A stretch of 64,000 nucleotides of DNA, taken from NCBI GenBank assembly GCA_024137785.1, contig JAHRHZ010000002.1, forward strand, positions 20,720,881-20,784,880. Direction: 5' to 3'. The notes under the pieces were generated by a model. The model did not search any database, was not told where the DNA came from, and saw nothing but the letters and a program-made list of their open reading frames with translations. Every line of letters begins with the position of its first letter. Position 1 is the first letter of the stretch. The translations under genes were made by a program, and so were the position numbers. This document shows positions 1 to 64,000 of the stretch, one piece after another. This DNA comes from Ginglymostoma cirratum. Taxonomy: Eukaryota.

Positions 1-2070
1 GACAACTAAAAAAGCAATAAGGAGGGAGAAAATGAAATATGAGCATAAGTTAACTAGGAATATAAGAGAAGATTGAAAGAGGTTTTTATAAGGTATGTAG
101 AAGTCAAAAGTGGATATTGGACTGCTGAAAAATGAGGCCAGAGACGTAATAATGGGAACAAAGAAATGGCGGTGGAACAAACAGGTATTCGGTATTAGTT
201 TTCACAGTGGAAGTTACTTTTAGCATTGTAGAACTTCAAGAGTTGGGGGCAGAGGTGAGTGCAGTGTCTATCACTAAAGGTGCTAGAGAACATGAAAGGT
301 CTGAAGGTCGATAAATCATCTGCACCAGGTGGACTACACTCCAGGGTGCTGTACGAGGTAGCTGAGGAGGTTATGGAGGCATCGGTGATGATCTTTCAGG
401 AGCCACTGGAGTCCAAGAGCATCTCAAAGGACTGGAAAGCAGCTAATGTTACACTCCTATTTTAAGAAGGGAGGGAGGTAGGACACAGGAAATTATAGGG
501 TGATTAACCTGACTTCGTTGGTAAGATGTTAGAGTCCATTATTAAGGGTGAGATAGTGGAATTAGGAAATGTGTAGTAAAATAGGGCAGAGTCAATGTGG
601 CTTCATCAAGGGGAGGACATGCCTAACAAATCTGCTCAAAATCTTTGAGGACATAACAAACAAGTTAGACGAAGGAGACCCAGTGAATGTGATGTATTTG
701 GGTTTCCAGTAGGCCTTTGACAAGGTGCTGCATAGGATGTTGCTAAATAAAATGAGATTTAGGGGCAAGGTACAGGCATGGTTAGAAGACTGGCTGACTG
801 GCAGAGCCAGAACGAAGGAGTAAAATGGCCTTTATTTGGGTAGCAGCCTTAAACTAGAAGAGTGCGGCAGAGATCAGTGTTGGTACCACAACTGTTCTTC
901 ATGATCTGAATAAAGGAACTGAGGGCATTATTGCTAAGTTTGCAGATGTCAAAAAGTTGAGTGGAGGGCCAGGTCATGTTGAGGAATCATAGAATTCCTA
1001 CAGTGTGGAAACAGGCCCTTCGGCCCAACAAGTCCACACTGACACACAGAGCCTTTCACCCGGACCTAACCCCTACTCTCCACATCCCTGAACACTACAG
1101 GCAATTTAGCGTGGCCAATCCACCTAGCCTGCACATCTTTGGATTGTGGGAGGAAACCAGAGCACCCAGAGGAAACCCACGCAGACACTGAGAACGTGCA
1201 AACTCCACACAGACAGTTGCCCGAGGGTGGAATCGAGCCTGGGTCCCTGGCGCTGTGAGGAAGCGTGGAAGCCACAGACTAACTTAGACAGATGGAGAGT
1301 GGACAAAGAAGTGGCAGTTGGAAGACAATGTGGAGAAGTGTGAGGTTATGCACTTTGGTTTGAAGATTAGAGGTGTAGACTGTTTTCTAAAATGGGAAAG
1401 GCTTTGTCAGTCTGAAGCACACAGTCTTAGTTCAATTCCTGTTAAGGTTAACATACAGGTTCAGTTGGCAGTTAGGAAGGCAAATGCAATGTTAGCATTA
1501 ATTTTAAGGGCTAGAATACAAGAGAAGGGATGCATTGCTGATGCTTTATAAAGCACTAGTTAAACCCCATTTGAAATATTGTGAGCAATTTTGTGCCCTG
1601 TATCTAAGGAAAGATGTGCTGGTGTTACACAAGAGGTTTACAGGAATGAACTGGGGGGTGATAGGCTTGTCATACAAGGAGCCGTTGAGGACCGGGACTG
1701 TACGTTTAGGAGAATGAGGAGGATCTGATTGCAGCTTACTGAAGACAGATAGATCCTGGGTAGAGTGGACATGGAGAAGTCTTTCCTATTTGTGGAAACA
1801 TAGGACCCAAGTGATGGGTTGGCCCTTCAGAACTGAGGTGAAGAGGAATTTTTTTTTCATCCAGCATGGTGATTCTGTGGAACTCACTGCCACAGAGTGC
1901 TGTGGAGGCCAGGACATTGAAGCTCTTTCAGATAGGTTCTTGATTTGTTAGGGGATCGAGCGTTATGGGGAGAAGGCAGGAAAATGGGGTTGAGAGACAA
2001 ATCAGTTGTGATCAAATGGTGGAACAGGCTTGATGGGCCAAATGACCGAATTCTGCTCCTGTATCTTGTG
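1..2070 (+). mobile_element. Decayed CR1-clade LINE (ORF2 RT region and 3' end)
   Basis: Fragments KSxxPxGLHxRVLxE, DWKxANVTxLF, KFAD, EKCEVMHFG and LYKALVKPHLxYC, with stops and frameshifts. Interrupted by a SINE. Confidence 0.88.
985..1265 (-). mobile_element. HE1-like (V-SINE) tRNA-derived SINE
   Basis: B-box-like ggctcgattcc, V-domain (gtgggtttcc...tcccacaatccaaagatgtgcagg) and CR1-derived tail ending ttctatga. Confidence 0.82.
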
Positions 2071-2397
2071 GTCGTACAGGAAGTTTTGAGTTGGTGAAAC
2101 CCGTATGTAACTCCCTTAATTGAGGTACAATGGGTCAAATGACCCCCAGAAGTGCAATGAATTCACTAAGTTCACTCCTGTTTGATAGAAGTGTGTGATC
2201 ACATATTAACTCACTGGACCAGTCGCTTTGGTGTGGCTTTTAAAGTGGGTTTGTAAGTTTGCATTTGAAGTGCTGTTGGTCAGTGGTGGTAGTCCAATTC
2301 CTGTTTAATCCATTGCACTGCAGTCTAAACCTATGCGAGTTGAGGCTATGCTTTTCTGAGCTCTTTCGCAATACCAGTTTGACACTTTTTTTTTTAG

Positions 2398-2508
2398 CAA
2401 CATCACCATGGCTTACTCTGACGTAAAAGACTTGGTGCTTCGTGACATTGATCGGATCCTCTTCCCTTCCTCGGATTGCCGCCAGTTCAACAAAACTGAA
2501 TCGCTCAG
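2398..2508 (+). CDS. ATF6B: ATF6-beta internal coding exon (luminal domain)
   Basis: tttttag|...ctcag|gt boundaries. Translates [37 protein letters not shown], matching the ATF6B-type LRDLDQLFLSSDCRHFNRTESLR motif rather than ATF6A. Confidence 0.92.
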
Positions 2509-2881
2509 GTATGTTTAAGCTCGTGGGGGCTGGTTGAGGTAGGATTGAGTGGGGTTGTGTGTGTATGGGAGAGTGTTGTGGGGGCTGGGAAAGGAAGGAG
2601 GAGGATGACAGCTGAAATGAGAGATTTTAATCCTATCCCTGAGGTACCACTTAAGTCACTGGAGAATCCCTTTTAACTCTTTCACCATTAGAAGTTGCAC
2701 AGAAGCAAAGGTTTTCCATAACCAACCAATGTCAACCCACGTAGCCTGTTGAGAAAACCAATTTTGGGGTAAAGTGTCTCTGTGTGTCTGTCTGTCTCTT
2801 CAGTGCTGTCTAGGCGATAAATTAAATGGCTGGCTATTATGTTAGAAGTTTTGTTGTCTTCAATGTCTCTCTCCAATTCAG

Positions 2882-2981
2882 ACTTGCCGATGAATTGCGT
2901 GGCTGGGTACACCGACATCAAATTGAAAGGACAAAGTCCAACGAGAAACCAAAGCGTCAAAAGAAATTTAAACAAGGCATG
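2882..2981 (+). CDS. ATF6B: ATF6-beta internal coding exon
   Basis: ttcag|...atg|gtaagt. Encodes [33 protein letters not shown], in phase with the previous exon. Confidence 0.92.
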
Positions 2982-4487
2982 GTAAGTGGAGATTGCCCAA
3001 GTGCTGAAACATGTCTGTATGAGGTGAAAATAAGTGTGACTGATCCTACTATTTACCTGTGTGTACATGTTCCCTCACCAAAGAAGTTGGCAGAGATTAT
3101 TGCTTCACAAAATTAATATACACTCAGCAGTCTCTGCTGGAGACTGGACATGTGGAATCCTTGAGGACTAACAGTTGTTGCCTGATCTCATCCTTGTTTT
3201 AAGACCTGAAGAGTCTCCGCTTTGAGCTGTTCTTCATGCTGATAGATTTGTGCTTCATTTCCCATCTTTACTCTTGAATCTCTCCACTGCTTCACCCTCC
3301 CTCTCTGTAATCTCCTCTAGTTCCACAACCCTTTGCAGTCTAGATGCTCAGCTAATTCTGGTCAGTTGCTTATCATCAGTTTGCTTTCAGTTGCTGTACC
3401 TTTACTTGATGAGACCCGAAATATTCCTCCTTAAACACCTGTACCTTTCTGACCCCTTCAACTTTAACTAAACTTTGCTCATCTAATCCTCATAGATCCT
3501 TGTGTGGTTTGGTCCCAGGTAATGACTGATTATGCTTCTATGCGCATTTTATGTTAAAGGTGCTACTTTAAAATGCAAATAATTCAGGATGTGCCCTTGC
3601 GTCTCGTAGTTTGTGGGATCAGTGTTTTATAAACACGGTCTGCCAAATTGACATTTCCTTGACATTGTTCTTTGTGTGAGGCTGTCACTTTTCTGAGCTC
3701 CATCATAATCCAGAGTACTAACTGATGACTGATAATTGGGACAGTTGAAAGCGGCCAGGATTACTTTACTGGGAACATTTTGAAATCATTAAGCGTGCAC
3801 TGCTGCCTAACACCATAAAGTCTGGCGACTATAATGCGTGCCAATTTTTCTTATTTATTCAAACTGCTGTGCAACATTGTCTGAAGAGAATGAAGATGTC
3901 AATGAAGAAATAATTTGCAAATGTTGATCATCCTATTTCATTCTCTGGGTAACCAAGCGCCCTTTAGTCAATTAATTACCTTGAATGAAATTGGTGTCGT
4001 TGTTAATGATTGTCAGCTAGTTAATTTGTATGGTTTGATTTTAGAGGAATGTTTGTCAAGTGTCCAGGAGGATGTCAGATAATGTTTTAGCGTGTTTTAA
4101 GCGTATGTTACAAAGTATATTTTTAGATGTGTATCAAATATGTTCAGTAATTTCACACGTGTAGGTAGGTGGGTCCTCTGTTTAATACCTCACCTGCAAG
4201 TTGACATCTCCAGCAATGGGGTACTCCTACAGTTTCCTAGTGTGGCACAATGGGTCAACCTAGATTATGCTCTCAGAACTCAAGAGACATTTGAACCCAT
4301 GAGAGCTTCCTGACCCTCATGCAGAAGTACCCCTGCAACCTGATGCTTGAACAGGATTCATTAATTTGTTCCCCTCCATCAAAGACAAGAGGGGTGCTGC
4401 TTTTGAATCCTTCTGTGTTTGTAGAATGGGCAAAGGGGAATGTGGTCAGAGGTTATTTGTTAATTGTTGTCAGTGTCTGTCTTTCAG

Positions 4488-4555
4488 AGGGCACAGCAGA
4501 GGAAGATCAATCTGTCCCGGTTTATTTCAGTTCATTCTGCGGAGGCTTCCACCAG
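4488..4555 (+). CDS. ATF6B: ATF6-beta short internal coding exon
   Basis: ctttcag|...accag|gt. Encodes RAQQRKINLSRFISVHSAEAST(R). Phase 0 in, phase 2 out, exactly bridging the flanking exons. Sequence is poorly conserved, so support is mainly phase and splice sites. Confidence 0.72.
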
Positions 4556-6031
4556 GTGTGTACACAGACTTCTGCCTCAGCGATTCGTCCATGTATTTGG
4601 ACCATCGTTTAATTTCAGACGGTTGGCTGACTCTGTTGAATTAAACACTTCTTTCCTCACTTCAAACTGGCTTCTTTTAAGCAAAGCAAGGATCATTCCT
4701 TTACCCAGCAGGCAAAAGAGGCTGGTTCAGATTTGTACTATAGCAAGTAATTTCTGAGAATCCTGCGGGATGCTAATCTGGCTGCGTGTTTACATTCCAA
4801 AGCAGCCTGATGTAACAGAGCAGCAAAATTACAGGGAAAATGCTCTGCCTCTTGATCATTAAATTGGCTTCAATTTGGGGAAGTCACAACTGATTAAAGC
4901 ACATCATTCCATTTATAGAATTTCAAACTTGGAATCTTTTCATCTGAGTTTTTTTTGTGATCTCTTGGCTACTGTGCTCCAAATATTCCACATCAGTTTG
5001 AAAATGGACTTGTTTTTTAATTGCCCTTTTTTTTTTTTTGTTTTGCTTGGGTCATTCCCATCTTTATTTATCCCCTTCTTTTCCTATTTTGCAAATGGTA
5101 ATGTTTGCCACTACTGTACCTTGGGAGTACCAGTATATATTAACAAAATCTGTTTCCAAAGCTGTGACCATCATCATTTTTCACTTTTTTGGGTGAGGGG
5201 TCAAATCAAGACCCCGTCAGTAAAATATTTCACAAATACCTTATTATAGAAGATCAAGGGATTTACCACTAGAATCTTTAGCTTTAATTATCCCTCAATC
5301 TATATCATTTTAAAAAAATACGATATAGCCCTTTATCATTGCTGTTTGTAAGAGATTTCTGTCTATAATTTGGCTGTTACAGTTCCACAACTATGGTAGT
5401 GGCGACACTTCAAGATTACTGCCTATATTGCACATTGAAATGCCCTGAGATTGTAAATTTTGCCATGTAAATACAACCTTTGTTTCTTCCTTCCTGGTGC
5501 AATGAATTTAATTCTTTCTGTGCAATTGTATTCAATAATTTATTCCCAGTACCAGAAAAAATTGATAATTGACCATTTGTTATTTTAAAAATAAAAGTGC
5601 CTCATGTCCATTCACATTCTTCGCACACATGATCTACTGTGCACTGAAGTTGATCTGATATTCTCAGTCATTATGAATTGTGAATCTGTTCTGCCAATCA
5701 CCTGACAGAGCCCAGAGAGTGAATGTATCACCTGGACAGCCGGTGGAGTTATTGAAAGACTTCGGTGCCATGGGAGACCTGCCAAGGTTGGAAACACCCG
5801 GAGCCCCAGGTGGTTACACATTCTCACCAGAGCTGAAAGCGTTTTCCCACCACAATCCTTCCATATTTAACTCCGAATCTACTCATCACGCCTTGTAGTG
5901 CCTCTACGTTGATACAGGGTCTGGGGTGAGAGCAAGCATATGGTGATCACATTGAATGGTGGAGCAGGCTCGATGGACTAAATGGCCTACTCCTCCTAAT
6001 CTGTGGTTTAAAATGTTTTCCTTGTTGGCAG

Positions 6032-6143
6032 GTTGACCTCCAGTCAGCTACAGGTTTACCAGAGCCCCGAGCAGAGTTACTATGACTTCATGGATGCTAT
6101 CGATAGAAGGGAAGACACTTTCTATGTGGTTTCATTCCGAAGG
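6032..6143 (+). CDS. ATF6B: ATF6-beta internal coding exon
   Basis: ggcag|...agg|gtaaat. Encodes [37 protein letters not shown]; DAIDRREDT is the beta-type form. Confidence 0.95.
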
Positions 6144-6269
6144 GTAAATATGAGCAGTTTTTGAATGTCGCTGGTTTGTGTGCTAGCGCATGCGCATGTG
6201 TGTGGTGAGTGCTAATGGGCACAAGCATGTGGCAGGATTTAAATCTTAACTTCCTCTACCCTGTTACAG

Positions 6270-6354
6270 GATCACCTGCTGTTACCAGCTATCAGTCACA
6301 ACAAGACCAACAGGCCGAAGATGTCCCTTGTGATGCCAGCAATGGCAGTGAATG
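6270..6354 (+). CDS. ATF6B: ATF6-beta internal coding exon
   Basis: ttacag|...aatg|gtaagc. Encodes [28 protein letters not shown]. Confidence 0.95.
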
Positions 6355-6546
6355 GTAAGCAAGAGTGCCGCCTGCTTAAAGTTGAACTAGACCATCTGAG
6401 AACAGAAACAAACCATTTGAACGAACACTTAATGATTTTGAATGTGTTTCCTCTTGATCTCTGCTCAAAAGGGAAATGACCAACTGAAACATGCTGCAGA
6501 CTAGCCCCTGCTTTCAACTGCTGCAGCTGCAGAAGATGAGAAATGG

Positions 6547-6880
6547 TCATAGAATCATAGAATCCCTACAGTGTGGGAGCAGGCCATTCAGCCCATCAAA
6601 TCCACATTGACCTTCCGAAAAGCTTCCTACCCAGTCCCTGAAACCCTGCACTTCCGTGGCTAATCTACCTAGCCTGCACATCCCTGTAGATACTATGGGC
6701 AATCTAGCATAGCCAATCCACCTAACCTGCACATCTTTGGACTGTGGAAGGACACCGGAGCACCTGGAGGAAACCCAAGCAGACACTGAGAGAATGTGCA
6801 GACTCCATAGAGACAGTCGCCTGAGGCTGAATTCGAACCCAGGTCCCTGGCACTGTGAGGCAGCAGTGATAACCACAAGT
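6547..6880 (-). mobile_element. HE1-like SINE
   Basis: B-box gggttcgaattc, same body as 985-1265. Confidence 0.82.
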
Positions 6881-7599
6881 CAGCCCAGCATGGGAAGCTG
6901 AGGAGCATTTACAATTGAAGTCAAATAGAAGGAACTTTTTTTTGTAGTGGGTTGTTAAGGTATCTATAGAAGAAATGTAAAGAATCAGAATGAAACAGCC
7001 CCAGGTGGCTACACAGTCCCATAAATAGGTAGAATCATTTCAACGAGTGTAGAGGTGAATGTCATGAACACATTCATTCTAAACTGGGCCTAGGAGCCAC
7101 AAATTTTTGCATGTTAGTGTGTGCTGTCTAACCAATTCAGCAGTGTGTTCTCAATAAGTTGCGACTGTTCTTGAACAGTCTGTTTCCAGATGCAGTGAAG
7201 CATGATCAGTGCATAAACAATGCGTGTGCACATAAACAGTGACAGTGTGGCCGGGTGTTTCTAAACCATAGGCTATGAAGAAGAGTCTGAAGGCTCACAA
7301 TTAGTCTGTTTCTGTCCACAAACTGTATTCTAGAGCTTTCGGCTCTCATGCCCCCCTTTGCGATGGGTCACAGTTCATAGGGAAAATAACAGCAATCTGT
7401 TTCAAATGCTGAAACTGGAGAAGTTAAAGGGGTTGAAGATTGGATATGCAAAGGTAAACCCCCACTCTGCCAACCCCTCCATCATCCCAACCCAATGAAG
7501 CACATTATGACAGGGCCACAGTTTCAGTGAAAGTGATGTTACCTAGAAAATCCATTCATTTGAGGAGCTATTTGCCATGGCAGATGGACACTTTCAACC

Positions 7600-9265
7600 T
7601 CTCAAGCCTGCTCTTTAAAATCATAGCTGTCTAATTGTCGGCTTAGCTCCACTTCCCTTCCTGCGCGCGCACACGCACAATAACCATGGAGTCCCTCATC
7701 AAAAATCTAACTCCATCTTCAATAGATGGAGGGGTAAAGGATTACAAACACTAATGACTCTCTTCATCTCTGCCATAAATGGACAACCGCTTAATTTCAA
7801 ACTGTCCACCAGAACTGGATTCCTGAATAAGGCAATGCATCCTTTCAGCATCCATCTTGTGAGACCTCCTCCAATTCTTTTTTGTTTTGATTAAAATCAT
7901 CTCATTTTTCTGCACTTCATTCTGTATAGACCCAACCTGCTCACCCTTTCCTCACACAATAGCTCCTCCATCCCACAAATCAGTCTAGTGGATATTTTGT
8001 GAATTGCTTCCAACGTAAATCCTCCTTTGGGAACGTGATCTCAAATAATACACAGTGACGTCTCTCAGTGCAGCCTCAGCAGTGCACAATGTTTGAGCAA
8101 GTCTTCATATATTGGTATACTCTATGCCCTTGCAAAAAGGCTAATATTACATTTACCTTCTACTACACCTGCATTTGGCATTTTGTGATCTATAACCTGG
8201 AATTCTGTATACCATTCCATGATCTCTCTCAGATTTCAATAATCTGCTTTTTTCCTCTTCCTACCAAAGATGACAATGTAACATTTTCCCACGTCATACT
8301 CCATCTGACTTTTTTTTTTGCCAGCTCTTAACTAATCTGTATCCGTTTGCAGAATCACTGTATCCTGTTCACAATTTGAGTTTCTATCTATTTTTGTGTT
8401 GTCAGTAATTGTGGCTACAGTGCATTGATGGCTTCATCCAAGTCATTAATACAGATCATAAATAGTTAAGTCCCAAGTACTGATCCCTGAGGCATTCCAC
8501 TCCTTGCTGTCTGTCAACTTGGGAATGGCTCATTTATCTCAACGTTGATTCCTATTGATTAGCCAATCCACCATCCATAGAAACATAGAAAAAAGGAGCA
8601 GGAGAAAGCCATTCGGCCCTTCGACCCTTCAAGTCTGCTCTGCCGTTCATCACGATCGTGGCTGATCATCCAACTCAGTAGCCTAATCATGCTTTCTCCC
8701 TGTAACCTTTGATTCCATTCGTCTCAAGTGCTCCATCTAGCCACCTCATGAATACATTCAAGTGTTTGGTATCAATTACTTCCTGAGCTAATGAATTCTA
8801 CAGGCTCACTACTCTTTGGGTGAAGAAATGTCTCCTCATCTCCGTCCTAAATGGTCTAGCCCGAATCCTCAGCCTGTGACACCTGGTTCTGGACACACCC
8901 ACCATCGTTAACATCTTCCCTGCATCTACCTGGACCTGTCCTGTTAGAATTTTGTAAGTCTCTGAGATCCCTCCTCATTTGTCTGAACTCCAGCGAAAGC
9001 AATCTTAACCTAGTCAATCTCCCCTCATATGTCAGTCCTGCCATCCCCAGAATCAACCTGGTAGACTTTCACTGCAGTCCCTCGAGAGCAACAGCCTCCT
9101 CCCTCAGAAAAGGAGACCAAAACTGCGCACAATATTCTAGGTGTTCTAATCTCACCAAGGCCCTGTATAACTGCAACAACATATCCCTGCTCCTGTACTC
9201 AACCTCTCGCAATGAAGGCCAATGTACCATTTGCCTGCTTTACTGTCTGCAGCACCTACATACTA
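7600..9265 (-). mobile_element. CR1 LINE fragments (older 7600-8570, younger 3' fragment 8577-9265)
   Basis: Minus-strand MILGMAGLTYEGRLTRLRLLSLEFRQMR; 3' tail ttctatgtttctatg. Confidence 0.75.
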
Positions 9266-12057
9266 ACCATGTCAAAATATAACCCCAAAGACCATGTGCT
9301 TTTGAGCAGAAGATTGTGACACCCAATCAGATGCTTTTTCAGACATCCAAAAACTCGGAGATTCTCTTGGTCCCCTTTATCTACATTGTTGCATTTCAAA
9401 ATCATGCCCCTTCCTTGTTTTACTTGATGTTGCATTTGCAGTTTTCCAATTCACTTGGACCTTTCCAGAATTTGGGAAATTTTGAGACCGAAAGCCAAGA
9501 GTGGGCAATCATTCAGGATCTAAATATTTCTTTATGCAGTTCATCCATCAGCAGGAATGGACAGAATGGCCAGGGAGAGCAGAGAAAAGCCTGGACTAAC
9601 ACTTTGTTTAACTGCTGCACATTGGCAATGTGTGTTGAGTTAACTGCGTTCCTCTTGCAGCATGGCTGGTTACATGGAAATTTGATAGAATGCTCAAAAT
9701 CACAAAGGATTTTGAGAGGGTAACTTGGGAGAAACTAGATCAGTGACCAGACAACACAGATTTGGGGTAATTTGCAAACAGTCGAAGAGAAAGATGATTG
9801 ACAGCAAGCTGTCATGATTTGGAAGGCGATGCATTCTTGGGCAGTGGAAGCTGATTTTAAAGTAACTCAACAGAGATTGGATCTCTACTTAAAAGAACCA
9901 TTGCAGAGCAATGAGGAAAGGTCAGGTGGAATGAGGCTAATCAGTCCTTTAAAGAACTGCAGCTTCATGATGAGCTGTTCAGCTGTCTGCCCTGCTAATA
10001 AGCGAAGTGTGAAGTTGTCATGGAATATTGCTGGCCCCTTGCTAACCATTTGTATTTTATCAGGGTGACTCCACCGATAAACTGGCTTTCCACTTTTGAC
10101 TTTTTTTGTTTACTCTTTGGCTTATTTATTTTGTAATGTCCGCAACTAGCCATGGGAATTTTCTGCTGCATGTTATTTGGGACTGAAGATATTGACAGCT
10201 AACAGCTGGTATCTTGAGGCATTGACCTAGCCACGCTGTATCTCTGTAACGTCCAGGGTCATTGCCTTCCTCCATTTCTGGCATCTTGTACCTTGATTAT
10301 TGTCATCACTTCTCCCTTGGTGGTTGTACCTTTAAGATCATCTGTGCCATCACTACATTCTGTGCCTAGATGTCAAATTTTGTCCAATCATCGCTGTTTT
10401 AAAGTGCAGTGAAAAAACTTTGCCATATCACAAACACTTGCTGCTGTATCCTTTGGACCTCAAATAGGCCTTGGGTTGTTCGAATGTACAAATCAGAAAC
10501 CAAGGGGGTCTATACTCCTCCATTTGTTTTGATGATGGCTGAAGTGAAAGCAAAATACTATTATAAGTCTGAAATGAAAACATTAAATGCTGGAGAAACT
10601 TGACGGCACTGGCAGCATCTGTGGCGAGGGAAGCGAAATTAAATTTTGAACCCAATGATTGTTTACACTTCAGTTTCCACATTCCAATCTATCTCTGATC
10701 ATTCCATTACCTGACAAGAATCTAGCCATCTATATCTTAAAAATATTTAATGAGCACCACCCCCACCTCCACCTTCCAAGGCCTAGAGTTCCAAAGTCAG
10801 AGAACACGCAAAAAATAATTGAGCTCAAAGCCTAATATTAAAATAGCGTCCCAAGTTCTCAACTCCCCTGTGAGAATAAATATCCTTTCCCACATACTTG
10901 TCCAGACCATTCAAAATTTTATACACTTCAATCACACCTCACACTACCATATTCCAGTGAAAGTAAGCCCAGCCTGTCCAATCGTTCGTCCTAGACAACC
11001 CAATCCTCCAGGTAGCTTCTCTGAATGGCCTTCAACACATTTATGTCCCTGCCTGTAAGCAGACCAAAATGCATACAGCAGTCAAGATGCGGTCTCCCCC
11101 AATGACCTATACAACTGAAGTGAAACGGTCTTACTTCTCTTGAGATAGTAAGAACTGCTGATGCTGGAGTCAGAGATAACACAGTGCGGAGCTTGCAGGC
11201 CAGGCAGCATCAGACGAGCAGGAAAGCTGACGTTTCGGGTTGGGTTCCTCATAACACAGGATAACCTTCTATTAAGCTTAATCACTTGCTGTATCTGTTT
11301 ATTAACTTTGTGACATATACTATTCAGTAAATTTCTCTGATACAGCAGTGCTTCTCCTGAGCAGCTGTGGCGGTGTTGTTGAGCAGGTTACTTGGACTTG
11401 CATGCACCTGTGCTGACATGTAAGGCTGTACACTTTTGAAGGCTTTCATAATACCTGTACATTCTTGGAGAAGATCCTCAAATTTTACAGAATTTGCTCT
11501 CAAACTGCAATTCCTTCTCTGTTTTAATTGAAACTGTTTCGTGAAGGAATCCTTTTGTGTTGGGCTCCAGGCAGCTGTCAGTCTGAATGCTGTCATTACA
11601 GTCTAATCTTGTACTTCGGTTGTACCGACAGATGCCTGTGGAAATCTGTGATATGTTTAGCGATGGGTGGTACATACCAAAAAAAAAATGAACGTTTGGA
11701 CTTGCACAGACTGGTAACCCAATAGCAGCAGTCCTTTGAATTTTTTTTTTCAAAGATGTTTTCAGCATCTCAAAGCAGAAGTTGCCTAGCTTTAACTCTG
11801 GAAGTGTTCCCTTTGTTAGCTTACTTACAATTAACTGATCCTGATATCTGTCCATAAACAGAAAATCTATTCCCTCGAGCAAGTGAGTCAATTAACTAGA
11901 AGGAAGTGATTTTAGATTGTTGGTGAAATATCTGGGTGTGGGGCAGGGCAGTTTTTCTCATTAAGCTATCAGGATCTGGTACAACAAATATTTTTGCGGC
12001 TTATAGTTAGTTTTATAAGATTTGGCAGGTACTTGAACCAAGGGGAAATTACATGGT

Positions 12058-12353
12058 ATCAGAGATAAAAGGTACTGCAGATGCTGGAGAATCCAAGATA
12101 ACAAGCATGGGGCTGGATGAACACAGCAGGTCAAGCAGCATCATAGGAGCAAGAAAAATTGACGTTTTGGGCCTAAACCGAAGGGATCCTGCAGCAGAAA
12201 TGTGCATGAGGATGGAGAGCAACCTCTGCAGTCAGGAAAGGTCAATCAGTCTGTTCTGCAAACTGAAGGGTTTAGGCCCGAAACGTCAAGTTTTCCTGCT
12301 CCTATGATGCTGCTTGACCTGCTGTGTTCATCCAGCCCCATGCTTGTTATCTC
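12058..12353. mobile_element. Short fold-back (palindromic) non-autonomous PLE-derived element
   Basis: Arms nearly identical to the termini of the 49306-51285 element. 14-bp direct repeat ggaaattacatggt at 12044-12057 and 12354-12367. Confidence 0.85.
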
Positions 12354-13978
12354 GGAAATTACATGGTCATGGTTAAAAGATGAGAGTATGGTGCCAAGGA
12401 CAAGTGGTCTTTCAAAGAGCCAGCACAGGTACAATGGAGTGAATGGACTCCTCCAATGCTCTTGTTTCTATGATTCTGCAGCAGAAATGTGCATGAGGAT
12501 GGAGAGCAACCTCCAGTCAGGAAAGGTCAATCAGTCTGTTCTGCAAGGATTGCCACTGGTCCTTCCCTGTCTAACCTCACAGCATCCGCTGACCCCAGTT
12601 TCTTACTGATAGCCTAAAGATAGGTCCTAACCAAAGGTACAACAGGAGATAATTTCATCCTGCAGGTCTGCACAAATAAAACTCAAACAAAACTGTTAAG
12701 GTCTCCATAACTCGTTTTCTCCTCATAGCCTCCCATGGCATGGTTTTTGAAGAACAGCAAAGGAATCTTCCTGGTATCCTGGATCCAATGAAATTGCTTT
12801 TGACAAAAAGGTGGAGTCATGTTTGTGGGATCTTGCTCTGCCTGACACTCTCTGCTACAATTTCTACGTTACATCACTGACAATACTTCAGTAGAGCCCT
12901 ATGGAGCAACTTGGGGTTGTCGCAGTGACTGTGGGATGTTGAATGTCCACCGAAGAGGTAATGGACATCTTGGTTAAACGCAACAGTTCCCGAACACACC
13001 ACAGCCACACATTACTGTGATTCAGCTCCTTGAGAGCAGTTTATTTGTGGTCCGGCACGAATGCTTCACTCAAAGCCTATGCGGCATCAGATGACCTCAA
13101 CTCAGTGGCTGACATAACTTTTCCCCAACGTAAAAACTGTGTTTTATTACCTCCTGCTCTACACAAATGTCCTGCTCCCTCTAATTTGCTTTCCTTGTAG
13201 TCATGAGCAAGGCTGACCATACCTGTCATAACTTCAGGTCATCTTAGCCAGTGAAATATGATCTGGTATAATGTGGCAACCATTTGATACATAGTAAGCT
13301 CCACCAAACAGGTAAGAGGTTTTTTTTTTGTAAAAGTGCAAAAAAACAGCAGAAGCTGGAAAACTGAGCCAAAACCAGAAGTAATTGGAGAAACTCTGCA
13401 GGTCTCGCTCATTTGTGGAGTGAAAGCAGAGTCTACGTTCACGTCCAGTGACTTTTGCTTTAGATGATGTTGATTGAGGGATAAATATGACGAGGTCACT
13501 GAGGAGACCTGCCCGCGCATCTTTTTTTCTAGAGAACAAATTGAGTCTCATCTGAAAGATGGTATTTCTGACAGTACCGCACTCCTTCAGTTCTGCACTT
13601 GGGCTGCTGGTTTACATTTTGTTTCCCAAAGTCTCTGGTTTGGGATTGAACCCACAACCTTCTGATTCAGAGCCAAGAGTACTTCCTACTGAGCCGCAGC
13701 TGATCAATTAAAGTGGAAAGTTGGAATCCTTTCCATAAAGGAAATCAGCTGAAAATTTTCAAAACTGGGGGTGACACGAGTTTTTGGTAAGAGTATTGAG
13801 GACTGTGGAATCAAAATGGGTAAATAGAGTTGTAATACAGATCATCAGTGGTCTGATTGAAGAGCAGGATAGGGGCCAAGTGCAGTGGTAGTCTAAGATT
13901 CAACATGTAACAAGCAGTATTTTCTTTTTCATGTATTTCTCCAAACCTAATGCATTCTCTGTTTTCTTTTTCCCTCAG

Positions 13979-14244
13979 AGAGTCTGCACAACACCACACG
14001 AGGTTACGAGGTGATGATGCAGATCGATTGTGAGGTGATGGACACCAGAATTATTCAGATCAAGAGCTCGTCAGTGCCCCCTTCTCTCCGGCAGCCTCAG
14101 CACAATGGCACGGGTTCCTACCACCCCCACAGCAACACCAGCAGGGCACCCAGTGCCAGGAGGCTACGGCCTCCACCACTACCCGTCTCTGCACCAAGCA
14201 CCAAGAACCCACTGTACCTCACAACAGAAGACAGTGAAGTGTAG
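13979..14244 (+). CDS. ATF6B: ATF6-beta terminal coding exon
   Basis: Long pyrimidine tract then ctcag|. Encodes [39 protein letters not shown]...[12 protein letters not shown], in phase with exon 6270-6354. Confidence 0.95.
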
Positions 14245-17200
14245 TGCTGGTGTTTCCTAGCTCAGTGCCCTGTTTTACAGTCCCACCCACCAGGAAGCAA
14301 AAAGGATCATTGATTGACTGGAGAAGTTCTTCATTTGTTGTCCTTCCCCGCCTCCTGTTCCCCTCCACAAAGACCTCCTGCAAAGACCTGACAATTTCGC
14401 TTTAAGGTTACAAATGAAACTTGGTACTGGGTGGTGGTGGTGGTGGAGGCATGAGGGAAGATTCTGATTGCTTTTAAGCTTCTGTAAAAGGGACAAGGAC
14501 CAAATTGTGCTCACCACCTTCCTGTCTTGGAAAGCTGTAACACGCTATCTACTGCTTTTAAGGTTCCCAGAGCTGTGGCTCCACACGAGTCTTTGGTGAT
14601 GGTGAAAACCAAGTTCCTAGGAAGTTGTGCAGATTTGCAGTAATGGCTTATAATTCCACTACCATAACTGTGAACTATTTTTTAGGCCTGTTCTCCCCTT
14701 TTCCTTCTTCAGCCTCTGGTGATTCTGGAATATGGCCTCGTACTTCACGTTTTTCTGGAAATGACCACACCAGCAATGAACGTCCCGTCTACTGTGCTGA
14801 CCTATTGCATGCAACTCATGTGTTTATCCTTAATCCTTTTGCACTATGCAAGTTGTTTATTTCCCCCTTTCTTTTCTGAATGTGAAGCTGCATTGCAGTT
14901 ACACAACATGCAGGTGGCCTGTGCCAGCGCAGCTTGCTGTAAATACACTGATGAAACTCAGAGCAGCCCAACAGGCTGGAGCATCACTATAATCAGATTG
15001 GACTTTTGCCCTGTAAACTGTGTATAAAGAAAATATCCCAAAAACTGTTGTGTAATCTTGGTTTGGCTGTCTCGGGGTCCAGATTTACGCTGTCATGATT
15101 TGGCCATAACGATTTTGTCCTTACTGTTCCAATTTAATCCTGTCCAGTTATTTGATGGCGACAAACCATTTCTAATCTCACGCAAGCTGAAATCTAAGTG
15201 ACCACTGTCCATCATCCCTAATCTATTTGCTTTCCAATGAAAATGTTTGCCATATTTTGTTTCTGGCTCCATTACCATATATAGTACAGAATAGGAATTT
15301 CACTGTTAAAGAATGTACATTGGTTTTCTATTATGTTGTCATTCTGTTTACTGATGATCACGTGCGTGCCCTTGTGTCCCATGTTGAGGTTCAGCACAAT
15401 TTGGCATTTGTGGTTTGATTTTTATTTGCCTTCATGTGTTCCAAATCATCAAGCATTAATTTTTGCTGTTGTAAAGCAGGGGCCCTTGCTTCACTTGGGA
15501 GGTGATGTGGGGCTTAATAGCTCGGTCATAATTGAGGTGTGTTGGTATGACTGGGATTTCGTAGTCTCACAAAAAGAGGAAATACGGTTGGAGCCGATCT
15601 AACGTCCAGCCATTTTCTGACTTTTTTTTCTGTTTGTTACAATGCCCTCACCAAGGGCTGTGTCAAACTTGTTTACAGTTATATTTAAGCGAATAGCAAG
15701 TCAGGGATGGCAAGAATATTTTGCATGATTTGCAGCCGCATCAGCCCAAGGTGAAGTGTAAAAATCTATCAACGTGTGACGAAAATCCTGCCCAACCCAT
15801 CATTGACTGTGGATTCGTTGCTGAGCGATGACCCACCATGTGATGGCTCCCCAAGTTGTTAGCTGACCTGTGTCTACATATAAACCTAATGTTGATTTTT
15901 TTTGTACAAAATTATATAATTTATTATTTAACTTGTTTTTTTTGTGTGTGGTATATTTCTGTCTCTCTGTCTCTCAAAGTCTTCAGAGCAGACCAACTTT
16001 TCATTAGACATGAAACTGAAATATGCAAAAGCCTTTTACTACACTCTCCTCCCCTCCACCAGAAATGTAAATGAAGTTTCAAATTGTCTTTATTGATTGA
16101 CTCCTGAGGAGTACTCAAGTAGAATCACACCAGCGAGTCAATATTTGTAATTGTTTTGCGATTGAAGGTGAACATTTTCTTAAATTTTCTGTTTAATTCT
16201 ATGGTTTGGCACCCCAGTGTGTGTATATTGACAGACCTTTCACTGATATTGCATTAATGGCAAAGGGCAGAAGGAATTGAATTTTGATGTGTGCCAGTTT
16301 CAGCAGTGCTTCTGATGGTTCTCCAGAATATTACTGTAGTGAAATGCCTTGAATACTGACCCTTTCGGGTCTGGAGCAGGCAGAGGCCATTGAACACCTC
16401 AGCCTTGTTCCATCGTGCAGCTGGATTCTGGCTGATCTGTACATTATTTAGGAAGGAGGAGTTTATTGCGATTATACAGTACTCATGTAATCTCCGTACC
16501 TCCCAAGGCACTTTACCAAACATGTTCCATTCCCTGTCCTATATAGCTGCCATTGCAATACAGGAAACATGGTAGCTAATTTGCGTCCAGCACACTTTCA
16601 CAAGCAGCAGAACTGAGCAAGGAATTGGTTTCAGTGTTGGCCAGGCCATCAAGGCTCAACCTCCCCTGCTGCACTTCCAGCTGTATCGTGCCATGTGTTT
16701 TGGTTTTGAAAGACTGATAGACTGGCCCATTTTGACGGTGCCCTGCCCACTTAATATTGCACTGAGTGTTCGCCAAGACACTCTGTTCCAGTCTCTGCCT
16801 TAGGACTCGAACACACAGCCTTCTCACTCCAGCAAGAGTGAGTGAATGTTGACCCACTCACCAAGGGCTTGAAACCCTGATCTGTCAGTGTGAATTTTGA
16901 TGTTTGGCTTTTTGAGGGACATTCGGCAGATTTTCATCACACTTTATGGAATAACTGCATCCTGCTTTTATTCCTACCTTTAAGGTGGAGCAGCCTTGAT
17001 TTGGATTAATTTGCATCATGAAAATAATTTCTGAATGCTGTGTCTTCCTTAGTGAATCCTTTTATTTTAAATATGGTGTGCTGCTACCCCCGTTGCTGCT
17101 TTCTAGAGGTCCTAGTGTGAAAAAAAAAGGGCATTCAGCCCTCGGACTGTTCTCCTATTTAGTTAGATTACAGCTGATCTGTGTCTTAACTCCCTACACT

Positions 17201-20200
17201 CTCCTCTTCTATAACCCATAATGGGGCATGCCCAACAAAAAGATATGTCATTTCCTCTGTAAAAATTCAACATTGTTCCCAGCCTTTTGAGGGTGAGTGT
17301 TCCACATTGTGTGAGCAAGTCTTTTCCTCGTTTCGTTCAATTTTAAGGTTATACTTTCCTGTTCTGGAACCGGCGGAACTGGTTTCTGGTTTTCTGTGTT
17401 TTGTTTTGTAAACTCCAACAATCAAATAATGCCTCAATCTTCACTCAAGGGAATACAAGCCTGATCAATGTCCTCCTAGTTTAACTGTCTTAGCCCTAGT
17501 TTTATTCTGGTTAGGTGCACCTTCCCCAAGGTTACTATTTCTGGCCTAAGCGTCTTGCTGGGATTGGATCTGAACAAGCAGAGCTCTCATTGAGGTGAAG
17601 GTCTTTATTCCAACAGTTTTCCATGACGTGATGTTGTAGTCAGATTTTATTTCTACTTGATGTCTTTTCTGTCATCATTCTAGTAGCGTTTTGCCATTTA
17701 AAGCTTAACAAATTTAAATTGGAGAATCCCACCTGGTGCCATGTTGCAAAGTCTGTACAATTTTTGCATTGGTGTAGAGAGTTGTTTACAGCACAGAAGG
17801 GAGCTATTCATTCCCTCGAATACTTGCCAGCTCTCTGATAAATCAGTGCTGCTCCCTCTCTGTCTTCCTAAATGTTTATTTTCCTCATAGAATCTGACTT
17901 CCCTTTTAAATCTTTGATTGCATCTCTTCCATCACTTGTGGGTGTCGAATTCTGAGCTTGAGCTACATTTTGGGAAGCCCTGTTCTAATCCTGCACTGCC
18001 ATCTGATGGGAAAGGTTGTTCGTTGACTAGAGAAGCTGGGATTATTCTCCTTTAATTAGATGACAAGACATTTGGCTATTTTGGGGTCACTAAGAAGAAT
18101 GCCTTGTCCAGGTCTGTGCATCGTTCGTCGATGTATTGCAACCTGGCGTTGACAGAGGATGAGGCAGATACTTCACACCAGAAAGTCTAAAAGGACTAAT
18201 TCGCCAAGCAATGGACATCCTCCATCAACTGGGACATGAAACTGAGAGCCCTGTATCTCAGTTGCACTAGCCCGCTACCAGTAGTCCTATTCTATAATAT
18301 TAAACAAAGTAACATTAATGTATATTAATTCTGAATACAAGTACTAAAATTAAAAAACAAAAACGACAGAGAACATTAAAAATTAAGTCATTAAATTACA
18401 TTAAGATGCCATAGCTTTTTTTTTAAAGTATCCACCCACCACTGATTTTAAAAGCCCTTATGATGGTGCCACACCATATCCTCCAACAGTCTGCTGAATT
18501 CTGGCACTAAAGGATCAGTGAAAGTTATACATGGTGAAAAACTGGACAGAGATTATTGCCTTGTTCAACTGTTACTGAAAATTTGTAAAAGTTCCAGTGT
18601 CAGGGCTACAGTTAAGCATGAGACGTCCTGAGTGAAGGACTTAAGTCTGTGAATCTCAAAGACCCTCATGAGGTTGTTCAGTTTGAACCATTTCCCTCGA
18701 GTGCCCATGACAGATTTGAAATGAGCAGGTTCAGATCTGCCAATCAGTTCTCATGGCCAAGGTGTTAGTCATTTTTTGTTCCAAGCAATTTCCAGTGTCT
18801 TATTATTGTCTTCAAATCATACTGAGACATCATTGACTGTGATGACTTTGTCTTTCTTGAAGATCAAATCCGTTTTCTATAAGCATCTGTCCTGGTATTT
18901 TAGCCTTGGCTCAATGTACATTATCCACCCTTACTTTCCAACTTATTGCTTTAACTTGACGGCAGTCTTGGAATGTGATTCATGTGTTTTTGATGAATAG
19001 GAAAGTCCTTGAGATGTTCTAATTTTCCAGAGTCCTTACATCTGCACCACTCCTTAAGCATGAGCGGTCTGCCTCTTGAAAGTGATCCTGGTAGGATATA
19101 AATTACAATGTAATAGTCAGCCATTGATTAACCTTGATGATTTGATATTGTATAAAGCTTTAATTGAGACCGAATCATTTTTAAAATTATTGATCCTAGA
19201 TCTTTGGCTCTTCAACTCTTAACTATTTAGCCATTTCCCAATCTCAACAACAAAGTGTTGGTCAAAGTAACTATTTCTGATATTTTGGGTCTGGGACCAA
19301 TGTGATTCATGGACTCCTTCATGTCTGCTGTGGGATTACTTTTTCGTTTTTGTCCGAACGTCTCAATCTTCGGGATCCTAAGTTCTTGTACTCCTTTCAC
19401 AATGTCAGAGAACTGCAATGAGGCCTGTATTACAGGCTCTACAGGTGCTTTGAGTACTTGTCATTTCCAAATAATAGCAGCTGGGATTTGTATCTTGAGC
19501 TTGGGCCTACCTAGACCACCGTCCTCTGTCTTGGCATATATCTCGGTCAAATGTGGCATGAAATGGAGAAACTGGTAGCATTGCGGATGATTAAGTCGAG
19601 TTTGTGAAGGGTATTCTGGGATGCTTTTATGAGGATCAAGTGATAATAATACTTACTTTCCTCATATATCCTGAGGAGTTTGATTTTCTGAATTGAACGG
19701 AAAGTAGCCTGTATTTTTCCTCCATATATTTCAATCTTAAGCTGTGTCCTCTTGGCCTGGGAGTGGTTGTGTGTGACTCAGCTCCATTCATCAGAGAGTC
19801 AATGAAGCTTTCCACAAGCCATAAACCAAGCCACCCTTCTTACTTAATAGTTTGTGAGCTTGCGTTAATTGATAGCCCATCTCCTAGTGTTTCGGGTTGC
19901 AAACTGGACAACAAACAATCCTTGTATCTCTCAGATGACTTTTGAGTACTATCCTCCTCATTAAGACCAACCTCTGTGATGTCTTCACCAGTCTCATCAA
20001 GCAGTAGTGGTTGGGCTACCACTTGGGTGTTCTGCAACACTGTTTATCAGAAATTTGCTTGGAAGTTTTGGTATTTAGGATATTGGCAATCTTTTTGTTT
20101 ATGACAGAGTTAAGATGAGAAGTTGTTTCTTTCCATTTTGTAAACTCTCTTTTGTGGCTTTGCATTGACTTTTAAGGTCTCCAAATGTTTTTCATTGCGT

Positions 20201-22551
20201 AGCACTACCTGTCTACAGCCAAAGCGAATCCTTGATGAGAATGTTAGCTCATACATAGAATATGCATAGACCCCAAGTTGGTTTAAGCTGGTCTTATGCC
20301 ACTACATGTGACAGGCTATTGCATGACCTTTTCTACTTTTTTCACATTTGGAGTGCATAATTCAGATGTTATTGATCTGATGTTTCTCAACCCTTTGGAC
20401 ACAGGTGCCTAAGAAAGAAAGTAGAGAGCTGAAGAATGTGCAAAATAACCTTTCAGTGGAGTAAGTGTATCACAACCTCATTTATGGTGGTTCAGTCATA
20501 GGTCCGACCAATGATGACAGGCTGCATGTATATATGCTATAATTTCAGATTTTTTTTTAATTCATTCATGGGATGTGGATGTTGTTGGCTGCACCAGCAT
20601 TTCATACCCAATTGTTCCCCAATTGTTAAGAGTCATCCACATTGCTGTGACTCTAAAGCCTCTTTTGGCCAAACCAGGTAAGAAAGGCAGTTTCATTCCT
20701 TGAAGGGCATTAGTGAACCAGGTGGGTTCTTCCCAACAATTGACAATGGTTTCATAGTCATCATTAGTCTCTTAATGTCAGAATTTTTAAAAATTAAATT
20801 CAAATCCCACCATCTGCCTGGGTCTCCAGAACATTACCTGGGTCTCTGGATTAATACTCTAGCGATAATATCACTGGGCCATCACCTCCTCATTGCCAAT
20901 ACTATTGTCAACCACTTCAGTCGAAGTTGTTGTAACCAAATCTCTGCATCTTCTGTTACCGAAGAATTGTGTGTCAATGCTGGTCGTACACTGTATTGGC
21001 TGGGCTGCCCATGTGTTTTCTTCAATCACAGGCACATCAGTGTCTACCAGAGCACCCAGTCCTTTAGGGAAGGTTGATCACTGTTTAAAATCGCAAAGGA
21101 TTTTGATAGAGTAAGGAAGGTTTCCAATGGCCACTAGAGACAATAAGGTAATTTGCAAAAGAACCAGAGAGAATTGGATGAATACTTGAAGGTCTTGCAA
21201 AAGCAGTCAACAGCAATTTGCGTTTATGTAGCACCTGTTAATATCATAAAAAAACACACCCTCAGCAGCAATATAAAGCAAAATGAAAACTCCATAAGAA
21301 GAAATGGGGCAAACATTTTAAAGCTTCATCAAACAGCTGAAGTGGCACTAACTGGAGAGCTCTTTCAAAGAGCTACACCAGGCATGGTAGGCAAATGACC
21401 TGCATGCTGCAGCATTCTTTGGTGGAGTGAACAAAAATGAGTGGCAGATGGCTGCCTGTTTTCATTTCATCATGCTATGATCAGCATTATTTTGATGTAT
21501 TTTTGACTTTGGTTGCACTGACTCGTTACTCAGTTTTGCTTCGTGTCATTGTAACTCCTACCTTTGCCTGCCCCCATCCCACTTCAAGTCTTCAGGCCCA
21601 GCCTGTTTGTTTAACACCGTTGATTCAATTACAGTCATTGTATCAGTGACATTATACTGCAGATGAGAATGCACTAATGCTGCATCAGGTTTCACTTTTC
21701 AATTTTAGAAGAAAATCATGTGTGTAACTAAGTCTGGAGCTGAGGTATAATGAGCTCTTCTCTAGTTTCCTTCCTTCAATCAGAGATTTTAGGAGGGTCT
21801 ACCATCAAAAGGTGACCCAACTGCAATTGTTTATCCAATTTAAACCCTCTTCCATTGCCCCAATAACAGCATAACTGATGCACTGAGGAACATTGCTATA
21901 GTTGAAGCTGCGTCAAATCAAGTGGTCAAATTTTTAGTGTAAATAAATGATCATTGCTGCAAAATGAGATGTGCTGCCTCACTCATCAGGTCAGAATTGC
22001 AAAACAGCTAAATTTCTCAAGGAAAGGGCATGGTGCATTCACCTTGAGCTAAAGGCGACATTTTGACCAAGCAGAATCCATTTGCAAACCATTGGGCATC
22101 CTGTTCTCAGACAGTATAAACTCCAGTTTCATTCTCCCTTCCCCACCCTTCGAAATTGATGTTCTTGCAATTCTATCCTGGTGAGTACAAGACAGAACAT
22201 TTTGGCACCTAAGTGTTTTTACAGCAATGCTGAAATTGTGTACCACCAACCAAGTCAGTGATACAGTTTGTCTGTCTTTAATATTAGTGTGGACACCCTT
22301 TAGGAATTGTCTTGAGTAACCCGAGCTTGGATTGAGACTGTTTCTGCAGGAACCTCATGAGATGTTAGGATGATGGCTACAACTGTATCTGAAGGCAAGT
22401 GGCTTCTTTAAGTCACAACCTTACGTGGTTGCAGTGGTTACAGTGTTGGACTGTGTGTGACATGTCCTTGTTTCAAGCAATCCTAGTCTTCTGTCTGTTT
22501 GTCATTTTGACTTGAGTCAAGTAGATGCTTGAAATTAAAGTATTCCACCCA

Positions 22552-22553
<2 letters not shown>

Positions 22554-22598
<45 letters not shown>
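22554..22598. repeat. (GT)n microsatellite
   Basis: About 22 perfect GT units. Confidence 0.97.
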
Positions 22599-22600
<2 letters not shown>

Positions 22601-24591
22601 GAAGCGTAGTTAGTACAAGAAGAGAAAATGGGGTGATGCTGTTAATTGCTATTATGAGATTTGGTCAAGTAGTTTAAATGAACATCTTACTGACACACTA
22701 AAAAAAAGGGGCTTGTGCCTCCTGTAAATTTCCCTAGATGTTGTTAGATTGGACTTCTGTTGTACTTTCTTACAGTTACTCTTCATTTCCTTTTAGATTA
22801 TCAATGAACCGTTGTTCTGTGATTTGATATCTTCACACCTTTTTCTGGTGCTTTATATCTTTGAAATGTAACACCGGCTGGCAGTTAGTTTTGATGGGGG
22901 TGTGGTGCAAAAAAAAACACAGGTAGCTACAGTCATTGACATGTGCTTGTTACAGTTCCGTAAGCCTGTTTGGCTCAAATGTCACCTCCAGATTCAAAAC
23001 AGTCCAAGGCTTTTATCTCTACTGTGGGGGTGAGGAGTTTATTTCAAAATATTGATTTTGTTGATTTCCTCCTGACCTCCCATTCACCAGTTCTAATCAG
23101 TGTGCAAGTAGACTTTTTTGAAAATTCATTCACAGGCTTTGGGTGTTGCTGGCTAAGCCAGCATTTATTGCTCATCCTTCATTGCCATGAAAGGATTTGA
23201 CAGTCACCCACATTGTTGTGGGTCTTGTCACATGTAGGCCAGAGCAGGTAAAGATGGCAGATTTCCTTCCCTAATGTCATTGTGGGTCACTGCAGTGGTT
23301 CAAGCAAGCAGCTCAAGGGCAATAAATGCTGGCCAGTCAGTGACGTCCACTTCCCACAGATAAATACTAAAGAAAGGATATTAGTGAACCAGATGGGTTT
23401 CTATGACAATCACTGACGATTATGTGGTGGCTATTGACTAGGTGGTTCTTACCAGATTTTTATTGAATTCAAATTTCACCATTTGACATAATTGGATTCG
23501 ATCTCATCTAATGTTCCCCAGAACATTAGCCTGGAGGTCTGAATTAGAAGTCTAATGACAACCATTATGGCTGCTATGATCCTCTTTGTTGTAGTTGCAA
23601 TCCCGTTTAGTTTTTTAATTCCTATTCCCCTCTGCATTGTCAGCTATCCTCATAGCTAGACGTTAAACTGTGGAATTCCCCCCTCCTCCCTCCTCCCTCC
23701 CCCCTCCCCTCCTCCTCCATCACCTCTTCTCCAGCTAGACACCTTAAAAACCTAACCCTTTAACTAATCATTCAGTCCCTTGTCCTAATATCTTCTTATG
23801 TGGCTTAGTGTAGAATGTTATTTGATAATACCTCCTATAAGAAGTACCCTGAGAGGCTGAAAGCATTCTACAAATGTAAGCTAAGATAACAAGCATGGGG
23901 CTGGATGAACACAGCAGGGCAAGCAGCATCATAGGAGATGTAAGCTGTTGTTTTCTTTTCAACATCCCTTTTCAAATCCCTCTTTATCACCCAGAATTCA
24001 ATTGCATGATTCCTTTCTGCACTAACCTAACTACCTAATATATGCAAGGTGTCTCTTGTTCAGTGTTCTTGCTCAGAACAGGGCTCTTTAAAGTTTTGGC
24101 ATAACATCCTCCAACTTGCTCTTGGAGTTGGCCAAAGAACATGAAGTAGAATTCCATCCACTGTTTGTCGTTGTTCCATAACTATTTTGCCAGTTAAGAA
24201 ATTTGTTAACACCCAACTTACTTTCTGACTTGCCTCCAGCAACATTTGTATCAAAGCTTGAAAGGGCTGAATGGCCTATTTCTGGTCCTAAGTGGTATGT
24301 TTGTCTGTAAATTATATCCTGTCAGCATATCCAGCACTTTGAGTGAGAAGTTGCTTCCTGGTGTGACCCTGGAGATTGTGCTGAGTCATTGAAAGCACCC
24401 CCACCGCACCACCCCCACCTCCAAACCACCACCACGGTGCCCACCACCCCTCCCCCAACCACCAGTATCAAAAGGAACAAGGTGAACAGAAATCGAAAAC
24501 AACAAGCCCTGAAGATCACAGCGGATCAGGCAGCATCCATGGAGAGACAGGAAGCTGACTTTTCGAGTCTAGATGACACTTTTTCAAAGCT

Positions 24592-24620
24592 CTGAAGAGA
24601 CATCTAGACGCGGAAACGTT
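24592..24620 (+). ncRNA. Degenerate hammerhead-like motif in fold-back element 24490-24715
   Basis: aagct-CTGAAGA...GAAAC-GTT-agctt: perfect 5-bp stem I, stem II decayed. Confidence 0.45.
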
Positions 24621-25314
24621 AGCTTGCTCTCCTTCCATGGACACTGTCTGCCCCTCTGTGATCTCCAGCGTTTGTTGTTTACAGTACAGATTCCAGCATC
24701 CGCCCTAATTTGCTCCTTCAGGACGAACAGATAGATGGAACGTTACCCACCGGTTCCATCAATCTTAGACATGTCAGATAACATTTAATGTTCTTCACTA
24801 AAGGGGCCATAAGCCTGGAGTGTGAGAGAATAAATATCTCCTTTTGCGTACATTATACTTTTCCTTTAAGAAATAAGCTCTCCTCATTTATAGTGGTCAC
24901 AGGAGTTAATATGCTGGAGTTGCAGAGACTTCAAACAATTTAACGGGACATCTTTGGGGCTGTTTGAAGCAAAGGTAGGGTCTGTTTTTTTTTCCCGCAT
25001 AATCATGCTGTCAGACCTGCTCGATGTGAGATGTTGAAGTAAGTTGTATCAGGTTGCTTAGTCTTGGTGCCCCACTGTGCTGGACGGCATTATGAACTAT
25101 TCAGAAGGAGAGCTGGAAGCAGGTACATTAGCAGCCTTGTTCTGAAATGCACGCAAGAGGCAGAGACTAGCGGTGAGAATTAAAGGTGTGGTAATGCCAA
25201 GAGTGAATGCAAGTACTTGTCTGATCTTATCAACTATGCAAATGTCTGTTAGATTTTTCTTGTGTAAATAACTTTTTTAATTTCTGAAATATGATGTAAA
25301 ATTGTGGCATTTTT

Positions 25315-25320
25315 AATAAA
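25315..25320 (+). terminator. Candidate distal polyadenylation signal (AATAAA) for ATF6B
   Basis: AATAAA preceded by a U-rich/TGTA-rich tract (25250-25314) and followed by GT-rich sequence. Assignment to ATF6B is inference. Confidence 0.35.
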
Positions 25321-28300
25321 GGTGTTCGAAACAAAGCGACCTTTTAATAATCTCATTAGAGTTCACAGTTGGGTGTGCTCTGTGACTGGGACGTCTGCCA
25401 GTGTCAATGTCAATGTTGAGCTCTGTCAGTGTCGCACTGCGTTCGGGTCTGTTTGTTGTTGCACTGTGTGTAAAGGTCAGTCAAAGTTAGTGTGTGTGTG
25501 TGTATGGACGTACCACTGAATGTAGGAGGCGGGTGTCTGTGTGTAAGGGTCTGTGTCACTGTGTAAGAGTCAGTAGGGTCACTGAGCATCCCTTACACTG
25601 TGCGCGTCTCTCTGTAAGAGGTCTTTGTCACTTATGCGAGACTACAGTTATGTCTCACTGTGTGTAAGGATCTTTCTGTGTCAACGTCGTTGTTGCAGGA
25701 GGGATGGGGGAGGGTCTGGTCTGTTCGGCATTGTAGCTACTTTTTTCTTGTACATTCCACTGTGAGAGATTAAAACATTCCAGTCGTTCTGTTGACGGGA
25801 CCAAACCCAGATTTAATGAGTTGGCGATATTGATCAGATTCGCACACTGATGTGGTTCCAATGATGTTCCTGTGATATATTAAGACAGTGTGTAACCTCA
25901 GCCTAATGCTGGAGAGGGTGAACTTATGTGCTCAGGTTGTTATCAGGATAGAGAAGTGTGGTCAGGATGACTTTGTAGCGCTCGTCGTGTCTGATGTTCT
26001 GCCAAGAAGATATTTCTGTTCCTCTTTAGCATTCACCAGCCCAGTCCCAGCAAACATCCTTTTGTCGTGGGGAACAGCTGTCGTGGATTTGGTGTTGAGA
26101 GATTCCAGTCATCTTCACACTAAGCAGCTGTACCGTATAAAAGGGGTTGGCTGGGAAACGATCAGGATTAGGCTTTGGCTGCATTCCGAGTCATGTCTAA
26201 ATCGAGATGACGAACAATATTCTCGGGTTGCAACAGGATCAGTCACATCCACCTGGGGCGTGGTGGAAAACCAAACTGGGACAGTACAACCGGGTGCTGA
26301 TCGGCCCATCACCTTTCTGTTAAATCTTGGAAAGACCTTCCCTAATTGACCCGCCCCTCCCCAAAACAATATCTACCTCTCTCTTTTTGAAACGCTGCTC
26401 GATTCTAGTCTCCCTGCTGTCGGAAAGATGTTGCCAAACGTGAAAGGGTGCGCCAAGGGGAAAGGCTGAATAGGCTGGGACTATTTTCCCTGGAACGTCA
26501 GGCGCTGAGGGGTGGCCTTACAGAAGTTTTAATAAATCGTGAGGAGCATGGGATAGGGTGACTAGCCGAGGCCTTTTTCCTAGGGTAGGGGCGACCAAAA
26601 CTAGACGGCATAGATGAGAGAGGAATGATTTAAAAGGAGCCGAAGGGGCAAGTTTGTCGTGCAGAAGATGGTGTAGGTATGGTATGAACTGCCAGAGGAA
26701 GTGGTGGATGGTTATACAATTACAACATTTAAAAGGTCTCTGGATGGGTATTTGAATAGCAAGGGTTGAGAAAGATATGGGGCAAATGGGACGAGGTTAA
26801 TTTAGGATAGTTGGTCGGCTTTGATGAGTTGGGTTGAACGGCCTGTTTCCTTGATGTACAACCCTATGACTGCATGGCTTTAAATCAAAAAATACTTCTG
26901 TTGCCTCCAACCTTAATTCCCGCTAGGTGCATTCCTTGTGTTTTTTTAAAAGAACCCTAGCCCCCCGTAACCCACTTTTTGCCAATCCGCTTAAATCGCT
27001 ATCTTCTGGTTATCGAACCTTGTGCCAGCGGAAATCTGTTTTCCGCATTCCCCTTCTATTAAAACTGTGATGAAATCGCCCCATAACCTTTTATTCCTCT
27101 AAGGAATACCACGCCAGTCTCTGTAGGCACTCATATCCTCACCCCCCATCGACTTTCTCGGCATGCCCGCTAGATCCTTCCGAAAGTGCTGTGTTGGGGG
27201 TGGGGGTGGGGGTCGCAAATTTACGGGGAGTAGTGTAATATTTCTGAGCTCTGAAGAGGTTTTGCAAGTTGAGGCGCTTTATTTTCGAAATGTGCAGGGA
27301 ATTTTTTTAAAAAAACAAATTTTTAACATGTGAGCTGACAAGACAGAATTTTTCATTCGGCCAAAACCATATTGCCCTGGGGAAGGTGGTGGAGTGTTAA
27401 CGTGTTGTGCTGGTACATTACACTGCTGTAGTTATGGAGGCAGTGCTAAGATTTTCACCCGGCCACATTAAAGGACCAGCGATAAGACTGCAACTGAGGA
27501 TGGTGAATGGCTTGGAAGGGACCATGCAGATAGCGGCGTTCCATGAATCTGCTGCCTATGTACTGGAGGTCGGAGATTTGGAAAACGCTGTGAAAGGAGC
27601 CTCTTTGAGTTGCCGTAGTGCACCTTGGCGATAACACAGGGTGCTACTAGCGTCCGGGGTGGAAGGGGTGATAATCGAGTGGGTTGCTTTACACTTGATG
27701 CTGTCTATCTTCTTGATTGTGTTTCCATTGTGATTTGAGTTTCCATTGTGATTTGTATTACAAGACTAAGAATTTGGATTTAATCTGTTTGTTTCCGTGA
27801 TTCGAGATGTTCTGGTAGTGGGTACACGAATTGAAGGCTAGGATAGAGAAAGAGTAGATGGCCGGAAATACTTTTCTGTCCAAAAATCGCTGCTGCCTGG
27901 AGCCAACTTCCAAGAAACAACTAAAAGGAAGATACTGCAGTTCTTTAAACTTCAGTGTAGGGAAGGTCACTGCGGTGTATCTGAAGTGGGAAGGCTCTAG
28001 AGATCCCAAGATGAGAGAATATCCATGGAAATAAATTATGCTTGACTTCAGTGCAAAATGTATTTTTTTTAAAAAATCCAAATCGGAGAATGAACTGGCA
28101 TTCTGTGGAAAAGTCAAAAATTGCATTTACATAGCGCCTTTCGCAACCTCGATGTCACAGATCATTAGACCGCAGCCGGGGCCATAGTTCAACAGTAATA
28201 TAGGATGCACTTCTGAAGTGTGGCCGCAGCTGTAACAGAAGCACAGCAAGCTCCCGGAGTGGAGCGATAAATATTGACATGGGCAGCGCAGAGAACCTAC

Positions 28301-30103
28301 CTGAACTCCTTCGAAAGACGGAAAAGTGACCCAGTTCCAAATTTCACCTGGCACTTCCGACAGTGCTGCATACTCTCCGAACTACAATGGCAGTGTCAGC
28401 CTGGACGTGCGCTCGAGTCTCTGACGCGGGTCTTGAACTCAGTGACCTGATCGTGCGGTCCCTGAACTTGCTCGACCCGCAGAGGCGAGCTGTGAATATC
28501 AATGAAGCTACGACTACGCTGTATTCGTACAGTATTGAGGCAAGCGGGCTTGACGGCTCGGACTTTCAATCTACATTTCTTGCTGAGCTGATTCCAGCCA
28601 CCCCGGGATGGAGGTCTGTCAAGTTCACAGACACTGCTCTCAGGTTAAGGGAGGACAAAACTGCCACTCCTAATCTTCTCTCTGTTGGTACGACGAAAGG
28701 GCGGGTGGAATGGGTGCTAAAATTCCAAATTGCCCTCCCACTGGTTGTCAAAACAGAAGTTGCATGCACAGCTCTTAAAGGGAGGTCAAGCCACGTGAGA
28801 CTTCCCACAATTGAATACTTCACTTTCTGAGCTCTCTCCTAATGAGAATAGCCTCAAAGGCTGAATGGCCTTTCCTACATTCCTGTCAGAGAATGAACAA
28901 GTTGTCTGCTTGCAGTGATATCGACTGAGGAGTAAGTATTGGCCAACACACTGAGGAACTTTCCCCTGCTCTCCTTTGGGATGGCGTCCCACTGGAGATG
29001 GTAACCAGTGACCTTAGTTTGACATCTCACCTGCAAGAGGGCACTGCTAGGCCCTGTTATAGGAAGGATATTGTCGGGAATGGAGGGTGTGACTTGTAAA
29101 AATAGAAAGACTGGGTCTTTAATCCCTGCACCGTAGGAGGTTGAGGGATGACCTGATTGAGGCTTATTAAATCATGAGGGATCTAGATACGGTGCTTTTA
29201 TGCTTAAATTGGAGAGGTCTTAAGGATAAGGTCTTTTCCCTAGCTTGGGTGATTTCAAAACGAGAGGGCATAAATTTAAAGCGAGAGGAGAAAGCTTTAA
29301 AAAGGACACGAGGAACAACTTGTTCACACATAGTGGTTGTGTGGAAAGAACTTCCAGTCCCATTTTCCAGCCCTGGCTTAGTAAACGCACATCAAAATAC
29401 TTCTCAAACGTCGTGAGTCTGTCTTAATATCCCTGAACAGCTGAGCTGAAAGTATCTACGTGCTGGTTGAGATGAGATGGAGAGGGGGTTCGAGCGGAGG
29501 GGCAAAAAATAACGGTAGAGGCGAGAGTAACCGGTTTCTGAGATGTAAGACTCGCTTGTTGTATATTACTGGTTCAATGGCTACATGCTTTTCCTGGTGG
29601 TGGAAATATTGAATAAAAATTATTTGCACAACGGTGTCTTTACTGAGTCACTGCACAGGTACACACTAAACACGGGTGTTGTGGTTTGTCGTGGTGAGTA
29701 CAAAGCACTACTGCAGTATAGTGGTAGCGTGACCGAATACCAACAAAAAAAAATACAGGAGATTCAGGAGGTCTCCTCATTCTGGGGCCCATCTCTGAGC
29801 TGGCTGGTCAGAGCCCACGTACGGTGCACGTATAAATAAAGGGTGACTCGGTGATGGTTTACTGGCTTCTGTGCAGTTATTTCAGTTTGGTTAAAAAGAA
29901 AGAGATTAAAAAGAAACAAGAAAAGAATAAACAGGAGATTCAGAATGTCTCCTCATTCTGGCTTTGAGCTGGTTGTTCAGAGCCCGTGTCCTGTGCAAAA
30001 GAGGAAAACATAAAACTCTGTGATTCTGGAGCAGGGTCTCGCTCCTCGCTCCCCCCACACACCACCCCACGGGGTGGGACTGGGAATGGGATGGGGGCTG
30101 GTG

Positions 30104-30705
30104 TCAGTAGATAAACATCACATCGTAAGTGACTTGGAATCCATTATCCCAAGCGTAGAGAAGCTTGTCGTTGGGGTTATAGTCTATCTGGGTGAGGTAA
30201 GAGTATTTGCTGTGGATTCTCAGCCCTGGGTCTGACTCGGAGCCGGTGTGGGTGTCGAAGGCATAGCTGACAGTGCCCTCCCTCTGGCCCTGCAGCCCCA
30301 CCGCGTACAGGACGCCGCAGATCAGGAAGTAGTTGCGATAAAAGGCGCGCCGCAGCTGAGTCTTCCAAGTGGTTTCCTTCCTGGCGGTCAGGTCGACGGG
30401 GTCCAGGCGGCTGAGCACCAGCACCTCTTCGGGGAGATAGTCAAAGTCGCTGGAGAAGTAGGCCACCCAGAGGCCACCCTCGTCCACCGTGAAGTCCACC
30501 TCGGAGTAGCCCTTCCAGCCAAAGGTGCCGCCGGAGCCGCTGCCCAGCTCGTCCAGGGCCGTCCAGCTCGCTACCGCCCTCAGCCGCAGGTCATAGCGGA
30601 TCAGGTTCCGCGTGTACGCCTTGTTGTAGTAGAAGGAGCCGTTATAGACGGCGTGCCCGGTCCCCATCCAGCTCGACGGCAGCTTGTACGTGTTACTCCA
30701 GCGGC
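30104..30705 (-). CDS. Olfactomedin-like 2 family protein, terminal exon (most of the OLF beta-propeller)
   Basis: Acceptor ttcctccgcag|. Encodes GRWSNTYKLPSSWMGTGHAVYNGSFYYNKAY...EVDFTVDEGGLW...RKETTWKT...FLICGVLY...YAFDTHT...QIDYNPNDKLLYAWDNGFQVTY, collinear with OLFML2A/2B. GC/CpG-rich. Confidence 0.95.
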
Positions 30706-30803
30706 CTGCGGAGGAAACAAGGGGCACCTGGAGGTCAGAGATAACAAGCATGGGGCTGGATGAACACAGCAGGCCAAGCAGCATCATAGGAGCAGGAAAG
30801 CTT

Positions 30804-30831
30804 GACGTTTCGGGCCTAGACCCTTCATCAG
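30804..30831 (-). ncRNA. Minimal hammerhead ribozyme motif in the last intron of the OLFML2-like gene
   Basis: Reverse complement reads CTGATGAAGGGTCTAGGCCCGAAACGTC, within a PLE-derived element at 30737-30865. Confidence 0.72.
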
Positions 30832-31429
30832 AAACTCCCCCATTTCTGATGAAGGGTCTAGGCGTCCAACATCATTTCTACAGCGCCTTTCAGCACCTCG
30901 AGACTCCCCAAAGCAACTTGCAGCCTGTAAACGTGCTCCTGAACTTCGTGAATATTTTCAATTTGTACGGGCGCCCCCCCCCCCCCCCCAAGTTCCCACA
31001 ACCAGAAAATATGATGTTTTGCTTCACTGTCATGTTTTAGTTGGTCCAGGTGCATCAGAGATAACTCTCATCCACCCTCGTTAAGTAATGACAAAAAGGA
31101 TCATTTTTAGGTCTCGCATGGGCAAGCATACAGGATACTGGAGAGACCTCAGCAGATTTCCCCATCAAGTCTGCACCGACCCTCCAAAGAGCATCCCACT
31201 CCCAACCAGCCCACTCTGGGAGAGGGGTGAGGGTGAGAGGGGTAAGAGTGAGGATGGGGAGGGGGAAGGGCAAGTGTTCAGAATCAGGTCAATACCAGTC
31301 TACAAAACAGGGGACTGTCGAGGCAGGGTCATTAAGTACATTGGAGGCTGTGACAGATTTTCTTGAATCAGTAAGGGAATCATGGGTTATGGGGAAAAGG
31401 CAGGATGTGAGTATCATCAGATCAGCTTG

Positions 31430-31905
31430 AAAGCATACTGTCTAGGTGTGTATGGCAACTGCTTTGCCCAGGACCTTAAGAAACTACAGAAGGTGGTGTG
31501 CACAGCCCAGACCATCATGGAAGTCAGCCTTCCACCCACAGACTCCATTTACACGGCTTCCTGCTGCGGAAAGGCCTCCAACATCATCAAAGACCCATCA
31601 CACCCCGGTAATGATCTCCTACGACCTCTTCCATCAGGCAGAAGATAGAGAAGCCTGAACACATGCCCGAGCAGGTTCAGGAACAGCTTCTTCCCGGCCA
31701 TTATCACACTCAAGAATGGATGCTCTAGCATCAAATAACTGCTGTTGCTAACGTTGACCTTGCCTAGAGCACACCCTGTAAGATATAACCTGCATGTCTC
31801 TAAGTTTTGTTGATCTGTATATCATTTGTTTACTATGATCTGCCTGTACCACTCCTAAACAAAGCTTTTCACTGTATTTCGGTACACGTGACAATAAAAT
31901 CAATC
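31430..31905 (+). mobile_element. 3' end of a Rex1/Babar-like LINE
   Basis: KKLQKVVCTAQTIM..LP..DSIY...KASNIIKDPSHPG..L...LPSGRR motif; tail cacgtgacaataaa-atcaatc. Minus-strand copies at ~37965-38290 and 63180-63570. Confidence 0.72.
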
Positions 31906-33133
31906 CATCTTCAATGAAATGATTTCATTGAATAGCAGAGTAGACTCAATGGGCTGAATCATCCGCTTCGACTCCTACATCTTATGGTCTTGCAAAGCCG
32001 ATTAGACTTGGCAGGCAGGAGAGGTGCTTTGGGAAATGAAGGCAACAAGGAACATTTCAACTGCAGCCTTTGAAATGTTTCATTCACTGCTAATGGACAG
32101 ATACTGATGCCGACAAGTTAAACGGTTTGAACCCATAGCCTCTAATCCTGCGTGGAATCCCACTGTGCTTTAGTCACTTGCAAGGCATAGATCCGCCTAA
32201 GTATTATTGGAGTGAACCACAGATTGAAAGCGGATTTGTGCCTCACAATATTAACTGTGACTAGCAGTTAAAGTAAACATAGTCTGTGGGCTCCATTCCA
32301 TCAAGACTTCACCAGGAATTTCACTGGAAACTTGGACACTCTTGTCTCTTGGGTTCAAGGCCCAATGCAGATTCGAGCACAAGAGACAGGCCCATATTGC
32401 CTTTACTGAGGGAGCTGTCCTCTAAAAAAACTGAGTGGTTTTTGTCTGCAATCCGCTCCCTGAAAGCGAAAGCAGCAGCATGTTCAACAGTAACAGGCAT
32501 CTGGATGGTTACATGAATAAGGAGGGAATGGAGGGATATGGACCGAATAAGGGTGGAAGGTTTGTGTTTTACTTTAGTCAGGACGTGATAGTCGGCACAG
32601 GCCAGGAGGGCCAAAGGGCCTGTTCCTGTGTTCTACTTCTGTTTTGTTCTTTTGTTGTAACTGATATAAAGGGTTTGGAAGAATCTTTGAAGGGATATTT
32701 GGAGTGCCGCAGGTAAAGTGTGGGGAATGCAACTGAATGAGAATGAAGCATTACCCTCTAAAATACCATGTTGATTCCCTTTATCCTTGTTTAACAAGAA
32801 CAGATAACAAAGTTATTTCTGTTGTCAAGGGAACACGAGGCAGGTCTGTGCAATCCACCTCATTATTTAAGCCACAGCAAACATTGTAAACCTCCTCAGG
32901 ACAGCCTTCACTATTAAAGTTAGGGTTCATCGTGGAAACAGTTGTGAATTTTTTTATTCTCTGATGGTTTGTGTTTCACTGACAAAGCCATCTGTAATTA
33001 CCCTTGAACTGAGTGGCTTGCTGGCCACTTAAGAGTCAAATACATTGGGTTATGGATTTTGATGCTGATAAGACAGGCCAGGGCCAAGGGTCTGAAAGGC
33101 CAGCTCCCGACTTTGTTATTTAGGAAAGCTTAC

Positions 33134-33319
33134 CCATTTTGAAATGCTCCAGGTTGCGGAACTCAATCAAGGTGGTGCCGAAGAAATAGTTGGCCACGTA
33201 GACCCGGTCCTGATTGATCACAGAGTCCTTCATCCAGACGCCTTCCCCACGCCCAGAGCTGCCGTGTGTTTCCGGGCCCCTGATCATCACGGGGGTTCCA
33301 TCACAGCCGTCTTCTCGAA
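33134..33319 (-). CDS. OLFML2-like coding exon 6 (start of OLF domain)
   Basis: ggtttag|...atgg|gtaagc. Encodes REDGCDGT...HGSSGRGEGVWMKDS...RVYVANYFFGTTLIEFRNLEHFKM, compare OLFML2 GRxEGAWMKD/YVTNYYYGN/EFRNLENFKQG. Confidence 0.92.
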
Positions 33320-34404
33320 CTAAACCGGACAGAGGCAGACTTTGTAATGGTTCGTTAACTTTACTTTCAGGAAAAAGGAATTCAGCAAAGACAAACCAGA
33401 CACAGTCGAGATGATGAGTTCCCATTCCCAAGAGACTGGAGTCACTTTGTTGATTTTCAGTGAACATTTCAGCCTCACCCTCTCAGTCTCTGCATTAGTT
33501 CATCTAACACTGAAAACAGCATACTGTGTAAATACCATACTCCCGCTAACCAGCACAGCACAAACCTGCTGTCGACACCACACTCTCATTAACCAGCACA
33601 GCACCTAAACCACTGGAAACATAACAGTCCCATTAACTAGTGCAGCACCAAACCTGCTGTAAATGCAACACTTTCACTAAGCATCATCCTCCTAAAGACT
33701 GATGTCCTCAGAAAATTACAATAACTAGCCTATCACTTCTAAATGCTACTTTCCATCCTGCTTCTTTCAGGACACATGAGCACAATTTACAAAATAGTAT
33801 CACGACTGTAACCTCTGTACAAAAATAGCCACGATGAACAGCAACTCCTCACTGCCAGAACCAAATCTGGTGCTGATTGGATTTAGACCAGTCATCACGC
33901 TGCCCTCGCTCAAGGCATCAATGAGACTGCCCAAGCAAATACTCCCTCTGTGTGCAGTGCCTGCACCATGTGATTAGTCACTCACTGGGTACAGTGGGCA
34001 GTCCCTACACCAGGTGATTGGTCACTCATTGGATACAGTGGGCAGTCCCTACACCAGTGCTTCCCAATGTATAGGCCGTGCTGTTCCCCACCCCACAGTA
34101 GCGTTATGAGAAAGGATTTTGGGGTAACAAGCTCTGAGGCAGCAAGGGCTGGACATGGCCTAAAACACCAATCATTGAGGCCCAACTTTGGCTTCAAATA
34201 AGGGTCCGGTCTTAAAAGAATGCTGAGGCTCTAAAATTGTTCCTACCCTCTCCACCTCTACTCTCAGAGTTCTCACCAAGAGTCATGGAAGTTCGAAGCT
34301 TCAAAATGGACTGGTGATGGGGAGAAGCTGGTGGAGCAAAGGCCTACACCATGGAAGCCTAGTTTCAATCGGCACCTCCCAGAGACTCTGGGGGGAGAGT
34401 GATC

Positions 34405-34950
34405 ATAGAGTTTTAGAGTCATAGAGTCATACAGCATATAAACAGACACTCTGGTCTAACTTGTCCGTGCCGACCACGTTTCCCAAACTAAACTAGTCCC
34501 ATTTAGTTGTGTTTGGCCCATATCCCTCCAAACCTTTCCTACTCAAGTACCTGTCCAAATGTCTTTTAAATATTGGAACTGTACCTACATTTACCATTCC
34601 TCCAGTTCATTCGAAATATGCATCACCCTCTGTGTGAAAACATTGCTCCTCAGGTCCCTTTTAAATCTTTCTCCGCTCACCTGAAAATCATGCCCTCTTG
34701 TTTTGAACTCCCCTACCCTAGGGAAGAGACCTTTGCTATTCATGTTATCCATGCTCCTCATGACTCATGATTTTATAAACCTCAACCTCCTACGCTCCAG
34801 TGAAAAAAGTCCCAGCCTACCTAACCTCTCCCTACAACTCAAACCCTCCAGTCCCAGCAACATCCTTGTAAATCTTTTCGGAACTCTTTCCAATTTAACA
34901 ATATCCTAACTATAGCAGGGCACCCAGAATTGTACACAGTACTCAAAAGT
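34405..34950 (-). mobile_element. CR1 LINE 3' fragment
   Basis: Homologous to 54998-55520; tail (ctatgact)n. Further CR1 3' fragments at ~26450-26870, 29050-29350, 59760-60120 and 60920-61285. Confidence 0.8.
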
Positions 34951-35020
34951 ATAATTGCTCAGTGTTTGGAAGTATGCTAAGCTTTTGTGAATCTTCTGAA
35001 AGCATCAATCCTGAACTTAC

Positions 35021-35222
35021 TCATGTTTCTGTTCTCGTCTGAAGTTCGTTCCTTTGCTGTCTTAGGAGGGAGTATTGAAGGCTGAGCAATGGATATGTGC
35101 AGCCTGGTCCTGGGCTTTGGATTGGAAGGGGCCTGAGGCCTGAGCTGGCCATTTGTGCTGTTGACCCATGACGTGCTGTTATTCAGGGGCGATGGCTTGC
35201 TTGGGGTCAGCCTGGCCACATT
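35021..35222 (-). CDS. OLFML2-like coding exon 5 (Ser/Pro/Thr-rich linker)
   Basis: ttgttacag|...atga|gtaagt. Open frame NVARLTPSKPSPLNNSTSW...ENRNM; phase 0 in, phase 1 out, fitting neighbours. Confidence 0.8.
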
Positions 35223-35937
35223 CTGTAACAAAACAGCAGTTAGGCCTTAAAGCACAGAGACTTAATGAATGATTTACCCAGAGGTATTCAGAATCAAGAG
35301 GGGCTTTGACAGAGCAAAGAGACTGCTCCTACGATCTGCAGAACCACAACACTTCCAGGGACACCGACAAAACCCGAGGAGGAGAAATTTCTCTCAATGT
35401 TCCAGGCAATTTTATTAACATTCACTTGTGAAAAATGTAGTGGGGCCAATGGGAGGGAAGATTTTCCCTCAGGATGCTTGACAGCATCTTGGACAAAGCA
35501 GCCCATTTGGTTAGTATCCCATAACACTGTCAACATTTACTCCCTCTGCCAGTGATGTATAGTTGCAGTAGTGTGCGCTATATGCAAGATGCACTGTGAC
35601 AAGTTCATCAGGGCTTACAAAAACATCTTCCAAATCTGCCACATTCATCACCAAGACAATCAAGGGAACTATACAGATGGGAAAAATCCATTAGAGCCAT
35701 AACTGCACAGAAAGAGGTCATCAGGTCCATGCCAGGTCTCTGTAGAGCAAACCCATCAGTTCCATTCCCTGTAGCTCTGCAATTTTATTCCGTTCAAATA
35801 CCCATCCACCTTCATCTTCAAACTATTCACTGATTCCACTTCAACCACTCTCATAGGCAATAAGTTCATGGTAATCAGCACTGTGTAAAGATGCTGCCCC
35901 TCCATCTCCTCCCTGAAATCTTAATTCTCTATCACCT

Positions 35938-36316
35938 AGATCATAGAATCTCTACAGTGCAGAAACAGGCCAATTGGCCCATCGAGTCTGTACTGACCCT
36001 CCGAAGGGCATCCCACCCAGACCAAGCCCCTCCCACCCTAGTTCCATAACTCACTTAGCCTGCATATCCCTAGACAATATGGGGCAAATTAGCTCGGCCA
36101 ATCCACCTAACCTGCACATCCTTGGATGCTGTGGGGCAATTTAGCACAGCCAGTCTACAACCTGCACATTTTTGGACTGTGGAAGGAAACCAGAGCACCT
36201 GGAAAAAACCACACAGACATGTGGAGAATGTGTGTACTCCACACAAAGAGTCACCCAAGGCTGGAATCAAACCCGGGTCCCTGGCACTGTGCTAACCACT
36301 GGACCACTGTGCCACC
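35938..36316 (-). mobile_element. HE1-like SINE with internal ~55-bp duplication
   Basis: Same family. Another partial copy at 61975-62170. Confidence 0.8.
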
Positions 36317-36714
36317 CCAAATCCTGTACAATCAACAAATGGGAACAGCTTTTCTTTGTCTGGAAGTTCCCTTTAGGTCATTCACCTTCCTGACCCAGAA
36401 ACGATATTGCTGTTCCTTCACTGTCCCTGGGTCAACATCCCTCCCTAACAGCACTGTCTGGGTGCCCCTACACCCCAAGGCTGCAGTGGTTCAAGAAAGC
36501 TGCCAACACCAGTTTTACCAGGGAAATGATGGATGAAGTGCATCGTCATCACAAGCTGCGGAGACAAGAGTATCGGATCTGCACAGTGCGATTCCATGAT
36601 TTAAATGTTGTCGTGCGATAGGTGAGAGGAACGATGGCTCCCCACCAGCCCTGGTCTGACCACCCACCCCAGAAGAAGTTTGACCTTCGATCTCAGCCCA
36701 GTGATCCCCGGTAC

Positions 36715-36897
36715 CTTTGTTCTTTCATCGAGTGGGAGGAGCTGCTGCTTCCGCAGTAGGAAGTTGAGTTTGCTGATCTCCTTCCTGACGTCCCTCATTG
36801 CGATGGAGAAGTTCTGGTAGATGGAACGATGCTGAACCAGCCTCTCGAAAGTCTCTCTGAGGAGGGCGTTGACACTGGGAACATTACGTTCCAGCCT
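36715..36897 (-). CDS. OLFML2-like coding exon 4 (coiled coil)
   Basis: aatcag|...aag|gtaccg. 61 codons RLERNVPSVNALLRETFERLVQHRSIYQNFSIAMRDVRKEISKLNFLLRKQ..., heptad-like. Confidence 0.82.
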
Positions 36898-37428
36898 CTG
36901 ATTACGAACAAACGCTCATATGAGGGCAAAACATCCGTTTCCATTTAATAAGCAGCACAATATTTGAGAATATTAGACCTGGATAAGTTGCCTGTTTCTT
37001 TCACCCACCCAAGCTATCACATGGGAACATAGAATTTTACAGCCCGGAAACAGACAGAAGAACTAGGAGAAAGAGTACACCACTCAGCCCCTCAAAACTG
37101 TTCCACCATTCGATATAATCATGGCTGATCTAATCTCTTGTAAAATTACGACTTGTTCTCTGAGGGAAGGAAACCTGCAGACCTTACTTGGTCTAGGTAC
37201 ATATGTGACTCCAGCCCCAAAGCTACAATGTGATCGTGGTCTTTACCAGCTTTTGAAGTAGCCGATAAGTCACCAGGCCCAGTTTCTCGTCACTGTCCCT
37301 CGGTCAAAACCGAGAAAACCGTGAAACGCCCATCTCAACAGCAAGGTGGGTGAACCTCCGCTCCAGGGCCTGCAGTGGTTCAAGAAGGTTACTCAATATC
37401 ACCTTCTCTGGGGATGAATGTCCTGTAC

Positions 37429-37536
37429 CTTCTCCAGTTTCCTCAGTTGGCTGTTGAGTTTGGCTGAGTAGGAGTTTAGTCTCTTGGTCTCCTCATTGTC
37501 AAAGATCTCCTGGAGGTCACTAGCCAGTGACTGGAT
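37429..37536 (-). CDS. OLFML2-like coding exon 3 (coiled coil)
   Basis: ccctacag|...aag|gtacag. 36 codons IQSLASDLQEIFDNEETKRLNSYSAKLNSQLRKLEK, resembling the OLFML2A LQSMVDLLEG...QMNTLEE segment. Confidence 0.85.
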
Positions 37537-39482
37537 CTGTAGGGAACAAGACATGAGGATCAGACAACCCCTCAACCTATACTCACAGTAATGGGTTAAA
37601 GGTCACTCTTTCTAATGAGAACAATGTTATTGTAGGAGATCGGGTAAGCAAGGAGGAAGCAAACATCACGCCATACAAGTGCAAGGCTATGATTGTCTCC
37701 CAACAAGTGAGATGTGAATCATCTCCCCTTAATACTCAATGGTACTCCCACCACTGAATCCCTCACTATCAACATCCTGGAGGCTAACGTTGATTACAAA
37801 CTAAATTGCACCAACCATATAAATACAATGGTTTTGAGACAGGTCAGAGGCTAGGAATCGTACACAGTGCAACTCATCTCCTGATTCCCCAAAGCATCTC
37901 CGCCACATACTAGCCACAAGTAAGCAGTGTAATGGATGAGTTCAAGTCAACAATACACAAGAATATTAATTGATTGATTGACTAATTGTTGTCATATGTA
38001 CTGTGATACAATGAAAAATGTTGTATTACGGGATATACAGGTAGATCATATGATACAAAGTGCACCAGGGTAGCAAAACAGAGTGCAAAATACAGAGTTA
38101 CAGCCACAGAGAATGTGCAGAGAGAGAGAGAGATCGACATAAACATTTGAGAGGTTCATTCAAAAGTCCGATAACAGCGGGGAAGAAGCAGTTCATGAAT
38201 CTATTTGTACATGTATTCAAAATCTTATATCTTCTGCCTGATAGAAGAGTGTATAACTGGGGTGGGAGGGGTCTTTGATTATGTTGATTTTGAACATTCA
38301 AAAGAACTAGGAACAGGAGTTGGTCATTCAGTCTTTCAAGCCCATTCCACCATTCAATGTGATAATGGCAAATCTCATCTCAGCTTCAACTTCACTTTTC
38401 TGCCAGCTCCCATAGTCCTTTAACCCATGACTGATTAAAAATCTGTCTATCTCCTCCTAAGTTTAATCAGTGTCTTGGCATCCACTGCACTCTGGAAAAG
38501 TGAATTCACAGATTTATGATCGTTTGAGAGAACTAATTCCTCCTCATCTCGGTTTAAATCTGCCTCCTAGCCTAAAACATTGCCCCACATGATGAAATGT
38601 TCGCTAACTTAAGAAGCTTGACACCATCCAGGACAATGCAGCCCGTTTGAGTGGCATATCACCCACCAGTTTCAACATTAGGTCCCTCCATCACTGACTG
38701 TCAGTGGCAGTTGTGTGTATCAACTACAAGATGCACTGTAGCCAATCACAAAAGTTCATTCAACACCAACTTCCAAACACAAGGATGAGGGTAGCAGATA
38801 CATGGAAACACCAACAGCTGCCAGTTCCGCTCCATGCCATATACCACACTCTATTGAAAATATATTGCCATTCCCTCAATGTCACTGGGTCAAAATCCTA
38901 ACAGCAGTGTGGGTCTACCTACACTCTCAGGCCTGCAGTCATTCAAGAAGAAAACTCATTGTCACCTTTTCAATGATTTTAAGGATGGACAACACATATT
39001 GGACTAGCCAATGATGCCTACGTACCATGACGGCATTTTGTAAATATGCACGAAAGCTGAAGATACAGAAAGAAACATGAGGGGAATGAACAATAAAGGG
39101 AATGCAGGATAGAGGTAATGAGGGAAGAACAGATACAACACTATCCACACATTCACTACAGTTAACCTTCACTGAGTTCTTGCAGTATTCCTGTTCTTCT
39201 TCCCTCTCTCACCTTCACTGAATTTTGCTAATATTCGAGATCTGTTTACACCTGAAATTTTTTCTCTTTGCAAACTGATTGATCTGCTGTTTTTCACCAT
39301 GTTATTTGTCCCAGTTGACCTTGTGGTGTACAAGCATCATCAGACGATGAGTCTTTCTATGGGCTTGGGACACAGATGGTTATTGCTGTTCCTCTCTCTC
39401 TCTCTCTCTCTCTGTTTTAATTACAGCAGCTGGCAACAGAAGGCAGAACCAAAGACTATGCCGGCCAGGGTCTGAAACTTAC

Positions 39483-39716
39483 AGTTGTCAAATCTGAGAC
39501 TTCTATCTTTGCCCTCGCCTCTCCGCGCTCATTCTTGTCCTCACATGGGTTGACTCCGCAATAACACTTGCACTTTGACCCAAAGTTTGCCATCTCCTGT
39601 GGGTGAAAGCCCGGGGCCCAGGTCTTGCCACCTCTCCACCTTGTCTCCACTGGGGTGGGCATTTTGAAGGCACAGTTGCAGTCAGTTTCTTCCATCCACC
39701 TTGACGCAGCCTTGTT
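39483..39716 (-). CDS. OLFML2-like coding exon 2 (Cys-rich N-terminal region)
   Basis: ctatcag|...act|gtaagt. 78 codons with DCNC...KCKCYC..NPCE, the OLFML2 cysteine signature. Confidence 0.88.
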
Positions 39717-40127
39717 CTGATAGATTTAATAAACACATATAATTACACAGAATTTGTAACACAGAAATAGGCCATTTGGCCCAATTGGTCTAAGCCAATA
39801 TCTATCTTCCCAGAAGACTCCTGCCACTCATCAGCACATCTTTCCATCCCTTAAAGTCTTGATGGTTAACGGATGGACAAATCTATGGGTTTGACTTAAC
39901 TGTTTCTTTTTTAGTTCCTGTTCTGTGGATTGTTAAGCATTTTCCATGAATACTCATATAACTAAGAGGTTAGATTTTCTCTGCTTTACATAACTAATGT
40001 TAGTGTCTCAGCAAACATTCCTGGTCTGGAAATTTCCCTAAACTTAATCCTTTACTCTAAGGTAACTTGTTGTCTTAATGGCTGTGAACAAACTCCTTTT
40101 AAGGACAGAATACTTGCATCTGACTTC

Positions 40128-40768
40128 TGTGATGATGCTGTCACTCAGAAAGGTTATTTTGTCCTGGGTTTTTTTTGAAGAGAGGTTGTAAAGGCAAAGG
40201 TGAAAAACTGGATACTGGAGCCGGCCTAAGTAACCAAGTTAGGAGGTCTTTAAAGTTTTTTTAACAAGTTGGAACAATGGGAGCAGCTTGAATGGGAGTG
40301 GCCAGTTCTCACAGAACAGGCTTTCTAGTTTTTTTTTTAGCTTTAGCAGTCAGAAGCGGTTAGGGGCCCGAAAAAGTAGGAAACTTCAGTAAATGATTCC
40401 GAGCTGCTGCTTTCTCCGAAATCTCTCTTGACATTTTTTTCTCTTAGATAGGAGAACTGCAGTGTAAGAATCAGTGTCTGAATTTACCTTTTTTCCAAGG
40501 GGTCCATTTATGGGATGTTACATTATTGGAACAGTTAATTAGTAATAGGTAATGCATATATTATTCGTTTAAGTTTTCCAATAATTAAGCTTTTCTAAAT
40601 TCCTCTTTCTTTTGTTTGCATTTTAACCATAGTGTTTAAATAAATTGTGTTTCACTTAATGTCAACATCTGGAACACGCACTTCACATCTACCTTTAAAA
40701 TAATCAAAAGTAAGGATCAAGGCTACTTTTTTAAACTATTTTGAGGGGGTCTGGTCTGGTCCATAACA
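40128..40768 (+). mobile_element. Solo LTR (641 bp)
   Basis: TGTGATG...CATAACA imperfect inverted termini, 4-bp target duplication cttc (40124-40127 and 40769-40772), internal AATAAA near 40639. Confidence 0.72.
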
Positions 40769-43367
40769 CTTCCAAACCCATGACCATCTAGAAGGAGAAC
40801 AGCAGCAGATACATGGGAGCACCACCACATGGGTGCAAGTTCCTCTCCAAGAGGCTCACCATCTTGACTTGAAATTATGTTGCTATTCCTTCAGAATAGT
40901 GAGGTCAAATCCTGAAAGTCCCCCCACATAGCATTGTGGGTCAACTTACATCAAACTGCAGCAGTTCAAGAATGCAGCTCACCTTCTCAGGGGCATCTAT
41001 AGATGGGCAATAAAGGATTACCGAGCCAGCAACACCCACCTCCCATGAATGAATAAAAATAAATTTAGGTCTCTTTTGAATTGAACTAACTTGCTTTTGA
41101 ATTAAATTCTTCAAAATAAACTTGCTCATTATAGATTCTGCTAAACCTGTTGTCTTAACTTTCCTTTAGCTGCAATAAACCTATATATGTTAAGTATTTT
41201 ATTCCATGCACATTCCAGGGATCTTTGCAGTCACCTTCTTTCTGACATGCACTGGCTTTGAGTCATGGTTCATTAATTTTTGAACACCTTTGCGAAAACC
41301 ACAGTCTTCCATGTCACTTGCTTGGAATCCAAATTCTTCAAAAGCAAAAATGATAAATATTCAATTACACATCTTTCATCACAAGAAGCTTGGAATTCTC
41401 TTCCATAAATGGCAAATGATGCTTAATCGATTGTTAATTCTAAATCTGACACTGACACTGATTTGAATGGATCCAAAGTTACTAAGGATATGTCAAGTCA
41501 ACTCACAGATCAGCCCCGATCTCATAGAACGGTGTAGCAGGTTTGAGAAGTTCCAACGTCCCTCTCCCACTCTCACACTTTGTCCACCTTCCTTTCAAAT
41601 TCATCTGTACACTTCATCTCACACTATTTTGTGTGGTAGTGAGTTCCACATTCTCCCTATTCTCTGGGTAAAGAAATTTCTCTTGAATTCTCTGTTGGAT
41701 TCCTTGAGGACTCCATCCTGTTTTTTTTTTCACATTATTTCATGTTGCTACAGTTCAAAAGGTCAGCATTTAATACCCATCCGTCCTGGCCCTTGATCTA
41801 AATGGCTGTCTTTGTATTGATAAATTATAGATCTAAAACGGTGGTGGAGTAGAATGGCCCAGTCGGAGCTTGACCGCGCTGTTCATTTTTTGTTTATTTT
41901 CCCTCTCTCGTTTTTTTTTCTCTCTTGTCTTTGTGCTTTTGTGCCAGCAGCCTGGAGCAGAGCAGAGGCGACCAGCGGAGCGCGGATGGCGGCCAATGGC
42001 CCGGAGCAAAGTGGGCACGGACAGCGACCTGGGGATGGCCTGGTATAAAGGTGGCTACTCTTGGAAACCAGTGGATCTTGGTGAGATCACTTCAAAGCCA
42101 TTATAGAAAGACTGGAATAGATTTATTTCTTATTTTCCTAACTTATATTTGTAATGTAGAGTAACTAGTTTTTATTTTCTCTATCTGCGGACCTAAGATT
42201 TGCGCCTCGGTATTTTGTACCTAAGATGATACCATGTGGTGGTGACATTATACACTTTTCACTCTACTCCTGTTCTTTTTTTAAGCTCGAGTACATGTGA
42301 CAATAAAATTAAATCTAATAAATCTAATTCTGATAACATGGGCAGTTAAGAGTCGGCCACATTGCTGTCGAGTCAATTGTACCTAAGTGGGTATTCACAA
42401 CTAATTGTGATTGTTGTCATGGTCACCATCATGGAAACGAGCTTTGAATTTCAGGTTTTATTAATTGCATTTAAATTCCACCGACTGCCTTGGTGGAATT
42501 TGACCCAAGTCTGCAGTCACTCGGATATAGTTAGAATGCAGGTGCTGGAGGCAGAGGTAATACAGTGTGGAGTGGAGGAACACAGCAGGCCAGACAACGT
42601 CAGAGGAGCAGGAAAGTTGACCCTTCTTGGGTTCTGACCCGAAACGTCAATTTTCCTGCTCCTCTGATGCTGCCTGGCCTGCTGTGTTCCTCCAGTTCCA
42701 CACAGTGTTATCTCTACAGATTATTTGCTTGGTTCTGTGGATTCATGTCCAGTTACATGACACCATGCCACCCTCTCCCAGTAGATGGGGATCCAGAAAA
42801 TTTTGGCTTCCCCCACAGGTGGAAACATCATCTGTCCGCAGACTGTGAAAATGCTAGGTTTAACAAAATTAGCAGATATTTTTCATTAAAGAATCAAATT
42901 CACATTCAGGAGCTGATTGCAGAATTTAAAAACAATCTATTGGAACAGAACAGCTAAAATCCATCTATTGAGGGACAATCATTTTAACGTTAAATAAAAG
43001 TATTCAGCTCCCAATGTATAGCAATAAATAACTTGTTTCTGAAGTCCAGGACAAACAGGGTAGTTATATCTGGATTACTACTAGTGCCACGTGATAATGA
43101 GGTAAGAAATAGGGAGAGAGTGCAGCTAAACATGTGGCTACAGGGCTGGTGTAGGAGGGAGGGCTTTTGGAGCTCATTCCGGGGGAAAGTGGGACATGTA
43201 CTGGAAGGATGGCTTGCACCTGAACCAGAAGGGCACAAATATCCTGGGAGGGAGGTTTGCTTGAGCTAAATGGGATGGTTTAAACTACATTGGCAGGGGA
43301 TGGGGAACCGGATTTGTAATTCAGAGGATGAGATATTCAGCCTTCCAACAGACACAACAGGGAGTGA

Positions 43368-43583
43368 TAACAAGGTGTAGAGCTGGATGAACACAGCAGG
43401 CCAAGCAGCATCAGAGGAGCAGGAAAGCTGACATTTCGGGCCTAGACCCATTTTCTGAAGAAGGGCCTAGGCCCGAAACATCAGCCTTCTTGCTCCTCTG
43501 ATACTGCTTGGCCTGCTGAGTTCATCCAGCTCTACACCTTGTTATCTCAGATTCTCCAGCATCTGCAGTTCCTACTATCTCTC
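43368..43583. mobile_element. Short fold-back PLE-derived element inserted into a CR1 LINE
   Basis: Inverted arms. 15-bp direct repeat cacaacagggagtga at 43353-43367 and 43584-43598. Confidence 0.85.
43455..43482 (+). ncRNA. Hammerhead-like motif in a PLE-derived fold-back element
   Basis: CTGAAGA-A-GGGCCTAGGCCC-GAAAC-ATC (GUC to AUC, consistent with CpG decay). Confidence 0.6.
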
Positions 43584-46500
43584 CACAACAGGGAGTGAGG
43601 TTGTTAATAAAGAAATGCAGTCGATGGAGCATAATTGTGGACACAAGGATGGTTTGAAGTGTATATACTTCAATGCTAGAATTATCGGAAATGAGGCGGA
43701 TGAACTTAGAGCATGGGTCAGTACTTGGAACTATGATGTTGTGGCCATTTCAGAAACTTGGATAACCCAGGTACAGGAATGATTGTTAGAAGTTCCAGGA
43801 TTTAGATGCTTTAAAAGAAATAAGAAGGTGGTAAAAGAGGTGGGGGAGTGGCATTGCTAGTCAGGGCTAGTATAGCAGCTACTGAAGGCAGTTCGAGAAT
43901 GATTTGTGTACAGAGTCAGTTTGGGTTCAGGTCCAGAACAAGAAAGGAGTAGTCACTTTGTTGGGGTTTTTTTTACAGACCCCGTAATAGTTGCAGAGAA
44001 GTGCAGGAGCGGATTGGGAGGTAGATACCGGAAACGTGCAGAAGTCACCGGGTTGTCGTCATGGGTGACTTCAACTTTCCAAACATTGATTGGAAACTTT
44101 TTAGTTGTAATAGTTTAGATGAAGTGGGTTTTGTCCAGTGCGTTCAGGAAGGATTCCTGACACATGTAGATAGACCACATGAGGAGAGGCCACTTTGGAT
44201 TTGGTGCTTGGCAATGAACAGGGCCAAATGTTAGACCTGTTGGTAGGAGACCCTTTGGTGATAGCGATCATAACTCTGTTACTTTTACAACAGTCATGGA
44301 AAAGGATTGATACATACTGCAGGGTAAGGTTTATAATTGGGGGAAGGGTAATTATAACTCTATTCAGCAAGAACTGGGTAACATAAAATGGGAAAAGATG
44401 CTGTCTGGGAAGAGCACTATAGAAATGTGGGGATTGTTTAAGAAATGCATACTGTGTGTGCTCGATATGTTTGTCCCTAGCAGGCAGGGAAGAAGCGGTC
44501 GAGTGAGGGAGCCTTGATTCTCGAGAGAGGTTGAATGACTAGTTAAGAGGAAGAAGGATGCTTAGGATTTTAGGAAACAAGGATCGGAAAAGGCTCTAGA
44601 GGGATACATGTTAGCCCAGAAAGAGCTGAAGAAAGGGCTTAGGAGAGCTATAAGGGGGCATGAGAAAACCTTGGCAGATAGGATCAAGGAAAACTCCAAG
44701 GCTTTTTACATGTATGTGAGGAATAAGAGAATGACCAGAGAAAGGGTACGGCTGATCAAGGATTGTAAAGGGAATTTCTGCATGGAGCCTAAAGAGATAG
44801 GAGAGGTCCTTAATGAATACTTTTCTTCGGTATTCACAACTGAGAGGGACCTAGTTGTAGAGGAGGACAGTGTGAAACAGGCTAGTAGGCTAGAGGAGGT
44901 GGATGTTCGTAAGGAAGATGTACTAGGAATTTTGAGGAACTTGAAGATAGATAATTCCCCCTGGACTCATTGGATTTATCCAAAGATTCTATGGGAAGTG
45001 AGGGAAGAGATCGCAGGGCCTTTGGCGGTGATATTTTCATCCTCACTGTCTATGGGTATAGTGCCGGGAGATTGGAGAGAGGCAAACGTCATTCCTTTGT
45101 TCAAAAAGGGAATAGGGATAACCATGGAAATTACAGGCCAGTTAGTCTTACTTCAGTGGTGAGCAAAATTTTGGAAAGGGCGCTGAGATATCGGATTTAT
45201 GATCACTTGGATAGGCACAGTTTGATTTGTGATAGCCAGCATGGATTTGTGAGGGGTAGATCATGCCTCACAAGCCTTATTGAATTCTTTGAAGAGGTGA
45301 CTAAACACGTGGATGAAGGTAGAGCAGTGTATGTGGTATGTATGGATTTAAGTAAGGCATTCCCCATGGTAGGCTCATGCAGAAAGTAAGGAGCATGGGA
45401 TAGGGGGAAATGTGGCAGATTGGATTCAGAATTGGCTGACCCTTAGAAGACAAAGGGTGGTAGTGGCCGGAAAATATTCAACATGGTGTTCATTTACAAG
45501 TGGTGCACCACAAGGATCTGTTCTGCGTCCTCTTCTATTTGTGATTTTTGTAAATGATTTGGATGTAGGAGTGGAAGGGTGGATTAGTAAGTTCGTGGAT
45601 GATACGAAGGTGGGTCGAGTTGTGGATAGTGCGGAGGGCTGTCCTAGGTTACAAAGGGACATTGATAGGATGCAGAGCTGGGCTGAGAAGTGAAGATGGA
45701 GTTTAACCCTGAAAAGTGTGAGGTGATTCATTTTGGAAGGACAAATTTGAAAGCAGGATACAGGGTTAACGGAAAGATTCCTGGCAGTGTGGAGGAGCAG
45801 AGGGATCTTGGGGTTCATGTTCACAGTTCCCTGAAAGCTGCCACCTGGGTGGATAGAGTTGTGAAGAAGGTGTACGGTGTGTTAGCTTTCATTAATAGAG
45901 GGATTGAGTTCAAGAGCCGTGAAGTTATGCTCCAGCTATACAAAAGCCTGGTTCGGCCACATCCGGAATATTATGTCCACTTCTGGTTGCCTCGTTACAA
46001 GAAAGATGTGGAAGTGTTGGAAAAGGTGCAGCGGAGAATGACCAGGATGTTGCCTGAAATGGAGGGAAGGTTTTATGAGGAAAGCTTGAGACAGCTAGGG
46101 CTTTTCTCTTTAGAACAACAAAGGATGAGAGGTGACTTGACAGAGGTGTACAAAGTGATCAGAGGTATAGATAGAGTGGACAGCCAGAGACTTTTCCCTA
46201 GGGTGGAGGTAGCTATTATGAGGGGGCATAGTTTTAAAGTGAGTGGAGATAGAGATAGGGGAGACTTCAGAGGTAGATTCTTTACTCAGAGAGTGGTAGG
46301 AGCATGGAACGCATTGCCAGAGAGGGTAGTGGAATTGGCCTCATTAGGGGCATTTAAGCGGCAATTAGATAGGCATATGGATGATAGTATAAGGTAGGAG
46401 TGGAGGTTAGATAGACCTAAGGTTTAGCATAAAAGTTTGGCACAACATCATGGGCCGAAGGGCCTGTACTGTGCTGTACTGTTCTATGTTCTATTCTACA

Positions 46501-47372
46501 CTCCTGATTTCAGAGTTGCCTGAAGAGTGTGTTATTTATATTAACCCAGGACAGACTTCAGTTTAACATCGCACCTGAAAGATAGTACCACTGAGAGTGC
46601 AGCACTGAGAGTTTCTGCATTGGGACTTGAACTCACAACCTTCTGACTCAGAGATGAGAGAGAGATTTGGGTCGCAGTCAATTACAGTCATTTTCCCAAG
46701 AGTAAACTTAACCTCCCGTCTTAGTCATCACTCTGCTACAGCCACAGAAGACACATAGGCAAACAGAGAAAATTGACTCAATCCCCAATCTCTCTGTTCC
46801 CAGTTACGGAATTACTCAATCCCAAAACAAAACCCCAGTGCCCCCCCCCAACCCCCACCGTCTACGAGACTGATGACTGTTTCAACAAGACTGTTGCTGC
46901 AGTCTCTCCTAATGTCACCGATTTCACAACTGGGTTTGAATTAGCAGCACAATTCAGAAAAGGGGATTGTGCAACATCGAAACAGCAGGAGACCATTCAG
47001 CCTCTTGAACCAGTTCTGTAGTTGAGTTAGATGATGGCTGATCCATATTTTCAGTCCATCCTTACACCTTTGTTCTGTATTCTTTAGTAACTGTACCCAA
47101 CAAAGGTATATTGATCCCAGATTTGGAATTTTAATTTGCAATCCACCCCAGTCCTGTTCCCATACGCCTGCCCACGCATTCACTGTCTACACCAACTTTG
47201 CCCCCTCTGCTATCATTCTGACTCTGACAGGGAGAGAGAGATCTGGGTCTCTGCTTCTTTTTGTGTGAAAAAGTGCTTCTAAATAATTGCCCAAAATGAC
47301 TGAAAACAAAACAAAACAAAAATTCTGGACATCACAGTGGGACAGGCAGCATCCATGGAGAAAAAGCAAGCT

Positions 47373-47403
47373 AACATTTCGAGTCTAAATGGCTCTTCAT
47401 CAG
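47373..47403 (-). ncRNA. Hammerhead-like motif, different subfamily
   Basis: Reverse complement reads gct-CTGATGA-A-GAGCCATTTAGACTC-GAAAT-GTT-agc, with stem II GAG/CTC and stem I gct/agc. Confidence 0.55.
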
Positions 47404-47840
47404 AGCCTTGCTCGAAATGTAACGCCTTGGACTGGCCCCCGACCTCTTCCCCACTTCCTTTAGCCTCCCTATTTTAGGACAAAGTGCTCGAAGTGTTGTC
47501 CCAATCGTAATATAGGAAACGCAGGAACCAACTTGTGCATAGCAAGATCCCACAATCAGCAAACGCGCAAGTGTGTGCTGGAGCAAGACCCGAATCCTTA
47601 ATCTACTGACTCGAAGGTGCCAGACTAGCAGACTGATTAGCTTCCATAATTGGCTTCGAAATGATCAAGTTGAACACAGACTGGTTCACAAACAGCAAAG
47701 ATTTAGACTATTCGCGGTTGGCAGTCAACTGCCAGCCTTGCCCACGTTCCAGGGAAAGAAACAGCCCTCAACACTCCGACTCAGCACATCCTCGGCTCAA
47801 GCAACTCCCAACAAAGTGGCAATGAGACCATCCATCTTAC

Positions 47841-47903
47841 CTGAGTTGAGGTGGTCAGGACGGGGTTCAGGAGCAGTGTGAAAACCACAAGCTGAGCCAT
47901 CAT
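47841..47903 (-). CDS. OLFML2-like coding exon 1 (signal peptide)
   Basis: ATG in good Kozak context (acacgATG). Encodes hydrophobic MMAQLVVFTLLLNPVLTTSTQ, then cag|gtaaga phase-0 donor. Spliced CDS totals 1578 nt (525 aa). Confidence 0.78.
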
Positions 47904-48976
47904 CGTGTTACCGACTCCTGCCCTTACAGCCTGGCTCCGCACGGCAGCAGAAACCCACCAAGAGCAGGAGCTGGCATTGTATCGGGGTTAAACTGGGATG
48001 CCACTCTGTGTCCCCATCTTAGGCTAGGTTGGAAAGGGATGTTGGCGGGTGCGGAGGGTCGGGAGGTGGGACAGAGTGTCAGAGGTAGAGGTGCCTCCTG
48101 GTGCTAGAGCTCCATTGTTTCCGTCCTGTCAGGTCAGATGCTGACACCCGCTGGCCAGTGCTCCTCGAGGGGCGTGGGTGGTCGATCCTCACAGCTCTAC
48201 CCTTCTCCTCTCAATAACACCAAGCAGAATTTCACCTAGAGGACTACACTCCAGCCTCTGTTTGCTTTCACTTTCTTAGCAGTCCTGACTCCCTCTCTCT
48301 CTCTGATAACACGCACACGGGCACCTTGTTCTGCCTCTCCGCACGCATCTGTCGTGCTGTTCCACAGACCGGGGTGAGGAACTAACTGCTGGTTTAACCC
48401 GTTACACTCCGAGACTTCTACCCACTGCCACCGGCTCACCTGGCCAACAGCACCATCTACAGACAGAGCGATTGCAAGAAACTGCAGATGCTGGAAGTCA
48501 GAGTTGATACCAGTGTGGATGGAGTCGGTGGAACACAGCAGGTCAGGCAGCAATTAGAGGAGCAGGAGAGTCGACGTTTCGGGTCGGGACTCTTCATGAA
48601 AGGTCCTGAGGAAAGGTCCCGACCGGAAACATCGACTTTCCAGCTTCTCTGATGTTGCCTAACCTGCTGTGTTCCTCCAGCTCCGCACTCCATCTACAGG
48701 CAGAGCTGGCCGCCAGGGAGCCGGAAGGAGCCTGTTCCCAATTCCCCAGTAGGGGAAAGTTGACAAGCTTGAGAACCCCAGCCTCCACGAACAGTGGTCA
48801 CTCGTTACTTTTTTACACATACACCCCGAACCAAGCCGATTGGGATCTTCTGCAGTATTAAATTTGAATCCAACAACTAAATAACTGCGGGTGCTATAAA
48901 CCAGGAACAAAAACAGAGTTGCTGGAAAAGGCTGAGCAGGTCTGGCTGCATCTGTGAAGGAAAGGAAAACAGAATT

Positions 48977-49006
48977 AACGTTTCAGGTCCGGTGACCCTT
49001 CCTCAG
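48977..49006 (-). ncRNA. Hammerhead-like motif, different subfamily
   Basis: Reverse complement reads CTGAGGA-A-GGGTCACCGGACCT-GAAAC-GTT. Confidence 0.6.
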
Positions 49007-49412
49007 AACCTTTAGAAGACTTTGTTGTTGAATTCAACAACATCTTGCATTTATATATTGCCGTCAACACATTAAAACAAACCAAAGCACTTCACAATGG
49101 TTCTGTGCCAGCCTGGTTCGCTATAAGCTGTGGCTCAGTAGATAGCAGCTTCCCACCCCGCAAAATTGAAACAGAAGGCTGTGGGGTCAACAATTCAGCA
49201 CAGAAATCCAGGCTGACAGCAGCTCAGTGCCAAAGGGGAGCCACACTGTCAGAAAAGCTGTCTTTACAGACGAGACATTAAAGTGCCGTCCCCAGTTGAC
49301 TGGAATTGTATCAGAGAAAAAAGGTACTGCAGATGCTGGAGAATCCGAGATAACAAGCATGGGGCTGGATGAACACAGCAGGTCAAGCAGCATCATAGGA
49401 GCAGGAAAACTC

Positions 49413-49440
49413 GACGTTTCGGGCCTAAACCCTTCATCAG
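49413..49440 (-). ncRNA. Minimal hammerhead ribozyme motif (inverted arm of the PLE)
   Basis: Reverse complement reads CTGATGAAGGGTTTAGGCCCGAAACGTC. Confidence 0.75.
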
Positions 49441-50334
49441 AAATGGGGGAGGGGAAGAGGGTTCTGAAATAAATAGGGAAAGAGGGGGAGGCGGATAGAG
49501 GATGGATAGAGGAGAGGATAGGTGGAGAGGAGGCAGACAAGTCGAAGAGGCGGGGATGGAGCCAGTAAAGGTGAGTGTAGGTAGTGGGGTAGGGAGGAGA
49601 TAGGTCAGTCCAGGGAGGACGGACAGGTCAAGGGGGCAGGATGATGTTAGTAGATAGGAGATGGGGGTGTGGCTTGGGGTGAGAGGAAAAACAGGTTAGG
49701 GAGGTGGAGATGAACTGGGCTGGTTTTGGGATGCGGTTGGGGGAGGGGAGATTTTGAAGCTTGTGAAATCCACATTGATGCCATTGGGCTGCAGGGCTTC
49801 CAGGCTGAATATGATTTGCTGTTCCTGCAGCCTCAGCTACCTGGAATACACCTCCTCCCACCCACCCTCCTGCAAAAATGCCATCCCCTATTCCCAATTC
49901 CTTCGCCTCTGCCGCATCTGCTCCCAGGATGAGACATTCCAATCCCGCACATCTCAAATGTCCTCATTCTTCAAGGACCGCAACTTCCCCCCCACAGTGG
50001 TCGAGAACGCCCTCGACCGTGTCTCCCGCATTTCCCGGAACACATCCCTCACGCCCCGTCCCCACAACAATAACCAAAAAAGAATCCCCCTCGTCCTCAC
50101 ATACCACCCCACCAACCTCCGGATCCAACGCATCATCCTCCGACACTTCCGCCATCTGCAGTCAGACCCCACCCTCCCCACCCTTATCTGCCTTCCGGAG
50201 GGACCACTCCCTCCGCGACTCCCTTGTCCACTCCACACTCCCCTCCAGCCCCACCACACCCGGCACTTTTCCTTGTAACCGCAGGAAGTGCTACACCTGC
50301 CCCCACACCTCCTCCCTCACCCCAATCCCAGGCC

Positions 50335-50434
50335 NNNNNNNNNNNNNNNNNNNNNNNNNNNNNNNNNNNNNNNNNNNNNNNNNNNNNNNNNNNNNNNNNN
50401 NNNNNNNNNNNNNNNNNNNNNNNNNNNNNNNNNN
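50335..50434. other. Assembly gap (100 N)
   Basis: Run of N flanked by an identical ~104-bp sequence on both sides (50231-50334 and 50438-50541). Confidence 0.98.
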
Positions 50435-51194
50435 CAACTCCACACTCCCCTCCAGCCCCACCACACCCGGCACTTTTCCTTGTAACCGCAGGAAGTGCTA
50501 CACCTGCCCCCACACCTCCTCCCTCACCCCAATCCCAGGCCCCAAGAAGACTTTCCACTTCAGGCAGAGGTTCACCTGCACATCTGCCAATGTGGTATAC
50601 TGCATCCGCTGTACCCGTTGTGGCTTCCTCTACATCGGGGAAACCAAGCGGAGGCTTGGGGACCGCTTTGCAGAACACCTGCGCTCAGTTCACAACAAAC
50701 AACTGCACCTCCCAGTTGCGAACCATTTCAACTCCCCCTCCCATTCCTCAGATGACATGTCCATCCTTGGCCTCCTACAATGCCACAGTGATGCCACCCA
50801 AAGGTTGCAGGAACAGCAAATCATATTCAGCCTGGGAACCCTGCAGCCCAATGGCATCAATGTGGATTTCACAAGCTTCAAAATCTCCCCTCCCCCAACC
50901 GCATCCCAAAACCAGCCCAGCTCATCTCCACCTCCCTAACCTGTTTTTCCTCTCACCCCAAGCCACACCCCCATCTCCTATCTACTAACATCATCCCGCC
51001 CTCTTGACCTGTCCGTCCTCCCTGGACTGACCTATCTCCTCCCTACCCCGCTACCTACACTCACCTTTACTGGCTCCATCCCTGCCTCTTCGACTTCTCT
51101 GCCTCCTCTCCACCTATCCTCTCCTCTATCCATCCTCTGTCCGCCTCCCCCTCTCTCCCTATTTATTTCAGAACCCTCTTCCCCTCCCCCATTT

Positions 51195-51222
51195 CTGATG
51201 AAGGGTTTAGGCCCGAAACGTC
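51195..51222 (+). ncRNA. Minimal type-I hammerhead ribozyme motif (PLE terminal repeat)
   Basis: CTGATGA-A-GGGTTTAGGCCC-GAAAC-GTC: catalytic core, stem II hairpin, palindromic ACGT stem III and GUC cleavage triplet. Confidence 0.75.
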
Positions 51223-51484
51223 AAGTTTTCCTGCTCCTATGATGCTGCTTGACCTGCTGTGTTCATCCAGCCCCATGCTTGTTATCCCAGTTGACTGGAA
51301 GGCTGGTTTGCGATGCAAAGTGACACCAACAACGTGGATTTAATTCCTGTGCCAGCTGAGGTTACCATGAAGGACTTTCTTTCTCGACCTCTCCCCTCAC
51401 CCGAAGTGAGGTGACCCTCAGGTTAAAGAAGCACCAGTCAAATCACTGGTAAATCTATGGGAACTTTATCTTAAAGCAACACCC

Positions 51485-51755
51485 CACATCTGCCTGTTCA
51501 GGTGACTATAAATATCCCACAGTACTATTTTGCAGGAGAGTTCTCCCTGGCATCCTATCAATATTGAAGATCATACAAAACTAGTCGTTATCACATTGCT
51601 GTTTGAGGGAGGCTGGTGTGCACAGGTTGGCTGTTGTGTGTCCTAAATTACAACAGTGAGTACACATCAGTAACACTTTATTGGCTGGCAAGAACTTTCA
51701 AGTGTCCGGTGTTTGTGAAAGATACTGTCGCAATGGAAGGCCTCCTGTATTCTTT
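51485..51755 (+). mobile_element. DeuSINE-like (SacSINE1/AmnSINE1-type) element
   Basis: atcacattgctgtttg.ggga..ctggtgtgcac..gttggctg...cctaaattacaacagtga resembles the Deu-domain 3' region. Fragments also at ~5290-5490, 12730-12900 and 28120-28290(-). Confidence 0.55.
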
Positions 51756-53039
51756 ATCAAAAAAAAACTTGGCACAAGCCACATAAAAAAAAATTTTAAT
51801 CCACTCTCATTTTATGTACAGGCTTTCGAGTCACTGTCTCTGAGTATCCCTATCTCTGAGCCAGGAGGCCTGGGTTTAAGTCCTACCTGCTCCATGTAGC
51901 TGGAATAAAGTAGAAGCAAATGACAGCAGATGCTGGAATCCGTACTGAAAACAAAAACAAAATGCTGGAGATCACGATGGGTCAGGCAGCATCCATGGAA
52001 AGAAAGCTAACTAATGTTTCAAGTCTGGATATTGTCTCTGAACAGGTTGATTAGGAAACTATCTCCTCATTTCATGTAGTCACCATTTGGGTGGCACCTT
52101 GTCAAAGCCTTTGAACTGTTAGTTCTTACTTATCCAGCTTCTTACATCCCCAAAGAAAACTGAACTTTGTCACTATGGTGGAGTAATCAAAATCAACGAT
52201 GCTTAAGAGGCGAAGGTAGTTGGCATGGAAGATGTTATGGAAATTGGGAGATTTGAAAACAAAGACGAGAATTTGAGAGTCATTGTTGTGTGATAGGTGA
52301 ATGGTGTTTGGTATAACTTAGGACAAGGCAGAAGAAATTTGGATGAGGTGAAACTGATAGAATGCAGGAAGTCAATGAGGACAGCCAGGGACTGGTCACA
52401 TCTGGAATTAAAGGCGTGGATAAAGATTTCAGCATCAGATGAGCTGAGTCTGAGATGGAGGGAGGTGTTACACATTGGAAGTGAGGAATCTCAATAAAAG
52501 TGTAGGTTTGAGCTGAAAATCTCAGAGAAGGAATGGATGGTGTGTCCATCCAACAGTTTACTCTGAACTCAGATTGTCTCTGGACTTCGGTATATCATTG
52601 AGTAAACCCAGCAGCCAATGAGAAGAAGTGAGCAACGATTCTGAATGCTTTCAGTGATCAGTGCCCAATGGGTCAGCTGCACCTGACTAAGCTGATTCCG
52701 TAAAAACCCTGAAATAGTTAATCCAGCTTTAGTGGGTAATTCCATATCATCATGTACATTGTGACCTAGTCTTGCGGTATGATTTCAACACGAATAATAA
52801 AAATGGACTCAAAGCTAGAAAATCCTTATCGGGTCTTTCCTAGAAAATGTATCCTTCACTGTTACTAGAGGCTGGAACTCCCTCCTTAACAGCACTATGG
52901 CTGTCCCCTAAACTAAACCCCATGGACTGCCGCACACTAAGATGGCAGTTCATTACCTTCTCCAGGGTAGTTGCCAAGCCAGCAACACACACATTCTAGA
53001 GCCTTAAACAAAGTAAGTACATGAGTTAGCTGTAAGATC

Positions 53040-53650
53040 ACTATCACTCCTTCATACAACACCGATATTTTCCTAGAAGCCCACTCCTATAAGGTCATTT
53101 GTATGAGGTCTCTCCTATAATCCCATTCATATAAATTCACTCTCACAAGGTAATTCCTGTGGACAACACGTTTTCTTGGGGGTTAGTTATCTTAGTCTGC
53201 AATGCAGGGTGAAAACAACAGCATAGGTTCAATTCCTGCATTGGCTAAAGTTACGCGAAGGACTCTCTTTTTTGACCTTGCCTGATTTGTGGCGATCCTC
53301 AGGTTAAACCACCACTGGTTGTTTCTCTCTCTGTGTCTCCAATGACAGAGTAGACTTTATTGTCTACCCCTGTAATGTCACTCATTTAAAGCCACTTCTA
53401 TAAGCCCATTCCATAAGACGACCTTAAAAAGCCATCCTATAAGTCACCATTATTACACACATTCGTTTAAGGTCATTCTTAAATCAAGGTCACAGCAATA
53501 ATGTGACTCCGAGAAGACCACTCTCATATAGCCACTGTTATAATGTCACTATAACATCAAAATGATGGTAATTCTCATAAGACCTTCCTATACATGACCA
53601 TTCCAGTGAGCCCATTCTAATAAGGTCATTCCCAGAAAGCCACCACTCTA
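53040..53650. repeat. Highly degenerate minisatellite (aaggtcattcc / gccactcctataa-like units)
   Basis: Recurrent cctataa, aaggtca, gccact and cccatt motifs at roughly 15-20 bp spacing. Confidence 0.55.
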
Positions 53651-53875
53651 ATTTTTATTGGATTTCAGAGGAAGGAATCATTCTGTCGGTAATAAGCTCA
53701 GACTCTGAACCGGGAAACGCTCAAAGTCAGCCTCTAACCTTCACACCCTCCTCTTTGACCCTGGATCCACCCCACAGCAGAACTGCTTGCGTTACACTCT
53801 ATCTAAAGTGCCGACTGCTGCTGGGAGGAGAGAACAGCGGCGGGATTTGGCTGGCAGGGAAGAGACTTTAAGAAT

Positions 53876-53887
53876 GAAAGTGAAAGT
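53876..53887 (+). promoter_or_regulatory. ISRE/IRF-binding element in putative butyrophilin-like promoter
   Basis: GAAAGTGAAAGT consensus in a locally CpG-rich, non-repeat island (53780-54090), ~110 bp upstream of a strong donor (ggg|gtaagt, 54000/54001). Confidence 0.55.
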
Positions 53888-53899
53888 TGCCTTCAGTTC

Positions 53900-54000
53900 G
53901 GGCGTTGTTCCGGACTTCAATCGAACGCCTAAAAGCGGTGAAACGCGGTTTCTTAAAACAGAAAGGAGCAAAGATGTTTTAGTCAGAAAAAAAAAGTGGG
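53900..54000 (+). other. Putative non-coding first exon of the butyrophilin-like gene (5' end approximate)
   Basis: The leader exon has a splice acceptor at 58409, so an upstream exon is required. This is a CpG-rich segment ending in a canonical gtaagt donor. Confidence 0.45.
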
Positions 54001-54111
54001 GTAAGTTTGAAACTTGTTTTTTTGAAGGTGTTGAAATGCAGGAGCGACTTCTGCCCGAGATTTTGTAAAATAGTGGGTTCGCACGGCCATTTCGGGTTTG
54101 TACACCATTCA

Positions 54112-54302
54112 AGATAACAAGGTGTGGAGCTGGATGAACACAGCAGGCCAAGCAGCTGTGGGGGAAGTGGGGGAGTTTCCGATGAAGGGTCTAGGCCCGA
54201 AACGTCAAGCTTTCCTGCTCCTATGATGCTGCTTGGCCTGCAGTGTTCATCCAGCCCCAAGCCTTGTTATCTCGGATTCTCCAGCATCTGCAGTATTATC
54301 TC
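54112..54302 (+). mobile_element. Short fold-back PLE-derived element (core variant CCGATGA...GAAACGTC at 54179-54206)
   Basis: Same arms as above. Related copies at ~11150-11250, 23883-23937, 42538-42715, 48475-48695 and 54475-54615. Confidence 0.8.
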
Positions 54303-54997
54303 TTGTACACCACTCAGTCGTTTTTTTTTCATACTCCTGTAATGGTAAGTGCTAGTGTGGTCCTTGGGTGGATCATGTTTGGTTCAGGGTGTTTTGCGAA
54401 CCTCGTTGTTGGTGAAACTAGATAGGACTGTGTCAGTTTTCCACATGAATACATTCTAACCCTGAAAGTCAATACAGTGCGAAGCTGGAGGAACACAGTA
54501 GGTCAGGCAGCAATCAGAGGAACAGGAAAGTCGACGTTTCGGGTCGGGTCCCTTCTCCAGAACTCCGTTCCTCCAGCTCCACACTGTGTTGACTCTGACT
54601 CCGGCATCTCCAGTTTTTGGTAACTTCCACTGACTCATTCTGACCCTGGAGTTACCACTTTTCTGTTTCCCACCCAACATTATAGCCAGGAATGACATTT
54701 CTCATTCTCTGTCTCTCTGCTGATCGTATCTTATCGGTTGACGAGAACAATTTTTGGCGTAGATTTCACCTTAGTGAGTTCTGCTCCAAACAAAAACAGA
54801 AGCTCCCGGAAAACTTTTCGGGTTGGTTGGATGTAACGAGTGGTATCCAACAGGGATCTGTACCGGGACTGCAATTAAAACAAATGACTTAAATGAAGGA
54901 TGGATGTACGGTGCCAAATTTGCTGACAACACAAAGCTAGACAGAAACTATGTTGCGTAGAGGACACAAAAAGAGGTTAAGTGAATGTACAAACATA

Positions 54998-57150
54998 AAA
55001 TCATAGAGATGTACAGCACAGAAACAGACCCTTTGGTCTAACTCGTCCAATGCTGACTAGATATCCTAAATAAATCTCGTCCCATTTGCCAGCATTTGGC
55101 CCGTATTCCTCGAAACACTTCCTATTCATATACCCATCTAGATGTTTTTAAATGTTGTAATTATACCAGCCTCCACTTGCACTGGCAGCTCATTCCATAC
55201 ATGCACCACCTTCTGCGCAAAAAAGTTGCCCCTTAGGTCCCGTTTAAATCTTTACCCTCTACCTTAAACCTGTGCCCTCTAGTTTTGGACTCCCCCCACC
55301 CCAGGGAAAAGACCTTGTCTATTTACCCTATCAATGCCCCTTGTGATTTTATAAACCTCCATAAGGTCACCCCTCAGCCTCTGATGCACCAGAGAAAATA
55401 GACCCAGTGTATTCAGCCTCTCCCTATAGCTCAAACCCTCCAGTCCTGGCAACACCCTTGTAAATCTTTTCTGAACCCTTTCAAGTGTCACAACATCCTT
55501 CCTATAGCAGGGAGACCAGAACAGCATGCAGTATTCCAATAGTGGCCTAACCGATGCCCTGTACAACCTATATTCAATGCACTGACCAATAAAGGCAAAT
55601 ATACCAAACACCTCCTTCACTATCCTATCGACCTGCAACTCCACTTTCAAGGAACTATGAACTTACAGTCCAGGTGCTGATCTTTAAGGGGTTCTATTCT
55701 CTCCCTAGTTACCCTTTTGTCCATAATGTATTTGCAGAATCCCTTTGGATTTTCCTTAGCCCTGTTTGCCAAAGCTATCTCATGTGCCCTTTTTGCCCTC
55801 CTGATTTCCTCCTTAATTATTCTCCTAGTGCCTTTGTACTCTTCTAGGGAATCATTTGACCTCTGCTGTCTGTACCTGACATATGTTTTCTTCTTATTCT
55901 AAACCAAAACCTCAATTTCTTTAGTTATCCAGCATTCCCTACACCTACCAGCCTTTCCCTTAACCCTGATAGGGGCGTACTGTCTCTAGACTCTCACTAT
56001 CTGTTTTTTTGGAGGCTTCCCATTTTCTAGCTGTCCCTTTACCTGCAAACATCGCCCCCAATCAACTTTTGAAAGTTCTTGCCTAATACCGTCAGCATTG
56101 GCCTTTCTCCAATTTAGAAGTTTAACTTTTAGATCCAGTCTATCATTTTCCATCATTCATTTTAAAAGTAATAGAAATATGATCAGTGGCCCCAAAGTGA
56201 TCCCCACCTGACACCTCAGTCACCTGCCCTGCCTTATTTCCCAAGAGTAGGTCACGTTTTGCACCTACTCTAGCAGGTACATTCATATACTGAATCAGAA
56301 AATTTTCTTGTATAGGCTTAACAAATTACTCTCCATCCAAACCCTTAACACTACAGTAGTCCCAGTCTATGTTTGGAAAGTTAAATTCCCCTACCATAAC
56401 CATCCTATTATTCTTACAGATAACTGAAATCTCCTTACAAATTTGTTTCTCTATTTCCCACTGATTATTCTGGGGCCTTTCGTACAATCCCAGTAAGGTG
56501 ATCATTCCTTTCTTATTTCTCCGTTCCACCCAAACAACTTCCTGGAGTATCCTCCCTAAGTACAGCTGTAATATTATACCTAATCAGAAATGCCACTCCC
56601 CCTCCACTCTCTCTCCTGTTTTGATCCATCCTATGGCATCTATCCTTGGAAAATAAAAACAGTTTAAGTCATCAGTCCCATCTCATTCTCTACTTTGTTC
56701 CTCTTGCCCTGTCTGTTTGACTTACTCCTTTTCCATTGTAACAGTCTCAGACTGATCTCTTTCCTAACTATTTCCCTGCGATTTCCACACCCCCCCACCT
56801 TGCTAGTTTAAATCCTCCCGAGCAGCTCTATCAAATCTCCCCGCCGATCTATTCGTCACCTTCCAATTTGGGTGCAATCCATCCTCCTTATATAGGTCAC
56901 TTCTACCCCAGAAGATATTCCAATGATCCAAAAATGAGAATTCTTCTTCCCTGCAGCAGTTCCTCAGCCATACATTCATCTGCTCTATCCTCCTGTCCCT
57001 ATTCTCACTAGCTCATGGCACTGAGAGTAATCCAGACATTATTACCCTTGAGGACCTACATTTTAAATTCCTGCCCAACTTCCTATGTTCTCTCCTCAGA
57101 ATTGTCCTTTTCTCTTCCTTAGTTGTTAGTTCCAATGTGTATAACAACTT
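54998..57150 (-). mobile_element. Internally deleted CR1 LINE nested inside an older plus-strand CR1 (54815-54995 and 57160-57680)
   Basis: VRPLLEYC..WSP..RKD..LERVQKRFTR at 55279-55650, endonuclease remnants at 56326-56529, ORF1 remnants at ~56800-57070. The RT core is missing. Confidence 0.85.
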
Positions 57151-58445
57151 CCTGCTGGCCTTTTGTGGTGAATGGAGTAGAATGTGAGAAAATATGAAAT
57201 TGTCCATTTGAGCAAGAAGAGTTTTTGTTTAAATGCACTTATCTAATTGCTGAGACAGTGCAGACCTGTAAGATACAGAGGGATCTGGCAATCCGAGTGC
57301 ATGAATCACAAACACTCACTAATCAGGTACGGTACATAATTAAGGAAGTTCATAGAATGTTATCATTTTATTGTGAGGGGAGCTAAACACCAAGGCAGTG
57401 AGATTATGCTTAAATTATACAAAACCATGAGGAGGCTGCATCTAGTGTACTGTGCACAATACTGGCCATCTTTGTTAAGGAAGGATGTAAATGTGGAGGC
57501 AATTCAGAGAAGGTTTGCTCGACTAATACCTGGAATGGCTCGTCATTTAATGAGGAAATGTTGGACACACGATTTGTATCCATTGGAGTTTAGATTAAGG
57601 GGTGACTTCTAAAATTTGAAGGCTGTTAGCAAGATAAATGTGAAAGGAATGCTTCCTTGTATGGCTGAATCTAGCTCCCTGTTTCTCCAAGTACAGATTA
57701 ATTCTGTCCCTGAGAATTGCTGAGAGCAACAGTCAAAAACTGAGGACTGGATGGTGTGGCATGAACTCACTTCATGAAAAGAAAGTGAATGGAGTGTCTG
57801 ATTTCCAATTGTCACAAAAAGGAGATGACAGCAGCTTCCAAATGTGTGTCCTCTATCATCTATAATAGAAAGTCAAGGGTAGCAGACGGAACACTTCCAC
57901 CTACAATTCCCCTTAAAGCCACTCACCATCCTGATTTGCCGTCCCTGATGGTGTTGCTGTGTCGAAATCCTGGCTCCTCCTTCCTCACAGCTCTGTGTGC
58001 ATTCTGCAAGGATTACAGTGGTTCAAGGACACAGCTCACCTCCATCTTTTCCAGAACAATGCTAACTTACTGTCAACAAGTGTTTAAAAATGCTCACATT
58101 CTAACAATGTACGAACAGTCATTGATAAGTTTGGTCTGGAATTCATGAGGAACCTCTTTTACCCAGTGAGAATGTGGAACTTGCTCCCTCAGCTTCTAAT
58201 GTGAATAATGTACATTAAGGTGAATGTGGTTAAATGCATGAGGGAGAAAGGAATAGGGAGAGATAAAACAGAATGGGAGGAGGATTTTATGTGGTACAGA
58301 CTTATTGGGCTCAATAGCATGTTTTGGTGCTGTACAGTTGTAAATAAGCCTATGAATTAGAGAAGTGGGAATGTTGTTTTAGACCCTAACAAAGTTGCTT
58401 GTATTTCAGGACCTGCACAGCCAGGCTTTGGAGATATTGCAGAGA

Positions 58446-58515
58446 ATGTTCGGATGGAAAGGGCTCCAGGGCCTGCTCCTGAATTTCCTCCTCTGGAACT
58501 ACTCGACGTTGGCAG
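58446..58515 (+). CDS. Butyrophilin-like gene, signal-peptide exon (exon begins 58410)
   Basis: tttcag| acceptor at 58409. Encodes MFGWKGLQGLLLNFLLWNYSTLA, then gcag|gtgag phase-1 donor typical of IgSF leaders. Confidence 0.82.
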
Positions 58516-60530
58516 GTGAGAGACCTCACGGCTGAACTACCCCGACACCTTGTTCCGTGTCAGTCCGTGCTGGAGGGTCATGATTGGGGAATCGAGTTAA
58601 AAGTTCCAGAGAGCCTTTGATAATTATGTAAGCATGGCCACAGAATCTGGCAGCAGCTGCCTGGCAGAGAGCCAGCACTGAGTCAGTGGGCTGAACGACC
58701 TCCTTTTGTGCCATGGGGATTCGGTGTAACTTTCTGACCAATGATCGCATTTGATCCTGTGATCAGCTTGTCGAGGTGTTGCAGCTTACTTCACTGGGCA
58801 TCGGTGAAAGTTAAAACCATTGCGTTCTCTTCTATCTGTTCCTTTGTCGTAACATTTAGCCCAAGCTTTCCCTCACCCTGGCTCTTTCTACACAGCCCTG
58901 CAAATACTTTGCTTTGCATCAGTGTAACTTTTAAAATCCTCTCTTTATCTGATCCCGTTTTGACTCTTTTAGCAAGTCTGCTTCCACAGCAAGAGCTCTT
59001 TCAGTCTTATGGTAAGTTGTTGACGTTGCTGATGAGGCTGGCCTTTATTAAATCTTTAACATATTAAACCCCAAAGTGCTTTCTGGAAGTATCATATATT
59101 GCAGAATGGCACCAAGCTACATTGGGACATGAGGTCAGGTGACCAAAAACTTGATTAAAGAGGTCAGTACAAAAGTGCGTTGTAACAGGAGAAAGCAAGG
59201 TAGCCCACGCGGAGATGATATGTGTTTTCTTTTAAAGGGAGTGCACAAGAAGTCAGAATTAGATGAATGCAGTGATCTTTGGAGGGTTGTAGGAGATGTG
59301 GAGGAATTTGAAAGCACAAATGAGTTTTTTGAGATCTAGGTGTTACTTTACCCGGAGTCACTCAATATAGGTCATTGAACACAGTGGGGTGATGGGAGCA
59401 GAACGTGGTGTGAGGCTCAGACGCAGGCACCAGAGCTTCAGATAGCCACAAATTTACGGACGAGACAAGTGTGTCGAAGAACTTGGGTTGAAAAGCTAAT
59501 GGAGGAGGGTTTCAGCAGTGGACAATCTGATTTGAGGGTGAAATTGAGCAGTGTTCTAGAAGTAGGAATTGCTGATCTTGTCAAAGGTATTAACATGGTG
59601 CCATAAATTCAAGTCTGAGGTTCAATTTGACACAGTTCAGAAGTAGGCTGTCTTAAATCTCTGAATGTTGTTAAGGAGAGATCTGGAGTCAGTAACAGTG
59701 CATTCCAGGTCACAACAACCCACGTGTCTTTTTGATTAAAGGAAATTCTTCACAGGTTTAAATTCGGAGAGGTTGAAATCTCTCAAACACTTAAAGGGAT
59801 AGGCAACCTTGATGTAGGTAAGATGTTTGCCCTAGTTGGGAAGTCTAGAACCAGGTGGCACTGTTTTATAAATCAAGTAAGATTTATGCTTTTGGCATGG
59901 AAGTGAGGAGAATTTTTTTTTTTTTAACTTGAAGGGTGGTGAATCTCTGGAATCCTATACCACTGAGGGCTGTGGGAGCTCAGTCTTTGAATATGTTTAA
60001 GGTTGAGATTGATAGATTGCTGATTACTGATGGTTTAAAGAGTGGGGAATGAAATGTTCGATCAGCTGTTGTGTTAAATGGCGGAGCAGACGCTGTGGTT
60101 TCATGGCCTACTCCTGTTCCTAAATTGTCTCTGGGTTATTTGTCAGTTCTCTTCAACCTGAAGCTGTTGTGAGTTGTAGTCTTGGTCTGCCAGTGGATAC
60201 AGTTTCTCCTTATTGACTTTCTCAAAGCATTTGCTATCTCCACTGTATCTCCCCTTTCGCCTTCTCTACTGTACAGATCTAGATCTTAGCTGCTCCAGTG
60301 TTTCTGCTCAAATGAAGACCATCGTTCCTTGCTATTGTGGTAAACTTCCCTTGAATGTCACATGCATCGGTTTGTAAATCAGTATTGTATACTTTATTTC
60401 TTGAAAATGCCTTGACTGTGCCCCTGTGAAATTCCTGAAGAAGCTCCTCCACTGATTGTTTTTCCTCCAACTCCTCCCAACTTCTCCCTCCTTTCTCTCC
60501 ACATTCACTGAAACATCCTTTCTTTCCCAG

Positions 60531-60875
60531 ATGACTTCCAAATCTCCTGCTCCAAATACCCACTTGTGGTCGAGGTTGGTGCTACGGCAGTGTTGGAATG
60601 TCAGCTAATCCCCAGATTGCCCCTCAAAGGTTTGGAGATCCGCTGGAGCAAGGACAATGCACTGGTACATCTCTACAGATTTGGGCAGGATGAGAACGTG
60701 GGGCAGCACGCTAGTTACAAGGATAGGACCCAGCTGTTTGCCAGTGAATTCCAGAATGGCAACGTCTCCCTGAAACTCATGCAAGTCACATTGCCGGACA
60801 ATGGGAAGTACAAGTGTTTTGTGGAATTAGAAGCTCATGGGTTCAGAGATGCAGAGGTTATCCTGAGTGTGGCAA
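60531..60875 (+). CDS. Butyrophilin-like/B7-family IgV exon
   Basis: Phase 1-1 exon. AVLEC...LEIRW...LVHLYRFGQD...YKDRTQLF...GNVSLKL..VTLPDNGKYKCFV is a BTN/MOG-type V domain. Confidence 0.92.
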
Positions 60876-62722
60876 GTAAGTACCTTTCGTGGCATTTGCT
60901 TCTAATCCAGCCGGTAAAATTCTAACAGGAATAGACAGGGTTAACACAGGAAGAATGTTCCCGATAACCAGGGAGTTCAGAACTGGGGGTCACAGTTTAA
61001 AGGTAAGGGTAAGCTTTTTAACACTGAGATGAGGAGAAATTTCTTCACCCAAAGGATGCTGAACCAGTGGAATTCTCTATTAGAGAAAGCAGTTGAGGCC
61101 AAAACATTGGGTGTTTTCAAGAAGGAGTTAGATAAAGTTCTTGGGGCTAAAGGGGGCCAAAGGGTATAGGAGGAGAAAAGCAGGAACAGGGGACTGAGTT
61201 GGATGATTAGCCATGATCATATTGAATGATGGAGCAGACTCAAAGGGCTTACTCCTGCCCCTAATTTCAGAGCTTCTATTGTTTCACAGGATCAGTGGTT
61301 GGGCAAGCCATCCCCCAGGAGAAGGTGGTTGGTGAGCTGCCTTCCTGAACCAGGGAAGGCCTTTGGGTGTAGCGAAACCCACATTGATGTCAGGAGGGAA
61401 ACTTCAGGAATTTGACCCAGTGACAGTCAAGATGTGGTGATATATTTCCAAGTCAGGATGGTGTATCTTGACAGGGAGCTTGTCGGTGGTGGTGTTCCCA
61501 TTCGTCTGCTGCCCCTGCCCTTCCAGGACATTAAGATCATGGCTTGGGAAGGTGCTGTTGGAAGAGCCATAAGTTACTGCAGTGCATCTTGGAGATGGTA
61601 TGCATTGCTACGTCTGTGCGTGAGTGGGGGAGGGAGTGATTTTTGAAGTTGATGGATGGGGTGCCAATTAATTGGGCTGCTTTGTCTTGGATGCTATTAA
61701 CATTGTCGGAGGCTTGCGCTCATCCAAGCAAATGGTGAGTATTCCATCACTCTCCCTTGATTTGTAGATGGTGGACAGACTTTGGAGAGTCAGGAGCTCT
61801 ACACAAATTGCCAGTTTTTGTACTTGATGTCTCTGTTTATGAACTTCAAGATCCCATGTGCTTGGATGATTAACTCTCTCAAACAATATTGCCTCTACTT
61901 TTGCTGATGGCAGGAGGAGGCTGGTGTGGGTGTAAGTGCTAGCATGGAAATGTTGGATGAGTAGCCTGTTTCTGTCATAAAATCCCTACAGAGTGGAAGC
62001 AGGCCATTCATCCTGTCGAGTCCACACTGACTCTCTGAAGAGAACCCCACCCAGATCCCTGCCAATCCTTGTAACCCTGCATTTCCCATGGCTAATCTAC
62101 CTAGCCTGCACATTCCTGGATACCATGGGCCAATTTAGCATGGCCAATTCACCTAACCTGCACATCTTTGCAGGAGTTTTATTCTGTATTTTAATCCTTT
62201 GTTTTCCCTGTCCCAGGAGTGTTTGATGAGGACAGTGTCAAGAGAACTTTACTTTGAGGTTTAAAAAGTGAGGGGGAGTTTTTTTCCCCATGATATTCAC
62301 CCCAAGCTGTCACTGTCCTGGGAGTATTTGATAGGGACAGTGTTGCAGGGACATCTTCTCTATTTAAGAGTTGAGGTCGCCACCCATATTGGTCAACTGC
62401 AAAAAATAGAGACCCAGCCTGCTCAACCTCTCCTCACAAACCAATCCTGGGAATCAGCTTCATGCACCTTTCCCTGACCTACATCCGATGGAAGTATATT
62501 CACCTTCAAGTACGGAACCAAAATTGAACACAATAGACTGGTCTCACCAATACCCAGCGCCATGGTAACAAATAATGGGGTGGGATTTGAACCCATGGAC
62601 TTCTGACTCAAAGAGGGAGGGTGCTACCTACGGAATAGGGCTGGCTGCCTTTGAGGTCCTCTGTCCTGTAACTCGGTTGTGTTTTTTTTCTTAAAAAGAA
62701 CTGACCCTAATTGCATTGGCAG

Positions 62723-63001
62723 GATTTGGAGAATGGCCTTTGATCAACTTGAACAAGTACACTGGGAATGGAATCCAGCTCCTGTGTGAGTCCGAGAACT
62801 GGTTTCCTCCACCGATGGTGCAATGGAGCAACGAGAAAGGTGTTATCCAGACTCAGCAGGGACAGCCAGTAACGGAGGAGCTACGCTCAGTCAACGTGAA
62901 GAGCTACATTGATGTGACCAGTGATTCTGGGAACACCTTTAACTGTTTGCTAAAAAGCGAGATGCTGAACAAGGCAGTCTCTGCAGAGCTCCACGTCCCA
63001 G
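62723..63001 (+). CDS. Butyrophilin-like IgC exon; gene continues beyond the window
   Basis: Phase 1-1 exon. GEWPLINL...GIQLLCESENWFPPPMVQW...FNCLLK matches the BTN C-domain pattern GIxLxCxSxGWYPxPxVxW. Confidence 0.9.
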
Positions 63002-64000
63002 GTTTGTGAGCTTTGTGTCTCTATGTGCCTGTGTGTATGCCCATGTACTGTTGTTGGTGTCACCTCCAGCCAACATCCCATTGTGACGTGCTGATCGAAA
63101 GAACATTTGCCGTCCTTTAAATCAAAGGCATGGGGTGATGCAACTGCCATTTTTCTCAGTCCCTTGCTGCTGTGAACATTGATTTAATTTGTTATTGTTA
63201 CACAGTACCGAGGTACAGTGAAAAGTATTGTTTTGTGCTCACCAGACAAATCGTACCTTACGTAAGTACATCAGGGTAGTGGGACAGAATGCAGAATATA
63301 GTGTTATAGCTGCAAAGAAGGTGCATAGAAAGATCAGCTCGAACGTGAGAGAATTGTTTATAAGTCTAATTACAATGGGGAAGAAGCAGTTCTTGAATCT
63401 GTTGGTTTGTATTTTCAAACTTTGTATGTTCTGCCCGATGAAAGAGAGTATAACGGGGTAGGAGATGTCTTTGATGTTGGCTGCTTTTCTGTGACGGTGG
63501 GAAGTGTAGATGGAGTCAGTGGAAGGAAGGCTGGTTTTCATGGACAGGGCTGCGTTTCCAGCTCTCTCTAACTTTAAGGTCTTCAATTCCTCCATGTCCT
63601 TTTCTGCCCCTCCAACCCAGTCACCACATCTGCAATACTTAGTGACTACAGTCTTCTCCAGTGACTCATCGCCTGGGTTGTGATCAACTTGATGGGCCCC
63701 ATCAATGGCCACATCAACAGCCCCATGCCCTACTGTGACCTCCCTCCAGCCTGCATGACCTCTGTGTGCTTTGAACCTTTCCACCTTTTCTAACCCTCTG
63801 CTCTACTTTAATTCTGTCCCCTTGTGCTACCTTCGATTTTCTTCACACTCCCATCTGTGACTGTGTCTTCAGTTGCTTGTTGTCCAGGCCCCCTCTAAAT
63901 ATTTCTAGCCCTCTGCCCCACGTTCCTTTTCCTTAACTTAAGATGTTTGTCAAAACCTTCGTGTCTGATCAAGCTTTTGGATGTCAGGTCTATTATCTCC

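Follow-up and report, generated by a model that had tools for sequence, protein, structure and literature searches.

A candidate third OLFML2 paralogue paired tail-to-tail with ATF6B in the MHC region of Ginglymostoma cirratum

We analysed a 64,000-nt stretch of the G. cirratum genome (the window; G000:C2:20720881-20784880, in an assembly of 4.36 Gb) and conclude, with a probability that we put at roughly 0.85, that the OLFML2-type gene within it is a real, expressed and unnamed third OLFML2 paralogue, here called OLFML2C (2C), and likely an ohnologue preserving an ancestral tail-to-tail arrangement of ATF6 and OLFML2. The gene belongs to the OLFML2 lineage by descent, as seen from its olfactomedin (OLF) domain, its closeness to OLFML2A and OLFML2B (2A and 2B) and its introns.

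An expressed OLFML2-type gene converging on ATF6B

Using a shark relative as the tblastn query, we located seven coding exons of OLFML2C on the minus strand (Table 1), which together form a CDS of 1578 nt encoding 525 aa with no internal stops. All six introns read as GT-AG in the sequence. The 5' exons of ATF6B lie upstream of the window, and the two genes converge tail-to-tail with their stop codons 15.9 kb apart. The sequence-only reading had described beta-type ATF6 exons converging on an intact 525-aa OLFML2-type gene, and the exon map, the open frame and an ATF6 tree bear this out: in the tree, which was midpoint-rooted with no invertebrate outgroup, the window ATF6 groups with beta and a second copy, on contig C100, with alpha, each at 100/100.

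Table 1. Features of the window (positions counted from its first nucleotide)
Feature	Position	Strand	Content and evidence
ATF6B, last six coding exons	2398-2508, 2882-2981, 4488-4555, 6032-6143, 6270-6354, 13979-14244 (incl. stop)	+	tblastn with shark ATF6B; splice sites read
OLFML2C likely 3' UTR, at most ~3.6 kb	26465..30103	-	spliced 4656-nt X2 contig extends to 26465; AATAAA at 26528, minus strand
OLFML2C exon 7, coding part	30104..30705	-	remaining OLF domain, D396/N450/D500, stop; Pfam OLF (PF02191) E 2.5e-58
OLFML2C exon 6	33134..33319	-	start of OLF domain; Pfam OLF E 1.2e-6; junctions in RNA reads
OLFML2C exon 5	35021..35222	-	sole S/T/P-rich linker exon; junctions in RNA reads
OLFML2C exon 4	36715..36897	-	predicted coiled coil; junctions in RNA reads
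OLFML2C exon 3	37429..37536	-	108 nt, agreeing in length and phase with the third exon of the shark's 2A; coiled coil predicted
OLFML2C exon 2	39483..39716	-	cysteine-rich segment, 6/8 photomedin cysteines; junctions in RNA reads
OLFML2C exon 1	47841..47903	-	start codon and likely signal peptide; exon 1 junction in 23 reads; model helix 2-20, low confidence
Butyrophilin-like cluster, first gene, IgV and IgC exons	60512..63006	+	Pfam V-set and C2-set_3

Poly(A) reads of run X17 crossed all six OLFML2C junctions (23, 35, 32, 51, 32 and 90 reads for introns 1-6), confirming the exon joins drawn earlier from the letters. Contigs from run X2 also spanned six of six, and run X1 showed four of six; run X18 gave no OLFML2C junctions, but just seven of its reads mapped. 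The nearest named protein is P0527 of a carpet shark, from which the window protein differs at 30 of 525 positions.

None of the 70 open frames of at least 62 aa between the two stop codons matched Pfam (64 at E<=0.001; among the other six the best E was 0.057), and the long open frames in the OLFML2C 3' UTR and the intergenic DNA likewise gave no Pfam match. An unspliced 6751-nt contig from run X13 (window 13978-20728) begins at the last ATF6B exon and may represent a long ATF6B 3' UTR. Several repeats were observed in and around OLFML2C. Fragments that we take to be LINE-like occupy window 44566-46394 within intron 1, and a high-copy short repeat at 30738-30834 lies 33 nt from the splice acceptor of the last exon. 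A retroelement-like fragment at 49700-50936, presumably of Penelope-type endonuclease likeness, is duplicated around the window's 100-N gap.

Three OLFML2 loci and their chromosomal setting

A genome-wide search for the OLF domain gave 19 matches from 23 candidates. OLFML2-type last exons were found on three contigs, namely C2 (which carries the window), C35 and C100, and no fourth OLFML2 copy was found in the genome. When the 2A cysteine exon was used as a query, it matched C35 and C100 only. We then placed the three genes in an OLF-only tree, built under a mixture model from 43 rows (19 partial or redundant rows of 62 having been dropped), where C35 fell among 2A, C100 among 2B and the window protein in a third clade at 100/100. 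A tree of the N-terminus plus OLF (22 rows, lamprey left out) again recovered the C clade at 100/100 and once more put C35 with 2A and C100 with 2B. The best trees leave the window protein outside the 2A and 2B clades, and the genome has its own 2A (C35) and 2B (C100, facing ATF6 alpha), as the sequence-only reading had expected; the window gene is neither a sole copy nested in 2A or 2B nor the partner of an ATF6 alpha. Since the A, B and C clades each hold cartilaginous and bony members, the duplication is older than the split between sharks and bony vertebrates.

The OLF domain of the window protein is 57% identical to that of its own 2A and 52% (global alignment) to 2B, which are 75% identical to each other, and its best matches beyond its own clade are all 2A or 2B (56-61%, vs ~31% to noelin and myocilin). 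OLFML2C shares intron positions and phases with the family, the length of exon 3 and the intron within the OLF domain matching those of the shark's own 2A and 2B. Two features of the other loci were also noted. The shark's 2A is interrupted by a 5-kb run of N at G000:C35:22036912-22041911 (L085-L086), where exons 4-5 are expected. On contig G000:C277, which looks like the 19p paralogue, an angiopoietin-type domain accompanies two further genes with OLF domains, and no OLFML2 match was found there.

The window lies on an MHC-bearing contig, as had been anticipated. C2 measures 23.9 Mb and carries 25 of the 28 MHC class I matches in the genome, at 0.67-10 Mb, together with a PBX gene at 17.95 Mb, a NOTCH gene at 18.14 Mb, which diverges most among the four NOTCH matches, and, at 21.98 Mb, a fibrinogen domain of tenascin type; judged by position and score, these would be PBX2, NOTCH4 and TNXB. 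A search for MHC class II beta found no match anywhere in the genome and is uninformative. A butyrophilin-like cluster starts 12 kb past the 5' end of OLFML2C and runs beyond the window, V, C and PRY-SPRY exons of about four such genes continuing in L059-L068 (C2:20.78-20.88 Mb). In reedfish, vps52 takes the place of this cluster at that side of the OLFML2-type gene. The marker families of C2 recur on the contigs of its paralogues, with PBX on C35 and NOTCH on C100.

ATF6 exons were found on C2 and C100 only, and the C100 copy faces OLFML2B at a distance of ~27 kb; the 9q-type contig, which carries 2A, gave no ATF6 match. We propose that an ancestral tail-to-tail ATF6-OLFML2 pair was copied along with its chromosome in the early vertebrate genome doublings. 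The 1q-type copy would have kept ATF6 alpha and 2B, the MHC copy ATF6B and 2C, and the 9q-type copy 2A only, after which 2C would have evolved fast and been lost in several lineages. The claim that the window preserves a pre-duplication pair is supported by the C100 pair and the shared markers. In a test of the A/B/C order (22 rows, 11 of 33 dropped), the three arrangements gave AU p values of 0.69, 0.38 and 0.34; A+C scored best, and B+C and A+B were not rejected. Because the trees do not fix the order, they do not fix the doubling that made 2C either.

Alternatively, a segmental duplication of small extent, on the stem lineage of jawed vertebrates, could have copied the pair, which then moved into the MHC; in that case 2C would be an old paralogue and not an ohnologue. 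The unset order of A, B and C, the 9q-type contig that has 2A without an ATF6 match, and the proposal, in the available text of PMC8302630, that the proto-MHC chromosome was put together from several ancestral ones would all suit such an origin. Against it, all three copies sit on contigs with matching PBX, NOTCH and tenascin- or angiopoietin-type markers, and according to the accessible portion of PMC11401434, ATF6a goes with TNR and ATF6b with TNX throughout the jawed vertebrates, and in amphioxus ATF6 lies on the chromosome that carries tenascin. We consider a segmental origin distinctly unlikely.

Besides the window protein, the C clade holds nine proteins from sharks and rays, those of lungfish, axolotl, paddlefish and gar, and a single lamprey row on a long branch (P0348). 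Its stem is long, as are the branches of its bony members (0.7-0.9 changes per column in gar, paddlefish and axolotl; the lungfish branch is short, at 0.24), so long-branch attraction may inflate its support. The lamprey row, with a branch of 2.07 and an odd composition, was treated as unplaced and was excluded from the order test, the alternative-placement AU tests and the N-terminus plus OLF tree. 

We also weighed whether the shark and bony-vertebrate C genes might be fast-evolving duplicates of 2A or 2B that have no relation to each other and were drawn together by long-branch attraction, as the gar, paddlefish and axolotl branch lengths and the lamprey row among them might suggest. Trees with separate C duplications in sharks and in bony fishes were rejected (AU p 8e-7 and 2e-45), the lungfish branch is short, and the gene stands beside ATF6B in sawfish and reedfish too, which leaves this explanation largely refuted and very improbable. 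Placing the whole C clade beside chondrichthyan 2A or 2B, with a zero-length branch, was not rejected (AU p 0.21 and 0.07).

Relatives, loss and naming of 2C

In all nine species for which both sizes are listed, the 2C and ATF6B records come from source sequences of the same size, and the true 2A records of four C-clade species lie on other contigs. In the gene tables that form part of the PMC10751288 supplement, sawfish and reedfish atf6b (+) is directly followed by a LOC (-) named 'olfactomedin-like protein 2A', and reedfish olfml2a is on another chromosome; the reedfish 2C is assigned by its position, not from its protein sequence. An unnamed plus-strand LOC faces ATF6B in lungfish, an adjacency that rests on consecutive accession numbers, and we infer that it encodes P0014, whose accession number is four below that of TNX. 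The size of the axolotl 2C record is that of chromosome 13, given as the MHC chromosome in the text available from PMC12619710.

Intact 2C relatives of 514-527 aa occur throughout sharks and rays. Among the 433 proteins listed, those with a C-type best match all belonged to cartilaginous fishes, lungfish, axolotl, gar and paddlefish, save for three weak ties at ~35% identity. These 433 (the best-ranked matches, at 50% clustering) included no member from teleosts, frogs or amniotes, suggesting that the loss may reach wider than mammals. The earlier proposal of an 'OLFML2C lost in mammals' thus stands as to the third paralogue and is refined as to the extent of the loss. We know of no third OLFML2 copy in human, where ATF6 adjoins OLFML2B. 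The human loci are 9q33.3 for OLFML2A and 1q23.3 for OLFML2B (PMC5100274, in part), and TNX adjoins atf6b in Xenopus and coelacanth according to the available sections of PMC11401434. No chimaera 2C protein appeared among the matches listed; TNX and its neighbours are missing from the elephant shark assembly as well (PMC11401434, same sections).

This history resembles that of the 'elusive genes' of PMC10208646, ohnologues that sharks and early bony fishes retain and amniotes have lost, which are likewise fast-evolving and patchily retained. OLFML2C shares with them a location in a region that PMC8302630, as far as its text was available, assigns to the loss-prone subgenome: the MHC sits on a microchromosome, and microchromosomes are tied to that subgenome. 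Such a setting would fit the fast evolution and patchy loss of 2C. Four supplementary files of PMC10208646 contain none of the strings OLFML, olfactomedin or ATF6B, although identifier-only lists could still include the gene.

We found no paper title or abstract describing a third OLFML2 paralogue, in a search whose scope did not extend to Ensembl trees, subscription journals, figures, large data files and preprint supplements. No matching string was present in the supplements of PMC10208646, PMC13450315 and PMC12619710, the PMC10751288 main text makes no mention of olfactomedin or ATF6, and an Atlas search returned generic OLF clusters only. The gene models themselves are already in RefSeq, mostly as 'olfactomedin-like protein 2A' (one as 2B). 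These names set an annotation trap, since two genes can be mixed up in work on expression or orthology in sharks, lungfish, gar or axolotl. OLFML2C overturns no model, and cryptic ohnologues are already known as a class; with it, the ancestral MHC class III region of jawed vertebrates gains an unnamed gene, and ATF6-OLFML2 provides a two-gene synteny marker joining the 1q and 6p paralogons.

Predicted protein and its divergence

In its layout, OLFML2C resembles OLFML2A (photomedin-1), with a cysteine-rich segment, a coiled coil, an S/T linker and a C-terminal OLF domain, and it may have the signal peptide as well. The two also share the 108-nt exon 3, a phase-1 intron inside the OLF domain and an Asp-Asn-Asp (D-N-D) triad, and the third coiled-coil helix of OLFML2C aligns best with 2A; they differ in contig, and OLFML2C has the shorter linker and fewer cysteines. 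OLFML2B (photomedin-2) is of the same family and likewise tail-to-tail with an ATF6 gene, but that gene is ATF6 alpha on C100, and the 2B linker is far longer. The single short S/T/P linker exon reported from the sequence was upheld, as the OLFML2C linker comprises 71 aa (35% S/T/P) vs 132 aa in a shark 2A and 471 aa in a ray 2B.

A structure model, made from an orthologue 94% identical to the window protein, contained a confident OLF propeller at ~268-525, three long helices at moderate confidence (pLDDT ~50-66 for the helices at 81-185) and a disordered linker. Exon 1 encodes a hydrophobic N-terminus, and the model helix there has a pLDDT under 50. The propeller matched the folds of noelin and myocilin (E ~1e-26, TM 0.86 by target), whose solved propellers share with OLFML2C the fold and the aligned calcium triad; identity to them is ~31%, and the N-terminal parts differ. 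The calcium triad of myocilin is Asp-Asn-Asp in the text available from PMC6719662, and it aligns to the three exon 7 residues of the window protein given in Table 1. D-N-D is kept in seven of eight shark and ray rows and reads N-N-D in lungfish. It is absent from axolotl P0327, paddlefish P0328, gar P0336 and lamprey P0348, which have T-I-T, T-L-S, S-L-S and T-L-S, respectively.

The N-terminus has diverged as well, in line with the earlier description. Chondroitin sulphate-E and heparin are bound by photomedins, whose two CXCXCX9C motifs stand in tandem (PMC5100274, available part). The window protein has six of the eight photomedin cysteines and no exact CXCXCX9C, and the exact motif was absent from all eight shark and ray C proteins checked; lungfish and gar 2C have eight cysteines and one exact motif. 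On account of these cysteine counts and the missing motif, OLFML2C is not classed as a canonical photomedin. The cysteine motif and the calcium triad have thus fared differently among 2C copies, a natural comparison for olfactomedin structure and function. Judged from its architecture, it likely acts as a secreted, photomedin-like olfactomedin, probably an oligomeric matrix protein. We picture a secreted glycoprotein in which the N-terminal cysteines and the coiled coil would hold the oligomer together and the five-bladed propeller, with calcium bound, would be displayed to partners in the matrix or on the cell surface, as in photomedins; its stalk is shorter and its disulphide pattern probably differs. 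That OLFML2C is instead a decaying, non-functional copy is barely credible: the long stem, the lost cysteines, the short linker and an axolotl model of only 300 aa that lacks the N-terminus could be read this way, but the 525-aa frame is open, its mRNA is spliced, the shark and ray relatives are intact and the triad is kept.

A broader scenario, which we offer only tentatively and rate as unlikely, would make 2C a lost MHC class III gene remodelled in two ways, with the N-terminal disulphides rewired in sharks and rays and the propellers calcium-free in gar, paddlefish and axolotl; it would have gone from frogs and amniotes when a rearrangement set TNXB at the 3' end of ATF6B. Were the lamprey row a true orthologue, 2C would date to the first doubling and would fix the pairing of the four MHC paralogons.
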